Part shown: positions 1-60,537 of the stretch, piece by piece
Position numbering within the stretch: position 1 is the first letter of the stretch
How the letters are laid out: every line of letters starts with the position of its first letter
NCBI GenBank assembly: GCA_045124835.1
Contig: JBGVMO010000124.1
Location: forward strand, 1 to 60,537
DNA length: 60,537 nucleotides
Reading direction: 5' to 3'
From: Eubacteriales bacterium
GTDB lineage: Bacteria > Bacillota > Clostridia > Oscillospirales > CAG-272
Position numbers and translations under genes: made by a program
The notes under the pieces: generated by a model
The model's database searches: none
Seen by the model: the letters and a program-made list of their open reading frames with translations, nothing else
Told to the model about the DNA's origin: nothing

Positions 1-328
1 CCAAGGCGCCCGTTGAGCCCGTGCTGACGATGCCCGAAACGGTTTCGTCCTCGCGAAGCAGGCGAATGGCCTTCATCATGGAGCTTTCCTTCTTCAAGCG
101 GATGGCGTCCGTCGGCTTTTCGTCACAGCCGATAACGTCGGGCGCGTGCAGGATGGAAAGGCGCTCCTTATCATAGCTCTTGTCGGCAAGATGCGCTTGA
201 ATTTGCGCCTCGTCTCCGCTCAAAATCACGTGAAGGTCGGGGAAGGCCGCGAGGGCCAGAAGCGCACCGTCGATATTGGCGGCAGGACTGTGGTCACCGC
301 CAAAGCAGTCTACGGCAATCTTAATCAT
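1..328 (-). CDS. plsX: phosphate acyltransferase PlsX, N-terminal part (gene runs off left edge)
   Basis: My own reverse-strand translation from ATG 328-326 reads MIKIAVDCFGGDHSPAANIDG...KKESSMMKAIRLLRE...VSTGSTGAL. This matches the PlsX N-terminus pattern (VDxxGGDHxP, SxGxTGAL). The frame stays open to base 1. Confidence 0.85.
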   Translation of the reverse strand, partial: MIKIAVDCFGGDHSPAANIDGALLALAAFPDLHVILSGDEAQIQAHLADKSYDKERLSILHAPDVIGCDEKPTDAIRLKKESSMMKAIRLLREDETVSGIVSTGSTGAL

Positions 329-331
329 AGC

Positions 332-1468
332 TTATTTTTCTTCGCTTTCGTTGAGTTTTTTGATATAGCTGCGGCGGCGCTTGTGCTTCACCTCGACAAA
401 GCGCTTCCATTGATTCTGAATGGAATAGTTTTCCTCAAGGTTGAGGTTGGTCTCTGCATATTCAACGCCCTTGGTTTGCAGCATACGGGAAAGACCCGCG
501 GAAATGATAACACTGATGCCGCGGTTGGCGTATACGGGGTCAACGCCGACGAGTGCCAAATCAATAATAGAGGGATGGTTCAAGGCCCAAAGCAAGCGCA
601 CAATGGCGGCGGGAGTCAAGTGTCCATTCGATTTCTGCACGGCCTTGGCAATGGAGGGGAAGCAAACGCCGAAGGAAACAACCTTGTCCTCCTTGTCCAA
701 AATGACGGCCACGTACTTGGGCTTGATAATCAGCTTGAAGTTGTCAAGCAGCATTTTTTTCATACTGTCGGTCATGGGAACGGTGCCGTACAGGGGCTCG
801 TAGGCGCGGTCAAGAAGCGCAAAGCAATCGTCTGCGTATTTCTTGATGAACTCCGAGGTGGATTTGATGTCGGCCAAATGCAGTCCGTAGCGGTTCATAA
901 CGAAGTTGGCCATCTCCTCAAGCTTTGCACCCTTGTCCTCGGGGGGATAGATGCGGCTTTCCGTCCAGTCAACCTCCTTGACGTAGCCCGCTTTTTCGAG
1001 AAATTCACCGTAGTAGGCGGCGTTGTATTGCTCCTCAAAGGTGGAAAGCTCGTCAAAGCCCTCTATTAAAAGGCCCTCGCGCTCAAGGTCAGAGAAGCCG
1101 AGGGGGCCGCAAACGGTGTCCATCCCGATGCTTCTTGCCCAGCTTTCCACGGCGTCAAAGAGCGCCTTGGCCACCTCGTAATCGTCTATCGAATCAAAGC
1201 GGGTAAAGCGCACGCGGCGCTCGCCCGTTTTTTCGTTGCTCGTCTTTTGCAGAATACCCGAAATTCTGCCGACAACCGTTTCTCCCTTGTAGGCAAGGAA
1301 ATAAACGGCCTCGCAGGTCTCGTAGTATATGTAATCCTTGCGGAAAATCTTTTTTTCATCGCCGTAAAGCGGCGGAACGAAGCAGGGGTTTCCTTTATAT
1401 AAGCGCAAGGGAAATTCTAAGAATTCCTTTTGCTCCTTTTTTGTTTTAACCTCGCGAACCGTAATCAT
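332..1468 (-). CDS. GNAT-fold acyl/acetyl-transferase family protein, specificity unknown
   Basis: 378-aa track ORF. The N-terminus MITVREVKTKKEQKEFLEFPLRLYKGNPCFVPPLYGDEKK is the type I associate with ~380-aa GNAT-family annotations in Clostridia. Its TAA at 332-334 lies 3 nt before the plsX ATG. Confidence 0.55.
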   Translation of the reverse strand: MITVREVKTKKEQKEFLEFPLRLYKGNPCFVPPLYGDEKKIFRKDYIYYETCEAVYFLAYKGETVVGRISGILQKTSNEKTGERRVRFTRFDSIDDYEVAKALFDAVESWARSIGMDTVCGPLGFSDLEREGLLIEGFDELSTFEEQYNAAYYGEFLEKAGYVKEVDWTESRIYPPEDKGAKLEEMANFVMNRYGLHLADIKSTSEFIKKYADDCFALLDRAYEPLYGTVPMTDSMKKMLLDNFKLIIKPKYVAVILDKEDKVVSFGVCFPSIAKAVQKSNGHLTPAAIVRLLWALNHPSIIDLALVGVDPVYANRGISVIISAGLSRMLQTKGVEYAETNLNLEENYSIQNQWKRFVEVKHKRRRSYIKKLNESEEK

Positions 1469-1501
1469 GGTCAGTTCCTTTCCTTATAAAAGTGGGAGGG
1501 C

Positions 1502-2380
1502 TTATCTGTGCTTGGCGTGGAAGGAAATGGCAACACCGTCAGGGCCGCTGTGCGAGCCGAGCGTGGGGTTTACCACCTGCACGAGAATGGGAAGGTCAGC
1601 GCCAAAGCGCTCCTTTATCATAGCAATCAGCTCCTCGATAATGGCAGGGTCGGCGCCCGTATGCCCGAGGACAACGCGGTGCGAGGTCAGCTCGTCGCCA
1701 AGCTCCTCCATCATTGAAAGAAGGCGGTTCATTGCGTTGGCTCTTCCTCTGACCTTGGCAAAGGCCTCAAGCTTGCCCTCGGGGCTCATATAGATAACGG
1801 GGCGAACGCCGAGAAGCGAGCCCATAAAGGCAGAAAGACCGCTCACGCGACCGCTTCTGTGGAAGAATTTGAGATCGTCAACGAAAAGATACATCGCGTA
1901 TTTGTCAATCTCGGTCTCCGCCCAAGCGAAGATTTCCTCAACCGATTTTCCCTCTAAAAAGAGGTCGCCGATGGCAAGGGCGATGTTAAGGCCGTTCGTG
2001 GTGGCGGAGCGTGTGTCAAGCAGATGACAGACTCGTTCGGGATAGCGCTCCTTTAAAACGGCAAGCGCCTTGTTCAAATTGGAAAAGGTTGCGGACATTG
2101 CCTTTGAAAAATGCACGTACAGAATATCGTCGCCCGCCGCAAACACGGGCTCGATGTATTCGATATAGGCCTCGGGTGACAGCGCACTCGTGGTGGGCAG
2201 AACGCCGTTTCGCAGAGAATCGTAAAAGGTCTTTTCGTCAAAGACGTAATCCTCGTCCTTATAGGGATAAACCGTTTCGCCGTCAATGCTGTAAGGCAGG
2301 CTGATAAGGCCGCTGTAACCGTGCTCCTTGGCAAGTGCGGGGGTAACGTCGCAGTCGGTGTCCGTGAACAAACGAATCAT
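1502..2380 (-). CDS. DegV family fatty-acid-binding protein (FakB-type)
   Basis: I trimmed the track ORF to ATG 2380 (MIRLFTDTDCDV...), which sits behind GAAAGGAAAG. The length and the motifs ...LPTTSALSP...LLDTRSATTNG...NPTLGSHSGPDGVAISF are typical of DegV. Confidence 0.85.
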   Translation of the reverse strand: MIRLFTDTDCDVTPALAKEHGYSGLISLPYSIDGETVYPYKDEDYVFDEKTFYDSLRNGVLPTTSALSPEAYIEYIEPVFAAGDDILYVHFSKAMSATFSNLNKALAVLKERYPERVCHLLDTRSATTNGLNIALAIGDLFLEGKSVEEIFAWAETEIDKYAMYLFVDDLKFFHRSGRVSGLSAFMGSLLGVRPVIYMSPEGKLEAFAKVRGRANAMNRLLSMMEELGDELTSHRVVLGHTGADPAIIEELIAMIKERFGADLPILVQVVNPTLGSHSGPDGVAISFHAKHR

Positions 2381-2456
2381 ATGCTTTCCTTTCTTGGTGT
2401 AAGGGGATTGAACTCGTAAGGATTTGAATGAAAATAGCGGCGTATGCCTTTTTGTT

Positions 2457-4118
2457 TTATTCAAAAACAACCATATAGTCGTAAACGGGCTGGCCGCCGT
2501 CGATATAAAAGACCTCGGCGCGCTTGTATTCCTGCTTCAGCTCCGAGAAAAGAGCCTCGGCCTCGGATTTGTCGGCGCTCTCGCCCGCAATGAGAATCAA
2601 TATGTCGCGGCGCTCCGCCTTGACGGCGCGGCAAAGCACGCGCACGGCCTCTTGGGGAGACACCTCCTCGGCGTAAATATGCTTGCCAACGAAGCCGATG
2701 TAATGGCCGCTTTTGACCTCCATACCGTCAAAATGCGCATCCTTGCTGGCCTTGGCAACCGTTCCCGTCAAAACGCCCTCCATAGCAAAGGAAAGCTCTT
2801 CCTCAACCGCGTCGGCATCGGGAAGGGAGGTGTCAAGCATCGAAAGGGCGGCATAGCCCTCGCCGATGGTGTGGCTTTCTATCACGCGCACGTCAGCCTT
2901 GTCGTAAAGCCCTGCGGCCTGACGCGCCGCAAGAACGATATTGCCGTTGTTGGGGAAAACGAAAATATGGTCTGCATCAATTTCGGCAAAGGCGTGCAAA
3001 AAGTCGTCTGCCGAGGGATTCATGCTTTGGCCTCCGCCAACCACAGCGTCAGCGCCCAAATCCAAGAAGCATTGGCGCACGCCCTCTCCTGCCGCCACGG
3101 CCACGGCCGCGTATTTCTTGTGCGGCTTGGTGCGAAGCACGAGAGGCGACTCTTCTGTCTTTTCCTCGGCCTCGTTGTGTTGCAGGGTCATATTTTCGAT
3201 TTTCAAGGTGAGAAATTCGCCAAAGCCCTGCGCGTAGCTCAGCACCTCGCCCGGCGCCTTGGTATGAATATGTAATTTCACGATGGTGTCCGTTTGGAAG
3301 CAGGCGATGGAATCTCCCATTTCGCGCAAGGGGGCAAGGAATGCGTCAACCGAAAAGGCGTCAACGTCAGTCTTTGCGTCCTGCAAGCGAATGAGAACCT
3401 CGGTGCAGTAGCCGTAAAGCAGAGGGGTGTCTCTCTCAAATAGAGAAAAGTCAACGGCGGCGGTCTTGACGGTGGCACCGACCTCGGTCGGCCCTTCAAA
3501 AAGTGTACCGCCGAGCGCCTCGGCCATACCCTCCATAATGTAAAGTAGACCGGCACCGCCGCTGTCTACCACGCCCGATTCCTTCAGAATGGGCAAAAGC
3601 TCGGGCGTGCGCGCAAGAGAGCGGCGCAGCTCCGCGAGAAACACGTCAAAATATGCCCTAACGGAGAGGGGCTCGTTCAGCGCCGCGTCTGCCTTGGCGG
3701 CCGCGTCCTTGAAAACGGTCAGAATCGTGCCCTCCACGGGGGTGTCTACTGCACCGTAGGCAAAAGCAACGCCTCTTTGCATGGCATTGTTCAAGGCGCC
3801 AACGTCAACCGTCTTGGCGCCTCTGAGCCCGTCGGCAATGCCCGCGAAAATCTGGGAAAGGATAACGCCCGAATTGCCTCTGGCGCCAATCAGCATGCCC
3901 TTGGCAACGATGGCGGCAATCTCCGAAATGCTCTCGCCCGAAAGCCCCGGGCGACAGCCGCTTGCCAGCGTCATATACATATTGTCTCCCGTATCGCCGT
4001 CGGGAATGGGAAAGACGTTCAAATCATTGACCGCTTCCTTGTTCTTTTCGAGCTTGGAAAGCCCACCGTACAGCATGGAGACGAACAGCTCTTCGTTTAA
4101 AATTAAAGTATCTTCCAT
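2457..4118 (-). CDS. fakA: DAK2-domain protein, YloV/FakA-type fatty acid kinase subunit
   Basis: Start trimmed to ATG 4118 (MEDTLILNEELF...) behind AAAGGAA. It has the DhaL/Dak2 motif PIPDGDTGDNM and GARGNSG. The ~550-aa size and a DegV gene immediately downstream also fit. Confidence 0.8.
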   Translation of the reverse strand: MEDTLILNEELFVSMLYGGLSKLEKNKEAVNDLNVFPIPDGDTGDNMYMTLASGCRPGLSGESISEIAAIVAKGMLIGARGNSGVILSQIFAGIADGLRGAKTVDVGALNNAMQRGVAFAYGAVDTPVEGTILTVFKDAAAKADAALNEPLSVRAYFDVFLAELRRSLARTPELLPILKESGVVDSGGAGLLYIMEGMAEALGGTLFEGPTEVGATVKTAAVDFSLFERDTPLLYGYCTEVLIRLQDAKTDVDAFSVDAFLAPLREMGDSIACFQTDTIVKLHIHTKAPGEVLSYAQGFGEFLTLKIENMTLQHNEAEEKTEESPLVLRTKPHKKYAAVAVAAGEGVRQCFLDLGADAVVGGGQSMNPSADDFLHAFAEIDADHIFVFPNNGNIVLAARQAAGLYDKADVRVIESHTIGEGYAALSMLDTSLPDADAVEEELSFAMEGVLTGTVAKASKDAHFDGMEVKSGHYIGFVGKHIYAEEVSPQEAVRVLCRAVKAERRDILILIAGESADKSEAEALFSELKQEYKRAEVFYIDGGQPVYDYMVVFE

Positions 4119-4310
4119 TTTGCATTCCTTTGTGTCATCCGTCCTCGTCCTCGTTGCCAATTCCTCGGGTCTGCGATATAGGACGGTTTGTCAAAAAGAG
4201 GTGCGAGGCACCCCGAAAAAAGCAAATGCGTCTTGACTTTTTTCGCACACGTATATTATAATAGGAATGGACTGAAAAATGAATGGGCAACTTTTTCGCA
4301 TTCTGTGGCT

Positions 4311-4342
4311 TTTTACACAAAAAGGATTAAATTTGTGTAAAA
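4311..4342. promoter_or_regulatory. 11-bp perfect inverted repeat (ttttacacaaa N10 tttgtgtaaaa), candidate operator
   Basis: Read directly from the sequence. It lies in the 323-bp divergent region between the fakA-like and TetR genes, ~100 bp upstream of the TetR ATG. Confidence 0.3.
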
Positions 4343-4441
4343 TCAAGTGCGCAAAAAAAGAAGAATATAGGTAAAATTGTCACATTCTTCCATGTTTGAG
4401 GCAAAAACGATAATAAGCCTGAGGAAAGGACGCTTTTCAAC

Positions 4442-5020
4442 ATGCAGGAAAAAAAGGATAGGCGAACGGTCAAAACCAAAAAAGCCATTCACGTGGCGCT
4501 TGCCTCCTTGATGGCGGAAAGAAGCATTGACGATATAACCATCAGCGAGATAGCCAAGCGCGCGGATATCAACCGCAAAACCTTTTACAACTATTACGGG
4601 GGCATTCATATGCTTCTTGGCGAGATAGAGGAGAGCATTCTTGCGGATTTTCGCGACGCACTTTCGGGCGTTGCCTTTGCAAGTCCGCGCCAGATGGCGC
4701 GCGATTCCTTCAATCGCCTACACTCCGTTTTGAGCAAGAATCTCAATTTTTACAGATTTCTTCTGCTGTCGGATAAAAACTCCTATTTCAGCGCGCGCAT
4801 TTCCGCCTCACTTTGCACGATGATAAAGGAAATGATGCAGGCGCATACGGGGGTGGACGACGCTAAGGTGGAGGTTATCATTCAGTACACCCTTGCGGGC
4901 ATCTTTGCGGGCTACCGCTTTTGGTTCTCCTCGGACAAGCGCACGAGCGCAGAGTCGCTCTTTACGATGATAGAGCAGCTGTGCTTCAACGGCGCCAATT
5001 CCTTTTTCCCCGAGGCGTAG
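4442..5020 (+). CDS. TetR/AcrR family transcriptional regulator
   Basis: N-terminal HTH TVKTKKAIHVALASLMAERSIDDITISEIAKRADINRKTFYNYY. 192 aa. Confidence 0.85.
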   Translation: MQEKKDRRTVKTKKAIHVALASLMAERSIDDITISEIAKRADINRKTFYNYYGGIHMLLGEIEESILADFRDALSGVAFASPRQMARDSFNRLHSVLSKNLNFYRFLLLSDKNSYFSARISASLCTMIKEMMQAHTGVDDAKVEVIIQYTLAGIFAGYRFWFSSDKRTSAESLFTMIEQLCFNGANSFFPEA

Positions 5021-5051
5021 CGCGTTTTTTGTAAAAAAACCGCCTGCTTTA

Positions 5052-5080
5052 TTGACTTTTGAATACCCGTTATGTATAAT
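5052..5080 (+). promoter_or_regulatory. sigma-A type promoter (TTGACT-17-TATAAT)
   Basis: TTGACT at 5052-5057 and TATAAT at 5075-5080 with a 17-bp spacer, upstream of the 5163 gene. Confidence 0.55.
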
Positions 5081-5162
5081 GAAATTAACGCGGCGATGCT
5101 TGCCGTGCTGTCGTTCTGTATGAAAAAACGGGAGGCTTCCCGTTATCTTGGAGGTATAAACT

Positions 5163-7007
5163 GTGTTTACCGCTTGCTTAATATTGGCGCTTTCTCTTTT
5201 TGCTGCGTTTAGCGTCGGTGCCCTTGTGTTATCTAAAATACCCTACAAAAGCGGAAGAGTTTTAAAGCCCTTTTACGTCTTTTTTGCGGGCGTGCTTCTT
5301 TCGGCCTTGGTGATGTTTTTCCCGATTTACAGGGAAATCTTTTCGGAGGGCGCTGTGCGTCCGCTTGAAATTGTCGCTATGTCCTTACATAACACCTTCC
5401 GTCTGTTTATTATGGACGGCGAATTCAATATTGTGACGGAGCATATGACGGCGCTTTCCGAGGTTGCCGCGCAGATATACGCGGGCTTCTTCGCGGTGCT
5501 TTACGTTTTAGCCCCCATTCTTACCTTCGGCGTTGTGCTTTCCTTCTTTAAGAGCGCCGCCTCGTACAGAAGATATTTCTTTTCCTTTTTCCGAGACGTG
5601 TACGTCTTTTCGGAGCTGAATGCCAAATCCTTTGCCTTGGCCAAGAGCCTGAAGGCGCACAACAAGCGCCGCGTTATCGTTTTTTGCGACGTCTTTGAGC
5701 AGAACGAGGAGGAGTCCTTCGAGCTGCTTGAAAAGGCCAAGGAGATTGACGCTATCACCTTCAAAAAGGATATATCGACCGTTGATTTCCGCATCCATTC
5801 CAAAAAGCATCTCTTGGCCTTCCTGACCATCGGAGACGGGGATTCGGAGAACATCAAGCAAGCCATGGAGCTTGTTGAGCGGTACGGAGAAAGAGAAAGA
5901 GCGGAGCTATACGTCTTTTCAAGAACGGTGGGAAGCGAGCTGATGCTTTCCAAGGCCTCCAGCAAGAAAATCAAGGTGCGCCGCATCAACGATGCGCGCT
6001 CGCTCGTTCTGAATCTTCTTTACGAGGGTGGAGACAAGATTTTCAGCTCTGCCTTGACGAAGTACGAGGACGTTAAATATTTCCGCAATTACAAGACGGG
6101 CAAGGAAGAGCCCAAGAAATGCGTTTCCGCCGTGGTTGTCGGTATGGGCCTTTACGGCAGAGAAATGATGAAGGCGCTGACATGGTTCTGTCAGATGGAG
6201 GGCTTCACCTTCCGCCTGCACGGCTTTGAGCGCGATAAGAACGCCGGGGCGCGCTTCGCCTCGGAATGCCCCGAGCTGATGATGGAGAAATACAACAGGC
6301 AAATGGATGACGTCAACGATGCCCAGTACGACATCACCGTTCACGACGGCATCGAAATCCTGTCGGATGCCTTCTTCAACGAGCTGAAAACCATTAAGGA
6401 TATTTCCTACGTCTTTATTTCCCTTGGTGACGATGATACCAATATCCGCATTGCCGTTGCCGTGCGCGCCGCGCTTCGCCGTATGGCGATGGAGGACGGC
6501 CGCGAGGACACGGCTATCGTGGAAACGGTTGTGTATGATGAGAACAAGAACAAGTCGCTCAACGGGGTGTTCGATTTCTCGGGAACGACCTACGATATCA
6601 ACTTCGTCGGCAGCCTGCCCGACTATTACTCCGAGGGCGTGCTTCTCAACTCCGACTTGGAGAAGAAGGCGCTGGAGCGCCATATGATGTGGGGCGGCGG
6701 CGAAGAGGCTATCCGCAAATTCTGGGCGTACGAGTACAATTACCGCTCCTCTATGGCCTCGGTTATGCACCGCAAGCATAAGCTGCTTATTCCCTTGATG
6801 AAGGAAATCATCGAGATTCCCAAGGACAAGAGAACAGAGGAGGAGGCCTACGTGCTTCGCACCGTAGAGCATCGCCGCTGGAATGCCTATATGAGAACGG
6901 AGGGCTGGAGCTACGGCCCCGTCCGCAACAACCTTGCCAAGCTGCACCATTGTTTGCGTCCCTTTAAGGAGCTTCCGCCTGAGGAGCAGATAAAGGACGA
7001 CGATTAA
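5163..7007 (+). CDS. membrane protein with tandem Rossmann-like (TrkA-N-like) regions and C-terminal RyR domain
   Basis: GTG start 9 nt after GGAGG. Three hydrophobic N-terminal helices are followed by RRVIVFCDVF and SAVVVGMGLYGREMM (GxGxxG). The C-terminus EHRRWNAYMRTEGWSYGP...LHHCLRPFKELPPEEQIKDDD fits the RyR repeat as I recall it. Confidence 0.6.
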   Translation: MFTACLILALSLFAAFSVGALVLSKIPYKSGRVLKPFYVFFAGVLLSALVMFFPIYREIFSEGAVRPLEIVAMSLHNTFRLFIMDGEFNIVTEHMTALSEVAAQIYAGFFAVLYVLAPILTFGVVLSFFKSAASYRRYFFSFFRDVYVFSELNAKSFALAKSLKAHNKRRVIVFCDVFEQNEEESFELLEKAKEIDAITFKKDISTVDFRIHSKKHLLAFLTIGDGDSENIKQAMELVERYGERERAELYVFSRTVGSELMLSKASSKKIKVRRINDARSLVLNLLYEGGDKIFSSALTKYEDVKYFRNYKTGKEEPKKCVSAVVVGMGLYGREMMKALTWFCQMEGFTFRLHGFERDKNAGARFASECPELMMEKYNRQMDDVNDAQYDITVHDGIEILSDAFFNELKTIKDISYVFISLGDDDTNIRIAVAVRAALRRMAMEDGREDTAIVETVVYDENKNKSLNGVFDFSGTTYDINFVGSLPDYYSEGVLLNSDLEKKALERHMMWGGGEEAIRKFWAYEYNYRSSMASVMHRKHKLLIPLMKEIIEIPKDKRTEEEAYVLRTVEHRRWNAYMRTEGWSYGPVRNNLAKLHHCLRPFKELPPEEQIKDDD

Positions 7008-7029
7008 TACCGGAGGGGGATTTACGTTT

Positions 7030-9177
7030 ATGGAAAGCAACATCATTCTTGAAAATGATAGCTTTATTCTGACGGTAGGAGAGGATTGTATTGCCAAGAG
7101 CCTCATCTGCAAGGCAACGGGCGAGGAGTGCCTGATGCAAGGCAAGCATATCTCTCTTTTCTCCGTCACCCAGCCGCGCCCCTTTAACAACGAGGTAAAG
7201 CTGGCACACCCCAACAAGAGAACCACCTTCCAGGGCAACCGACTGCGCAAGGAGGGCGACAAGCTGATAGTCGGCTTTGAGATAACGCCCTTCGAGGTCG
7301 AGGTGACGGTGAAAATCACCAAGACCTACATGGTTTTCACCCTGTCTGATTTTATCGTTGGCGAGAAGGACTACGAGGGCTTGGCGATGACGCCGCCTCC
7401 CGTTGCCGAGTTCCGTCTTTTGCAGCTGCCCGTTCGCAACAGAGAGCGCTTCGGCGAATGGCTCAACGTGTTTTTTGACGATAAGACGGCCGTCAACGTC
7501 ATTGCCAACAACCCCTATCCCCGTATTGATTCCGAGCGCCGCGACGGCTACCGTTTGATGACGGCAGACGCCGTAAAGGGCGTTCGCCTGAAGGGCTGTG
7601 AGGCCGCACTCATCGTGTCGCCGACGGAAAAGCTTTTGGACGTTATCGACACCTTGGAGGAGGATTATGACCTGCCTCGCGGCGTTAAGAGCCGCCGCGG
7701 CGAGCATATCAACGCCTCGGCCATGTGGGCAACCAATCTGACCCCCAAAACGATAGACGAGTATCTGGCCTATGCCAAGATGGGCGGCTTCCGCCATATT
7801 CTGCTGTATTTCCCCTGCATCTTCAAGGCATACGGATATACCTATTGCGGTGACTACGATTTCCGTGACGAATATCCGAACGGCATTGAGGACGTTAAGA
7901 AAATGCTGGATAGATTAAAGGCAGAGGGCATCACCCCCGGTCTGCACTTCCTGCAAACCCATATCGGTATCAACAGCCGCTACGTGACGCCGCGCGTTGA
8001 CCCCCGTATCAACAAAACGAGACTTTTCACGCTCGCCAAGGATATTGGAACGGAGGACGATGAGATTTTCGTTCTGCAAAGCCCTGAGGACACGGTGATG
8101 CACGAGAAGTGCCGCATCCTTTGCTTTGACGGCGAGGCCATTTATTACGAGGGCTACACCACCGAGCCGCCCTACCGCTTCTACGGCTGTAAGAGAGGCC
8201 ATTACAAGACGGAAATCACCGCCCACAAGGCAGGCTGTGTTGGTGGCATTCTCGACGTCAGCGAGTTCGGTGGCGCCAGCCTGTATCTTGACCAGCAAAC
8301 CGATTTGCAGGACGAGGTGGCCAAGAAGCTCGCCCTTGCCTACAACGCAGGCTTTGAGTTTATCTATTTTGACGGCTCCGAGGGCACGAATGAGCCCTTC
8401 GATTTCTACGTGCCCTTCGCGCAGTACCGCGTTTTGCGCCAGCTTGACCGTGAGCCCCTCTTTACCGAGGGCGCGGCAAAGGCGCATTTCAGCTGGCACT
8501 TCTTGAGCGGTGGCAACGCCTTTGACGTTTTCCCTGCCAACGTGTTCAAGGAAAAAATTGCCGAATTTCCTGCCGAGGAAGCGCCCCGTATGCGCAATGA
8601 CTTTACCCGTCTGAACTTTGGCTGGTGGGGCTACTTCCAGGATACCCAGCCCGATATGTACGAGTACGGAACCAGCCGCGCGGCCGCTTGGGATTCTCCC
8701 GTTACGGTTATCAGCAATATGGACGTATACAAGAGCAATCCTCGCACGGCCGATAACTTTGAGGTTCTTCGTCGCTGGGAGGAGGCAAGAAAAACGGGCT
8801 TCTTGACCGAGGCAATGAAGGAAGAGCTGAAAAAGCTCGACAAGGAGCATATTCTTCTGATTGACGAGGAGGGTGCGCTTGAGCTTGCCGAATACGAGGC
8901 GCTTGCCGTGGGCGATGAAAAAATCTCCGCCTTCGTCTTTGAAAGAAAGGGCAAGACCTACGCGGTGCTTTGGCACAAAACGGGAGAGGGCAAGCTTTGC
9001 CTGCCTCTTTCTGCCGAGGGCCTTTGCTACGAAAGCGCGCTTGGCAAGGCCGACCTTGCCGCCGAGAAAACGGAAAACGGCGTTTTGCTTGCCGCTGCCG
9101 GTCGCCGCTATCTCTCGGGCGACTTCTCGAAGGAGCAGCTTGCCGCGGCCTTTGCCAAGGCAACCGTATCCGAATAA
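7030..9177 (+). CDS. 715-aa conserved hypothetical protein, possibly glycoside-hydrolase-like TIM barrel (function unknown)
   Basis: Long ORF with GGAGGGGG upstream and coherent coding composition. It has no signal peptide. I recognise no catalytic motif with confidence, so the function call is weak. Confidence 0.55.
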   Translation: MESNIILENDSFILTVGEDCIAKSLICKATGEECLMQGKHISLFSVTQPRPFNNEVKLAHPNKRTTFQGNRLRKEGDKLIVGFEITPFEVEVTVKITKTYMVFTLSDFIVGEKDYEGLAMTPPPVAEFRLLQLPVRNRERFGEWLNVFFDDKTAVNVIANNPYPRIDSERRDGYRLMTADAVKGVRLKGCEAALIVSPTEKLLDVIDTLEEDYDLPRGVKSRRGEHINASAMWATNLTPKTIDEYLAYAKMGGFRHILLYFPCIFKAYGYTYCGDYDFRDEYPNGIEDVKKMLDRLKAEGITPGLHFLQTHIGINSRYVTPRVDPRINKTRLFTLAKDIGTEDDEIFVLQSPEDTVMHEKCRILCFDGEAIYYEGYTTEPPYRFYGCKRGHYKTEITAHKAGCVGGILDVSEFGGASLYLDQQTDLQDEVAKKLALAYNAGFEFIYFDGSEGTNEPFDFYVPFAQYRVLRQLDREPLFTEGAAKAHFSWHFLSGGNAFDVFPANVFKEKIAEFPAEEAPRMRNDFTRLNFGWWGYFQDTQPDMYEYGTSRAAAWDSPVTVISNMDVYKSNPRTADNFEVLRRWEEARKTGFLTEAMKEELKKLDKEHILLIDEEGALELAEYEALAVGDEKISAFVFERKGKTYAVLWHKTGEGKLCLPLSAEGLCYESALGKADLAAEKTENGVLLAAAGRRYLSGDFSKEQLAAAFAKATVSE

Positions 9178-9225
9178 TTTGCCCAAAAGGGTCGCGACAC
9201 TGTCGCGGAATCATACCAAAAATGT

Positions 9226-9257
9226 AAAAGGACAGAGAATTTTCTCTGTCCTTTTTT
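9226..9257. terminator. bidirectional intrinsic terminator
   Basis: aaaa-GGACAGAG-aatttt-CTCTGTCC-tttttt, between the convergent genes ending at 9177 (+) and 9264 (-). Confidence 0.7.
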
Positions 9258-9263
9258 GCATAT

Positions 9264-9602
9264 TCAGTTCTTTTTGTACTTGTCCATTTCAAGCAGAATG
9301 CGGTAAATATGCTCTTGCTCCTCTGCCGTTTTGCCCAAAAGAAATTCATAGCACGCAAGGGGAATGCTCTCTGCCTCGTTTTGCTGCGCACCCAGATTTT
9401 CAAACAGGGTTGACAGAGAAATACGCAGGGCTACGGCAATTTTTTCTATACTTTCGATGGTGGCGTTTTTCTCGCCGCGTTCCAGCTGACCGATGTACGT
9501 GTGATGACAGCCCGAAAGCTCTGCCAGCTTTTCTTGGCTCAAGCCCTTGGATGTTCTGTAATGTCGGATGCGTTGCCCTAAGACCTTTGCAATATCGCTC
9601 AT
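9264..9602 (-). CDS. XRE-family helix-turn-helix transcriptional regulator
   Basis: IRHYRTSKGLSQEKLAELSGCHHTYIGQLERGEKNATIESIEKIAVAL is a canonical Cro/C1 HTH. 112 aa. Confidence 0.85.
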   Translation of the reverse strand: MSDIAKVLGQRIRHYRTSKGLSQEKLAELSGCHHTYIGQLERGEKNATIESIEKIAVALRISLSTLFENLGAQQNEAESIPLACYEFLLGKTAEEQEHIYRILLEMDKYKKN

Positions 9603-9665
9603 ATCAATCCCTCCTTTTTTGCTAAATATAGTCTATAAATATTCAAATGAAAATTCCACAGACCA

Positions 9666-9694
9666 TTGATATTTTTTCTTTAAAATGATATACT
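9666..9694 (+). promoter_or_regulatory. sigma-A type promoter with extended -10 (TTGATA-17-TGaTATACT)
   Basis: TTGATA at 9666-9671 and TATACT at 9689-9694, with TG at 9686-9687. It sits upstream of the SLOG gene. Confidence 0.5.
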
Positions 9695-9751
9695 ATAAAT
9701 ATTAAAAAACGGTTTTTTGTGCTTATAGTAATTAAAATGAGGGCGATGTGT

Positions 9752-10225
9752 ATGCATATTTTTACAGTTTCTCTTTTTGGGCATCGGGAAATTGACGATT
9801 TACGGCAGCTGGAAAGCAGGCTTTATCCCGCAGTGAAAGCGCTCATACAAGCAAAGCAGTACGTAACCTTTCTGATTGGGCGCAACGGCGAATTTGACGA
9901 ATTTGCCGCATCGGTTATCAAGCAGGCACAAAAGGAAAGCGGAAAAGAGAACAGTGAAATTGCTTTGGTGCTTCCGTACACGGTTGCAGGGCTTGCATAT
10001 TACGAAAGATATTATGATGACATTATCATTCCCGACAGCGTAAACAGGGTACACCCCAAGGCCGCTATTACGGTAAAAAATCGATGGATGATTGAGCAAT
10101 CCGACCTGATATTTTTTTATTTGGAGCGTAACAAGGGCGGTGCTTATGCGGCAAAGCGCTATGCCGAAAGGCTGAAAAAAACGGTTGTCAATCTGTACGA
10201 GGGTGAGCCCCTTTTGGCGTTTTGA
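9752..10225 (+). CDS. SLOG-superfamily / DUF1273 (YpsA-like) protein
   Basis: MHIFTVSLFGHREI...FLIGRNGEFDEFAASVI...VLPY...KNRWMIEQSDLIFFYLERNKGGAY parallels the YpsA layout (GxxGxE, later N-x-fm-x-SD, G near the end). The start is ambiguous (GTG 9719, ATG 9737 or ATG 9752). I chose 9752 because GAGG lies 9 nt upstream. Confidence 0.55.
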   Translation: MHIFTVSLFGHREIDDLRQLESRLYPAVKALIQAKQYVTFLIGRNGEFDEFAASVIKQAQKESGKENSEIALVLPYTVAGLAYYERYYDDIIIPDSVNRVHPKAAITVKNRWMIEQSDLIFFYLERNKGGAYAAKRYAERLKKTVVNLYEGEPLLAF

Positions 10226-10323
10226 TTGGTAAAAGGGGCAAGGTGCGCGTGCGCCCTCGGGCGACAAAGGAGGGAGAACGTATGGGAACGAGCAAAAAGC
10301 TTGCAAAATTTCGGCGAAAGGGA

Positions 10324-10352
10324 TTGCAATTTTCGCCATTTTGTGATACAAT
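10324..10352 (+). promoter_or_regulatory. sigma-A type promoter with extended -10 (TTGCAA-17-TGaTACAAT)
   Basis: TTGCAA at 10324-10329 and TACAAT at 10347-10352, ~50 nt upstream of the typA start. Confidence 0.55.
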
Positions 10353-10403
10353 AGCGAGGTTAAAGAAATCACAAGAAAAATCGTATTAAAAGAGGAAAAA
10401 GCA

Positions 10404-12245
10404 TTGAAAAGAACGGACTTAAGAAACGTTGCTATTATCGCCCACGTTGACCACGGTAAGACCACCTTGGTTGACGAGATGCTTCGTCAGGGCGGTATTT
10501 ACCGCGAAAACCAAGCGACCGAGGAAAGAGTTATGGACTCCAACGACTTGGAAAAGGAGCGCGGCATAACCATTCTCGCCAAGAACACGGCCATACATTA
10601 CAAGGACGTGAAGATTAACGTCATCGACGCCCCCGGACACGCAGACTTCGGCGGCGAGGTGGAGCGTATTCTGAAGATGGTGAACGGCGTTATTCTGCTG
10701 GTGGACGCCGCAGAGGGCCCCATGCCCCAGACCCGCTTCGTTTTGGAGCGCGCCTTGGCAATGAATCACCGCGTTATCGTTGTCGTCAACAAGATTGATA
10801 AGCCCGATGCCCGTATTTACGAGGTTATCGACGAGGTTTTGGAGCTTTTAATCGACCTCAATGCAACGGACGAGCAGCTCGATTCTCCGATGCTCTTCTG
10901 CTCGGGTCGCGCCGGCACGGCGTCTCATTCCCCTGAGGTTGCGGGAGAAAATCTCGTTCCCCTGCTTGACACCATTTTAGACTATATTCCCGCGCCCGAG
11001 GGCGACGAGGAGGGCCCCCTGCAGATGCTCGTTTCCTCCATCGACTATAACGAGTACGTGGGCAGAATCGGCATTGGCCGTATTGAGCGCGGTGTTCTGA
11101 AGCAGAATCAGGAAATCAGCATTTGCAACTATCACGATAAGGATGCCGCCCCCAAGCGCGCCAAAATCGTTTCTATTTACCAGTTCGACGGCTTGACCCG
11201 CGTTCCTGTGACCGAGGCCAAGATGGGCGACATCGTTTGCTTCTCGGGCGCAGAAAACATCACCATCGGTGACACGGTTTGCGCGCCGCTTTGCGTTGAG
11301 CCCTTGGAGTTTGTCAAGGTTTCCGAGCCTACCCTTGAGATGACCTTCTCGGTCAACGATTCTCCCTTTGCGGGTACGGAGGGCAAGTACGTCACCTCGC
11401 GTCATTTGCGCGAAAGACTGTATAAGGAGCTGCTTCGCGACGTATCGCTTCGCGTGTACGACGGCGACACCACCGATTCCTTCAAGGTGGCAGGGCGCGG
11501 TGAGATGCACCTTTCCATTCTCATTGAAAATATGCGCCGCGAGGGATACGAGCTTTCCTGCTCGACGCCCCGCGTGCTTTACAAGACCATTGACGGCGTG
11601 AAGTGCGAGCCTATTGAGCGCGTGGAAATTGACGTGCCTGAGGAATATATGGGTAGCGTGATGGAAAAGCTCGGCTCCCGAAAGGGCGAGCTTCTTGATA
11701 TGCAGCTGCGCGGCAACCGTCAGCGCCTGATTTACACCATTCCCTCCAGATGCCTTTTCGGCTATCGCTCGGAGTTTATGACCGCCACCAGAGGCGAGGG
11801 TATTATGAATACCACCTTTGAGTGCTATGCGCCCTTCAAGGGTGAGGTGACCGTGCGCTTCACGGGCTCGCTCGTTGCCAGCGATACGGGAAAAACCACC
11901 TCCTACGGTCTTTATTACTCGCAGGATAGAGGCCCCCTCTTCGTTGGCCCCTCCACCCCCGTTTATGAGGGTATGATTGTCGGCGAAAACCCCAAGCCCG
12001 GCGACATTGCGGTGAACGTTTGCAAGGAAAAGCATCTGACGGCCGTTCGCTCCAAGGGCGCGGACGAGGCCTTGACGCTGATCACCCCCATTCAGAAGTC
12101 CTTGGAGGAGGCCATTGAGTTTATCGCGGAGGACGAGCTGATTGAGGTTACCCCCAAGAGCATCCGCTTGCGTAAGCAGATTCTCGACACCCCCACCAGA
12201 CTCAAGGCGCAGGCCGCCAAGCAGCGCGCGGCTAAGGCGCAGTAA
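10404..12245 (+). CDS. typA: translational GTPase TypA/BipA
   Basis: [33 protein letters not shown] and NKIDK motifs. 613 aa. TTG start after AAGAGGAAAAA. Confidence 0.93.
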
Positions 12246-12296
12246 AGGCCGCGCTTAGCCTTACGGCTAGCCAGAACGAAAGAAAGGAGCGCCCTT

Positions 12297-12779
12297 ATGG
12301 CAGCCTTATACGGAACGCTTCTCTCGGTTGGAGGCTTGAAGGAGGATTATCTCGTCAAGGCCCTCGCGGAATACAAAAAGCGCATTTGCGCGTATATGCG
12401 CATAGAGGAAATCGTCTTGAAGGAGGAAAAGCTTCAGGATGAGACACCCACCGCCGTTTCGGCGGCCTTAGAGGCAGAGGGCGAAAAAATCCTTGCGCAG
12501 ATACCCAAGGACGCCTACGTGATTGCACTTTGTGTGGAGGGCAAGGAGTTGGATTCGCCTGCGCTTGCCGAGAAAATTGCCGAGGCGGGCAGGCTTTCGG
12601 GCAAAATCTTCTTCGTTATCGGCTCTTCCTACGGGCTTTCGCCCAAGGTCAAGGCGCGCGCGGATTTCAAGCTTTCCGTTTCAAAGCTCACCTTCCCCCA
12701 TCAGCTGATGCGGGTGATTTTCAGCGAGGCGCTGTACCGTTCCCTGACGATTATAGCAGGGAAGAAATACCATAAGTGA
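12297..12779 (+). CDS. rlmH: 23S rRNA (pseudouridine1915-N3)-methyltransferase RlmH
   Basis: 160 aa with the SPOUT C-terminus FVIGSSYGLS...LSVSKLTFPHQLMRVIFSEALYRSLTIIAGKKYHK. Confidence 0.88.
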   Translation: MAALYGTLLSVGGLKEDYLVKALAEYKKRICAYMRIEEIVLKEEKLQDETPTAVSAALEAEGEKILAQIPKDAYVIALCVEGKELDSPALAEKIAEAGRLSGKIFFVIGSSYGLSPKVKARADFKLSVSKLTFPHQLMRVIFSEALYRSLTIIAGKKYHK

Positions 12780-12897
12780 ATACCGAAAAAAGCGGGCAGT
12801 CAAGGGTGCGAAGCTCCAAGTGGGGCGGCAAGCACCTGCTGTCCGCTTCCTTTTTCAAAAGCGGCTCTGCCAAAGAAAGATTTCCACGTAAAAAATA

Positions 12898-12926
12898 TTG
12901 ACTTTGCTTTGAAACAGTGCTATACT
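12898..12926 (+). promoter_or_regulatory. sigma-A type promoter with extended -10 (TTGACT-17-TGcTATACT)
   Basis: TTGACT at 12898-12903 and TATACT at 12921-12926. This leaves a leader of only ~45 nt before the metF ATG. Confidence 0.55.
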
Positions 12927-12972
12927 AAAATATGTATAACCATTTTTAAATTCCGCTTCGGAGGATGCGCGT

Positions 12973-13833
12973 ATGAAAATCATTGATGTTATAAAGGGTG
13001 ATAGGCCCAGCCTCTCCTTTGAGGTTTTTCCGCCCAAAACGGACGACGCCTTTGAGGGCGTTCTTGCGGCCGCAACCGAGATTGCCGCCCTGAAGCCCAG
13101 CTATATGAGCGTAACCTACGGCGCGGGAGGCGGCACCTCGCAGTACACGAAGGACGTTTGCACCGCCCTTTCTGCCCACGGCGTTCCCGCCTTGGCGCAT
13201 CTGACCTGCTATTCCTCGGACAAGGCGCGTATTCGCACCGAGCTTGACAGCCTGCGCGAAAAGGGGATAGAAAACGTGCTTGCCTTGCGCGGAGATAAGC
13301 CGCAGGGCTTTGACGAAAGCCGCGCTTCTTACCGTCACGCAAGCGATTTGGCGGAGGAAATTCGCGCATACGGCGGCTTTTGCATCGGCGGCGCCTGCTA
13401 TCCTGAGGGACATCCCGAAAGCGAAAGCTTCAGGGCCGATATGGAGGGGCTTCGTCGCAAGGTAGATGCAGGCTGTGAGTTTTTAACCACCCAGATGTTT
13501 TTTGATAACGATATTCTCTATAATTTTCTCTATCACCTTGGCCGTGTGGGCATTGACGTTCCCGTTGTGGCAGGTATTATGCCCGTGACCAACGCCGCGC
13601 AAATCAAGCGCATTTGCGCGCTTTCCTCCTCGGCAATGCCAAGGCGCTTTATCCGCATCGTTGACCGTTACGGCGACAACCCCTTGGCCATGAAGCAGGC
13701 GGGCATCGCCTTTGCCACCGAGCAGATAATTGACCTTTACGCCAACGGCATCAACGCGGTGCACGTGTATTCGATGAACAAGCCCGACGTTGCCGCGGAA
13801 ATACAAAGAAACGTTTCGGAGATAATCAAATGA
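12973..13833 (+). CDS. metF: methylenetetrahydrofolate reductase
   Basis: LSFEVFPPKTDDA...SVTYGAGGGT...HLTC...LALRGD pattern. 286 aa. Confidence 0.9.
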   Translation: MKIIDVIKGDRPSLSFEVFPPKTDDAFEGVLAAATEIAALKPSYMSVTYGAGGGTSQYTKDVCTALSAHGVPALAHLTCYSSDKARIRTELDSLREKGIENVLALRGDKPQGFDESRASYRHASDLAEEIRAYGGFCIGGACYPEGHPESESFRADMEGLRRKVDAGCEFLTTQMFFDNDILYNFLYHLGRVGIDVPVVAGIMPVTNAAQIKRICALSSSAMPRRFIRIVDRYGDNPLAMKQAGIAFATEQIIDLYANGINAVHVYSMNKPDVAAEIQRNVSEIIK

Positions 13834-14420
13834 CGCCCTCGGCGCTCTTTTACGGGAAATTGCCCTCTGCCGAGCTTGTGCTTGACGGCGCGGAGCTTGC
13901 CGCGCGGCTGAAAATGAAGCGGGAGGCGGCTCTGTCCCTCTCTGCCGACTATGAAGGCGCGCTTCGCGCGGCGCTCGACGCCGGGTACGTTGGAATGCGA
14001 ACCCCCTTTTTGCTTACGGAGGGGAAGACGGTGGATTTTGGCTTTGCCGCCTTTGAAAGCCGAGACCTTTGCCGTCATCTGTCGGGCTGTAAGGAGGCGC
14101 TTTTGCTTTGCGTCACGCTGGGCTTCGGGGTTGACAGGCTTTTACAGCGCGCCGCCGTGCGCGCGGCGTCGGAGCAGTTCGTGCTTGACGCGTACGCTTC
14201 GGCCTTTGCCGAGGCGGCGCTGAGTCTTGCTCTGCGAAAGACCGCCGAGGGCGCGAGCCTGACGCTCGGCTTCGGCGTTGGCTACGGGGATTTTCCCCTG
14301 ACGGCGCAAGCGCCCCTGCTTGCCGCCTTAAAGGCGAGAGAGCGGCTTTCCGTTTCACTCACCAAGACGCTCTTAATGAGCCCAAGCAAAACCATTACCG
14401 CCGTTTTCGGCGTCAGATAA
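13830..14420 (+). CDS. stand-alone MetH activation (SAM-binding/reactivation) domain protein
   Basis: 196 aa. Its ATG overlaps the metF stop (ATGA at 13830-13833). It sits between metF and a MetH that lacks the activation domain. GFGVGYGDFPL...LL resembles the activation-domain core. Confidence 0.65.
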   Translation: MTPSALFYGKLPSAELVLDGAELAARLKMKREAALSLSADYEGALRAALDAGYVGMRTPFLLTEGKTVDFGFAAFESRDLCRHLSGCKEALLLCVTLGFGVDRLLQRAAVRAASEQFVLDAYASAFAEAALSLALRKTAEGASLTLGFGVGYGDFPLTAQAPLLAALKARERLSVSLTKTLLMSPSKTITAVFGVR

Positions 14421-14453
14421 TCAAAATTGCGCTTTGCAAGGAAAGGAAATGCG

Positions 14454-16817
14454 ATGAAGGACGTTTTATCTCATATAAGAAGCCGACGCACCTATTTTGA
14501 CGGTGGCTTCGGCACGCTTTTGCAGGCAGCAGGGCTTCCTGCGGGAACGCCGCCTGAGCTTTGGAACCTCACGAAGCGCGAGGAGGTAACGGCGATACAC
14601 CGCGCGTATTTAGAAGCGGGAAGCCATATTATCACCACCAACACCTTCGGGGTCAACCGCGACAAATACGAAAATTACGAGGACATCATCGAGGCCGCCG
14701 TTTTAGCGGCCAAGGAGGCCGTTGGCGAAAGAGAGGATGCCTTTATCGCCTTCGATATGGGCCCGACGGGCAGAATGACAGAGCCGCTTGGCGACCTTTC
14801 CTTTGAGGAGGCGGTCTCCATTTACGCCGATTCCGTCAGGGTGGCTTCCCGTCTTGGCGTTGATCTCATTCTCATTGAAACGATGAACGATGCCTACGAG
14901 ACCAAGGCCGCCGTTATTGCCGCCAAGGAAAACAGCAGTCTTCCCGTTTTTGTTACCAACGCCTACGATGAAGGCGGCAAGCTGATGACGGGTGCGGACA
15001 TTCCCGCGATGGTGGCAATGCTTGAGGGCTTGGGCGTGGATGCTATCGGTATGAATTGCTCCTTCGGCCCCGATGTGATGTGCGCGCATATGGATGCTTT
15101 CGCGCGCTACGCCTCCTTGCCCATTATCGCGAACCCGAACGCAGGGCTTCCCCGCGTTAAAAACGGCAAAACCGTCTACGATATTTCGCCCGATGCCTTT
15201 GCCGACTATATGCGCGCCTTGGCAGAGAAGGGCGCAACGGTGCTTGGCGGCTGCTGCGGCACAACGCCGCTTTACATTGAAAAAACGGTGGCGGCAACCA
15301 AGGCGCTTCCTTACGCGCTTCCCACCTACAAGGAGGACACGCTCGTTTCCTCCTATACCCACGCCGTTGTGGCAGACGGCCGCCCTCTTTTGATAGGCGA
15401 GCGCATCAATCCCACGGGAAAGCCGCGCTTGAAGGAGGCCTTACGCAGTAAGGACGTGGATTACGTGCTTGGCGAGGCCATTCGCCAGGTGGAGCTTGGC
15501 GCACATATTCTTGACGTCAACGTTGGCCTGCCCGATATAGACGAAGCGGAGCTTATGCTCGCCTTAGTCAAGGCGATACAGACGGTGGTTGACACTCCCT
15601 TGCAGCTCGATTCCTCCTCGCCTGCCGTTTTGGAGGGGGCAATGCGCGCCTATAACGGAAAGCCGCTTATCAATTCGGTCAACGGCGAAGAGGCGCATAT
15701 GCACGCGCTATTTCCCTTGGTGAAAAAATACGGCGGCACCGTTATTGCCTTAACGATGGACGAAGGCGGTATTCCCCAAACGGCAGAGGAGCGCGTTGCT
15801 ATTGCCGAAAAAATCGCCGCCGTTGCCGCGGAATACGGCATCGGAAAAAAGGATTTGGTGGTTGACCCGCTTTGTATGACCGTTTCCTCGGATAGTCAAA
15901 GCGCGATGACCACCTTAAAGGCGGTGGAGCTTTTAAAGGCGAAGGGCTTTTGCGTCAGCCTTGGCGTTTCCAACGTCTCCTTCGGGCTTCCCGCCCGCGA
16001 GAAAATCAATGCCTGCTTCTTCACATCGGCCTTGGAAAAGGGCTTGGATTTTGCCATTATGAATCCCGCATCCTCGGGAATGATGGATGTCTATCACGCC
16101 TTTATGGCGCTTCACGGGCTTGACCCTGCCTGCCTTTCCTACATTGCGTACGCCTCGGCAACAGCCGAGGAAAAAAAGGCAGAGCGTGAGCTGCCCCTTT
16201 CCTGCCGCGAGGCTGTTATCAAGGGCTTGAAGGACAAGGCGGAGGCCTTGGCGCTTTCGCTTTTAAAGGAAAAAGAGCCCCTTGCCGTGATAGACGGAGA
16301 AATCATTCCTGCCTTGAACGAGGTTGGCAGGCGCTTTGAGGAAAAGACCCTGTATTTGCCCCAGCTTTTGATGAGTGCCGAGGCGGCAAGCGCCGTTTTT
16401 GAGGTCTTGAAGCCGTATATGGCGAAAAAGACGGAGGAAACGGGACGGGGCGTTATCCTCGCCACCGTCAAGGGCGATATGCACGATATCGGCAAAAACA
16501 TCGTCAAGGTCTTGCTTGAAAGCTACGGCTTTACGGTGTACGATTTAGGAAAGGACGTCTCGCCCGAGGCGGTGCTTTCCGCCGTTTTGGAAACGGGCTG
16601 TCGCCTTGTCGGTCTTTCGGCGCTGATGACGACAACCGTGCCCGAAATGGAGAAAACGGTTGCGCTTTTGAAGGCAGAGAAAACGGGGGCAACGGTGATG
16701 GTTGGCGGCGCGGTGATGAACGAGGAATACGCGCGGCTTATCGGAGCCGATGGCTATGCGCCCGACGCAATGGGCGCGGTGCGCTTTGCCCGTGAATATT
16801 ACGAGGGAAAGAGATAA
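14454..16817 (+). CDS. metH: methionine synthase core (Hcy-methyltransferase + pterin-binding + B12-binding domains)
   Basis: Start trimmed to ATG 14454 (MKDVLSHI...) after GGAAAGGAAA. It has GGCCGTTP (Hcy domain), a pterin-binding region and the cobalamin DxHxxG motif as GDMHDIGKN. Confidence 0.9.
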   Translation: MKDVLSHIRSRRTYFDGGFGTLLQAAGLPAGTPPELWNLTKREEVTAIHRAYLEAGSHIITTNTFGVNRDKYENYEDIIEAAVLAAKEAVGEREDAFIAFDMGPTGRMTEPLGDLSFEEAVSIYADSVRVASRLGVDLILIETMNDAYETKAAVIAAKENSSLPVFVTNAYDEGGKLMTGADIPAMVAMLEGLGVDAIGMNCSFGPDVMCAHMDAFARYASLPIIANPNAGLPRVKNGKTVYDISPDAFADYMRALAEKGATVLGGCCGTTPLYIEKTVAATKALPYALPTYKEDTLVSSYTHAVVADGRPLLIGERINPTGKPRLKEALRSKDVDYVLGEAIRQVELGAHILDVNVGLPDIDEAELMLALVKAIQTVVDTPLQLDSSSPAVLEGAMRAYNGKPLINSVNGEEAHMHALFPLVKKYGGTVIALTMDEGGIPQTAEERVAIAEKIAAVAAEYGIGKKDLVVDPLCMTVSSDSQSAMTTLKAVELLKAKGFCVSLGVSNVSFGLPAREKINACFFTSALEKGLDFAIMNPASSGMMDVYHAFMALHGLDPACLSYIAYASATAEEKKAERELPLSCREAVIKGLKDKAEALALSLLKEKEPLAVIDGEIIPALNEVGRRFEEKTLYLPQLLMSAEAASAVFEVLKPYMAKKTEETGRGVILATVKGDMHDIGKNIVKVLLESYGFTVYDLGKDVSPEAVLSAVLETGCRLVGLSALMTTTVPEMEKTVALLKAEKTGATVMVGGAVMNEEYARLIGADGYAPDAMGAVRFAREYYEGKR

Positions 16818-16851
16818 GGCTCTTTCCAAACGAGAAAAAACAGAGGTAATT

Positions 16852-17706
16852 ATGTATCGTATTGTCAGAAAAAAGGCTTTGAATCCTACTGTTGTGCAAA
16901 TGGAAATCGAAGCACCCCTCGTTGCCAACAAGGCAAAGGCAGGGCAGTTTATCATTTTGCGCGTCAATGAAGAGGGGGAAAGAATCCCCTTGACCGTTGC
17001 GGGCGTTTGTCGCGAGGAGGGAACGGTAAAAATTATCTTCCAGCTTGTCGGCGCAACAACGGCTCAGCTTGGCGCGATGGAGGAGGGCGAATCCATCGCC
17101 GACTTCGTGGGTCCCTTGGGCGTTCCCACCGAAACGGAGGGTATCTCCCGCGTTTGCGTGGTTGGCGGCGGCGTTGGCTGCGCCATTGCGCTTCCCGTTG
17201 CCGAGGAATTTCATCGCCTTGGCGCCTCCGTCACCTCCATTATCGGCTTCCGCAACCGCGACCTTTTAATTTTGGAGGATGAGTTTTCGGCCGTTTCGGA
17301 TAGCCTTACGGTGATGACGGATGACGGAAGCTACGGAGAAAAGGGCAACGTGACGATGCCCTTGAAGACGCTCTTGGAAAAGGGCGAAAAATTTGACCGC
17401 ATCATCACCATCGGGCCCCTTGTCATGATGAAGTTCGTGGTGGAGGCGGCGCGCCCCTTCGGCGTTCCCGTCACCGTGTCGATGAACCCCATTATGATTG
17501 ACGGCACGGGAATGTGCGGCGGCTGTCGGCTGACGCTTTTGCGCGACGGCAAGAAAATCACCAAATTTGCCTGTGTTGACGGCCCTGATTTTGACGGCTA
17601 CGAGGTGGATTTTGACGATGCGATGTCCCGCGGTGCGATGTATCGCTCCTTTGAGCGTCACGCCTACGAGGACACCTGCAATCTGCTTAAGAAGGGAGAA
17701 GCGTAA
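16852..17706 (+). CDS. nfnA: PyrK-like FAD/NAD-binding iron-sulfur protein, NfnA-type
   Basis: Start trimmed to ATG 16852 (MYRIVRKKALN...). It has RIPLTVAG, GGGVGCAIALP and the C-terminal cluster DGTGMCGGCR...FACVDGPDF. Confidence 0.75.
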   Translation: MYRIVRKKALNPTVVQMEIEAPLVANKAKAGQFIILRVNEEGERIPLTVAGVCREEGTVKIIFQLVGATTAQLGAMEEGESIADFVGPLGVPTETEGISRVCVVGGGVGCAIALPVAEEFHRLGASVTSIIGFRNRDLLILEDEFSAVSDSLTVMTDDGSYGEKGNVTMPLKTLLEKGEKFDRIITIGPLVMMKFVVEAARPFGVPVTVSMNPIMIDGTGMCGGCRLTLLRDGKKITKFACVDGPDFDGYEVDFDDAMSRGAMYRSFERHAYEDTCNLLKKGEA

Positions 17707-17707
17707 A

Positions 17708-19129
17708 ATGGCGATTGTTCCGAAAAAGCATGAAATGCCCACCCAAGATCCATGTCTTCGCGCGCACAACTTTGACGAGGTTGCCTTGGGCTACACCGAG
17801 GAGATGGCCGTTGCCGAGGCTTCGCGCTGTCTGAACTGCAAGAACGCGCCCTGTGTGACGGGATGCCCTGTGAACGTCAATATTCCGAAATTCCTTTCCC
17901 ACGTAAAAGAGGGCGAATTTGAAGAGGCGTATAGGGTTATCAGCCTTTCCTCCTCTCTGCCTGCCGTTTGCGGCCGCGTTTGTCCGCAGGAAACCCAATG
18001 CGAATGCAAATGCACCCTTGGCATTAAGTTTGAGCCTGTCGGCATCGGCCGCGTGGAAAGATACGTGGCAGACAGGCACAACGAAACGTGCAAGGAAAAG
18101 CCCGAAAGACCCATCCCGAACGGCCATCGCGTTGCCGTTGTCGGCTCGGGCCCTGCGGGGCTTACCTGTGCCGGCGACCTTGCGCGGCTTGGCTATGCGG
18201 TGACGGTTTACGAGGCCTTACATACCGCCGGCGGCGTTTTGGTGTACGGCATTCCCGAATTTCGTCTGCCCAAGGCCATCGTGGCCAAGGAGGTAGAGGG
18301 CTTGAAGGCGCTTGGCGTTTCGCTTGAAACCAACGTGGTTATCGGCAAGACCCTTTTGATTGACGAGCTTTTCGAGATGGGCTTTAAGGCCGTCTTTATC
18401 GGATCGGGCGCGGGGCTTCCCAATTTTATGAATATCCCCGGTGAATCCTATAAGGGCGTTTACTCCGCCAACGAGTTTTTGACCAGAAGCAATCTGATGA
18501 AGGCTTATCGGGAGGATGCCGCAACCCCCATTATGAAGGGCGGCAAGGTAGCCGTTGTCGGCGGCGGAAACGTGGCGATGGATGCCGCAAGAACGGCGCT
18601 TCGTCTTGGCGCTGAAAAGGTGTATATCGTTTACCGTCGCTCTATGGAGGAGCTTCCCGCAAGGCGCGAGGAGGTTGAGCACGCCGAAGAGGAGGGCATC
18701 GAATTCCGTCTGCTTTGCAATCCCGTTGAGATTCTCGGCTATCACAACCCCGAAAATCCGCGCGACGAGAGAAACGGCTTTGTAACGGGAATGAGGTGCG
18801 TCAGAATGGCGCTTGGCGAGCCGGACGAAAAGGGCCGCCGCCGTCCCGTCGTGATTGAAAACAGCGAATTTCTTTTGGAGGTTGACACGGTCATTATGGC
18901 CATCGGCACCTCCCCCAATCCCCTCATCAAGAATACCACAAAGGGCCTTGAAACGAAGACGTGGGGCGGTATCGTGGTGGAGGAGGAAACGGGACTTACC
19001 TCTCGACCCGCCGTTTTTGCGGGGGGAGACGCTGTCACGGGTGCTGCCACCGTTATCTCTGCCATGGGTGCAGGCAAAACGGCCGCCAAGGCCATCGATG
19101 CGCTTTTGCAGAACAAGAGCGAGGCGTGA
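17708..19129 (+). CDS. nfnB: NADPH-dependent glutamate-synthase-small-subunit-like oxidoreductase, NfnB-type
   Basis: ATG at 17708, 1 nt after the nfnA stop. It has CLNCKNAPCVTGCP and CGRVCPQETQCECKC Fe-S motifs, plus VVGSGPAGL and VVGGGNVAMD dinucleotide motifs. Confidence 0.8.
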   Translation: MAIVPKKHEMPTQDPCLRAHNFDEVALGYTEEMAVAEASRCLNCKNAPCVTGCPVNVNIPKFLSHVKEGEFEEAYRVISLSSSLPAVCGRVCPQETQCECKCTLGIKFEPVGIGRVERYVADRHNETCKEKPERPIPNGHRVAVVGSGPAGLTCAGDLARLGYAVTVYEALHTAGGVLVYGIPEFRLPKAIVAKEVEGLKALGVSLETNVVIGKTLLIDELFEMGFKAVFIGSGAGLPNFMNIPGESYKGVYSANEFLTRSNLMKAYREDAATPIMKGGKVAVVGGGNVAMDAARTALRLGAEKVYIVYRRSMEELPARREEVEHAEEEGIEFRLLCNPVEILGYHNPENPRDERNGFVTGMRCVRMALGEPDEKGRRRPVVIENSEFLLEVDTVIMAIGTSPNPLIKNTTKGLETKTWGGIVVEEETGLTSRPAVFAGGDAVTGAATVISAMGAGKTAAKAIDALLQNKSEA

Positions 19130-19164
19130 GTCCTTCAAGCAAAGCAAAGCGAAAAACAGGCAAG

Positions 19165-19199
19165 AAAAAACGGGCGTCAAAAATTGGCGCCCGTTTTTG
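19165..19199 (+). terminator. intrinsic terminator
   Basis: aaaaaaCGGGCGtcaaaaattggCGCCCGttttt, directly after the nfnB-like gene. Confidence 0.7.
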
Positions 19200-19251
19200 T
19201 GCAATATGCCAAAAGTAAGCGAAAAATCTTTGCTTTTTTCTGTTTTTTGGG

Positions 19252-19280
19252 TTGACTTTTCTCTTTTCCTATGCTACATT
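19252..19280 (+). promoter_or_regulatory. sigma-A type promoter (TTGACT-17-TGcTACATT)
   Basis: TTGACT at 19252-19257 and TACATT at 19275-19280, upstream of the ABC gene. Confidence 0.45.
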
Positions 19281-19358
19281 AAAGGCGGCAAGGGAAAAGC
19301 CCTTCACCAAAAAGATTTATAAGCATTTGCGTTCTTTCGTTTGCAAAGGAGAAAAGCT

Positions 19359-21323
19359 ATGAGCAAGCAAGCAGAGGCAAAGACCAAGACGGCCACTGAG
19401 GCAAAGGCAGAGGAAAAAGCAAAGAGCAAACGCCCGAAAAAAGAAAAAGTCCACTTTTGGCGGCTTCTTTGGCGCTATGTAAAGCCCGAGAAGAAGCGGC
19501 TTTTGGTGGCGGTTATTTTTTCCTTTTTAACGGGCGTTTTCGTTGCCATTCAGCCCCTTGTTGTCAAATATATCATTGATACGGGCGTAAGCGGCGAGCC
19601 CATTTCCTTCTTCGGCAGGGTATTTTACGCAGGGCCGCAGGGAGAAAGAGAAAAGATACTGTTCGTGGTGGCCGCCTGCTGTGCTTACGTTTTCATTTGC
19701 TTAATGCGCCTTTTGTTCTGGACGATTGGCTATACCAGCGCCCAAAAGGCCTTGGCAAGCACGCTTTTTAATCTGCGGTCGCAGTTCTTCGGTCACGTGC
19801 AGCATCTTTGTATGCATTTCCACGATAAGAACTCCTCGGGCGAGCTTTACAACTACATTATGGGCTCTCCGATGAACAATATCAAGACCTTTTTGGCCTC
19901 GATGACCCAGACCTTTCCCTTTCAGGCGGTCTCGCTTGTCATTTCCTTGATTGCTTTAACCTCGTACAGCTTTAAGCTGACGGGGCTTATCCTGATTATC
20001 AGCGTGATAATGGCGCTTTTTTACCGCTTCTCGCGGCAGAAGATGCGCCGCGCCTCCAAGGAATATCTCTCCTCGGAGAACCGCGCCTCTCAGTATATTG
20101 CGGATGTTTTGCACGGCTCGGAGGCCGTTAAGATGTACGCCATTGAGGAGGACACCATTCAGCAGTTCAACGAGAGAGTGGATGACCTGAAGGAAACGAG
20201 CCTGCGCTATACCATGCGCAACTATATTGAGGCGATCAAGCCTGAATACACCCATTATTTCGGCATTGCCGTTGTCTATTTCGTTGGCGCCTTGCTTTGC
20301 ATCCGCGGCGAAATCACCGTCGGTATCTTTTACGCCTTCTTATCCAGCATGGGCACCATTCTCGGAACGCTCAGTAGCTGGCTCAACGTGGCGATGACGC
20401 AGCCGATGGCGGCAGAGGCGCTTGACAGAGTCAACCGCATTATTGACGAAAACAGCACCACCCCCGAGGTGCGCGAGGAGGCGCGCCGCTCGCTTTCTAT
20501 CGAACGCGCACACGCGCAGAATGCGGGAGAGTCCTGTATTGCCTTTAACGACGTCACCTTCGGATACGATGAGAAGCCCGTTTTTGAGAATTTCTCCTGC
20601 AAAATCGGCTATTGCGAGAGTATTGGCCTTGTGGGAAGCTCGGGCTCGGGCAAATCTACCTTTACCAAGCTGGTAATGCGCCTTTACGACGTGCAAAAAG
20701 GAAGCGTAACGCTGCACGGCAGAAGCGTCAAGGATTACGCAACGCACGAGCTGCGCGCCTCCTTTGGCGTTGTACCGCAGAATCCCTTTATCTTTGCGGG
20801 CACCATCTGGGATAACATCCGCATTGCCGCGCCCGATGCCAGCAACTACGAGATTATCAGAGCCATGGAGCTTGCCCGTGTGCACGAGTTTGTCAATGAG
20901 CTGCCGATGGGCTGGGCAACCGTCATCGGTGACGGTGCGCTTTCTCTTTCGGGCGGACAGAAGCAGAGAATTGCCATTGCCCGCGCCGTTTTGAAAAAGC
21001 CCGACATTTTTATCTTCGACGAGGCAACCTCTGCGCTGGATAATATCTCCGAGCGCTTGATTCAGCAGGCAATGGAGGAGCTGATGCAGACGCACACGGT
21101 TATTTTCGTGGCGCACAGACTCTCCACCATCCGCAACGTCAATCGCATTATGGTGTTTGACAGAGGCGAAGTCATTCAAGAGGGCACGTACGATGAGCTT
21201 GCCGCACAGCCCGGCGAATTCCGCCGCCTGCTTGACGCGGCCGAGGCCAAGGACGATTATCTGCGCGCTGACAGAAGAACGATAGACGAGCGCCTTGGCA
21301 AAAAGCCCAAGAAGCAAGTATAA
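19359..21323 (+). CDS. ABC exporter, fused permease/ATPase half-transporter
   Basis: Start taken at ATG 19359 after AAAGGAGAAAAG. It has a Lys/Glu-rich N-terminal tail and six-TM region. Motifs are Walker A GSSGSGKST, signature LSGGQKQR and Walker B IFIFDEATSALD. Confidence 0.9.
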   Translation: MSKQAEAKTKTATEAKAEEKAKSKRPKKEKVHFWRLLWRYVKPEKKRLLVAVIFSFLTGVFVAIQPLVVKYIIDTGVSGEPISFFGRVFYAGPQGEREKILFVVAACCAYVFICLMRLLFWTIGYTSAQKALASTLFNLRSQFFGHVQHLCMHFHDKNSSGELYNYIMGSPMNNIKTFLASMTQTFPFQAVSLVISLIALTSYSFKLTGLILIISVIMALFYRFSRQKMRRASKEYLSSENRASQYIADVLHGSEAVKMYAIEEDTIQQFNERVDDLKETSLRYTMRNYIEAIKPEYTHYFGIAVVYFVGALLCIRGEITVGIFYAFLSSMGTILGTLSSWLNVAMTQPMAAEALDRVNRIIDENSTTPEVREEARRSLSIERAHAQNAGESCIAFNDVTFGYDEKPVFENFSCKIGYCESIGLVGSSGSGKSTFTKLVMRLYDVQKGSVTLHGRSVKDYATHELRASFGVVPQNPFIFAGTIWDNIRIAAPDASNYEIIRAMELARVHEFVNELPMGWATVIGDGALSLSGGQKQRIAIARAVLKKPDIFIFDEATSALDNISERLIQQAMEELMQTHTVIFVAHRLSTIRNVNRIMVFDRGEVIQEGTYDELAAQPGEFRRLLDAAEAKDDYLRADRRTIDERLGKKPKKQV

Positions 21324-21347
21324 CCCTAAAAGGACGAAGAAAAAACG

Positions 21348-22010
21348 ATGAAAAAAACAAAGATCTGTATATTTGATTTGGACGGAACGCTGCTGAACAC
21401 CCTTCCTGCGCTGACCCATTTTGGCAATACCACCCTTTCCCATTTTGGCCTTTCCACCTTTCCGGAGGACAGGTATCGCTATTTTGCGGGCAACGGCGCT
21501 AAGGATCTCGTGAGCAAAATACTTCGCGCCCAAAACGCCTATACGGACGAGCTTTTTGCAACCGTCTTTGAATATTATTACGGACTTTATAACGCAAATC
21601 CCACCCAAAACACCGCCCCCTATCCCGAAATCCCTGCCTTGCTTGCCGCATTGCAGGAGAAGGGCATTGCCTTGGCGGTGCTGTCCAATAAGCATCACTT
21701 TGCTGTTTGCGAAACGGTAAGCTTCTTTTTTCCCGACGTTCCCTTCTCGGTTGTGCAGGGACAAACGGAGGATTTGCCCTTAAAGCCCGCACCCGACGGT
21801 ATTTATCGTATTCTTGATGCGCTCTCTCTTTCCAAGGAGGAATGCCTTTTTATCGGCGACAGCGACGTGGATATGAAAACCGCCTTGGCGGCCGGGGTTG
21901 CCTCGGTCGGTGCCGCTTGGGGCTTCCGCGGTGAAAAGGAGCTGGTTGAGGCAGGGGCTATGGCAGTTGAGGCCTCTCCGCTCGGCATTCTTTCACATAT
22001 CAGGGGATAA
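21348..22010 (+). CDS. HAD-family hydrolase (phosphoglycolate-phosphatase-like)
   Basis: Motif I ICIFDLDGTLLNT, then SNK, then GDSDVDM. Confidence 0.85.
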   Translation: MKKTKICIFDLDGTLLNTLPALTHFGNTTLSHFGLSTFPEDRYRYFAGNGAKDLVSKILRAQNAYTDELFATVFEYYYGLYNANPTQNTAPYPEIPALLAALQEKGIALAVLSNKHHFAVCETVSFFFPDVPFSVVQGQTEDLPLKPAPDGIYRILDALSLSKEECLFIGDSDVDMKTALAAGVASVGAAWGFRGEKELVEAGAMAVEASPLGILSHIRG

Positions 22011-22043
22011 AAGGAAAAAACATAAAAAATTCACAGAATGTGC

Positions 22044-22072
22044 TTTACAAAGCCAAAAAGATGCTGTACAAT
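22044..22072 (+). promoter_or_regulatory. candidate promoter (TTTACA-17-TACAAT)
   Basis: TTTACA at 22044-22049 and TACAAT at 22067-22072. Confidence 0.45.
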
Positions 22073-22087
22073 AAAAACAGTGAGCAA

Positions 22088-22118
22088 GGGGCGCCGTGTT
22101 TGCGGCGCTTCTTTTTTC
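22088..22118 (+). terminator. terminator-like hairpin with U-tract in front of galT
   Basis: GCGCCG-tgtttg-CGGCGC followed by ttcttttttc. It ends ~35 nt before the galT ATG. Confidence 0.5.
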
Positions 22119-22152
22119 AATATTGAAATCGGAAAGAGGAAAACGCGACACA

Positions 22153-23649
22153 ATGCAACAAATTTACGCCTATATTGCCGCCTTGGCGGACTACGGAATT
22201 GAAACGGCACTTTGCGAAAAAGAGGACAGAGCCTTCGTTATCAATTCGCTTCTTTCCGTTTTGAAGCTTGATGCCTACGAGGAGCCCGAAAAAAAGGCGG
22301 TGCTTCCCTTGGAGGCGATTCTTTCCGCCCTTTGTGACGATGCCTTTCATCGCGGTGTGTTGGAGGCCGACTCGGTTGCCTATCGCGATTTGTTTGACAC
22401 GGCCCTGATGGGGTGTCTTGTGCCCCGACCCTCCGAGGTTTCCCGTCGCTTCTTCGCGCTTTTAAAGGAAAGCCCCGAGAAAGCGACCGACTATTTTTAC
22501 GCGCTTTGCCGCAACGGCGACTACATACGCACCTATCGCGTTGCCAAGGATATGAAATGGACGTATGCCTCGCCCTACGGTGCGCTTGACATCACCATCA
22601 ATCTTTCCAAGCCCGAAAAGGACGTGAAGGCCATTGCCGCGGCCAAGAAAATGGCGCAAAGCGGCTACCCCAAATGCCTGCTTTGCCACGAAAACGTGGG
22701 CTTCGCGGGCAGCCTTCGCTCCCCTGCCCGTCAAAATCTGCGCCAGATAGCGCTTCCCTTGGGGGAGGGGCGCTGGTATATGCAATATTCGCCCTACGTA
22801 TACTATAACGAGCATTGCATCGTGCTTTCCGACAGTCACACGCCGATGCGCATCACCGAGGATACCTTCCGTCGCGCCTTGGATTTCGTTTCGATATTGC
22901 CCCATTACTTCGTGGGCTCAAACGCCGACCTCCCCATCGTTGGCGGCTCGATTTTAACGCATGATCATATGCAGGGCGGCCGCTATACCTTCGCCATGGA
23001 AAAGGCGCCCATTGAAAAGGAGATTGCCTTTTTGGGCTTTGAGGACGTGACGGCAGGCATTGTCAAGTGGCCGATGTCCGTCATTCGCCTTGCCTCGTCT
23101 GACAAGGAGCGCCTCGTTGCCTTGGCAAGCAAGATTCTTTCGGCTTGGCGCGGCTATACGGACGAGGCGGCGTTTATCTTTGCCGAAACGGATGGGGAAG
23201 CGCACAACACCGTTACCCCCATTGCCCGCCGCCGTGGCGAGCAGTACGAGCTTGACCTTGTGCTTCGCAATAATATTACCACCAAGGAGCATCCCATCGG
23301 ACTTTACCATCCGCACGAGGAGCTTCACCATATCAAGAAGGAAAACATCGGTCTTATCGAGGTGATGGGCCTTGCCGTTTTGCCCGCAAGACTGAAAACC
23401 GAAATGAAGGCGGTGGCAGAGGCGCTGCTTTCGGGTGCAGATTTGTATGCCGACGAAGCAACCGCATCGCACGCACCTTGGGCGCTTGAAATTCGGTCGC
23501 GCTATACGCTGACGAAGGAAAACGTGGACGGGATTCTTCAAAAAGAAATCGGCGCGGTCTTTACCCGCGTTTTAGAGGATGCGGGCGTTTATAAATGCAC
23601 AGAAGAGGGAAGAGCGGCCTTTTTGCGCTTCGTTGCCTCGGTGCAATAA
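22153..23649 (+). CDS. galT: galactose-1-phosphate uridylyltransferase, type 2 (Firmicutes type)
   Basis: Start trimmed to ATG 22153 (MQQIYAYIAALADYG...). ~498 aa. It has YPKCLLCHENVG and the histidine motif ILTHDHMQGG. Confidence 0.88.
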   Translation: MQQIYAYIAALADYGIETALCEKEDRAFVINSLLSVLKLDAYEEPEKKAVLPLEAILSALCDDAFHRGVLEADSVAYRDLFDTALMGCLVPRPSEVSRRFFALLKESPEKATDYFYALCRNGDYIRTYRVAKDMKWTYASPYGALDITINLSKPEKDVKAIAAAKKMAQSGYPKCLLCHENVGFAGSLRSPARQNLRQIALPLGEGRWYMQYSPYVYYNEHCIVLSDSHTPMRITEDTFRRALDFVSILPHYFVGSNADLPIVGGSILTHDHMQGGRYTFAMEKAPIEKEIAFLGFEDVTAGIVKWPMSVIRLASSDKERLVALASKILSAWRGYTDEAAFIFAETDGEAHNTVTPIARRRGEQYELDLVLRNNITTKEHPIGLYHPHEELHHIKKENIGLIEVMGLAVLPARLKTEMKAVAEALLSGADLYADEATASHAPWALEIRSRYTLTKENVDGILQKEIGAVFTRVLEDAGVYKCTEEGRAAFLRFVASVQ

Positions 23650-23664
23650 GAAAGGAAAAAGGAT

Positions 23665-24645
23665 ATGTTTTCAAGGCTGGAAGCCCCGCTTTTTATCAGG
23701 GAGGCCATCGAAGCCAAAAAGCCGAGAGCGCTTTGGCTTGAGCTGATTATTTTCGGCCTCGTTTTCTGGGTAGCAGGCATGGTGGAATCCGTGATTATCG
23801 TGCCCTTCACCGTTATCGCGATGCTCGGACATACGGAGGAGCTTCGCGCGCTGATGGAATCGGGAGGAGACCCGGAAGCGATGCTCGCCTTTATTGAGGA
23901 GCTTTCTGCCTCGCCGCTTTTGGTTATCGGCTCGCTGTTTGCAACGGCGGGAATGATTGCCACGGTCATTGTTTACTGTCGCTTTCTCGAAAAGCGCCGT
24001 ATGTCTACCTTGGGGCTTTCCCGCCCCTTTGCGAAGGAATACGGCATCGGTGCGTTTCTCGGCATCTTGCTTTTTGGGGTGTATATCGCGTTCTCGATGA
24101 TTTTCGGAAAGCTTACCTTCCTCGGTATCAGTGAGCACTTCAATCTTCCCACCGTTCTGTTTTTGCTTCTCGGATATCTTGTGCAGGGCTTTTCGGAGGA
24201 AATCCTTTGTCGCGGCTACTTTATGACCTCGCTTTGCCGCTCCCTGCCCCTGCCCTTTGCTTTGGTTGTCAGCTCTCTCTTCTTTGCGCTTTTGCACGTG
24301 GGCAATTCGGGCGTTGATTTTCTTGCCCTTCTGAATATTTTTCTCTTCGGCATTCTGATGGGACTTTACGTCATTCGGCGCGGAAGCCTGTGGGGCGCTT
24401 GTGCCTTGCACGCGCTTTGGAACTTCGCCGAGGGGGTCTTGACTGACTTTGCCGTCAGCGGCCTTACTATGCCAAGCTCCGTTTTTTCCTTTCGAACAGA
24501 GGGCGCCTCCCCCTTCATCATCGGCGGTGCCTTTGGACCCGAGGGCGGCTTCGCGGTCACCTTCGTTTTGACGATTTCCGTTGCCGTGCTCTTAATGATG
24601 CCAAATAAAAATGTAAACAATTCTTCACAAAGCAACACGCTGTAA
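23665..24645 (+). CDS. CPBP-family intramembrane glutamic endopeptidase
   Basis: Multi-TM protein with the motifs EEILCRGY and FFALLHVGN. Confidence 0.85.
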   Translation: MFSRLEAPLFIREAIEAKKPRALWLELIIFGLVFWVAGMVESVIIVPFTVIAMLGHTEELRALMESGGDPEAMLAFIEELSASPLLVIGSLFATAGMIATVIVYCRFLEKRRMSTLGLSRPFAKEYGIGAFLGILLFGVYIAFSMIFGKLTFLGISEHFNLPTVLFLLLGYLVQGFSEEILCRGYFMTSLCRSLPLPFALVVSSLFFALLHVGNSGVDFLALLNIFLFGILMGLYVIRRGSLWGACALHALWNFAEGVLTDFAVSGLTMPSSVFSFRTEGASPFIIGGAFGPEGGFAVTFVLTISVAVLLMMPNKNVNNSSQSNTL

Positions 24646-24711
24646 GACTTCTTGAAGGCGCCTTTTTCGGCGTTCAAAAGAGAAGCCGCGCAGCTTTCTG
24701 CGCAGACGAGA

Positions 24712-24737
24712 AAAAACCGCCGAGGGCGGTTTTTTTC
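24712..24737 (+). terminator. intrinsic terminator
   Basis: aaaaaaCCGCCgagGGCGGttttttt. Confidence 0.75.
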
Positions 24738-24814
24738 TTTTCCTTAATTGTAAACAATCCGTTTTTCTGTTTTGCACAAAAAACGCAATATATAGTAGGC
24801 ATAAATGACGAAAA

Positions 24815-24830
24815 AAACAAAATGTTGTGT
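24815..24830. promoter_or_regulatory. NrdR-box-like site 1
   Basis: aaacaaaatgttgtgt matches 13 of 16 positions of the remembered consensus acaCwAtATaTwGtgt. Confidence 0.5.
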
Positions 24831-24837
24831 TTTCGTA

Positions 24838-24866
24838 TTGACAGACACCATATCTTGTGCTATAAT
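24838..24866 (+). promoter_or_regulatory. consensus sigma-A promoter (TTGACA-17-TATAAT) of nrdG-nrdD
   Basis: TTGACA at 24838-24843 and TATAAT at 24861-24866. Confidence 0.7.
24845..24860. promoter_or_regulatory. NrdR-box-like site 2, filling the promoter spacer
   Basis: acaccatatcttgtgc matches 13 of 16 positions. Its centre is 30 bp from the centre of box 1. Confidence 0.55.
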
Positions 24867-24925
24867 AGCCGCAGTCGGCAAAGCAAGGGGGATTTGCGCC
24901 CTGCGGATGCTTTTGGGAGTGAAAA

Positions 24926-25612
24926 ATGGAACTGCGAGGATTGCAAAAAACAACGCTTTTGGATTTTCCAGGTCGCGTTGCCTGCACCGTCTTTACGGGC
25001 GGCTGTAATTTTCGCTGCCCCTTTTGTCACAATGCGTCCTTGCTTCGCCAAGGCCCTGCGGATATAACGGAGGAAGCCTTCTTTTCCTTCCTCGAAAAGC
25101 GCCGCGGCATACTTGACGGGGTTTGCATTACGGGCGGTGAGCCGCTTCTGCACCGCGACATTGCGCCCTTCCTTGCGCACATCAAGGAAATGGGCTTTCT
25201 TGTTAAGCTTGACACCAACGGCAGCTTTCCCGATAGGCTTTCCGCTTTAATCGAGGGCGGGCTTGTTGATTACGTTGCGATGGATATCAAGAATTCTCCT
25301 GAAAAATACCCTGTAACGACGGGAACGGAAAGCGGCTTTCTTTCCGAGGTAGAGAAGAGCGTTTCTATTTTATTAAATGGAAGCTTGCCCTTTGAATTCC
25401 GCACCACGCTCGTCAAGGGAATGCATACCGAAGAGGATATGCGGAAGATAGGGGAATGGATAAAGGGAGCAAAGCGCTATTTCTTGCAGCAGTTCACCGA
25501 TTCGGGGGACGTTCTTTGTGAGGGCCTTTCCGCCTTTACGAAGGAGGAATCCGAGGCGCTGCTTGCGGCGGTTCTTCCAAGTGTTCCGACGGCCTCGCTT
25601 CGCGGCGTTTGA
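24926..25612 (+). CDS. nrdG: anaerobic ribonucleoside-triphosphate reductase activating protein (radical SAM)
   Basis: LLDFPGRVACTVFTGGCNFRCPFCHN motif. 228 aa. Confidence 0.9.
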   Translation: MELRGLQKTTLLDFPGRVACTVFTGGCNFRCPFCHNASLLRQGPADITEEAFFSFLEKRRGILDGVCITGGEPLLHRDIAPFLAHIKEMGFLVKLDTNGSFPDRLSALIEGGLVDYVAMDIKNSPEKYPVTTGTESGFLSEVEKSVSILLNGSLPFEFRTTLVKGMHTEEDMRKIGEWIKGAKRYFLQQFTDSGDVLCEGLSAFTKEESEALLAAVLPSVPTASLRGV

Positions 25613-25661
25613 TTGATTTGTTATCATTTACGGCAAAGACCGATAAAATAAGGAGTATTTT

Positions 25662-28067
25662 ATGTATCAGGTTTTAAAGAGAGACGGTAAGATTGTAGAC
25701 TTTACCTTAGACAAAATCTCTGCCGCCATTCGTATGGCGTTTGAGGCGCAGGAAAAGCAGTATCACCCCAGCGTGATTGATTTCCTTGCCCTGAAGGTAA
25801 CGGCAGAATTTGAGCCCAAGGTCAAGGAGGGCTTAATTGCCGTTGAGGACATTCAGGACTCCGTTGAGTCCGTTTTGGTGCAGGCAGGCTATGCAGACGT
25901 TGCAAAGGCCTACATTCTGTACCGCCGTCAGCGTGAAAAGCTTCGTAACGTGGAAAGCACCACGCTTGACTATAAGAAATTGGTTGACAGCTATTTGAAG
26001 GTTATGGACTGGCGCGTGAAGGAAAACTCCACCGTTACCTATTCCGTCGGTGGCTTGATTCTGTCCAACTCGGGCGCTATCACCGCAAACTACTGGCTTT
26101 CCGAGGTGTATGACGATGAAATCGCCAACGCCCACAGAAATGCCGATATTCACCTGCATGACCTGTCTATGCTGACGGGCTACTGCGCAGGCTGGTCCTT
26201 GAAGCAGCTTATCAAGGAGGGCCTTGGCGGCGTTCCCGGTAAGATTACCTCGGCTCCCGCATCCCACCTCGCCACGCTTTGCAACCAGATGGTTAACTTC
26301 CTCGGTATCATGCAGAACGAGTGGGCAGGCGCACAGGCCTTCTCCTCCTTCGACACCTATCTTGCCCCCTTCGTTAAGGTGGACAACCTCAGCTATGATC
26401 AGGTTAAGAAGTGCATTGAGTCCTTCATTTACGGCGTGAACACCCCGTCCCGTTGGGGCACGCAGGCACCCTTCTCCAACATCACGCTGGACTGGACGGT
26501 GCCGGACGACTTGGCCGAGCTTCCCGCAATCGTGGGCGGCAAGGAAATGGACTTCAAGTACAAGGATTGTGCCGCTGAAATGGATATGGTCAACCGTGCC
26601 TTTATCGAAACGATGATCGAGGGTGACGCCAACGGCCGCGGCTTCCAGTACCCCATTCCCACCTACTCCATCACCCGTGACTTCGACTGGTCCGAAACCG
26701 AGAACAACAAGCTTCTCTTTGAGATGACCGCCAAGTACGGTACTCCCTACTTCTCCAACTACATCAACAGCGATATGGCTCCCTCCGATGTGCGCTCCAT
26801 GTGCTGCCGTCTGCGCCTTGATTTGCGCGAGCTTCGCAAGAAGTCGGGCGGTTACTTCGGTAGCGGTGAGTCCACCGGCTCTATCGGTGTTGTAACCATC
26901 AATATGCCGAGAATTGCTTACCTCTCCAAGACGCCCGAGGAGTTCTATCGCCGCCTTGATCACATGATGGACATCGCCGCGCGCTCCCTGAAAATCAAGA
27001 GAGGCGTTATCTCCAAGCTGTTGGAGGAGGGCCTTTATCCCTACACCCGCCGTTACCTCGGCGGCTTCGACAACCACTTCTCCACGATTGGTCTTGTCGG
27101 TATGAACGAGGTTGGCTTGAATGCGCCCTGGCTCAAGGCAGATATGACCAACGAGGCTGTGCAGGAATTCTCCAAGGAGGTTCTTGACCATATGAGAGAG
27201 CGCCTTTCCGACTATCAGGAAAAGTACGGCGACCTCTACAACCTGGAGGCAACTCCCGCAGAGTCCACCTCTTACCGCTTTGCCAAGCACGACAAGAAGC
27301 GCTTCCCCGACATTGCAACCGCATCTGAGGGCAAGACCCCCTATTACACCAACTCCTCTCACCTGCCCGTTGGCTTTACCGAGGACGTGTTCGAGGCGCT
27401 TGACATTCAAGATGAGCTGCAAACCCGTTACACCTCGGGTACGGTATTCCACGCTTTCTTGGGTGAGAAGCTTCCCGACTGGAAGTCTGCCGCAACGCTC
27501 GTAAAGAAGATTGCCGAGAACTACAAGCTGCCCTATTATACGCTTTCTCCCACCTACTCCGTATGTAAGAACCACGGATACCTGCCCGGCGAGCAGTTCA
27601 CCTGCCCCGAGTGCGGCGAGAAGACGGAGGTTTACAGCCGTATCACCGGTTACTACCGCCCCGTTCAGAACTGGAACGACGGTAAGTCTCAGGAGTACAG
27701 AGATCGTCGCGTATACGATATCGCAGGTTCCTTCGGCAAGCACGCGGGCGAGAAGAACTTTGAAACTCCCCTTTCCGAAAGAACCGAGGATATCGGTGCT
27801 GCGGCACCCGTCGAGGAGGTAAAGGGCGAGGACAGAATTATTCTCTTCGGAACGAGAACCTGCCCCAACTGCAAGATGGCCATCACCTTCTTGAACAATG
27901 CAGGCATCGCATTTGAGCACGTCATTGCCGACGAGAACAGAGAGTTGACCGAGCAGTTTGATATCCATCAGGCGCCCACGCTTGTGGTTGTCAGAAACGG
28001 AAAAATGGAGCAGTACGTCAACCTCTCCAACATTCGCAAATATATCGATACTGCCGCCAAGGCATAA
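25662..28067 (+). CDS. nrdD: anaerobic (class III) ribonucleoside-triphosphate reductase with C-terminal thioredoxin-fold extension
   Basis: ATP-cone-like N-terminus MYQVLKRDGKIVDFTLDKISAAIRMAF. It has a Zn ribbon (CPECGEKTEVY) and the glycyl-radical motif SRITGYYRPV with its Gly codon at 27648-27650. About 115 further residues follow, ending in RIILFGTRTCPNCKMAITFLNNAGIAFEHV...APTLVV (27834-28064). Confidence 0.93.
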   Translation: MYQVLKRDGKIVDFTLDKISAAIRMAFEAQEKQYHPSVIDFLALKVTAEFEPKVKEGLIAVEDIQDSVESVLVQAGYADVAKAYILYRRQREKLRNVESTTLDYKKLVDSYLKVMDWRVKENSTVTYSVGGLILSNSGAITANYWLSEVYDDEIANAHRNADIHLHDLSMLTGYCAGWSLKQLIKEGLGGVPGKITSAPASHLATLCNQMVNFLGIMQNEWAGAQAFSSFDTYLAPFVKVDNLSYDQVKKCIESFIYGVNTPSRWGTQAPFSNITLDWTVPDDLAELPAIVGGKEMDFKYKDCAAEMDMVNRAFIETMIEGDANGRGFQYPIPTYSITRDFDWSETENNKLLFEMTAKYGTPYFSNYINSDMAPSDVRSMCCRLRLDLRELRKKSGGYFGSGESTGSIGVVTINMPRIAYLSKTPEEFYRRLDHMMDIAARSLKIKRGVISKLLEEGLYPYTRRYLGGFDNHFSTIGLVGMNEVGLNAPWLKADMTNEAVQEFSKEVLDHMRERLSDYQEKYGDLYNLEATPAESTSYRFAKHDKKRFPDIATASEGKTPYYTNSSHLPVGFTEDVFEALDIQDELQTRYTSGTVFHAFLGEKLPDWKSAATLVKKIAENYKLPYYTLSPTYSVCKNHGYLPGEQFTCPECGEKTEVYSRITGYYRPVQNWNDGKSQEYRDRRVYDIAGSFGKHAGEKNFETPLSERTEDIGAAAPVEEVKGEDRIILFGTRTCPNCKMAITFLNNAGIAFEHVIADENRELTEQFDIHQAPTLVVVRNGKMEQYVNLSNIRKYIDTAAKA

Positions 28068-28074
28068 AGCGGCT

Positions 28075-28102
28075 CGGGGGTGTCCAAAGACACCCCCGTT
28101 TT
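28075..28102 (+). terminator. intrinsic terminator (10-bp stem, short U-tract)
   Basis: CGGGGGTGTC-caaa-GACACCCCCG-tttt. Confidence 0.65.
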
Positions 28103-28169
28103 AACCTCTTGACTGAAAGCCTCCCCTTCGGGAAAAATAACCTTGCCAATCGGCAAGAAAGGAAACAGT

Positions 28170-29078
28170 ATGATATACGACATTGTTGTTGTAGGTGCAG
28201 GCCCTGCGGGCTTAACGGCCGCCATTTATGCCTGCCGCGCAGATAAAAAGGTTTTGGTTTTGGAAAAGGCCACCTTCGGCGGTCAAATAACCTCCTCTCC
28301 CTGCGTTGAAAATTATCCCGGATACGTCAAAATGAGCGGTAACGAGTTTGCCGACAAGCTGCTTGAGCAGGCAATGGCGCTCGGCACGGACATTGAAATG
28401 GCAGAGGCCACCGCCATCGAGGACAAGGATGGGCTTCGTCTGGTGCGTACCGACAGAGGTGATTTCACCGCCCGCGCCGTGATTCTCGCAACGGGCGCCA
28501 AGCACCGCCCTCTTGGCATTGCCAACGAGGAAAAATTTGTTGGGCGCGGTATTTCCTATTGCGCCGTTTGTGACGGTGCCTTCTATCGTGGAAAGGACGT
28601 TTTGATGATTGGCGGCGGAAACTCCGCCTTGCAGGAGACCGTTCTTTTGGCCGATATGTGCAAGAGTGTTACCGTGGTGCAAAATCTTTCCTTCTTGACG
28701 GGTGAGCCCAGGCTTATTCGCAAGCTGGAGGAAAAGGAAAACGTCAAAATTATTCTTTCGCACGTAGTGGACTCCTTGGAGGGAGATACCGATTTGCGCC
28801 GTGTTGTCATTCGGCACGCCGAGACGGGCGAAAAGAAGATTCTCCAAACAGACGGAATGTTCGTTTGCATCGGGCAGATGCCCGAAAACGAGGCTTTCGC
28901 CAATCGCGTTGAGGTGAACGAGGCGGGCTATATCGCCGCAGGCGAGGATTGTCTGACGAGAGATAAGGCCATCTTCGTGGCAGGTGACTGCCGCACCAAG
29001 CGTGTGCGCCAGATAACCACAGCCGCGGCAGACGGAAGCGTTGCGGCAGTTGCGGCCTGTCGCTATCTTGACAACTGA
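28170..29078 (+). CDS. trxB: thioredoxin-disulfide reductase
   Basis: Start trimmed to ATG 28170 (MIYDIVVVGAGPAGLTAAIYA) after GAAAGGAAA. It has the redox-active CAVCDG, GGGNSALQE, and GDC near the C-terminus. Confidence 0.9.
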   Translation: MIYDIVVVGAGPAGLTAAIYACRADKKVLVLEKATFGGQITSSPCVENYPGYVKMSGNEFADKLLEQAMALGTDIEMAEATAIEDKDGLRLVRTDRGDFTARAVILATGAKHRPLGIANEEKFVGRGISYCAVCDGAFYRGKDVLMIGGGNSALQETVLLADMCKSVTVVQNLSFLTGEPRLIRKLEEKENVKIILSHVVDSLEGDTDLRRVVIRHAETGEKKILQTDGMFVCIGQMPENEAFANRVEVNEAGYIAAGEDCLTRDKAIFVAGDCRTKRVRQITTAAADGSVAAVAACRYLDN

Positions 29079-29089
29079 TGTGAAAAAAG

Positions 29090-29136
29090 AAAAAAGCAAG
29101 CACACGGGAAATCTCGTATGCTTGCTCTTTTTTTGT
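29090..29136. terminator. bidirectional intrinsic terminator at left edge of phage-like cluster
   Basis: aaaaaAGCAAGCA-N16-TGCTTGCTcttttttt, between trxB (+) and the ORF ending at 29138 (-). Confidence 0.7.
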
Positions 29137-29137
29137 T

Positions 29138-30037
29138 TTAGGCTTCGCCTTCTTTTTTCTCGGAGGGCGTTGGCGCCTTGTCTTCACCGAGGGCGGTGCT
29201 TTCGGAAAGCGAGGGCAGAAAATCCTTAAAATATTCTTCAAGCAGGTCGCTTTGCTCCTCTAAATAGAGGGCCGTGTCCTTGGCAATGTTGCAATAGCCT
29301 GCCCGATAGCCCTTAATGCCGTTAAAAACCAGGGTGAAAACCTTGGAAATGTATCCGACCAAAAGGGCAGGGTTCGGGTTGATGATAATCTCGCAAAGCA
29401 CCGAAACCGAGAAAAATGCGGTAAAAAGAGAGGCCAGAAGGTAGGGTATAAAGCGGTGTCGCTTGGCGGCGGCAGGGCTTTTCGCAAGAGGAGGGCGGTA
29501 GCCGCCCTCCTCCCGACTTAGTAGAAGCATCGAGGGAAGAATGCGTACCTCGCGCATCCTTTTCACGCGCGAGAGGCCTCTTTTCTGCATAGCGGAAAGC
29601 GAGGCGGAGGCCGCATCCGCCAAGTCCTTCTTTGATAGACCGTAGTAGGAAAGCAAAGCGCTTCGCTTGCTTTCGGTCTCGCGCAAGCTGACCTTGTTGC
29701 AAAAGAGAAGAAGCGAGTTTATATCGCCCTTTTCCCGAAAGCGCAAATGCAAGGCGTCAGCGCGCGCCTTGGCGGCGCCAAATTCCTTTTCCTGACGGGC
29801 TCTGTCTGCGCCCGTCTCCGAGAGAGAAAAATACATCACGTAGGAGGCAAAAAGCAGAATGAGAAACTGTATAGAAAAGGAAAGAGAGCCTTGAAGAGAA
29901 ACGGTAATATCCGTGAAAAAGAGGGCGGATACCGATAAAAAGGTGAAAACGGCGCACACGATGCCGAGATTGGAAAGCACGCCGCGCAAGGCGCCGCGCT
30001 CCTCGCGAAGCGGCGCCTCGGAAAAGGGATTGGACAT
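29138..30037 (-). CDS. membrane protein, unknown function (2+2 TM with helical cytoplasmic linker)
   Basis: TAGGAGG RBS. Hydrophobic segments are LGIVCAVFTFLSVSALFF, FSIQFLILLFASYVMYF, FIPYLLASLFTAFFSVSVLC and ALLVGYISKVFTLVF. It is the last gene of the operon. Confidence 0.6.
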   Translation of the reverse strand: MSNPFSEAPLREERGALRGVLSNLGIVCAVFTFLSVSALFFTDITVSLQGSLSFSIQFLILLFASYVMYFSLSETGADRARQEKEFGAAKARADALHLRFREKGDINSLLLFCNKVSLRETESKRSALLSYYGLSKKDLADAASASLSAMQKRGLSRVKRMREVRILPSMLLLSREEGGYRPPLAKSPAAAKRHRFIPYLLASLFTAFFSVSVLCEIIINPNPALLVGYISKVFTLVFNGIKGYRAGYCNIAKDTALYLEEQSDLLEEYFKDFLPSLSESTALGEDKAPTPSEKKEGEA

Positions 30038-30045
30038 AGAACCTC

Positions 30046-30393
30046 CTATCTTTTTGTCTTTCCTTCATAGCGGCGCGCGAGCGCGAAGCATAGAGCGCCC
30101 AGCATACTGAAGGGAAAGGCAACGAGAGAAACGGCTATCAAGCCGTCAATGATGTTGCGGAACAGGGATAAAAAAAGCCAAAGCAAGAACCAAAGCATCC
30201 AAGCGGACGGGCTTTTCAGGGCTCTCTTAATCGTTTTGATAAAGGGCAAGGCCACCAAAGTCAAAACGGAAATGCCCAAAAAGGAAAGGGCGGACTTTCC
30301 ATCGGAAAGCCAGATGGGGAAATACTCCAAGGAGGAAAAGAGGGCGGGAAGAATGCAAAAGCCGAAGCCCGCGATTTTTAAACAGGGTATCAT
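30046..30393 (-). CDS. small 4-TM membrane protein, holin-like by size and position only
   Basis: 115 aa, almost entirely hydrophobic helices, with a short basic C-terminus RRYEGKTKR. Confidence 0.5.
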   Translation of the reverse strand: MIPCLKIAGFGFCILPALFSSLEYFPIWLSDGKSALSFLGISVLTLVALPFIKTIKRALKSPSAWMLWFLLWLFLSLFRNIIDGLIAVSLVAFPFSMLGALCFALARRYEGKTKR

Positions 30394-30433
30394 AAAATCT
30401 CCATTCTGCCAGAGGGGCGGTGGGCACGCGCCT

Positions 30434-31060
30434 TTAATTTTCCTCCAGCGTCTTTTGGAGCGCCAGATAACGCTCGCTCATCAAATCCTTTTGTGCCTGG
30501 GGAAGATTGACGCATTGCAGCATACGGAAGAGAAGCTCCGTTTCGGTTTGCAGGGCGGCGGTGGTTTTCTTTTTCTCCCTGACACTCTCTTCAAGCGCCG
30601 CCTCCAAGGCGGCAAGGCGCTTTTCTGTTTCACTTAAAACGCTAAGCGCGCTTTGCGAGGCCAAAACGGCGGCCTCGGCGCCCTCCTTTAAGACGGAAAG
30701 CTTTTCCTCGGCCAAGGAGGAAAACTCCTCTGCCTGTTTTCCGGCTTTTCCGCTTGCATCGCAAAGTGCGGAAAGCCCTGCGCGCAGCAGAGGCACGAGC
30801 CCCGTTTTGTAAAGTAAGGTTGGCACGAGAGAGGCAATAAAGGCAAGCGCGCAGAGAACCTTCTCGGCGTGCGCATTCCAAAAGTCTGAAACGGCCTCGG
30901 TAAAGGCGGTGCGGCTCATCTCTTCTTCTCCGTTTGTGCTTAAGGGCGCATTGCTTTGGCCTTCAATGTCCTCGGCAACGGCCGCTTCTGCGCAAACAGA
31001 GAGCGAAAAAAGCGCGGCCAAGAGTAAAACGAAAACCAAAAGGTATACGGTTTTTTTCAT
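30434..31060 (-). CDS. signal-peptide or N-terminally anchored coiled-coil protein
   Basis: ATG 31060 lies 6 nt after GGAGG. MKKTVYLLVFVLLLAALFSLSVCAEA is followed by one more hydrophobic helix and a long Ala/Glu/Leu heptad-like region. Confidence 0.6.
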   Translation of the reverse strand: MKKTVYLLVFVLLLAALFSLSVCAEAAVAEDIEGQSNAPLSTNGEEEMSRTAFTEAVSDFWNAHAEKVLCALAFIASLVPTLLYKTGLVPLLRAGLSALCDASGKAGKQAEEFSSLAEEKLSVLKEGAEAAVLASQSALSVLSETEKRLAALEAALEESVREKKKTTAALQTETELLFRMLQCVNLPQAQKDLMSERYLALQKTLEEN

Positions 31061-31077
31061 AAATTTCCTCCAAAATA

Positions 31078-31470
31078 TCAAATATCAAAGAGCGAAGGGC
31101 CGAGAAAGCGCGCAGAAAGGCGCGCTTCGCTTCTTTCAAGCCCTTGCAGGCGAAGCTGCATTTCATCGATTCGCTCCAAAAGCGCGAGAATAACCCGCTC
31201 GGTCGGGAAGGATATCGGCTTGACGAGAGCACCGTGGCGATATAGGCGCTGGCAGGGAAGCTTAACGCCCTCTATTTTGATAGCAACGGTGTTTTCCCCC
31301 TCGGCCAAATCGGTGGGAGAAATGCGAAAAATGCTCTTTTTTGCGCCCGCCTCAAGAGGCGCGCCGTTGATGCAAAGAACGCAATCCCTTTCCGTGTTGA
31401 CGTAAAAGGGCCCCTCCTCTTCCTTGGAGTCGGCAAAGATGCAAAAGCCATCGAGAATTTTTACGTTCAT
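31078..31470 (-). CDS. hypothetical protein (beta-rich N-terminus, short C-terminal coiled coil)
   Basis: 130-aa track ORF. Its ATG overlaps the stop of the XkdX-like ORF (ATGA at 31470-31467). Confidence 0.55.
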   Translation of the reverse strand: MNVKILDGFCIFADSKEEEGPFYVNTERDCVLCINGAPLEAGAKKSIFRISPTDLAEGENTVAIKIEGVKLPCQRLYRHGALVKPISFPTERVILALLERIDEMQLRLQGLERSEARLSARFLGPSLFDI

Positions 31471-31604
31471 GCCTCTCTCCTTTCACGCAAGATAGCGTCC
31501 TTCTCCGCTTCGGTAATAAAGCCCTTCTTAGCGGCGTCCTCCACTCTTTTTGAGGACCAAAGGCCCGATAAGTAAAAGGCGCGGATTTTTTCAAGCCTCG
31601 TCAT
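31467..31604 (-). CDS. XkdX-family small phage protein (45 aa; below the ORF-track cut-off)
   Basis: My own translation is MTRLEKIRAFYLSGLWSSKRVEDAAKKGFITEAEKDAILRERREA. This matches the XkdX pattern I recall (i..fY..G.w....V...V.kG.IT.eEy..I). Both ends overlap neighbouring ORFs. Confidence 0.55.
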   Translation of the reverse strand: MTRLEKIRAFYLSGLWSSKRVEDAAKKGFITEAEKDAILRERREA

Positions 31605-31749
31605 TCTTTTTTTCCTCCTCAAGTGAAATGCTTGCCATCATGGCAAGATAGTAAAGGTCTGCCTCAAGCGCGGCGTTTTTGGCGGCAAGGGCAGCGCATT
31701 CCTCCTGCGCCTCGTGCAAGGCGCGGTGGAGATTCTTGTAAATCAGCAT
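31591..31749 (-). CDS. 52-aa coiled-coil protein
   Basis: ATG 31749 follows AAAGGAGAA. Translation is MLIYKNLHRALHEAQEECAALAAKNAALEADLYYLAMMASISLEEEKKNDEA. I trimmed the track ORF because its N-terminus overlaps the upstream gene. Confidence 0.45.
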   Translation of the reverse strand: MLIYKNLHRALHEAQEECAALAAKNAALEADLYYLAMMASISLEEEKKNDEA

Positions 31750-31768
31750 AGCTTCTCCTTTCTTACGG

Positions 31769-32941
31769 TTAGGCGATAACGCACAGGGGGGCAATGCCCG
31801 CTGCAACGTTAGCGGCAATTTCGGTAATAGCGCCTGTATTCGTAACCGCCTTGCAGAAGCAAAGGGAGTCCTCGTTTACCGAGCGCAAAAGCCAAGAGGT
31901 CGGAACGCCGTTTTGATACTTGATGCGTGCCTTGTCCTTTTCGGCCGTGGGGGCGACGTTTTCGGAAAAGAAGCGGTAGTAGCGGTAAGGAGCGCCCTCG
32001 CTTTCACCTCCGTCGAGGGTGGGGGCGGCAAAGATTTCGCTTTCGGCGGGCAAGAAGAAAAGGTCCTCGGTTTCGGTATACGCACCGCCGAAAAACACCT
32101 TGTTTTCGCGGCTTTTCTTTTTTGCAGGGTAAAGCACTGCGAGAAAATCCTCGTCAAGTCCGTACATAAAGCCGTTAACGTCGTAATTCCAGGTGGCGTA
32201 ATGCTCGCACGCGGTGGGCGTGCCCTTAAAAATACTGCCCTTGGGGGCATTGCTGTTGAGATAGGTGCGAATCATGGAATAGCGCCAAAGGTTGTAGCCG
32301 TAGCGAATGCGCTCTGCGGAGGCAAGGGCGGAAACGGGGAGAGCCGTGCCGCTTTGCCCCTCGTATACCGAGACCGTCTCTATGGGGGTGGTGGCAAAGG
32401 CGGAGGTGAAGGTGGAAAGGGGGGTGCTTACGGCCGTTTTGCCCACCGTCCACGGAAAGAAGAGGTGGCCGCCCGCCGGCACGTCCTTTTGCAGCGTGAA
32501 GTGGTAATAGCAGTCCCCACCCTCAAGCAAATCCGTGGTAGAAAGAGGCTTCTTTCCATACAGATAAAAGGAATAGGTGCCTGCCGGGAGCTTTGAGGAG
32601 CAAAAGAAAAGGGAGTGCGAGAGCGCAAAGGGAAGCAACGCGATAGGGTTATGCAGCTGAAGGGTAAGAGAGTGGCGCGGCGTGCCGTCGGCGTGGGATA
32701 CGCTCTCGTCGTCAAGCCCAACAACGTCCCAAATGAGATTTTTTCCTTCCTTTTGGCAAATCAGCTGATCCCCCACCGAAAGCAGCTCCTTGGCAACGCC
32801 TGTGCGCACCAACGCCTGAAGCTCCTGCCATGAATTCGGGTACAGCGTTTCCTTGCGCGCCAAAACGCGCAAAAGGGCGTTCTGCGTGTCCATTTTTTCG
32901 GCAAAGGTAGTGTCGGATAAAATGTTAATAAATGTTGACAT
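31769..32941 (-). CDS. tail-fibre / receptor-binding-like protein
   Basis: 390 aa with a GAAAGGAAA RBS. Its position is distal to the large tail protein. The C-terminus ...PTSWLLRSVNE...AGIAPLCVIA resembles the WWLRS...RPA ending of DUF6273-type domains, recalled from memory only. Confidence 0.4.
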   Translation of the reverse strand: MSTFINILSDTTFAEKMDTQNALLRVLARKETLYPNSWQELQALVRTGVAKELLSVGDQLICQKEGKNLIWDVVGLDDESVSHADGTPRHSLTLQLHNPIALLPFALSHSLFFCSSKLPAGTYSFYLYGKKPLSTTDLLEGGDCYYHFTLQKDVPAGGHLFFPWTVGKTAVSTPLSTFTSAFATTPIETVSVYEGQSGTALPVSALASAERIRYGYNLWRYSMIRTYLNSNAPKGSIFKGTPTACEHYATWNYDVNGFMYGLDEDFLAVLYPAKKKSRENKVFFGGAYTETEDLFFLPAESEIFAAPTLDGGESEGAPYRYYRFFSENVAPTAEKDKARIKYQNGVPTSWLLRSVNEDSLCFCKAVTNTGAITEIAANVAAGIAPLCVIA

Positions 32942-32962
32942 TTTGATTTCCTTTCGAGATTT

Positions 32963-34015
32963 TTAAGCCTTTTCGGTCAAAAGAATGCCGGGCATTCCAT
33001 CCTTCAAGGCAAGCGAACAGAGATAAACCTGTCCTGTTTTTTCGTCGGTCAGCGTGTGCAATGCCTCAAGCTCCGCTTTTTTGGCAAAATCGGCAGAGCA
33101 AAGTCCCTTGTTGAGCGTCAGGCTGTTGCCGACGGCGGTTATTTCCGTCACAATGTCGCCCTCACCCTCGGCGCGAAGTACCGTGGTTTTGACAAGGTCG
33201 CCAACGCGAATGTAAATATGATCGGCGTTTTCCGAGGAAAGCGTCAGGTCGATGTAGGCCTCGCCAACCTCGTAGGAGGCAACGGGCACCCCCGCCACTT
33301 CGCACGTGCGAAGCACGCCGCTTTTAACAACCAAATCTCGCGGAATGTTGATATCGACCGAGGAAAGCGCGGGGGAATAAAGTGGGTCTCCCATGGCGTC
33401 CTCTCCTGTGCGGTATTCAAGGCGGTAGACCTTTGCATACTCGTTTGAGGGGGCTTCGGCAATGCGAAAGCCGTAAGGGAGGCTTCTTTTCAGGGAAGCA
33501 AGGGCGTCGCGCCCCTCCTTTTCAATGGCATCGGTGCGCGCCTTTATCGCGGCATCTTCGGTGGCGCGGGTGCTTTCCTCGGCCAAAAGGCGCGCAAGTA
33601 TGGCCTCCTTGCCCTCGGAAAGAGCGTCAAGCGTCTTGGAAAAGGCTGTAAGCTCTGCTTTGCACGCAGTGAAGGCCTCAGAAAGACTGGCGTCGCCATC
33701 AAGGGAAAGGTAAGTGGAAAAGCGGCCGGAGGTAATGTCGGCAAAGAGCTCCTCCAAGGAATGCCCCTTGGCAATACCCGTTGCAACGAGCGCGGCCAAG
33801 GAAGCACTGCGCGCTTCATCCGTATAAAGTCCCAAGGCGTCGATTAGGGCGTTGAAGCGCTCGACAAGCAAAAGCGGAAGCTTATCGAAGGCGGCGCGCA
33901 GCTCCTTGGCAGAAAGCGTCCGTCCTCCGTAAAGAGAAGGCGAAGAGGGGCGCGTTGCGAGCGAGGAAACGGTGCTTTCCTCAAGCTCGGCATTTAAAAT
34001 TTTGGATATACTCAT
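32963..34015 (-). CDS. fibre-like structural protein
   Basis: 350 aa. The N-terminal segment RPSSPSLYGGRTLSAKELRAAFDKLP...NALIDAL is followed by a coiled coil and a beta-rich C-terminus. This layout is typical of trimeric phage fibres. Assignment is by architecture only. Confidence 0.4.
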   Translation of the reverse strand: MSISKILNAELEESTVSSLATRPSSPSLYGGRTLSAKELRAAFDKLPLLLVERFNALIDALGLYTDEARSASLAALVATGIAKGHSLEELFADITSGRFSTYLSLDGDASLSEAFTACKAELTAFSKTLDALSEGKEAILARLLAEESTRATEDAAIKARTDAIEKEGRDALASLKRSLPYGFRIAEAPSNEYAKVYRLEYRTGEDAMGDPLYSPALSSVDINIPRDLVVKSGVLRTCEVAGVPVASYEVGEAYIDLTLSSENADHIYIRVGDLVKTTVLRAEGEGDIVTEITAVGNSLTLNKGLCSADFAKKAELEALHTLTDEKTGQVYLCSLALKDGMPGILLTEKA

Positions 34016-34078
34016 AGCTTATTGCCCTCGCCCACAAGGAGCGAGGGCCTCCTTTTTTGTTGGATTTTTGTGCGTCTG

Positions 34079-36994
34079 TCAGAGCTTACCTGCGGGGGTG
34101 TAGGAGTAGGCGAGGCTGTAAATGCCAAAGGGAGAGCGAAAGACCTCCGAAAAGAAGGCCAGCTGCTTCTCGCTAAAGCCACGCTCCTTTTCCCGAATGG
34201 GAAGGGTAACGGCGGTGTCCTCGGAGAAGGAAAAGGCAGAAAAGTCGGCGCCCTCAAAATCTGCCGTATCCGTTTGGCAGATATCAACGGTGTGCCAGGC
34301 GCGTTTGTCCGTTCGCGCCTCAACGCGAAGATGGACCGGGCCAAGCAGCTTTAAGCGCAAGGCAAGCGTGCCTGAAAGGGTATTCTTGCGTAGCTGTGGA
34401 AGCCCACCGTCATCCTTGGCCGTGGCACAGCCAACGGGATAGCGGTGACCGTTGAAGGAATAGTAAAAAGCAGGGATGCGCCCGGGCTTTCCCTCCTCCA
34501 AAAGTGCGGCGAGAGAAATCTCCTCGCCGTTTTGGTAGACAGGGAAGCTTCCCACCTCCCGAAAGCTCTCCTCTTCCTTGGCGTATAGGGGGATATGCGA
34601 AATGGCGTCCTCACTTTGTATGTCGCCGCCCTTAAGAGAGAGGGGCGTGTATCTGCCGTTTTGTAAGCAATACAGCGAAGAGGGCAGGGTACGGTAAAGA
34701 GAAAGTCCGCGCTTGTCGGTGTTGAAGCAACCGAGCTTGCCGTTTTCCGTTGCGAAGTAAAGGGCCTTTTTGCCTGCGACAAGCAGGCTGGCAGGCGAAA
34801 GAACGCCCCCCTTTCGTTCTCCGTCCGTATCAACGGCGTAGCGGAGGTCTCCGTTCTTTACGTAGTAAAGCATCTCGCCCTCTTCGCTCAAGGTCGAATA
34901 AACGGTTCCCTCTGCTTCCTCGCCGCCTCTCTCGGAAAGCTGAATATGGGCGCCGTCAGCCCCCTTTGGCAAGGCCTCTGCATAGCGGTAAAGAGGGGTA
35001 TCGTTTTCAAAATCACCTATCCCTGTGATAAAATACCATTCGTATTGAAGCTCGCCCGTTGGATAGCGGTAGGTTTCCCGACTGTCTGCCAGGTACAGAT
35101 TTCCGTCTGTCAGCAGGCATAAATACCCTTCAAAAACGGCCATTTTAGCACAGGAGAGCTTTTGGCGGCAAAGGCGAAGATTGACAGAACGGGAGCGATT
35201 GACAAGGGAGCGCTCCAAATTGACCGCTTGACGCGAAACGGATAAAAGCCCGCCCTCTGTCAGAAAAACGGGGTCATCGCGAAAGTTGATGGCGCCCCCG
35301 ACAGCGCCAATGCCCGCAGCGCCCGACTTTGCAGGATAAATGCGCGGCACAAAGGCGTGCGTCGTGCTTTCGCCGGAATGGTAATAGATACCGCTTTCCG
35401 AGGTGCCGTCCTCCTTGATAACCATCAAAACGTCTCCCGTACCCAAAAGGGCGCGGTTGGGAACGGAGGAAAGACCGTCGTTGAAGTAATTGAGGTTGCC
35501 GATATAGAGGGGGTTGTTGTAGCCCGTCTCGTCGGGGGCGGAGAAGAAAACGGTGTTGGGAAGAAGCGGATTTCCCGTAAAGAAAATGCGCCCATCGTAT
35601 TCTCCCGTGGCGCGACAGCCAAGCACGGCCTCTCTGCCTGTCAAGGAAAGGCCGCCCTCGCCAAAGGCCTTGAAGCCCTTAGGGGTGGCGAAAAGGGAGG
35701 GAGAGGCCAAAAGCTGCAAAGTCAGGCTTCGCCCCAAAAGCACGGCAGGGTCTGAAGTCAAAAGACAAACGGAAGAAACAAGGCCGTCCTTTACAAGCGG
35801 CACGTAGCGCACGAAGGCGCCGTCAAGCAAGGAGCCGCCCTCGCTGATCCTCTCGCTTCCCAAAAAGGCTTTTTCAACGGAAAGGGCAGGGGAATATACG
35901 GGGCAAACAAAAAGCTTCAAGGCGCGCTGCGTGGCTGTTGCCTCAAAATACACCGTCACCGTCTCGGGAAAGGGCGGGTCATCCTCGAAGGAGATGCCGC
36001 GAAAGGCGGCCTCGGTGTAAGGAAAATAAACGCTCGTTAAGCGCTCGTCTCCCATAAAGGCGTCCGCGCCCACGGAGGAAAGGCTCTCGCTCAGCGTGAC
36101 GGTGGTTAGAAAGGGGCAAAAAGCAAAGGCGTGATTCCAGATATAACGTACCGAGCTTGGCAGGGTGATTTCGGAAAGAGAAAGACAGCCTGCAAAGGCA
36201 TAAGCGCCAATTTCGGTGACGGTGTCGGGAATGGAGACGGAAACGAGGTTAGTAAGCCCCGAAAAGCCGTTTGCCGCAATGCCCGTTACGATATAGGTAA
36301 CGCCCTCGATGTCCGCAAAGCGCGGAATGATAACGCTGCTTGGCGAGGCTATCGGGCCGCCCGCTTTGACCGCACAGCAGCCCGATGCGTTGGGCAAGGG
36401 AAGAAAAACGAGGTTGTCATACGGCGTGCTTTCTCCCTCCTCCAGCGCCTCGGCGGAAAGCACCTCGCGCACCTCATCGGTTAAAAGGTTGCGCTGCTCG
36501 TGGTGGCTCCCGTTATAAAAAACGGTTGGCACGTAGGGCAAATCCGTTTCGTCGGGTAAGGCACGGCAAGCGCCCACTTCATCAATGCGAAACAGCTTGC
36601 CGTCAACCAGAAGATAAAAATATTCGCCCGACTGAAAGCCGCAGCCCTCCTTATTTGGAAGCGCGGAGAAGATGGGGGCCTGCGCGCTGAGCGCCGCAGG
36701 CTGATGACAAAGCGCGGTGCTAAAGCGAAAAAGCTTTTCGTCTGCGTGTAGCAATAAGTATTCCTCACCCTTGATTCTTTGTATGAAAAGACCGTATATG
36801 CGCTTGCCGAAGGAGGCAAGAATGCGGTAGCCGGGAAAGGCCTCAACGGCCGGGCCATCGTCGCTTTGCCAATCCTTCCACATATTTTTCATATTGGCGA
36901 AGCGTTCAAAGGATAGGGCGGTATCGTCCACGGAAAAATCAACGCCGCGAAAGCGCGGAATGCTTCGGGTATAAACGCGAGAGGTGTTCTTCAT
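34079..36994 (-). CDS. 971-aa virion protein (nozzle/tail-hub-sized) with embedded BspA-type leucine-rich repeats
   Basis: Start trimmed to ATG 36994, which overlaps the upstream stop as ATGA. The LRR_5-like repeats are IPDTVTEIGAYAFAGCLSLSEITLPSSVRYIWNHAFAFCPFLTTVTLSESLSSVGADAFMG (about 35990-36334). The remainder is beta-rich and aromatic-rich, unlike a tape measure. Confidence 0.55.
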   Translation of the reverse strand: MKNTSRVYTRSIPRFRGVDFSVDDTALSFERFANMKNMWKDWQSDDGPAVEAFPGYRILASFGKRIYGLFIQRIKGEEYLLLHADEKLFRFSTALCHQPAALSAQAPIFSALPNKEGCGFQSGEYFYLLVDGKLFRIDEVGACRALPDETDLPYVPTVFYNGSHHEQRNLLTDEVREVLSAEALEEGESTPYDNLVFLPLPNASGCCAVKAGGPIASPSSVIIPRFADIEGVTYIVTGIAANGFSGLTNLVSVSIPDTVTEIGAYAFAGCLSLSEITLPSSVRYIWNHAFAFCPFLTTVTLSESLSSVGADAFMGDERLTSVYFPYTEAAFRGISFEDDPPFPETVTVYFEATATQRALKLFVCPVYSPALSVEKAFLGSERISEGGSLLDGAFVRYVPLVKDGLVSSVCLLTSDPAVLLGRSLTLQLLASPSLFATPKGFKAFGEGGLSLTGREAVLGCRATGEYDGRIFFTGNPLLPNTVFFSAPDETGYNNPLYIGNLNYFNDGLSSVPNRALLGTGDVLMVIKEDGTSESGIYYHSGESTTHAFVPRIYPAKSGAAGIGAVGGAINFRDDPVFLTEGGLLSVSRQAVNLERSLVNRSRSVNLRLCRQKLSCAKMAVFEGYLCLLTDGNLYLADSRETYRYPTGELQYEWYFITGIGDFENDTPLYRYAEALPKGADGAHIQLSERGGEEAEGTVYSTLSEEGEMLYYVKNGDLRYAVDTDGERKGGVLSPASLLVAGKKALYFATENGKLGCFNTDKRGLSLYRTLPSSLYCLQNGRYTPLSLKGGDIQSEDAISHIPLYAKEEESFREVGSFPVYQNGEEISLAALLEEGKPGRIPAFYYSFNGHRYPVGCATAKDDGGLPQLRKNTLSGTLALRLKLLGPVHLRVEARTDKRAWHTVDICQTDTADFEGADFSAFSFSEDTAVTLPIREKERGFSEKQLAFFSEVFRSPFGIYSLAYSYTPAGKL

Positions 36995-37563
36995 GGAGCG
37001 TCCCATCCGTTTCTGCATTGATAGCCACCGGGCGCGTGCGCAAGATGCGCGCGTTTCATATCGGCAAGCTCCGAGCGGAAAAGCCCGAGGTAGTGCGAGG
37101 CAAGCTCGGCCCTGTCGTCTGCCCAAAGATATGAGGCAACGAGAAGGGGGAGCAGGGAGAGGGCCTCGGGCGCAATATCCAGCTCCTTTTCCATGTTGTC
37201 GGCGTGAAGCCGCTCGGGAAGGCGCAAATAGCGAATCTCCAAGCTGCCCTCGTGACCCTTGGCAAGACGAACGCGACTTTCCTCTAAAAGAAAGTCGCGC
37301 CCCTCCTGCAGAAGAAGAGAGCCAAGACGCAGGGGCTGTTCGGGAAAAGAACGGAAGTCATCGCAAAGGACGCCAAGGTCATACTCGGTGTAGTAGGAAT
37401 CGCCGTCCTTGTGGTTTAGGGTAATGGTTTTGGTCAAGGGAAAATGACGGGAGATTTGTAAAAGAGAAAGGCTGGTAATCTGGTAAAAATACGGCTCGTT
37501 CTCGTCAAGGCTCTTGGAAAAGCCCATGCGGGCAACCAAGGCCATCAGTTCTTTTCCTGTCAT
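36991..37563 (-). CDS. head-tail adaptor-sized protein (function inferred from position only)
   Basis: 190 aa with an AAAGGAGA RBS. It lies immediately after the capsid gene and is translationally coupled to the 971-aa ORF. Confidence 0.35.
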   Translation of the reverse strand: MTGKELMALVARMGFSKSLDENEPYFYQITSLSLLQISRHFPLTKTITLNHKDGDSYYTEYDLGVLCDDFRSFPEQPLRLGSLLLQEGRDFLLEESRVRLAKGHEGSLEIRYLRLPERLHADNMEKELDIAPEALSLLPLLVASYLWADDRAELASHYLGLFRSELADMKRAHLAHAPGGYQCRNGWDAP

Positions 37564-37581
37564 AGCGTCTCCTTTTTGCCT

Positions 37582-38643
37582 TTACAGCTTGGTGCTGTTC
37601 TCCACCTCGGCGGCGGAATCAACAGCCAGAAGAATGTGCTTGTAGGAGCCAAAGCCCACGCCGAAGCGGCATCTGCCGTTCCAGATGTAGTTGCCCGTGT
37701 GGTTATCCACCCAGTTGGAGACGGTCAAGGGCACGCGGTTGAAGAACATATTGCCGCAAAGGTTCTTGTTGGCCTCGGAGGACATAATCATCACGCGGTC
37801 ATCCTCCGTCTGCCAATCGGGCATAACGACGACGTTCCAGTTGCCAAACTGCAGATTGATATCATTGTAGCCGTTGCCAAGCGCGCCCTCGGAGCCGCAA
37901 ACCTTCTTGGCAATTGCTTCCGCGGCGGGACGGTTGCCGGGGAGAATGATGGTGTCGGCGGTGTAGCCGAGAATTTCGCCGTTCTCGTCCTTCATATTGC
38001 GCAGCTTGGAGGAAAGCTCGCCGAGCGCCGCCTCAAAGGCGGCGGTGGAATAAACGCGCTCGCCCTCGGCACCGCTCTTAAAGAGGTCGCCGAAGAAGAA
38101 GTTGCTCTGGGTGCCCTCCTTGTCGCCTGCGCCCCATTTGTGCGCGGTGTGGAAAAGGGGAAGACCGTCGGGCGCGGTTAAGTCAAGGTTGGCTCTGGCA
38201 AAAACGCCTGACTCCTTGGTGCCGTTTGCCAAGGCGTACTCGCAAATTTTGTGCATCGTCTTGTAATAGGCACGGGTGAAGTTCTCCGCGCGGCGCTTGG
38301 CGTCGGCGGCAACGCCGTAGTTGGCGTCCTCCATCATCTGCGCGGTGATGGTAAACTCCTTCATAAACTGGATGTGCTCGATGAACTTGCGGTAGGTTTC
38401 GCGAATTTCATCGTTCTCGGCGCCTGCACCCTCCTCGGTTGCGGCAAAAACGCCAAATTCGTTCTGGCCAACCACCGTCTCGCCAAAGCGCGTGGAGCGT
38501 TCGACGTTAAAGAGCCAGTCGCAAATGCCGCCTCTTTTGGTCTGCAAATCGCTCTCGTGCTCAATAATCATCTTCAGGGGTGTTTCCAGCTTGCCGATTG
38601 CGGCGTTGTTCAAGCCGCTGTTTTCAGAATAAATAATGGACAT
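37582..38643 (-). CDS. major capsid protein (HK97-fold, Mu GpT-like by memory)
   Basis: 353 aa with a GAAAGGAAA RBS. It follows a scaffold-like ORF. The C-terminus NYIWNGRCRFGVGFGSYKH resembles GpT-type head proteins. Confidence 0.65.
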   Translation of the reverse strand: MSIIYSENSGLNNAAIGKLETPLKMIIEHESDLQTKRGGICDWLFNVERSTRFGETVVGQNEFGVFAATEEGAGAENDEIRETYRKFIEHIQFMKEFTITAQMMEDANYGVAADAKRRAENFTRAYYKTMHKICEYALANGTKESGVFARANLDLTAPDGLPLFHTAHKWGAGDKEGTQSNFFFGDLFKSGAEGERVYSTAAFEAALGELSSKLRNMKDENGEILGYTADTIILPGNRPAAEAIAKKVCGSEGALGNGYNDINLQFGNWNVVVMPDWQTEDDRVMIMSSEANKNLCGNMFFNRVPLTVSNWVDNHTGNYIWNGRCRFGVGFGSYKHILLAVDSAAEVENSTKL

Positions 38644-38667
38644 AACAGATTTCCTTTCAGTTGGTTT

Positions 38668-39081
38668 TTATATACGGGAGAAGCGGACGAGAACGGCGTC
38701 ACCGGGAAGGGCCGCGCCGCGCTTGTCCATCAGAATGGCGCCGCGAAGAGCGCCCTCTCTTTTTTGAGAGGAGAGCCTTTGACCGTCGGCAGAGAAGAGG
38801 TATTCCTCGCCGTCGATAAGGGCGGCCGCCTCGCTTGCAAGCGGTACGGAAAAAATCATATCCTCCGTAATGCGATAAACGAGAGGGGCGGTTGTCTCTT
38901 GTTCGTCTCTTTGTGCAACGTAGGTGGGCAGAAGAGACAGGGTATCGGAGGCGGGAATAAGCCTTCCGTCCTTAAGGGCGTAAGCAACACCCTTCTTTAC
39001 CGCCGCTTTTTCCGTGAGTGCAAGATGCTCAGGCTCAGGCACGTTGGGGCCGCGGCCAATGATTTTTATCAGCGTCAGCAT
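38668..39081 (-). CDS. hypothetical head-module protein (137 aa)
   Basis: Track ORF with an AAAGGA RBS, between the scaffold-like and capsid genes. It may be a decoration or accessory protein. Confidence 0.5.
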   Translation of the reverse strand: MLTLIKIIGRGPNVPEPEHLALTEKAAVKKGVAYALKDGRLIPASDTLSLLPTYVAQRDEQETTAPLVYRITEDMIFSVPLASEAAALIDGEEYLFSADGQRLSSQKREGALRGAILMDKRGAALPGDAVLVRFSRI

Positions 39082-39097
39082 AAAAAATCCTTTCGTT

Positions 39098-39625
39098 TTA
39101 ATAAGAATAGGTGGATTTGACGCGGCGGTAGAGCTTTTGTATCTCAGCGTCCGTTAAATCCGAAAAAAGCGCTTTGGCGTGGCGCATTTCCTCGCCGGAC
39201 AGCGTGCCGAGAGGCGAGCTTGCCCCCTTGCTTGCGCTGGGAAGCAGGTGCGCCTTGCCGTTTTCTTTGGGAAAACGGGGGTTAGAGGCGGCCAAGGCCT
39301 CTCTGACAGAAAGACCCATATCGCGTAAGGCGGCAAAGCGGCGCGCAAAGGGAAGCTGGCTTAAGTGGGAAAGGGCGAGATAGGTGGGGTCAAGCCGCTT
39401 GATTTCTGCCAAGTCCTCCTCGGCCAAGCGCGCGTAATCCTCCTCTGTCGGTTGCGCGGAAATCGCCTCCTCTTCTTCGGTCGAGGGGGCTTCTTCTTCG
39501 CGCAAGAGGCTTTCCTCTTCGCTCAAGAGGCTTTCCTCTTCGCTCGTTTCGAGAGCAGCTTCGTCCGTTTGGACTTCTTCAAGGGAAGAGGCCTTCGCCT
39601 CTTTTGAAACGTTCAAGTCTTCCAT
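39098..39625 (-). CDS. acidic scaffold-like protein
   Basis: 175 aa. The N-terminal half is very Glu/Ser-rich (EEESLLSEEESLLREEEAPSTEEEE). It precedes the capsid gene and has an AAAGGAAAA RBS. Confidence 0.5.
   Translation of the reverse strand: MEDLNVSKEAKASSLEEVQTDEAALETSEEESLLSEEESLLREEEAPSTEEEEAISAQPTEEDYARLAEEDLAEIKRLDPTYLALSHLSQLPFARRFAALRDMGLSVREALAASNPRFPKENGKAHLLPSASKGASSPLGTLSGEEMRHAKALFSDLTDAEIQKLYRRVKSTYSY
39503..39544. repeat. perfect 21-bp tandem duplication (2 copies) inside the scaffold-like gene
   Basis: caagaggctttcctcttcgct occurs twice in a row. It is in-frame and encodes the repeated EEESLL heptapeptide. Confidence 0.9.
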
Positions 39626-39646
39626 ATCGTTTTCCTTTCTTTGCTT

Positions 39647-39787
39647 TTATCTCTGCTTTTTCTTGGCGCGCAAATCGTCGCCCTTCGTCACGGTGGACTT
39701 GGGCTCGTTTTCATTTTTGTGCGGTGCGGCGATGGGCTGCAGGCTGCCTGTTGCGTAAGGGTTAACCCTCGTGGTTTGCTTTTTCAT
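39647..39787 (-). CDS. 46-aa basic protein (below the ORF-track cut-off)
   Basis: My own translation is MKKQTTRVNPYATGSLQPIAAPHKNENEPKSTVTKGDDLRAKKKQR. It has an AAAGGAA RBS and exactly fills the gap between neighbouring ORFs. Confidence 0.35.
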   Translation of the reverse strand: MKKQTTRVNPYATGSLQPIAAPHKNENEPKSTVTKGDDLRAKKKQR

Positions 39788-39805
39788 ATTGAAATTCCTT
39801 TCGTT

Positions 39806-40492
39806 TTAAAAATAGTCCTCGGGATTGTAGTTTGCGTTCAAAGCGCTGTGGGCGGTTTTGGCAATCTCCTCGGCAACTGCGGGAGAAAGACCGTAGGAAA
39901 TGGCATAGTCATACGTAGCCTTGTAGGGCATATAGTGATTCAAAGCATAGCTCAGAACCGCTTTTTTGACGGAGGAGGCGTTCTTTACCATTGAAACGCT
40001 CTTTTTGGCCATACGTGCCGCCGTTTCCGCGTCAAGCCCGTTTTCCGTCAGGAAGGCAGCGGCACTTTCCTCATCCTCCACGTTTTGCGAGAGGAGGGAA
40101 AGGAAAAGGCTTTTGCGCCTTTCGGCCTCCTTTTCGGCCGTCTTGACAGCCTCATCCCTTTCTTTGTCAAGATAAGCGGCGTAAGCCGTTTGATTGGCAG
40201 CGTTTGCTTTGGTATACGCGCTCTTTGCGTCACGAACGGCTCTTTGCTTTTCGGTATAGGCAAGACCGCTTAAATAGTCGCTGTATCCGCTTCCCGTCAA
40301 GCCGCGCGCCAAAAGAGCGGCGCCTCGCGTGCCGTATGTTGCCTTGGCCTCGGCCGCGGCCGTGTCGGCCGCTCTGACTGCGTTTTTATACGCGCCCTCG
40401 GCGCTTTGGCCGTATTTGACAAGCCAGCTTTCGTAGTCCTCAATTTTTTTGTTTTGCAGGTGTTGTTTGATGAAATCCTCAAGCGTTGCCAT
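39806..40492 (-). CDS. hypothetical head-module protein (228 aa, Ala-rich helical)
   Basis: ATG 40492 lies 7 nt after AAGGAA and overlaps the portal end by 14 nt. Its position immediately after the portal suggests a minor head or internal protein. Confidence 0.5.
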   Translation of the reverse strand: MATLEDFIKQHLQNKKIEDYESWLVKYGQSAEGAYKNAVRAADTAAAEAKATYGTRGAALLARGLTGSGYSDYLSGLAYTEKQRAVRDAKSAYTKANAANQTAYAAYLDKERDEAVKTAEKEAERRKSLFLSLLSQNVEDEESAAAFLTENGLDAETAARMAKKSVSMVKNASSVKKAVLSYALNHYMPYKATYDYAISYGLSPAVAEEIAKTAHSALNANYNPEDYF

Positions 40493-42278
40493 GTGCGTTT
40501 CCTTGTTCACTCCTTTCAGTAGAGGGAAGAGGCGGGCTCTCTTCCTCCTTTTCCGTTAAGGCGCGGAAATACTCCACGTTTTCTCTGGCATAGGGGTAAT
40601 GCGCGCGCTCCTGACATTGCCAGTAGTGTAAGAGCGTTGCGTTGCTTTTCGGGTCGCCCAGCGTGCCGGCTTGCAGGTTCTCCAGGTTTTTCTGCCAGAG
40701 TGCGTCTCTTTGCTGCTCTAAGGCGCCGTTTTGATCCACCGAGAAGAGAAAGCCGTCGTCATAGCTGTATTGGCCGCTTTTCTCGTCATACAAAAGAAAG
40801 TCGTAACGGTTGAAGGCGGTGTGGTGCCGCTTTCCGAAGGCGTCGCGGTAGGAAAGGGGGCGCGGCTCGTCGGCATAAGCCAAGAAAAACTCAAAGAGAA
40901 GTCTGTCAATATCGGCATAGGCCGCCTGCTTCATCTTGCGCTTGGAATCAAGGCGGCCTGCCGCCTGCTCAACCTGAATGCGCTTGGCATAGCCTGACTG
41001 CGCGCTTGCATCGCTCATGCCGAGATAAGAGTCGGTAATGCCGAGAATGCGCTTGGCGTGCTGATAAAGCCGCTCGGATTGCTCAACATCCTGGGCAATG
41101 ATGGGAGTCGTGTCCAAAACACCGTAGCGCTCGCGCTCGTCTCCCGAGCGAAGCTTGATAACCTGGCCGAAAATGGAGTTGTCAAGCGTCAGCTCTGCGT
41201 CATCGGGTAGAATGGGGGTGATGCCCGAGCGCATCAGCTTTTGCAGAATGCGGCTTTCAATCTTGTTGATTTGCTGCTGCTGGGGGCGGATAAAGGCACA
41301 GTCCGACTGTCCCAAAAGCGACCTTTCCTCCGAGGTGTTTTTGCGGATAACGATGGGAAAGCGCCGCGGTCTGTAATAGGGCAGTCGGGTTGGGCGCAGG
41401 CACTCTTGGCACTCTCCGTCTTCGATAACGGGAGAGAAGGCGGGAATGACCCTGCCGCTTTCAAGCAAAATATCCTCGGATAAAATTTCCTCCTCGTCGG
41501 AGGCAAGATAGAAGGCGGGGCTTTGACAGGTGCAAAGGGCTTCTTTTTTATGGCAATGTCGGCACTTTTTCGTTTTTCTTGCGTAGTAGTCCTCAAGATC
41601 GGAAAGCACGGTGTCACCGCAGTAAATGAACTGTGAAACAAAGCCCTCGTCATTTCGCCAGAAGCAGACTATCATTTCCAAAACGTCATCCTCGTCCTCA
41701 CCCTCGCCGAGCGCGGCGGCCGCCTCTTCGTTCAGATTGAAGCGGCGAACAATGGCGTTTTTGGTGGTGTCGAAGCGCAAAAAGCAGTATTCCATATCCG
41801 CAACGTCATAAACCTCGGCCTCGGGAATAAAGTCCATCGGGGAAAGGCAGGAAACGCGCACACCGCCCGACACACCGCGGTAAAGAAGGGAGTCGTCCCA
41901 TTCCACAAGCCAGACACTACCGCCGTAAATGTAGGTAAAGCGCTCGTCAAGGTCATTCAGTCTTTCAAAGGGAAGCTCGTTGCGCAGCTGGGAGCAAAGC
42001 CGCTCGATAGCCTTGGCGTTTCTGTCGTTTTGCTCGGTATAGTGCTTGGCCTCGGCCGCAGGGGCGGGAATTTGCGTGGAGATTTCGGACTCAATCAGCT
42101 CGTAGGTGATGTTTCTCACGACGGAGGCCGCCTCGGATGAGCCGTCTATTTCCTTTGCACCCTTGTATTGCGACAAATGTCGCTCCAAGCGCAAAAGAAG
42201 GGCTCCCTGCTTGTCGCGGTTTTTTTGATACAGACTCTTAAAAAAGGAAAGCCTGTTATCAATGTGGGAAAGATTCAT
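40479..42278 (-). CDS. portal protein (by position and size), with Cys-rich insertion
   Basis: Start trimmed to ATG 42278, which overlaps the TerL stop as ATGA. 599 aa. It lies directly downstream of TerL. The C-terminal LHYWQCQERAHYPYA-type ending is reminiscent of portals. Confidence 0.6.
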   Translation of the reverse strand: MNLSHIDNRLSFFKSLYQKNRDKQGALLLRLERHLSQYKGAKEIDGSSEAASVVRNITYELIESEISTQIPAPAAEAKHYTEQNDRNAKAIERLCSQLRNELPFERLNDLDERFTYIYGGSVWLVEWDDSLLYRGVSGGVRVSCLSPMDFIPEAEVYDVADMEYCFLRFDTTKNAIVRRFNLNEEAAAALGEGEDEDDVLEMIVCFWRNDEGFVSQFIYCGDTVLSDLEDYYARKTKKCRHCHKKEALCTCQSPAFYLASDEEEILSEDILLESGRVIPAFSPVIEDGECQECLRPTRLPYYRPRRFPIVIRKNTSEERSLLGQSDCAFIRPQQQQINKIESRILQKLMRSGITPILPDDAELTLDNSIFGQVIKLRSGDERERYGVLDTTPIIAQDVEQSERLYQHAKRILGITDSYLGMSDASAQSGYAKRIQVEQAAGRLDSKRKMKQAAYADIDRLLFEFFLAYADEPRPLSYRDAFGKRHHTAFNRYDFLLYDEKSGQYSYDDGFLFSVDQNGALEQQRDALWQKNLENLQAGTLGDPKSNATLLHYWQCQERAHYPYARENVEYFRALTEKEEESPPLPSTERSEQGNAHGNA

Positions 42279-43645
42279 AGTGGTTCTCCGTATTTTTGTT
42301 TTAGGTATCGCTTTTGCTCGTCGGAGGCATGGCGGTAGTCCTCCCACAAGTCGTCGTTCCACGCGCGCCGCTTCGTTGCCCCCTCCTCCTTGGCGGCGCG
42401 CGTGAAGGTGATGGCAAAGCCGCGCAAGGCGTCGGGCGCGTGGGTAATGGCGTGGGGTTCGGTCAAAACGTCACTTGGTGCATCGGGGTTTATCTGGAGC
42501 ATCGGCAAGCAACGGCAAAGCTCGCGGCACTGTCTGAAAATGCGCAGGCGAGGCGTTCCGTCTTCACGAATTTTAAGCAATTCCTTCAGGGCAAGCCAAC
42601 CGGTCTCGCGGTTGTTGCCGGATCGTGTGAAGCTGACGCCGTGCTCTGCAAAAAGAAGTGCCTTGCTCTTTCCTGTTTCTTGCGAACGGCTCCATAAATC
42701 AGGCGGTGCCAAGGTGGCGTAAATTTTGTCCTCCCCGTTCCGTTTTCGTATGGCGGCGGCCGCCTCCGAGATAATGAGATTTGACTCGCAAAGCTCCTTG
42801 TAAACATAAACGTCCTCGTTTGGTGCAATAGCCACCCATAAGCAAGCCAGTCGGTCAAGTCCGTAATCAATCGTGCGATACCGTCGCCAGTCGGACGGAA
42901 TGGGAAAGGGGTCAACCACGTGAAGCGCCTCGGAAAATTCGGGGAAGTACTGCCCCTCAAAAATGTTCCAGTCGCCGTACAGTAGGGCTTTCCGTTGGGC
43001 CTCGGGAAGCTCAAGCAGGCGCTTTTTGTAGTCTGGGTCGCCCTCCGTCAAGAAAAGATTGTCATCAATAAAGGAGGGAAGAAAAATGCGGGAGTTCTTT
43101 CCCTCGGAAAAGAGGGTATTGGGAGGAGAAGGATCGATAAACCGTTCCTTAACCCAGGCGTGCCCAATGCCACCGGGGTTGGTGGAGGATTTCACCTGCT
43201 TCGGATAGCCGTTGGCCCCACGCAAACGGGAGATCAGATACAGGTATTGAAATTCGGTGAAGTGCGTCAGCTCGTCAAAGCGGATAACGTCGTATTCGGC
43301 GGACTGATACTGGAAAACGTCGTTCTCCACGGCGCAGTACCCGAAGTCAATGACGCTGCCGTTTTTGAATTTCCCTGTGTGATTTGAGGAATTGTAACGG
43401 TAGATTTCATTGGGGTAAAGACCGAGGGAAACGCGGATAAGGGATTTTTCCAGCTCTGCATAGGTGCGCCGCAGAATCAGCTGCTTGGATGCAGGATAGC
43501 GCAAGGCGTACACGAACGCGTCCACCAACTGTCCGTAGGATTTCCCGCCGCCCGCCGCCCCGCCAAACAGAACCTCTGTGGCGGTGGACGAAAGGAAATC
43601 GTATTGCCGTTTTGTAACGGATAAGGAAAGCTCGGTGCTTTTCAT
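42275..43645 (-). CDS. terL: terminase large subunit
   Basis: Start trimmed to ATG 43645 (MKSTELSLS...), which overlaps the TerS stop as ATGA. It has Walker A LFGGAAGGGKSYG and Walker B YDVIRFDELTHF. The C-terminal nuclease-like region includes RTIDYGLDRLACLWVA. Confidence 0.88.
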   Translation of the reverse strand: MKSTELSLSVTKRQYDFLSSTATEVLFGGAAGGGKSYGQLVDAFVYALRYPASKQLILRRTYAELEKSLIRVSLGLYPNEIYRYNSSNHTGKFKNGSVIDFGYCAVENDVFQYQSAEYDVIRFDELTHFTEFQYLYLISRLRGANGYPKQVKSSTNPGGIGHAWVKERFIDPSPPNTLFSEGKNSRIFLPSFIDDNLFLTEGDPDYKKRLLELPEAQRKALLYGDWNIFEGQYFPEFSEALHVVDPFPIPSDWRRYRTIDYGLDRLACLWVAIAPNEDVYVYKELCESNLIISEAAAAIRKRNGEDKIYATLAPPDLWSRSQETGKSKALLFAEHGVSFTRSGNNRETGWLALKELLKIREDGTPRLRIFRQCRELCRCLPMLQINPDAPSDVLTEPHAITHAPDALRGFAITFTRAAKEEGATKRRAWNDDLWEDYRHASDEQKRYLKQKYGEPL

Positions 43646-44019
43646 TCTGTCGGCTCCTTCACCGAAACGGTAAGGGAGAAGGCCTCTGTCCCACCGTCCT
43701 CCTCCTTGTCGGAGTAGCCGTAGCGCGCGGACAAAAGAAATTTGGCAAAGGAGGAATCCAAACGGCGACAGAGCGCCCCATCCGTGATTCTGTCCTTCAA
43801 AATTTCCTCGCATTCCTCGTAGGCCTCCTTGAAGGCCTCGCTCTTTTCCCGCAAAAGAGAGAGCGCCTTAACAGAAAGGCCTTCTCTTCTTCCAAAGCGG
43901 ACAAAGGAGGGAAGAAGCTCCTTGTATTCGCTGCCCTCGCAGCCTGCCGTTTCAAAATAATGAAGCATTTTTTTCGCTAAGCGCGCCTCGGTGCTTGCTT
44001 TTTCGGCCTCGTTTTCCAT
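43642..44019 (-). CDS. terminase small subunit-like protein
   Basis: ATG 44019 follows GGAAAGGAAC. 125 aa and helical, immediately upstream of TerL and coupled to it. ...SSFAKFLLSARYGYSDKEE resembles TerS C-termini. Confidence 0.5.
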   Translation of the reverse strand: MENEAEKASTEARLAKKMLHYFETAGCEGSEYKELLPSFVRFGRREGLSVKALSLLREKSEAFKEAYEECEEILKDRITDGALCRRLDSSFAKFLLSARYGYSDKEEDGGTEAFSLTVSVKEPTE

Positions 44020-44047
44020 AGAGTTCCTTTCCCTTTCGTTTTGCTTT

Positions 44048-44080
44048 GGGAAAGAAAAAGAGGCTTCGCGGCCCGAAGCC
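44048..44080 (-). terminator. terminator-like hairpin with U-tract in the leader of the phage-like operon
   Basis: The minus-strand RNA reads GGCUUCG-ggccg-CGAAGCC-UCUUUUUCUUU and ends ~28 nt before the TerS ATG. Confidence 0.45.
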
Positions 44081-44187
44081 CCCGGCGACTTTCTCCTCCC
44101 GTATGTATTGTAGGGCAAATGACGCTTGAAGGGGGGCTAAGGCTTCGGGGCTTTTTTTGACCCTTTTTGGTTTTTTTGCCTTTTCTC

Positions 44188-44216
44188 TTGAAAAGCGAGG
44201 GAAGCTGTGCTACAAT
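44188..44216 (+). promoter_or_regulatory. sigma-A type promoter with extended -10 (TTGAAA-17-TGcTACAAT)
   Basis: TTGAAA at 44188-44193 and TACAAT at 44211-44216, upstream of the DUF554 gene. Confidence 0.55.
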
Positions 44217-44247
44217 AGGAGAAAATTAAAAAGAAAAGAGCGAAAGA

Positions 44248-45036
44248 ATGTTTTTACTTGGCAGTATCGTGAATTTTGCCGCCGTTCTTGTCGGTGGCGT
44301 CTTGGGCGCGCTTTTGCATAAGGGAATCCCCGAGCGCATCAGCAAGGCGGTCTTGCAGGGGGTTGGTCTTTGCGTTTTGTATTTAGGCCTTTCGGATTTA
44401 ATCGGCTATGCCACGGTTTATTCCAAAACGGAGGGACTTTCCTCTTACCATATTCTGATTCCTATTTTGTCTATGGCACTTGGCGTTGCGCTTGGAGAAT
44501 GGATAGATATTGAGCGCCGTATGCGAACGCTTGGCGACTTTGTGCAGAAAAAGCTGACCCCCAAGGCATCGGCCGACGGAAAAGAAAAAGCCCCGCCGCG
44601 CTTGGCGGAGGGGTTCGTGACGGCGTCCGTTATCTTTTGTGTTGGTGCAATGGCCATCATCGGCTCCTTGCGCGACGGGCTTTTCGGCGATTCGCAGATT
44701 TTGATTGCCAAGTCGCTGCTTGACGGAATTACGGGCTTCGTGCTTGCTACCTCGCTTGGCATCGGCGTTTCTCTTTCCGCCTTTCCCGTTTTTATCTATC
44801 AAGGCCTTTTAAGCACGGCGGCCTTCTTGGTCGGCAAGCTGATTGCGGGGAATATGGGCGCCGCGGCGGACGTTTCGGCGATGCTTTCCGCACTTCCTTC
44901 TATCAATGAAATGACCTGCGTTGGCGGTCTGATTATCATTTCTATCGGCTTGAATCTGATGGGCGTTTCCAAGCTGCGCGTGGCCAATATGCTTCCCGCC
45001 TTGGTCATTCCCTTTTTGCTGTGCCTGTTGCTTTGA
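44248..45036 (+). CDS. DUF554-family membrane protein
   Basis: 262-aa polytopic protein. The N-terminus MFLLGSIVNFAAVLVGGVLGALL matches my memory of the DUF554/YdfK-like family. Confidence 0.7.
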   Translation: MFLLGSIVNFAAVLVGGVLGALLHKGIPERISKAVLQGVGLCVLYLGLSDLIGYATVYSKTEGLSSYHILIPILSMALGVALGEWIDIERRMRTLGDFVQKKLTPKASADGKEKAPPRLAEGFVTASVIFCVGAMAIIGSLRDGLFGDSQILIAKSLLDGITGFVLATSLGIGVSLSAFPVFIYQGLLSTAAFLVGKLIAGNMGAAADVSAMLSALPSINEMTCVGGLIIISIGLNLMGVSKLRVANMLPALVIPFLLCLLL

Positions 45037-45054
45037 AAATCTACAATAAAAAAG

Positions 45055-45089
45055 AAAAAGCCGATATGGAAAACCATATCGGCTTTTTG
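45055..45089. terminator. bidirectional intrinsic terminator
   Basis: aaaaAGCCGATATGG-aaaa-CCATATCGGCTtttt. Confidence 0.75.
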
Positions 45090-45154
45090 AATAAAACGGG
45101 CTGTCTTATTGGAGGCAGCCCGCATCATTTTGTGCCAACAAAGGCACAAAGAGC

Positions 45155-45182
45155 AAAAAAGGAGCCGCAACGGCTCCTTTTT
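45155..45182. terminator. bidirectional intrinsic terminator (serves pgsA on the minus strand)
   Basis: aaaaaaGGAGCCG-caa-CGGCTCCttttt. Confidence 0.75.
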
Positions 45183-45211
45183 GGTGACTCGCGAACAGCG
45201 AGGCAGCTCTT

Positions 45212-45805
45212 TTATTCGTTCGTATCAATAAGAGGGAAGAGGGCAACGGCGTAATCAATGCCCGAAAAGATGGTTGTGAAGGTCATAGCACCCATGGCGA
45301 TATAGGAAACCAGTCGGTTTTGCAAGAAGGGAAAAAGGTCGCCTAAAATGGGGTCGATGAAAATCAGAAGAAAGCCGACGATTTGCGAAACCGTTTTGAG
45401 CTTTCCAAAGAAGGAGGCGGCAACCACCGTTCCGCTTTTGCCTGCAACAACGAGGCGAAGCGAGGTAACGGCAAGCTCGCGGAACATAATGATGGCGGCA
45501 ACCCAAACCAAGACGGGCGCAATTTTCGTGTCGGTTACCAGAAGGGAAATCAAGGCACCGAACACCATAAACTTGTCGGCCAAGGGGTCAATCAGCTTGC
45601 CGAAATCGGTAACGAGGTTGCGCTTTCTGGCAATGTAGCCGTCTAAAAAGTCGGTGAAGGAGGCAAGCGCGAAAATCAAAAGGGGAACGATTCTGCCCCA
45701 AATGGCAATTTCCTGCATAAAAAGAAGGGTTGCCATAAACGCAGGCACCATTGCCACGCGGAGCAGGGAAAGCACGTTGGGAAGATTGAGACTTTTCTTT
45801 TGCAT
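45212..45805 (-). CDS. pgsA: CDP-diacylglycerol--glycerol-3-phosphate 3-phosphatidyltransferase
   Basis: CDP-alcohol phosphatidyltransferase motif DFLDGYIARKRNLVTDFGKLIDPLADK. 197 aa, multi-TM. Confidence 0.88.
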   Translation of the reverse strand: MQKKSLNLPNVLSLLRVAMVPAFMATLLFMQEIAIWGRIVPLLIFALASFTDFLDGYIARKRNLVTDFGKLIDPLADKFMVFGALISLLVTDTKIAPVLVWVAAIIMFRELAVTSLRLVVAGKSGTVVAASFFGKLKTVSQIVGFLLIFIDPILGDLFPFLQNRLVSYIAMGAMTFTTIFSGIDYAVALFPLIDTNE

Positions 45806-45807
45806 GG

Positions 45808-47148
45808 TTAAGACTCCTTTGCTTTTTCTACGGCAAAGCCGATTAAATCGTAATCCAAGGCTTCCGTGATATGCACAAGGACGAACTCGCCCTCGGAAAG
45901 CTTCTTTTTGGAGGAAAAATAAATTTTTCCGTCAACGTCGGGCGCATCTGCCTCGGAGCGACCGAAATACACCTTGGCAACGGCGTCATACCCCTCGCAA
46001 AGCACGGGCACAACCGCACCGATTTTCTCCTCCTGCAAGGCGGCGGAAATATCAAGCTGCAGCTGCATTAAGACATCGTATCTGTCTTGCTTTACCTGCT
46101 CGTCAATCTGATTGTCGAGCGAGGCGGCCGCCGTGCCCTCCTCGGCTGAGTAAGTAAAGGCGCCAAAGCGATCAAAGCGCGTTTCCTTCACAAAGGTGGC
46201 AAGTGCCTCAAAATCCTCGTCGGTCTCGCCCGGGAAGCCGACCATGGCGGTGGTGCGCAGGGTGATGCCGGGAACGCCATCGCGCAGGCGCTTGACCGTG
46301 TCGGCAATGAGCGCAGAATCTCCGTGGCGGTTCATGGCCTTCAAAACGGGGTCGGCGTAATGCTGAATGGGAATATCCATATATTTGACAAGACGCGGAT
46401 TGTCGCGCAGCTCATCAATCAGCTCGTCCGTGATTTTGTCGGGATAGCAGTAAAGCAGGCGAATCCAAGGAATACTCGTTTCGGCGCAGATGGCGCGAAC
46501 GAGCCGCGCAAGTGCATATTCTCCGTAAATATCGAGGCCGTAGCGTGTGGTGTCCTGCGCGATGAGGTTAAGCTCCTTGACGCCGAGGGCTTCAAGCTCC
46601 TTGGCCTCCTTGACAATATCCTCTACCGTGCGGGAGCGGAAGCGGCCGCGAATGAGAGGAATGGCGCAGTAGGTGCAGAGATTGTCACAGCCCTCGGCAA
46701 CCTTTAAATAGGCCGTGTAGGCGGGCGTTGTCAAAACGCGCTCGCCGCCAAGAGAGGCCGTTTCCTTGTCAAGAAAGACGGAAACCCCGCGCTCGCCGTT
46801 TTCCAAGCGCTGAACGGCATTGACAATTTCCGAAAGAGAACCAACGCCAAGCACGCCGTCAACCTCGGGCAGCTGGGCAAGAATTTCCTCGCGGTAACGC
46901 TCGGCAAGGCAGCCAACGCACAAAATGGCCTTTAGGCTCCCCTCCTTCTTCAGCTCTGCCATCTCCAGAATGGTGTCGATGGACTCCTGCTTGGCAGTGG
47001 CGATGAAGCCGCAGGTGTTGATAATGAGAATGTCTGCCTCGCATTCGTCGGGCGTAATTTCATACCCCGCCTCTACGAGCTTATGTAGCATAACCTCGGT
47101 ATCCACGAGGTTTTTAGAGCATCCAAGAGAAATAAAACCGATTTTCAT
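45808..47148 (-). CDS. rimO: ribosomal protein S12 methylthiotransferase RimO
   Basis: MKIGFISLGCSKNLVDTE..., then INTCGFI, the radical-SAM motif CDNLCTYCAIP and a C-terminal TRAM-like domain. I chose ATG 47148, which lies 6 nt after GGAG. Starts at 47154 or 47160 are also possible. Confidence 0.82.
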   Translation of the reverse strand: MKIGFISLGCSKNLVDTEVMLHKLVEAGYEITPDECEADILIINTCGFIATAKQESIDTILEMAELKKEGSLKAILCVGCLAERYREEILAQLPEVDGVLGVGSLSEIVNAVQRLENGERGVSVFLDKETASLGGERVLTTPAYTAYLKVAEGCDNLCTYCAIPLIRGRFRSRTVEDIVKEAKELEALGVKELNLIAQDTTRYGLDIYGEYALARLVRAICAETSIPWIRLLYCYPDKITDELIDELRDNPRLVKYMDIPIQHYADPVLKAMNRHGDSALIADTVKRLRDGVPGITLRTTAMVGFPGETDEDFEALATFVKETRFDRFGAFTYSAEEGTAAASLDNQIDEQVKQDRYDVLMQLQLDISAALQEEKIGAVVPVLCEGYDAVAKVYFGRSEADAPDVDGKIYFSSKKKLSEGEFVLVHITEALDYDLIGFAVEKAKES

Positions 47149-47188
47149 AAGCATCTCCATGCCGCCCTTGGCGGCTCAAAAAGAATCA

Positions 47189-47713
47189 TTATTTCAGAAA
47201 TTTGGCAATGCGCGGCCGAATTTTAAAGGCGTAAAAGGTCACAAGACGGGAAAGGACGATGTCATAAAGAACGAAAACAAGCATCACGCCACCGTTGAAA
47301 ATCCAGAAAAGAACGCTTGTCGGCATCAGGGCATCGGGCAGCATAAAGACGAAGGTGCCCAGAAGAAAGTATGCCCAAAAGGCAAGCTGACAAAGGCAGA
47401 GCTTCAAAACCCATTCCAAAATGCGCGGCAAATTTTCAAGCGCCGTTTTTAAAATGGGATAAAAGCCGAAGAAAACGGCGTAAAGCAGGGGCGCGACCTT
47501 TGGCGTCACCAAAAGCAAGGATAAAAGCGAGGTAACGGCCCAAAGCAGCCAAGGGTAAGATTTGCGGAATTCTAAATGCGCGAATAAAACGGGAAGCGAG
47601 GCGATGACGGCCATGGATAAATCCAAAACGTTAAAGAGGGCGCCAATCGCAAGCAAAACCACCGAAAAGGCGGCGAGCATCGCGCAAACGGTTATTTTTT
47701 TCGTTTCTTTCAC
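47189..47713 (-). CDS. polytopic membrane protein, unknown function
   Basis: Start trimmed to GTG 47713 after GAGGAAA. This avoids overlap with the J-domain gene. It has about five hydrophobic helices. Confidence 0.5.
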   Translation of the reverse strand: MKETKKITVCAMLAAFSVVLLAIGALFNVLDLSMAVIASLPVLFAHLEFRKSYPWLLWAVTSLLSLLLVTPKVAPLLYAVFFGFYPILKTALENLPRILEWVLKLCLCQLAFWAYFLLGTFVFMLPDALMPTSVLFWIFNGGVMLVFVLYDIVLSRLVTFYAFKIRPRIAKFLK

Positions 47714-47748
47714 GGTTGTTTCCTCGTAAAAGGATTTTACGGATTGCG

Positions 47749-48354
47749 TCAGCAGCAGGGGATGAGGTCGCCGCCAAGGCACTCACAGCAGCAGTCTGCC
47801 CAGAGCAGACCGAAGCAAAGGTCACATCCGTCGCTTTGGCGGCGGGAGGTATAGCCCGTTTGCTGATAGTAGTTCTGCCCGAAGCCTGCACCTTGCTGGT
47901 TGAACATTTGCTTGGCTTGCTGGTATTCCTGATTGGTCGGATCCATATTGCAGGCGATTTCAAGCTCGCGCGCGGCATCGTTTACAAAGCCCTTTTGCAT
48001 GAGCACGATGCTTTGCAAATAGTGCCAGTCGGCTGTGCGCTCCTCTGCGGGAATGGCAGAGAGGGCCGCGGCGGCCTCGCGGAAGCGGCGCGCCTGCACC
48101 ATGGCGCGAATGTCGGCATAGGTGTAGCTTTTGCCGTTTTCCGTGTGATGGGCGGTGCCCCTTGCGCGCTCTCTTTGAATTTGCTCGTAGGCCTCGTTGA
48201 TTTCCTTCATCTTTTCGGTTGCAAGGTCGGCCAAGGGGTTGTCTGCGGTATAGTTGTCGGGGTGGTATTTTCTCGCCAAGGCGCGATACGCGTTTTTGAC
48301 CTCGGTATCGGTGGCATCGGGTGAAATGCCCAAAACCTTATAGGGATTGCTCAT
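47749..48354 (-). CDS. J-domain protein with TPR-like middle and C-terminal cysteine string
   Basis: J domain [33 protein letters not shown] with the HPD motif. The C-terminus [26 protein letters not shown] has 9 Cys in the last 26 aa. Confidence 0.85.
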
Positions 48355-49222
48355 AGGAAGCTCCTTTCTGCTTAGCGTCTTCGGGCAGAAGGAAGCGGAT
48401 GCGCTCGCGGAGCCCGAGATACACGGTGTTTTTGATAATGTGCTCTGCCGCGGCCTTTTGACCGAAGGGGAGCGTTTCTACGTAATTGGCCAGCTGCTGT
48501 AATTCATAGAGCAGGGCTGTATAAATGTTTTGATTGGTGTCCTTTTGATTGTATGCGTCGCCGTACAGCAAAAGAAAAGGATTGTAATTCTTTTTCTTTT
48601 TGTCCTTTTCTCTGTCCTCAGCGGCGTCTGCAATATAAATGTAGCGCCCAAGGTGAAGGCCGATTTGGTAGTAGGCCTCGGCCTTGTCCTCTTCAACGCC
48701 CTCCTTGAAAATTTCGCCGAGCATCGCGCCGAAGGCCTCCGCAGGTAAATCCACCGAGGCGGCCTTGTCCTTTTCCAGCGCATAAAGCTCGTCTAAATGC
48801 AGGCGGATTTTTTCGGCAAGCGCAGGAAGTGCTGCGCGCCGCTTGGCTCTTTTGAAATAGGGAAGCCAGAAAAGCGCAAAGCATTTTTTGAAAAAGCCGC
48901 CGTCGTGCAGGGTGTCTCTCAGCTTTTCATAGGAAAGGATGGCGTAAACCCTTGCGGCATAGGAAAGGTCAGGGTCATTGCATAGGCAAGCGCGCTTGCG
49001 GAAGGGATGGGCGATACAGGCCTTTTTTTTGCAATTTAAGGCGTTATCCTTCAAAAGCATACGGCAGAGCGCCAGAAAGACGGTATCGTAGGATAAAAGC
49101 ATAGAGGAGAAAATGCCCGTTTCCTTGCGTAAGGAGCGGCAGACACCGCAATAAATGGCACGGTAAAGCTCGTATTCCCGAACGAGAAGCTCGCTTTCTA
49201 AGGGCTTTACATATCCGAACAA
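48338..49222 (-). CDS. DUF5685-family protein
   Basis: The N-terminus [31 protein letters not shown] matches the DUF5685 signature as I remember it. It overlaps the J-domain gene by 17 nt. Confidence 0.6.
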
Positions 49223-49296
49223 GTGGCCTTCCTCCTTTCTTTAAAATGCAAAGGCAGCATAACAAATCGGTGCGAGAAAAAGACAGGCGAAAAAAA

Positions 49297-50769
49297 TTAT
49301 CGCTTTTTCAAAAGCTTGCTCTTCATTTTTTGCAGCAAATCGAAAGCCAAGGCGTCGCGCAGCAAAAGAATCGAAAGCCCGTAAACGAGAACACCCGCAC
49401 CAACCAAAAGCGCGGTGTGGAGAATGGACGGAGAAAGCGACTTGGCGATGGGCGTGCAGACGATGAGCATGAGCCCTGCCGAAAAAAGCGGCTTCCAGAG
49501 GGGCGCGAAGATTTCGCGGAAGGAAAGCTCTCTTTTCACGAAGAAGAGCATCACAAGCGTGACAACCGCCTCTGAAATGACCGAGGCGAGAACGGCGCCC
49601 GTTGCCTTGTAAAAGTAAATCAAGGGGATGTTGAGCGCGAGGTTTGTCACTGCGCCTGAAAGAATGGCTGCGGTGAAGCGCTTGTCCTTCTTGCAGGGCA
49701 CGAGGTACTGCAAGCCAAAGACGTTGCTTAAGCCAATGATGAAGACTAGCGGTGCCAAGAGCTGTAAAAGCAGAATGCTCTCCATATAGGCAGAGCCCAA
49801 AAACCAAGGAATCAGATTTTCGGCAACCAGAACGAAGCCTGCCGTTAAGGGAATGCCGAGAAGAAACACGAAATGCGTGGATTTGTAAACATTTCTTTTC
49901 ACGGCGTCAAAATTCCCAAGCGCAAACTCGCGCGAGTTGCGGGGGATCATGACCGTTCCAAGCGCCGTTACCACGGTCATGGCACATTTGACTATCTTGT
50001 CAGCCTCCTCGTAATAGCCGTTTTGCGCGCTGTCCTGTGTGATGACGCCGATAAGCGTCTTGTCAAGAACGGTATAAAGGCTGATGGCAATGTTGGGGAT
50101 GAAAAGGCGCAAGGAGGGAAAAAAGTGCGTTAAGGGGGAAAGATGCAAGGAAACGGGCTTGCCGTTTTCATCCCTTTGCCGTCTTAAACGGGGGGCAGCA
50201 AAGGGCCAGAGCGCCAAATTGCTGACTATCAGCACCAAGGAATTCAAAAGGGCGTAAAGGCCAACATCCTCGGGCGTTTTAACAAAAAGGAAGATGCCTG
50301 TAACGCCAAGCAGCTTGACGAAGATGTTTATCAGCGTGGTTTTTCCGAACTCCTCGTTTCCCTGAAAGAAGAAAACGATGTCAACGGCGGTGGCAACGAT
50401 GTTGATGTTCAGAACGCACATCAAGGGGGCAATATCGCCGTAAAGGCCGAGGTGAATAAAAAGATTGTTCAGGAAAAGGCTTGCCGCAATGGGAATGAGG
50501 CGGCAGAGGAAAACCTCCCAGAAAACACGGGCTTGCTCCCTAGGGTTGTCCTGCCATTTCGCGATTTCTCTTTGGGCGTAGTAGCCGAAGCCCAAGGAGC
50601 CCAAAAGCGTGAAATAGGTGATAAAGGAAAAGGCAAGGCTGTAATCGCCAACACCTGCGGGCAAGAGCGCGCGCGAAACGTAGGGTGCTGTAACGATAGG
50701 CAGGAGAATCAGAAGAATCTGATAGGCTAAATTGTAAATATAATTGAGCTTTGCGCTTTTAGTTTTCAT
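49297..50769 (-). CDS. Wzx-type oligosaccharide flippase (polysaccharide biosynthesis protein, MOP superfamily)
   Basis: 490 aa with ~12-14 TM segments. The N-terminus NYIYNLAYQILLILLPIVTAPYVSRALLPAGVGDYS is typical. Confidence 0.8.
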   Translation of the reverse strand: MKTKSAKLNYIYNLAYQILLILLPIVTAPYVSRALLPAGVGDYSLAFSFITYFTLLGSLGFGYYAQREIAKWQDNPREQARVFWEVFLCRLIPIAASLFLNNLFIHLGLYGDIAPLMCVLNINIVATAVDIVFFFQGNEEFGKTTLINIFVKLLGVTGIFLFVKTPEDVGLYALLNSLVLIVSNLALWPFAAPRLRRQRDENGKPVSLHLSPLTHFFPSLRLFIPNIAISLYTVLDKTLIGVITQDSAQNGYYEEADKIVKCAMTVVTALGTVMIPRNSREFALGNFDAVKRNVYKSTHFVFLLGIPLTAGFVLVAENLIPWFLGSAYMESILLLQLLAPLVFIIGLSNVFGLQYLVPCKKDKRFTAAILSGAVTNLALNIPLIYFYKATGAVLASVISEAVVTLVMLFFVKRELSFREIFAPLWKPLFSAGLMLIVCTPIAKSLSPSILHTALLVGAGVLVYGLSILLLRDALAFDLLQKMKSKLLKKR

Positions 50770-51868
50770 TTGTCAAAGCCGCCACGGTCTTTAATGCCTC
50801 GGCAATTACCACGTGCATATCGTAATACTTGTAAGCGCCGAGTCTGCCGCCGAAGGTCACCTTGGGCTCGTTCTCGGCAAGTGCCTTGTACTTGTCATAA
50901 AGCAGGGTGTTCTTGGCGTCATTTACAGGGTAATAGGGCTCTTCACCCAGCACCCATTCGGACGAATATTCGCGGCTGATAACCGTTTTCTTCTGCGTGC
51001 CGAACTCAAAGTGCTTGTGCTCGATAATGCGCGTATAGGGAACGGAGGCCTCGGTATAGTTGACAACGGCATTGCCCTGATAGGACTCCATATCGAGAAT
51101 TTCGGTTTCAAAGCGTACGCTTCTGTATTCCAAAGCGCCAAAGGCAAAATTGAAATAGCGGTCAATGGGGCCCGTGTAGATTATGTGCGCGGCCAAGGCA
51201 TCAAGCTCCTCCTTGCGCTCAAAATAGTCGCAATCGGTGATAACCTCGCTGCCCTCTAGCATCTTTTCAATAATGGGGGTGTAGCCGCCGATGGGAATGC
51301 CCTGATATCTGTCGTTAAAATAGTTGTTATCAAAGGTAAAGCGAACGGGCAAGCGCTTGATGATAAAGGCAGGAAGCTCCTCGCATTTTTTGCCCCATTG
51401 CTTTTCGGTATAGCCCTCAATGAGCTTCTTATAAATGGTTTCACCAATCAGGGAGATGGCCTGCTCCTTCAGATTGGTGGGCTTTTCACAGAAGCCCTTT
51501 TTCTTCTCCTCGTCAATACGGCGCTTGGCGTCCTCGGGCGTGAACACGTCAGGCCAGAGCTTTGTAAAGGTATTCATATTGAAGGGAAGATTGTAAAGCT
51601 CGTTGCGATAACGGGCAACGGGAGAGTTGACGTAGTTGTTGAACTCCGCAAAGCCGTTGATATACTCCCAAATTTTCTTGTCGGAGGTGTGGAAAATGTG
51701 CGCACCGTACTTGTGTACGTTGATGCCCTCAATTTCCTCCGTGTAAATATTGCCGCCGATATGGCTTCTCTTTTCCACCACGAGACAGCGAGCGCCTCTT
51801 TTGGTCAGCTCGTGTGCGCAAACGGCGCCGAAAAGTCCCGAGCCCACAATCAGATAATCGTATTTCAT
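50759..51868 (-). CDS. glf: UDP-galactopyranose mutase
   Basis: MKYDYLIVGSGLFGAVCAHEL...VEKRSHIGGNIYTE...HKYGAHIFHT. 369 aa. Confidence 0.92.
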   Translation of the reverse strand: MKYDYLIVGSGLFGAVCAHELTKRGARCLVVEKRSHIGGNIYTEEIEGINVHKYGAHIFHTSDKKIWEYINGFAEFNNYVNSPVARYRNELYNLPFNMNTFTKLWPDVFTPEDAKRRIDEEKKKGFCEKPTNLKEQAISLIGETIYKKLIEGYTEKQWGKKCEELPAFIIKRLPVRFTFDNNYFNDRYQGIPIGGYTPIIEKMLEGSEVITDCDYFERKEELDALAAHIIYTGPIDRYFNFAFGALEYRSVRFETEILDMESYQGNAVVNYTEASVPYTRIIEHKHFEFGTQKKTVISREYSSEWVLGEEPYYPVNDAKNTLLYDKYKALAENEPKVTFGGRLGAYKYYDMHVVIAEALKTVAALTNEN

Positions 51869-51938
51869 ATGGAGAACCGCGTCCTTGCCGAAGCAAAGAC
51901 TCCTTTCTTTGTTGAGGTTTGAGGCGAAGCCCCGTTTT

Positions 51939-52925
51939 TTAAGAAATGGTCTTTAAATACAGCTTGCGTGCCAAGGGGTAAAGCAGGAAGGCGGAATAAC
52001 GCAAAAGCTTGCATTTTTTGCCCTCCATGAAGCGCGCGTAAACCTCTTCATCGCTTTCCTTGACGAAGGCGAAAAATTCCTTTACTCTCGCTTTTGCCTC
52101 GCGGCCTTTGTCAAAGCTCAGAAGAACGCCAAGCTCAACGTCTGCCATCACGGCAATGCGCTTTGCCATAAAGCGCCGTTGGCCGTCGGCAAGGGCGCTC
52201 TTTTTCTCCTTGAAAAGAGAGAAAAGACGCAAAAGCACCCGATGGTGCTGGGGCAGATTTTTTCGCATACTGGCAGGGTTGACGCTTTGGGTCGCCTGTG
52301 CGACACGGTACATATACACCGTCTTGTCAAAGTAGGCAAGGGTCTTGACTGCGGGAATGGGGAAAAGGGTATATTCCGTGTCGGTATAGAAGCAGTTGTC
52401 CAAGGTTTCTGCTGCCTTGAAGAGCGCCGTCTTGTAGGTCAAGGCGTGCATCTGGTAGGGCACGTAGGGGAACATCTCCTCGAAAAAGAGAAGCTCTCTT
52501 ACGGGAAGGGCGGTGGTTTCAACCCCGATAACCTTTTTTTCGCTATTATCGTATACCTCATAGTCGGATACCACAAGGTCGGCGTCCGTGTTCTCCAGAA
52601 AGGCGATAAAATCGGCTAAATTCTCGGTTTTGACCCAGTCATCCCCGTCTACCATTCTGAAATACTTTCCCGTGGCGTTGGCAATACCGCAGTTGACGGT
52701 AGAGCCGGGCCCCTCGTTTTCCTTGCGAATCAGCTTGACGGTGTCGGGATAGAGGGCGGCGTATTTTTCCACAATGTCAGGGGTGTCGTCGTGACTTCCG
52801 TCGTCGGTGACGATAACCTCAATCTTGTCCCTTGCATCACTATTACAGAAGGAGGTCAGGTTTTCCAAAATCATCTCGCCGAGGTTATAGGAGGCAACGC
52901 TGACGGATAAAATTTTCTCACTCAT
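51939..52925 (-). CDS. family 2 glycosyltransferase
   Basis: LSVSVASYN...VTDDGSHDDT...VDGDDW (DxD). ATG 52925 preferred, with TTG 52931 possible. Confidence 0.85.
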   Translation of the reverse strand: MSEKILSVSVASYNLGEMILENLTSFCNSDARDKIEVIVTDDGSHDDTPDIVEKYAALYPDTVKLIRKENEGPGSTVNCGIANATGKYFRMVDGDDWVKTENLADFIAFLENTDADLVVSDYEVYDNSEKKVIGVETTALPVRELLFFEEMFPYVPYQMHALTYKTALFKAAETLDNCFYTDTEYTLFPIPAVKTLAYFDKTVYMYRVAQATQSVNPASMRKNLPQHHRVLLRLFSLFKEKKSALADGQRRFMAKRIAVMADVELGVLLSFDKGREAKARVKEFFAFVKESDEEVYARFMEGKKCKLLRYSAFLLYPLARKLYLKTIS

Positions 52926-54951
52926 AATCAATCTGTCCTGTCTGGTAAATTTTTTCTAAAAGAGCGGCCGATTCCTTGGCGTCAAAGTGCGCCCGCAGCA
53001 GCTCCTTTGCGTATTCCTCGCGCGGCAACGGTGCCCTTTTTGCCTGCAAAACGGCGTCGGCCCACAGGGCAGGGCTTGCAATATCCACGAAGGAAACAAG
53101 GTCCGTGAAGGCTACCTCGCGCGTAATGGTGCTTGAGCAAACGGTGGGAAGTCCCGTTCCCTGCGCTTCAACAGCGGCAATGCCCAAGCCCTCGAAAACG
53201 GAGGGGAAAAGGAAAACGTCACTTGCCATTAAGAGCGCGGGAATGTCGTCACGCAGGCCAAGGAAGGAAACGCGGTCCTGAAGCCCTGCTCTTTTTACCT
53301 TTTCAACAATTTCCTGCTTTAAGGGCCCGTCGCCGATAAGAAGCAGGTGAAAGTCCTTGCCCTTTTCGGCAAGCAGCTGTACCGTTTCAATCAAAAAGGC
53401 GTGGTTCTTTTCGGGGGCGAAGCGCCCAATGTGGCAAAGCAAAAGCTCGTCCTTCATACCAAGCGCGCATCGGGTGCTTTCGCGGATTTCACTTGAAAAG
53501 ACGTATCGTTTACTGTCGATGCCGTTGTTGATAACGGCGTAGCGCTTCTTTTCTATAACGGAGGCAGGAAATTTTCTTTCTGCGGCCTTTTCCGAGCAGG
53601 CCAAAAATCCGTCCGCATATTTTTCAATGCGCCTGTCCGAATAGGCCTTGATGAGCTTGTATTTGAAGGAGGCTGTGCTTCCTGCGGCGTGGGAATGCAC
53701 GTAGACGCGCTTGACGCCGAATTTCTTGGCAATGCGTGCGGCGTTGTAGAGGGCGTAAAGACTGCCCGATTGAATGTGAATGACGTCAAAGCAATCCGCT
53801 TTCAGAATGCGCTTCAAGCCGCGCGTGGTGTAAAGCTTGCGCAAGGGCGTTTGAAAAGGGAAGTCCAGATGAATCAGGCCGTAGCCGCGCTCCTTGATGA
53901 GCGAAAGCAGGGCCTCGTTGTCGGCGTTATAGGGCGTGGCAAAGGTATAGGAGATGGCCTCGCTTTCAAAGTCGCGCGCCATATTCAGCATAAAGGCCTC
54001 CTGACCGCCGTAGGACAGAGGTTCACAGAAGAATTCCAGCACCTTGACCCTGGACTTGGGTCTGAAGACGTATTCCTTGGTGGGCTTGAAGCTCTTGGCC
54101 GCGCGCGCACCTTGGCGCAGAATGGCCAGCTTCTCCTTTTTCATCGGCGTGCCCGAAAAGCGAATCTTGACGCGATGGTACAGCTTTTTGAAGAAATAGT
54201 AAAGCTTACCGCGTAAGCCCTCCTTGGCGTAAAAGTAGCCTTCGTTACGATAGGCGTAGAAATAGCGGTCGAGTCTGTCGCCCGTGTCCGAAACGATGTC
54301 CGCGCCAATGTTGTTCTTGGATTTGTGAACGGCAACGCTGTCGGCCACAAGATAGCAGGGAAACCGCTTGGAGATGCGCGCGGTATATTCCCAGTCGTCA
54401 CCCCAGATGAAGAATTCGCGATAGGGAAGTCCCACCTCTTCAATGACCTTAGCCGTCAGGAAAAGAGAAACGAAGGAGGCAAGCTTAACCCGCTGATTGC
54501 GCGTAAAATCGGTCAGCTCCTTGGAAAGCGTTGTGCGTTGTACGTTCATTTTGCAGATGCTGCCGTCCGTCCAGCGAACGACGCCCGACAAAAAGCCGAA
54601 TGCATCGTTTGCTTTTTCAGCAAAGCGCAAAAAGCCGTCAAGGGCAGTAGGCGTGACGATGCAGTCGTCATCCATCAGCCAGACGTAGTAGGCGCCAAGC
54701 GTTACTGCGCGGCGAATGCCATAGGCAAAGCCGCCCGCACCGCCAAGGTTTTTGCCCGTGTTTTCGTAGATGACGGCGGGGTTTTCAAGCAGGTCGGCAA
54801 TATATTCCTTGGTGCCGTCCGTTCCTGCGTTGTCCACCACCAGTATGCGCAAATTGTCGTTTTTGGAGGATAGCAGGGCCAAAACACCCTCGCGCAAAAG
54901 CACCTTGCGGTTGTAGGTAACGACAACGGCGTAAATCAATTTTTCATTCAA
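52918..54951 (-). CDS. bifunctional glycosyltransferase (N-terminal GT2-like + C-terminal GT4-like)
   Basis: The N-terminus has YAVVVTYNRK...VVDNAGTDGT...WLMDDD. The C-terminus has FPSVFEGLGIAAVEAQGTGLP (E-x7-E). The track ORF has no in-frame ATG near the conserved start. I propose TTG 54951, so the start is uncertain. Confidence 0.7.
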   Translation of the reverse strand: MNEKLIYAVVVTYNRKVLLREGVLALLSSKNDNLRILVVDNAGTDGTKEYIADLLENPAVIYENTGKNLGGAGGFAYGIRRAVTLGAYYVWLMDDDCIVTPTALDGFLRFAEKANDAFGFLSGVVRWTDGSICKMNVQRTTLSKELTDFTRNQRVKLASFVSLFLTAKVIEEVGLPYREFFIWGDDWEYTARISKRFPCYLVADSVAVHKSKNNIGADIVSDTGDRLDRYFYAYRNEGYFYAKEGLRGKLYYFFKKLYHRVKIRFSGTPMKKEKLAILRQGARAAKSFKPTKEYVFRPKSRVKVLEFFCEPLSYGGQEAFMLNMARDFESEAISYTFATPYNADNEALLSLIKERGYGLIHLDFPFQTPLRKLYTTRGLKRILKADCFDVIHIQSGSLYALYNAARIAKKFGVKRVYVHSHAAGSTASFKYKLIKAYSDRRIEKYADGFLACSEKAAERKFPASVIEKKRYAVINNGIDSKRYVFSSEIRESTRCALGMKDELLLCHIGRFAPEKNHAFLIETVQLLAEKGKDFHLLLIGDGPLKQEIVEKVKRAGLQDRVSFLGLRDDIPALLMASDVFLFPSVFEGLGIAAVEAQGTGLPTVCSSTITREVAFTDLVSFVDIASPALWADAVLQAKRAPLPREEYAKELLRAHFDAKESAALLEKIYQTGQIDYE

Positions 54952-56158
54952 GGCTTGATTTCTCGCTTTCTTTTTGCTTTTTAAAGAAGGACAGCGGCTT
55001 TTGGTTGACGATAAAAGCCAACGAAAGCGCAAAGACGTTGTAGCGAACGTCACAAAGATAGGCTTCAAACAGACCGTTTGCGAAGCACATGAAAAGGGCA
55101 AAAAGCAACCAATGGTTGCCCGTTTTCAAGGCGTGCCTCATGGCAAGAACGTCAATGGTCATAACCGTTAAAAAGCCGAATACGCCCATGTTGAAGAGAT
55201 AGAAATACCAAGAGGAGTCAACGCCGATATAAACGTCGCCCTCCATCCAGCTTACCGATTGGCCGAAGAGAGAAAGACCGGGAGAGGAAAAGGCGTTGGC
55301 AGTCAGCGCAAGACGGTTGGAAAAGAAGCTGTTCAGCTCTATGGCAAAGGCGTTTCCCTTCGCGTAAAGAAAAACGAGGAGGCCGAAGAGCAGAAACAGA
55401 AGCAAGGGGAAAAAGCAAAGCGTGTTGTAGGCCCAAGGTCTTTGCAGAAAGGCGAGAAGAGATGCAAGGCTTTTTCCTTTTTGTGCAAGAAGCTTGTGGG
55501 CAAGCGTGACGGCGACTATCACCAAGGTCAAGCCAAGGCCCGTTCTTGTGTCCGTTTGGGCGTAAACGAAAATGGGAAGTATAAGCTCAAGCGCCAAAAG
55601 CCAGTAGGGCGTTTTATCCTTGAGGGCGTAATTCAGCGAGAGGGCCGCAAAAAAGACGAGCGATTGGGACATTGTGGCGTAGGTGAAGCCTAAGGTGTAT
55701 CGCTCCATCTCGCCTCGGTAGGAAAACACCTCATTGGGCAGGATACCGATAAGCGCAAGAAGGATAACCAAAACCGTTCCGATGCCGACAAGCGCGCCTG
55801 CGGCAAAGGCAACGCGCTTAAAATCGCAGTCCTTCAAGGCGAGAAGCAATAGGGGCAAAAGAATAAAAAGTGTGCGCCAGCCTGTCGCAATATAAATGCC
55901 GATGCCCAAGCCGAGAAAAAGCAGAACGAGCAAAAGGCCGAGGGAAAGGCGAAGCCTTAAGAGAACAACGTCTGCAAGCAGGGAAAGGCTTATCAGAACG
56001 AAGAGAATAAGCTTGGCGCTTGAGAGGATTGCCGCTAAAAGAGGGATATTCAGCATTTCAGAGGTTAAAAAGACCTCAAGCAAGCAGCGCGCACCCAAAA
56101 GCCAGGGCAATGACCGCTTTAAAAGCGCGAAGCCAAACCAATTAAAAGCTCTTTCCAT
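54944..56158 (-). CDS. Wzy-like polymerase / O-antigen-ligase-family membrane protein
   Basis: 404 aa with ~10 TM segments, sitting inside the glycan locus. Assignment is by topology and context. Confidence 0.55.
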   Translation of the reverse strand: MERAFNWFGFALLKRSLPWLLGARCLLEVFLTSEMLNIPLLAAILSSAKLILFVLISLSLLADVVLLRLRLSLGLLLVLLFLGLGIGIYIATGWRTLFILLPLLLLALKDCDFKRVAFAAGALVGIGTVLVILLALIGILPNEVFSYRGEMERYTLGFTYATMSQSLVFFAALSLNYALKDKTPYWLLALELILPIFVYAQTDTRTGLGLTLVIVAVTLAHKLLAQKGKSLASLLAFLQRPWAYNTLCFFPLLLFLLFGLLVFLYAKGNAFAIELNSFFSNRLALTANAFSSPGLSLFGQSVSWMEGDVYIGVDSSWYFYLFNMGVFGFLTVMTIDVLAMRHALKTGNHWLLFALFMCFANGLFEAYLCDVRYNVFALSLAFIVNQKPLSFFKKQKESEKSSLE

Positions 56159-56927
56159 ATTTCTCCTTCTTGAACTTGGCCTTCAAAAAGCTTGTCCCCT
56201 TTTTCCACCAGTTGACGGGCTCGATGCTTTCAAGGCCAACCTCCGTATAAGAAATTCCGTTGGTTTGCAGGTATACGTCAAAGAGAAGCTCGCTGACGCG
56301 CCCGAAAAAGCGAGCGTGAAAGGCGGTGTAAACCGAGCAGTCAATGCGCTTTTCAAGCTCGAAAAGAATGGGGAAGAGCCAGGCACAGTAAGCGTCAACG
56401 GCCGTTTTTTTGCCAACGAACATATTGAACATATGCGCGCTCTTGCGTTTTTTGAGCGCCTCAAAGGCAGGAGAATAGAGAGGGCATTGCTCGGCAATGA
56501 TTTTCCCTGCCTCATCCAAGGGCTCAACGTACATCGTGTGCGCGTAATGGGAATACAGCGTTTCAATGTAATAATTGCGCTTTTTGGGGAGAATAAAATC
56601 GTATTTTTGCAAAAGCTTCTCGGCGGTCTCTCTCGAAAGCACGTGCCGCTTGCGCCCGTTTGCCACGAAAGGCACCCTGCCGTGCAAATGACGTCTGTAA
56701 TGCACAAGTCCAAGATAATCGGCGGATACGTTTTTCCAAGCATAATAAAGGGCGGTCAATTCACAAAAGAAGGGGTTCTTCTCGGCGATGTTATCGTTTT
56801 CGTTGTCGCGGATATAGCCCTCGGGCAAATCAGCCTTGCCTCCAACCAAAATCGGTTGATATTCGCTTGCCTTGGGCATAGGATATTCCTTATGGGTAAC
56901 CACGAGAATTTTCGTTTGTGCCACCAT
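56142..56927 (-). CDS. DUF4422-family (putative galactofuranosyl-) glycosyltransferase
   Basis: KILVVTHKEYPMP...YQPILVGG...NPFFCELTALYYAWKN matches the DUF4422 pattern as I remember it. AAAGGAGGA RBS. Confidence 0.7.
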   Translation of the reverse strand: MVAQTKILVVTHKEYPMPKASEYQPILVGGKADLPEGYIRDNENDNIAEKNPFFCELTALYYAWKNVSADYLGLVHYRRHLHGRVPFVANGRKRHVLSRETAEKLLQKYDFILPKKRNYYIETLYSHYAHTMYVEPLDEAGKIIAEQCPLYSPAFEALKKRKSAHMFNMFVGKKTAVDAYCAWLFPILFELEKRIDCSVYTAFHARFFGRVSELLFDVYLQTNGISYTEVGLESIEPVNWWKKGTSFLKAKFKKEKYGKSF

Positions 56928-57176
56928 GGCGTCCTCCTTTTATGCTATTAATATATTAAGGTAATAAAGATAAAGTTATACATTGTATATGATAACACAT
57001 ATATTTGAAAAAATCAAGGAAATTCTTGCCTTTCTCAAGAATTTCTCAGGAATTTCACAGGAAAGGCACAAGCCTAAAAAGAAAAAAGAGCGATAACGTT
57101 CCTTGCAAGAACGGGGCCACCCGTTGCCCTCCTTGCAAAAGCACTTGCACAAACGAAAGAATACAGGCATAAAAAC

Positions 57177-57245
57177 AAAGCAACGGTCGCCGCAAGCGTT
57201 CTCTCGCTTTCGTCAGAGAGCGCCGTTGAAGACCGTTGCTTTTTG
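57177..57245 (-). terminator. long compound hairpin terminator after the DUF4037 gene
   Basis: The outer stem is AAAGCAACGGTC ... GACCGTTGCTTT. On the minus strand it is followed by ttgttttt. An inner hairpin forms around ctctcgctttcgtcagagag. Confidence 0.6.
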
Positions 57246-57290
57246 CTTTGCTTTTAACGCAAATATTTGTTTACAAAATAAGGAAATGTG

Positions 57291-58235
57291 CTATATTTCG
57301 GAGATGCCATCTAAAATGTGCATATGGCGAAGTATGGGGTTCTTGATGCCTCTTTGCACCGCATAAGCGTGCGCGGAAAGCTCCTCGCTCTCCTCCTCTG
57401 AAAAGCCATTTTCGGTGAAAGCCTTGCAAAAGAGCAGGCAAATATTCTCGATAACCTCGGCCTTGTCTTTGGCAACGCGCATTTCGTTGCCAAGCTCGCA
57501 AAGACCCGTCAAGGTGTCGGCAAGAGAAGCAAAGCGCGAAAGTAAGCGCATACCCCGAAACGCCCATTTATAAAAGGGCTCGTAGACGTTGTTTAAAAGA
57601 TAAACGGTGGAAATGGCGTGTCGCACGAAGGCGAAAACGGCAAGCTGGGCCGCGCCCGACTCCTCGCGCTTGACAAGGCGCGGGTAGTTGTAAAGCCCGC
57701 TTTGCGTCATGGCAAGCGCGTGGGCCGCAAGCAGCTTTTTACGCACGTCAAGCGGGTAGCCCTCCTTTAAAATTTCGCGGATGCGCGAAAATTCTCCGTC
57801 ACCGTCAAGAAAAACCTCACCGCTCGTGGCGGCGCGTAAGGCGTATGAGGGAATATGAAGCCAAAAGACAGGGTCACTTGGCGGCTCCTCGCTTCCTAAA
57901 AAGCGGCTGTAAAAATCCTCGCGCACCAAAACGCCGTGCCGCTTGCCGCTGGGGGCAAGAGATTGGCGACGAAAGCCCATATGCTCCTTGGGAAGCTTGG
58001 CGTAGGCGCGCTCCAGGGGGAAGCCGAAGGCGTCGTAATCCTTCCTTGAAAGCCAGATGCAAAAGCCGGGCTCAAAATCGTGATCCTGCGAGAGCGCATC
58101 GTCGAAGCCCTCGCATTCCGAGCCCTCGCCCACAAGGCCAACGGCTAAAAAGGGAAGCTTGTCTGCAAAGTGAGAGAAAAGCATTTCCTTGCCGTAGGTC
58201 TCGTAATAGGAGCGGGCAAGTGCAAGACCCTTCAT
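57291..58235 (-). CDS. DUF4037-domain (nucleotidyltransferase-like) protein
   Basis: Start trimmed to ATG 58235 (MKGLALARSYYETYGKEML...), which overlaps the TPR gene stop as ATGA. VGLVGEGSECEGFDDALSQDHDFEPGF is typical of DUF4037. Confidence 0.65.
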   Translation of the reverse strand: MKGLALARSYYETYGKEMLFSHFADKLPFLAVGLVGEGSECEGFDDALSQDHDFEPGFCIWLSRKDYDAFGFPLERAYAKLPKEHMGFRRQSLAPSGKRHGVLVREDFYSRFLGSEEPPSDPVFWLHIPSYALRAATSGEVFLDGDGEFSRIREILKEGYPLDVRKKLLAAHALAMTQSGLYNYPRLVKREESGAAQLAVFAFVRHAISTVYLLNNVYEPFYKWAFRGMRLLSRFASLADTLTGLCELGNEMRVAKDKAEVIENICLLFCKAFTENGFSEEESEELSAHAYAVQRGIKNPILRHMHILDGISEI

Positions 58236-59047
58236 AAAACCTCTCCCTTCAAAAGCGCCGAAAGCACAGCCTCCTCGTCGGTGAGCCCGAAATGGCGGAA
58301 GGAGGGGATGCATTTGCCGAGCGTGAAGACAAAGTAGCCGTTGCGCTCAATTTTGGGAGAGAGCAAGAGCTTGTAGGCCGCAATCAATGCGGGATAGATT
58401 TTTTCATCCTGCCAAAGCTCGTAAAGATGGGCAAGGTTAAGGTAGGTCACAGCAGCCTCGAGAAGCCCCTTTTCTTCCTTTTCCATAATGGAAAGCGCGG
58501 CAAAAAAGGTTTTCTCTGCCTCCTCCTTGCGACCAAGGTCGGCAAGGGCAAGACCGTAATTGTTATAATAGCCTGCAAGTCTTGTATCATTTTCGTCAAG
58601 CGCGCTTGCATAAACCGCATACGCTCTTTCGTATAAGGGCAGGGCCTCTTCTGCAAGACCAAAGGCCTTCATCGTGGTTGCCGCATTGAGAAGAACGGTG
58701 GCGGCGGAAAGCGTTTTTTCGTTTTCCAAGGCGTCAATCAACGCAAGGGCGCGAGAAACGGCGGCAAGCGCCTTTTCCCGATTGCTTTTCTTGCGGTAGA
58801 GGCCAAGCTCTTCGCTGACAACGGCAAGCTCACCGCGCGCGTCGGCAAGAGAGGTGGCCTCCCTATGCCAGAAATCAAGCACGCGCTCGGCCTCATCCAA
58901 ATCGTTTCTTTCAAAGGCCTCGTCAAGCCGTGCAATCATCCGTTCAACGTTGATGCGACCGATGGGCGAGTCCTCTCCCTTGTAGTTGCCACAGGCGGCA
59001 CAGCCGTCATAGAGGAAAAGCTCCTCAAAAAAATCATCGTTTCTCAT
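58232..59047 (-). CDS. tetratricopeptide-repeat protein
   Basis: Repeated A-x-x-x-Y/A-L helical hairpins, for example EEALPLYERAYAVYASAL and YYNNYGLALADLGRKEEAEKTFFAAL. Its ATG overlaps the upstream stop as ATGA. Confidence 0.75.
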   Translation of the reverse strand: MRNDDFFEELFLYDGCAACGNYKGEDSPIGRINVERMIARLDEAFERNDLDEAERVLDFWHREATSLADARGELAVVSEELGLYRKKSNREKALAAVSRALALIDALENEKTLSAATVLLNAATTMKAFGLAEEALPLYERAYAVYASALDENDTRLAGYYNNYGLALADLGRKEEAEKTFFAALSIMEKEEKGLLEAAVTYLNLAHLYELWQDEKIYPALIAAYKLLLSPKIERNGYFVFTLGKCIPSFRHFGLTDEEAVLSALLKGEVL

Positions 59048-60537
59048 GCGATAGGCTCAAAATCGGCAGCGCCGTGCTTGCAAAGGGGGCAAACGATATC
59101 CTCGGGAAGCTCGTCTCCCTCGTATACGTAGCCGCAAATCTTACAAACGAAGCCGCGCTTACCCTCGGTTTCGGGCTTGGGCTTAACGTTTTCCTGATAA
59201 TAGGTGTAGGTCATCGTGTCAAGGTCGGAAATCACGCGCGACTCGGAAACGGTGCAGATAAACATACCGTGCGTGCCCAAATCCACGTAGCTTTCCACCT
59301 CCAAGGACATAAAGGCGTTAATATAACGGGAGAGGAAAACAAGGCCGTTGTCCGAGCGCAAGGGCGTTTCTCCCTTGAATTTGTCAACGCTTCTGCCGCT
59401 CTGGAAGCCGAAGGTTTCAAAAACGGAGAAGGGCGCGTCAACGGACAGGCAGTTCACGTTCATTTTCTTGGTTTGCAGAATGACGTGATGGGAATAGTTA
59501 TCCTTATTGATGGTAACGGCAATGCGGTTGGGCGTGTTGGTTACCTGCGTCACGGTATTGACGATAAGGCCGTTGTCGCGCTTGCCATCGTTGGAGGTCA
59601 CAACGTAAAGTCCGTAACCAATCTTGAAAAGGGCGGTCAAATCGTTCTTGTTGGCGGTTGCATCCTGCTGTGCCAGATAATTGCGGCAAAGCTCGTCTGC
59701 CAGCTCGTCGAGCTGCTTCGTGGAGCCTTCGCTCAGCGCCGATTTGATGGTAACGGTGGGGGACAGCTCTATCAGGTTCTTGGAGTCTTCAAGCATTCCC
59801 TTCATGATTTTGGCGGCCAAGGGCGACCAAGAGCCGTTTTCGATAAAGGCCACCGTTCTGTTCTGGTAGCCGCGCTCGGTCAAATGCTCGATAAAGTGGC
59901 GCATATGCGGAAAAATGTCTGCGTTGTAGGTGGTGGTGGCAAGCACCAGCTTGCTGTAACGGAAGGCCTTGGCAACGGCAGAGGAAATGGGCTCTCTTGC
60001 CAAATCGCAAAGCACAACGTCGGCACAGCCGCGGCCTCTGCATTTATCTGCAAGGGCCTCTGCCGCGCGGCGCGTATTGCCGTAAATGGAGGTATAAGCA
60101 ATCATAATGCCGTCGGTTTCGGGCTGATACGAGGACCAAACGTTGTAGTAGTGCAGGTAATACGCAAGATTTTCCTTCAGAACGGGGCCGTGCAGGGGGC
60201 AAATCATAGAAATATCCAAGGCACTTGCCTTTTTAAGCAGGGCTTGCACCTGTGCGCCGTACTTGCCAACGATGCCGATATAATAGCGGCGCGCCTCGCC
60301 AAGCCAGTCTTCCTCGCGGTCAAGTGCGCCGAATTTGCCGAAGCCGTCTGCGGAAAAGAGAACCTTGTCGGTGGTGTCATAGGTCACCATAACCTCAGGC
60401 CAATGCACCATGGGCGCATACACGAAGAAAAGGGTGTGGCTACCGAGAGAAAGCGTGCTACCGTTTTCAGCCACGATGCGCGCAGGCGAGAAGGCCGTTC
60501 CGAAAAATTGCTCCATCATCGTGAAGGCCTTGGCCGT
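59044..60537 (-). CDS. multidomain flavodiiron protein (diiron/MBL-like + flavodoxin + flavin-reductase-like + rubredoxin), N-terminus beyond the right edge
   Basis: The frame is open to base 60537. It has the MBL-like tail APMVHWPEVMVTYD...LFSADGFGKFG, a flavodoxin region IMIAYTSIYGNTRRAAE and a flavin-reductase-like region GLYVVTSNDGKRDNGLIVNTV. The C-terminal rubredoxin is FVCKICGYVYEG...CPLCKH. Confidence 0.85.
   Translation of the reverse strand, partial: TAKAFTMMEQFFGTAFSPARIVAENGSTLSLGSHTLFFVYAPMVHWPEVMVTYDTTDKVLFSADGFGKFGALDREEDWLGEARRYYIGIVGKYGAQVQALLKKASALDISMICPLHGPVLKENLAYYLHYYNVWSSYQPETDGIMIAYTSIYGNTRRAAEALADKCRGRGCADVVLCDLAREPISSAVAKAFRYSKLVLATTTYNADIFPHMRHFIEHLTERGYQNRTVAFIENGSWSPLAAKIMKGMLEDSKNLIELSPTVTIKSALSEGSTKQLDELADELCRNYLAQQDATANKNDLTALFKIGYGLYVVTSNDGKRDNGLIVNTVTQVTNTPNRIAVTINKDNYSHHVILQTKKMNVNCLSVDAPFSVFETFGFQSGRSVDKFKGETPLRSDNGLVFLSRYINAFMSLEVESYVDLGTHGMFICTVSESRVISDLDTMTYTYYQENVKPKPETEGKRGFVCKICGYVYEGDELPEDIVCPLCKHGAADFEPIA

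Follow-up and report, generated by a model that had tools for sequence, protein, structure and literature searches.

The 60,537-nt stretch of DNA analysed here (the window) contains a single 14.9-kb operon which is probably a domesticated podovirus, a GTA-like 'viriform' encoding a short-tailed, DNA-filled particle. The element is without phage-style replication, integration or regulation of its own. Considerably more than a hundred species of uncultured gut Clostridia have preserved it intact, and this upkeep across species, together with inheritance with the host chromosome, makes it look GTA-like. The GTA-like kind to which it would belong was first described recently, in Faecalibacterium.

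Organisation of the operon and its flanks

The ORF layout bears out the original prediction of 18 co-directional ORFs on the minus strand between positions 44019 and 29138, all of which start with ATG. The features of the operon, beginning at the TerS end, are as follows:

44107..44135, minus strand: putative promoter with the promoter-like element CCCCCTT-N16-TACAAT, some 90 nt before the TerS ATG
44059..44083, minus strand: terminator-like G+C hairpin followed by a T-run, within the 5′ leader of the operon
43642..44019, minus strand: g01, small terminase TerS, 125 aa (phrog_3064 'terminase', 1.9e-9)
42275..43645, minus strand: g02, large terminase TerL, 456 aa, ATPase and nuclease (phrog_979, 5.7e-46; Terminase_6N, 2.5e-11)
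40479..42278, minus strand: g03, portal, 599 aa (phrog_156 portal, 1.4e-31)
39806..40492, minus strand: g04, 228 aa, Ala/Lys/Glu-rich, 3′ of the portal gene
39647..39787, minus strand: g05, basic micro-ORF, 46 aa
39098..39625, minus strand: g06, acidic scaffold-like protein, 175 aa, between portal and capsid
38668..39081, minus strand: g07, 137 aa, adjoining the capsid gene, position conserved
37582..38643, minus strand: g08, major capsid protein of HK97 type, 353 aa (phrog_371 major head protein, 7.3e-8)
36991..37563, minus strand: g09, head-to-tail adaptor, 190 aa, between capsid and nozzle (phrog_13046, 1.3e-9)
34079..36994, minus strand: g10, tail nozzle, 971 aa, with a BspA-type LRR insert at about residues 200–440 (predicted fold; LRR_5, 8e-21)
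32963..34015, minus strand: g11, fibre-like protein, 350 aa, N-terminal third conserved, the rest variable
31769..32941, minus strand: g12, candidate variable tail fibre or receptor-binding protein, 390 aa (DUF6273, 7e-11; phrog_19280, 2e-22)
31591..31749, minus strand: g13, coiled-coil micro-ORF, 52 aa, window clade only
31467..31604, minus strand: g14, XkdX-like micro-ORF, 45 aa (PF09693 Phage_XkdX, 6.9e-5; phrog_134, 8.8e-5)
31078..31470, minus strand: g15, 130 aa, no transmembrane segment
30434..31060, minus strand: g16, membrane-anchored coiled-coil protein, 208 aa, with an N-terminal signal or anchor and a second hydrophobic segment (hydropathy)
30046..30393, minus strand: g17, small membrane protein with four transmembrane segments, 115 aa, holin-sized (hydropathy)
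29138..30037, minus strand: g18, membrane protein, 299 aa, with an N-terminal transmembrane pair, a charged middle and a C-terminal transmembrane region (hydropathy)
29090..29131, minus strand: intrinsic terminator ending the operon, 17-bp stem and T-run, directly 3′ of the g18 stop

Neighbouring genes overlap by 4 nt (ATGA) at four junctions (TerS/TerL, TerL/portal, adaptor/971-aa protein and XkdX/130-aa protein) and by 14 nt at two (portal/228-aa protein and 52-aa/45-aa proteins), just as had been described for an intact, coupled module; the remaining intergenic gaps are 8–63 nt long. Shine–Dalgarno sequences of the AAAGGA or GGAGG type precede most of the genes, in keeping with the claim of a ribosome-binding site before nearly every one, and the GC content of the cluster (0.544, vs 0.526 in the rest of the window) agrees with the host-like composition proposed earlier. 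One flank carries nrdG, nrdD and trxB, the other DUF554, pgsA, rimO, a DnaJ-domain gene and DUF5685. PHROG and Pfam searches of the cluster yielded no match to recombinase, integrase, replication, repressor or endolysin/lysin families, as predicted. The expected absence of tRNAs and direct repeats was likewise found: the tRNA scan of the window was empty, and the att-like boundary repeats did not rise above chance (longest shared k-mer 10 nt, vs 12 nt in shuffles). No Rfam family was matched in the window.

The promoter-like pattern has a single match in the 60-kb window, vs 0.01 expected by chance, and it is also present upstream of TerS at the related loci L002, L003 and L004; other clades possess their own conserved promoter-like version, TTTGGA-N8-ATACTTAC-N17-TATAAT. 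A terminator had been proposed at each flank; the one on the trxB side (29131–29090) was found, whereas on the DUF554 side the hairpin (44083–44059) sits between the promoter-like site and the TerS ATG, inside the operon leader, and is no boundary between the cluster and DUF554, which is transcribed divergently from the operon. In the predicted leader fold, the T-run pairs with the Shine–Dalgarno region of TerS (z = −1.97, a weak signal); the hairpin may be regulatory, acting by attenuation or anti-termination.

Packaging and head proteins

TerS (g01; dN/dS 0.06–0.15) also resembles PF16677 GP3_package (2e-5), under the Pfam cutoff. TerL (g02; dN/dS 0.045–0.069) shares 42.5% identity with its counterpart in Bacillus phage PK1. 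All 61 sequences compared (the window and 60 related loci) have the Walker A, Walker B and three nuclease Asp motifs unchanged, and none contains an internal stop. The portal (g03; dN/dS 0.08–0.10) shares 46–50% identity with portals on IMG/VR phage contigs of 35–48 kb.

The searches of PHROG, Pfam and NCBIfam matched no family to g04, which may be a minor head or ejection protein; partial matches (30–49%, covering 0.2–0.7 of g04) were found to a 580–820-aa protein following the portal in true phage contigs. In phage relatives the position of g04 is occupied by a giant polyvalent protein, and a g04 profile search did not detect these giant proteins. The micro-ORF g05 is present at 17 other GTDB-representative loci (48–80% identity, dN/dS 0.12–0.23). 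The position and composition of g06, detected at 72 of 77 distant loci, suggest a scaffold role, and its PHROG match is weak (phrog_35275); g07 is the fastest-evolving gene of the operon (dN/dS 0.24–0.36).

The capsid gene g08 is the most conserved in the operon (median cross-species identity 78.7%, dN/dS 0.06). Among its tblastn matches are proteins annotated as capsid in Pelagibacter podophages and in Bacillus phage PK1, and its homologues bear Phage_capsid_4; NCBIfam contained no match at E<0.1. The AlphaFold 2 model of g08 is poor (pLDDT 50), with non-significant Foldseek matches, mostly to phage capsid proteins and to two encapsulin shells. The adaptor g09 shows similarity to SU10_adaptor (0.002; 7.4e-5 for a homologue on MT836833), both values being under the Pfam cutoff.

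Tail nozzle, fibre-like and membrane proteins

The 971-aa g10 folds as a podovirus nozzle in its AlphaFold 2 model (pLDDT 89, pTM 0.80), in line with the nozzle suggested earlier as part of the particle. A Foldseek search of the PDB matched this model to nozzle-type proteins of cyanophage A4 (6.9e-18), Kp9, HRP29, T7 (gp12, 2.5e-13), SU10 and P22 (gp10, 8eap, 6e-9), with which the sequence identity is only 7–13%; BFVD matches are annotated as 'stabilization protein' and 'tail tubular protein B'. Some homologues of g10 are devoid of the LRR and some contain other inserts.

The region downstream of the nozzle gene is more variable in part. At 63 of 77 distant loci a match is confined to the first ~30% of g11, the gene there being about 156 aa long and sometimes duplicated; no family was matched to g11 in PHROG or Pfam and no entry in the PDB, and the protein may serve as a fibre or an anchor. 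The gene g12 is confined to the window clade, different genes holding its position in other clades, and g15 is found only there too, save one weak partial match elsewhere. No family was matched to g13 (dN/dS 0.13–0.37), and the Phage_XkdX score of g14 is 23.2 bits vs a cutoff of 23.5.

The last four genes had been read as membrane or coiled-coil proteins; transmembrane segments are present in three of them, g16, g17 and g18, and absent from the 130-aa g15. At distant loci, g16 was detected by tblastn at 38 of 77, in the order g16–g17–g18, g17 at 51 of 77 (median identity 34%) and g18 at 45 of 77 (dN/dS 0.13–0.22). No holin family was matched to g17, which might be holin-like, and no family to g18; none of the 68 g16–g18 sequences scanned matched a PHROG family.

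Distribution, vertical descent and selection

The capsid search returned 1700 protein clusters, the best 120 of which are at least 79% identical and lie on contigs up to 358 kb. The gene cluster was found at 168 loci of GTDB species-representative genomes, in every case among host genes, and the order TerS–nozzle–g16–g17–g18 is kept across related loci. The flanks of related loci contain housekeeping genes (ABC-F ATPase, amino-acid ABC transporter genes, GroEL, miaA, galK, OGG, a MutS2-like gene, cysK and a DinG-like helicase). As for lifestyle genes in relatives, no recombinase, replication or repressor domain occurs among the Pfam-scanned flank families of the fetched main-clade loci, the flank span covered being about 1.5–4.5 kb at most of them, with the exception of L088, which lies on an IMG/VR contig and has a few phage-like genes.

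The trxB|DUF554 site is common to the window, L002, L003, L004 and three further contigs; conservation of position, proposed earlier as a check, is observed even where the rimO genes of the species share no more than 81% identity. In a tree of TerL, portal and capsid the clades coincide with flank types. The divergence of the element tracks that of the adjacent ABC-F gene in 22 species (Mantel r = 0.877; 0 of 2000 permutations as high), and cluster GC tracks flank GC at 55 loci over a range of 0.41–0.67 (r = 0.92); the element has co-diverged vertically with its host. Every gene of the operon is under purifying selection: dN/dS is about 0.045–0.36 for all 18, below 1 as anticipated, and dS relative to L002 (0.48–1.34) matches that of flanking host genes (0.52–0.77).

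Comparison with known particles and tail machines

The FpGTA of Faecalibacterium prausnitzii forms podovirus-like particles that package 8.4–8.9 kb of host DNA (Borodovich et al., Nat Commun 2026, PMC12946183; bioRxiv 2024.11.15.623857), and its description supersedes the original claim that a podovirus-style GTA in Clostridia would be undescribed. FpGTA has experimental support (40-nm particles, ~9-kb DNA and proteomics; PMC12946183), whereas the window element is predicted from its genes. Both belong to gut Clostridia (Eubacteriales), are surrounded by host genes and have neither integrase nor replication genes; their podovirus-type parts follow one order, TerS, TerL, portal, capsid, adaptor, nozzle. 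P22 gp10 (PDB 8eap) was the basis for annotating the FpGTA nozzle, and the same entry is matched by the window nozzle model. FpGTA operon I resembles the TerS-to-nozzle block of the window (ten ORFs, ~10 kb), and operon II corresponds by position to the block of fibre and membrane-protein genes (~5 kb). By description, the window element is set apart by its capsid family, single operon, nozzle insert and lysis module. FpGTA consists of two operons ~125 kb apart, unlike the contiguous window operon; its capsid is annotated as 'N4-gp56 family' and that of the window is Phage_capsid_4-like, a comparison by annotation; a single Prp-like gene lies between portal and capsid where the window has four unrelated genes; operon II encodes a recognisable holin and endolysin, while the window has three orphan membrane proteins and no lysin was found in it; and the LRR insert of the nozzle is a feature of the window element.

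RcGTA-like GTAs of Alphaproteobacteria (Rhodogtaviriformidae) are likewise ~15-kb head–tail clusters without replication, integration and regulatory genes, with vertical inheritance, purifying selection and host-like composition; however, RcGTA is of the siphovirus kind and has genes for a tape measure and a tube, neither of which the window has, and the window proteins are unrelated and belong to a Gram-positive anaerobe. Tail machines of the T7/P22/SU10 type have in common with the window the nozzle fold, a weak SU10_adaptor similarity and the order capsid–adaptor–nozzle–fibres, but the window nozzle contains the LRR insert, genes for internal core, ejection or polymerase proteins could not be recognised, and the element is chromosomal, without a phage life cycle.

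PBSX of Bacillus subtilis resembles the element as a domesticated DNA-packaging particle of a Gram-positive host with an XkdX-like micro-ORF near the fibre/lysis end. At 28 kb, PBSX is of myovirus type: it encodes a sheath, a tube and a baseplate, a repressor and a sigma-like activator of its own, and the lysis functions xhlAB-xlyA; none of these genes was found in the window element. There is a small chance that the operon encodes a PBSX-like killer or defensive particle, domesticated and DNA-containing, whose selected function is the killing of competitors or altruistic lysis, not DNA delivery. The evidence of domestication fits this interpretation equally well, the XkdX-like micro-ORF recalls PBSX, the variable parts (g11 C-terminus, g12–g15 and nozzle insert) are as in arms-race targeting, and the authors of the FpGTA study left the same alternative open for FpGTA (PMC12946183). 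Nevertheless, the constraint on TerS and TerL is among the strongest in the operon (dN/dS 0.045–0.15) and the TerL ATPase and nuclease motifs are invariant, which argues that DNA packaging itself is under selection. Furthermore, PBSX is a contractile-tail particle, and we know of no killing activity of podovirus-type particles.

Phage relatives and atypical members

Relatives with 26–55% capsid identity lie on contigs of ~42–44 kb and encode 2600–2750-aa polyvalent proteins and Sequestin; L168 and L172 (27–29% capsid identity) carry DnaB or primase-helicase, MT836833 carries a tyrosine integrase, and the gene set of the temperate Bacillus phage PK1 (capsid 26% identical) comprises a recombinase, a repressor, Erf, SSB and a sigma factor. 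The uncultured ~42-kb podophages L097 and L104–L106 share with the window, in the same order, the homologous scaffold-like gene, capsid (40–55%), adaptor, nozzle and g11. Unlike these phage relatives, the window element is without polyvalent proteins, Sequestin, replication genes, integrase, recombinase, repressor and sigma factor, and the capsid tree places the ~42-kb podophages and PK1 outside the chromosomal clade. A polyvalent protein is still present in three members of the high-identity clade, L037, L049 and L088, so its members are not all equally reduced; L088 also bears a DNA methylase and another phage-like gene alongside.

Such members are compatible with a still-mobile minimal element, phage- or satellite-like, that spreads horizontally by using host or helper-phage replication and integration and is only apparently vertical; we regard this as distinctly unlikely. 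The integration of a circular 15-kb form would explain the circular-permutation-like gene order of L019, L021 and L027, the GC mismatch of L077 (cluster 0.52 vs flank 0.40) hints at occasional mobility, two copies (L011 and L037) reside in one MAG, and IMG/VR holds fragments of the element, but no IMG/VR contig has terminal repeats or is a free genome of this clade. The scanned flank families without recombinase, replication or repressor domains, the lack of att-like repeats and tRNAs in the window, the divergence and GC that track the host, and the dS equal to that of flanking genes all speak against mobility; moreover, no satellite with a full virion gene set is known to us. A decaying, functionless prophage remnant, produced by recent loss of the lysogeny and replication modules, might account for structural genes alone being left with no regulator or lysin found, yet it is extremely improbable and is contradicted by the 18 of 18 intact ORFs under purifying selection (micro-ORFs included), the TerL sequences free of stops and the same reduced content across synonymous-saturated species spanning 26 points of GC.

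Proposed functioning of the particle

The nozzle fold, conserved position, dN/dS and gene content of relatives support the initial reading of the operon as a domesticated, GTA-like short-tailed particle, for which we infer the following course of production, from trigger to packaged DNA and transfer to recipients. A host-controlled signal would fire the conserved promoter upstream of TerS, the hairpin-rich leader with its terminator-like stem may gate read-through, and the 18 translationally coupled genes would be expressed jointly. The capsid protein would assemble on the portal, aided by the acidic scaffold-like protein; TerS and TerL would cut DNA and pump it into the head, presumably by the headful mechanism and from the chromosome, since no element-specific replication enriches the element's own DNA. 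The adaptor and nozzle would then close the portal, and attachment to the surface of related cells would fall to the LRR insert of the nozzle and the variable fibres g11 and g12. The conserved membrane proteins g16–g18 would mediate release alongside lytic enzymes whose genes lie elsewhere; for g04, g05, g07, g13 and g15–g18 all roles are putative. The ~42-kb genomes of relatives with 40–55% identical capsids suggest that the head, unlike that of classical GTAs, might hold the whole 15-kb operon.

Organisation and boundaries of the virion gene cluster

All evolutionary and structural tests run here support the reading of the phage virion genes between trxB and DUF554 as a domesticated short-tailed particle resembling a gene transfer agent (GTA). 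The main features are:

29138-44019 (-): cluster of 18 ORFs (g01 to g18), all 18 starting with ATG
42275-43645 (-): g02, TerL gene
37582-38643 (-): g08, capsid gene
44020-44135 (-): region 5' of the TerS gene g01, with a promoter-like motif
44083-44059 (-): hairpin in the operon leader, between the promoter-like site and the TerS start
29131-29090 (-): strong intrinsic terminator 3' of g18

ORF calls returned the 18 co-directional minus-strand ORFs of the original prediction, running from 44019 to 29138 as a single contiguous operon, as at most related loci, together with the four ATGA and two 14-nt overlaps claimed for the junctions; the other gaps measure 8–63 nt. Ribosome-binding sites had been described for nearly every gene, and AAAGGA- or GGAGG-type sites do precede most of them. 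Terminators had been placed on both sides; the one after the last gene stands, whereas the TerS-side hairpin is no separator from DUF554, which is transcribed divergently from the operon. No tRNA was found in the window, and an Rfam scan of it at the gathering thresholds gave 0 matches. Direct repeats at the boundaries did not exceed chance, the longest shared one being 10 nt vs up to 12 nt in shuffled sequences. The tRNA scan and the k-mer/shuffle comparison agree with what had been noted by eye. The composition had looked host-like by eye; the GC content is 0.544 in the cluster vs 0.526 in the rest of the window.

The host genes of one flank are nrdG, nrdD and trxB, and those of the other are DUF554, pgsA, rimO, a DnaJ-domain gene and DUF5685. 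Next to nrdG and trxB, nrdD (25662-28067 (+)) encodes an anaerobic ribonucleotide reductase of 801 aa with a C-terminal glutaredoxin/thioredoxin-like domain, giving the impression of a redox module joined to the enzyme. Long antisense ORFs (289–711 aa) lie opposite nrdD (25833-27968 (-)), g07 and the capsid gene (38251-39120 (+)) and trxB (28212-29105 (-)); they were rejected as genes, being shadow ORFs of moderately G+C-rich DNA, and such ORFs also split some families in the ORF clustering.

Identity of the encoded proteins

The cluster proteins were compared with PHROGs and Pfam, and ten of them also with NCBIfam.

Table. Family matches of the cluster proteins
TerS: phrog_3064, 1.9e-9
TerL: phrog_979, 5.7e-46; Terminase_6N, 2.5e-11
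Portal: phrog_156, 1.4e-31
Capsid: phrog_371, 7.3e-8; tblastn matches to annotated capsids of Pelagibacter podophages and Bacillus phage PK1
Adaptor: phrog_13046, 1.3e-9; weak SU10_adaptor similarity
g12 (fibre-like): DUF6273 and phrog_19280
g14: Phage_XkdX, 6.9e-5

The AlphaFold 2 model of the capsid protein, made from 26 near-identical sequences, is poor (pLDDT 50), and a fold search with it gave no significant match, though most matches were phage capsid proteins; the capsid call is therefore based on sequence evidence. Sequence-profile searches of the PDB revealed nothing useful for the capsid, portal, adaptor, g11 and g12, and only a leucine-rich repeat (LRR) domain for the 971-aa protein g10. 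Modelling of g10 from 54 homologues (pLDDT 89, pTM 0.80) allowed the structure search proposed for checking its nozzle fold, and the best matches are all podovirus nozzle proteins, i.e., those of cyanophage A4 (6.9e-18, the best), Klebsiella phage Kp9, HRP29, T7 (gp12, 2.5e-13), SU10 and P22 (gp10, 6e-9, 8eap_D); matches in BFVD are named 'stabilization protein' and 'tail tubular protein B'. The LRR domain, of the BspA type, is an insertion at approximately residues 200–440 of g10, absent or different in some homologues.

The last three proteins, g16, g17 and g18, have two, four and three to four predicted transmembrane segments, respectively. They matched no PHROG, Pfam or NCBIfam family, nor did their homologues among the 68 g16–g18 sequences scanned, in which PHROGs revealed no shared family. 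Holin and lysin families were not found in g11–g18, in the 68 sequences or in the scanned representatives of the variable region. No cluster gene matched an integrase, replication, repressor, tube, sheath, tape-measure, protease or lysin family, in line with the original prediction.

Distribution and conservation of the family

Relatives of the capsid protein, clustered at 90% identity, numbered 1700 at E<1e-5; none of the best 120 of the 1700 falls below 79% identity, and their contigs reach 358 kb. The capsid family is narrow, with 328 representatives at E<1e-3 among 1.84 billion; ten distant representatives checked for names were all anonymous metagenomic proteins. A plasmid location was considered and dropped, as the plasmid database PLSDB gave no capsid match. 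When one genome was scanned for each GTDB species, 168 loci were detected. The best 80 of the 168 were retrieved, and all come from MAGs assigned to uncultured Clostridia, Eubacteriales or Oscillospiraceae and obtained from the guts of ruminants, other animals and humans. The conserved gene order is TerS, TerL, portal, g04, (g05), g06, g07, capsid, adaptor, nozzle, g11, a variable fibre region, g16, g17 and g18; g12–g15 are restricted to the clade of the window, except for one weak partial match of g15. Internal stops occur in none of 61 TerL sequences, all of which keep the Walker A and Walker B motifs and the three nuclease aspartate motifs unchanged.

Table. Median protein identity at loci outside the window's own clade
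Capsid: 78.7%
TerL: 66.6%
Portal: 53%
g17: 34%
Nozzle: 31%
g18: 27%

The capsid is thus better conserved across species than TerL or the portal, which is unusual because TerL is usually the most conserved gene in tailed phages, and hints at an extra constraint on the shell.

Chromosomal context and vertical inheritance

GTAs and other viriforms consist of phage-derived structural and packaging genes without replication, integration and lysogeny control of their own. A GTA packages essentially random host DNA, in pieces too small for the whole element, is produced under the control of host regulators and delivers its DNA to recipient cells. The cluster scans revealed the virion set alone, and the scanned flank families of related loci are housekeeping genes, with no recombinase, at every locus with readable flanks. 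At 23 loci, the gene next to TerS on its upstream side encodes an ABC-F ATPase and is often accompanied by genes of amino-acid ABC transporters; among the other flank sets are GroEL, UDP-GlcNAc 2-epimerase, MutS2-like protein with pantothenate kinase, and OGG/MGDG synthase/miaA/galK, and the downstream neighbours include an MFS transporter, a DinG-like helicase with PNP, or cysK. The proposed comparison of the trxB|DUF554 site across relatives showed it to be common to the window, L002, L003, L004 and three further contigs, with rimO identity down to 81%; no empty site was found in relatives, and DUF554 homologues at 55–58% identity have a different context and lack the element.

Several further lines point to vertical descent. 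The clades of the TerL, portal and capsid tree coincide with the flank types. In 22 species, the pairwise identity of the flanking ABC-F gene (59–97%) correlates with that of the element (66–97%), with a Mantel r of 0.877 reached by none of 2000 permutations, and the GC content of the cluster follows that of the flanks from 0.41 to 0.67 (r = 0.92, 55 loci). The one clear outlier of the latter correlation is L077 (cluster GC 0.52 vs flank GC 0.40), which may represent a recent transfer or a foreign flank. Against L002, L003 and L004, dN/dS, for which values below 1 had been set as a check, is 0.045–0.36 for all 18 genes vs 0.04–0.17 for flanking host genes; dS against L002 is 0.48–1.34 in the cluster and 0.52–0.77 in the flanks, which gives the element the same age as its neighbours. 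With the flanking genes as a proxy of the host, the element is vertically inherited and under purifying selection, and both a recent deletion remnant and neutral decay are excluded. The signature of domestication is unusually clean, combining co-divergence with neighbours, GC amelioration over 26 points and dN/dS well below 1 throughout.

Promoter-like motifs and leader upstream of TerS

Promoter-like motifs 5' of TerS, found in the window and at loci L002–L081, are clade-specific and conserved well beyond a plain sigma-70 site.

Table. Promoter-like motifs upstream of TerS
Window clade: CCCCCTT-N16/17-TACAAT
Other clades: GTACCCA...-N-TAnAAT
ABC-F clade: TTTGGA-N8-ATACTTAC-N17-TATAAT-GGnCTT

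Each of them is followed by a hairpin-rich leader; the leader of the window contains a terminator-like stem and then a T-run able to pair with the TerS Shine-Dalgarno sequence. By analogy with the Caulobacter GTA, the conserved motifs and the structured leader suggest a dedicated regulator or anti-termination.

Genes for sporulation-type sigma factors were seen near the cluster in two separate clades. At L006 (690-1993) and L013, a sigF-like gene follows two genes sized like spoIIAA and spoIIAB, and sigF-like genes also occur near L044, L050, L061, L076 and L088, about 1 kb past g18. That one of these factors controls the operon was considered and dropped: by eye, the promoter motifs are unlike the SigE, SigF, SigG and SigK consensus, and the adjacency of sigF is for this reason taken as host context. 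Lysis of the mother cell nevertheless merits consideration as a possible way of particle release.

Comparison with known elements

The predicted products of the element are, very probably, short-tailed particles filled with DNA and made under the control of the host; they may transfer genes, kill competitors or serve some other purpose. As to regulation, a conserved promoter-like motif and a structured leader were seen. For a long time, GTAs seemed almost limited to Alphaproteobacteria. Those related to RcGTA have a siphovirus-type tail with tube and tape measure, and an RcGTA-type capsid and portal, none of which was detected here, where the tail is of the adaptor-and-nozzle type. Capsid-forming PICI and other satellites carry an integrase, replication genes and a repressor but no tail genes, whereas here no integrase or replication gene was found and adaptor, nozzle and fibre genes are present. 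A functional podovirus of the T7, P22 or SU10 type would also have early, replication and lysis genes, while here only the virion module is found.

The original prediction had regarded a podovirus-style GTA in Clostridia as undescribed, which is out of date: the first podovirus-like GTA was shown in 2024–2026 in Faecalibacterium, namely FpGTA, the GTA-like element of F. prausnitzii (Borodovich et al., PMC12946183). It is encoded by a 10.5-kb operon I (head, packaging, adaptor, nozzle) and a 5.5-kb operon II (fibre, RBP, holin, endolysin) located ~125 kb apart, and its particles, 40 nm across, contain 8.4–8.9 kb of host DNA (PMC12946183). The FpGTA adaptor and nozzle are homologues of PDB 7sp4 and 8eap, and the major capsid protein RCH50849.1 is annotated as N4-gp56 family in Supplementary Data 2 (PMC12946183).

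The present element resembles FpGTA in its podovirus-type architecture of adaptor and nozzle, with the window adaptor having weak SU10_adaptor similarity only and the nozzle being similar to P22 gp10, and in its block sizes, as ten ORFs (~10 kb) from TerS to nozzle are followed by ~5 kb of fibre and membrane genes. It differs in forming one contiguous operon instead of two, in a capsid protein that has no NCBIfam match at E<0.1 and is set apart from the N4-gp56 capsid by annotation, in four unrelated genes replacing a single Prp-like gene between portal and capsid, in the LRR insert of the nozzle and in three orphan membrane proteins in place of holin and endolysin. From the annotation, we infer an origin independent of FpGTA.

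No paper on the present family was found in the literature; a 2026 preprint proposed further GTA candidates in mouse-gut Clostridia. GTA-like packaging with no assigned gene cluster was reported for Gemmiger, CAG-115, Onthomonas, UBA1829, QANA01, HGM11616, Ruminococcus_C callidus and others (PMC12946183). The element could be the missing cluster behind some of this 'orphan' packaging, which involves 4–10 kb of host DNA in gut lineages that lack FpGTA or have no assigned cluster, those named here among them. It is tentatively proposed that the element is an independently domesticated podovirus, that it stands for a new family of viriforms separate from FpGTA, that it became fixed before a large group of uncultured gut Clostridia (GC 41–67%) radiated, and that it is possibly also a source of the orphan packaging. 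With 168 loci in GTDB species representatives, the family is a concrete, widespread and sequence-defined candidate for capsid-mediated DNA mobilisation in gut Clostridia. If active, it would give the microbial communities of the rumen and the human gut a major route for exchanging DNA or for antagonism by means of particles, and would be a second, independent case of the taming of a short-tailed phage, with several features of interest: the loss of early genes and of a polyvalent protein, the nozzle-borne LRR receptor module and the three membrane proteins where holin and endolysin are expected.

Phage relatives and exceptions within the family

The phage relatives branch outside the chromosomal clade of high-identity members in the capsid tree, and IMG/VR contains only fragments of that clade, none with terminal repeats. 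The closest INPHARED records are unannotated human-faecal fragments. One such virome fragment, L082 (MT836833.1; cited at 9662-10774), has a portal and a capsid that are 34% and 28% identical, respectively, and carries a distant version of the module, in which genes for TerL, portal, capsid, an adaptor like that of SU10 and a nozzle-like protein of 621 aa are followed directly by one for a tyrosine integrase; it is a candidate picture of a still-temperate relative. The nearest cultured phage by TerL (42.5%) is the temperate Bacillus phage PK1, whose genes include a recombinase, a repressor, Erf, SSB and a sigma factor. Contigs with 40–55% identical capsids are 41.8–43.7 kb long and encode a polyvalent protein of 2600–2750 aa (LPD38, PBECR3, ART-PolyVal), whose gene directly precedes those of the scaffold-like protein and the capsid; L104 and L105 also have two Sequestin genes and a DUF6275 gene. 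In more distant relatives, a gene for DnaB or a primase-helicase precedes the packaging genes.

Three loci, L037, L049 and L088, are nested in the chromosomal clade yet retain a polyvalent protein typical of the ~42-kb phage relatives (L037:365-8188, L049:86-4621, L088:80-3211), as found also in L097, L104, L105 and L106. These proteins, of 1000–2750 aa, contain LPD38, LPD3, PBECR3 nuclease and ART-PolyVal domains, and their genes directly precede the scaffold-like gene, where the window has the 228-aa g04. The possibility that g04 is a remnant of a polyvalent protein was dropped, as the g04 profile finds nothing in the giant proteins. The apparently 'split' clusters at L037 and L097 have a simpler explanation, a 7.8-kb polyvalent gene shifting the portal past the fetched flank. 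At L088, a DNA methylase gene and another phage-like gene accompany the polyvalent protein.

Three loci that group together in the capsid tree, L019, L021 and L027, have host genes before g06, in the order OGG / MGDG synthase, g06, capsid ... g18, then directly TerS, TerL and portal. This resembles a circular permutation, which tandem duplication with loss of the outer parts and re-integration of a circular form would both produce. Two MAGs hold two loci each, JAZRQS01 (L011 and L037) and JAZNDG01 (L049 and L066), with capsid sequences differing within each pair, which could reflect true co-residence or strain mixing in the bin; one of these MAGs combines a minimal element with a polyvalent-protein version.
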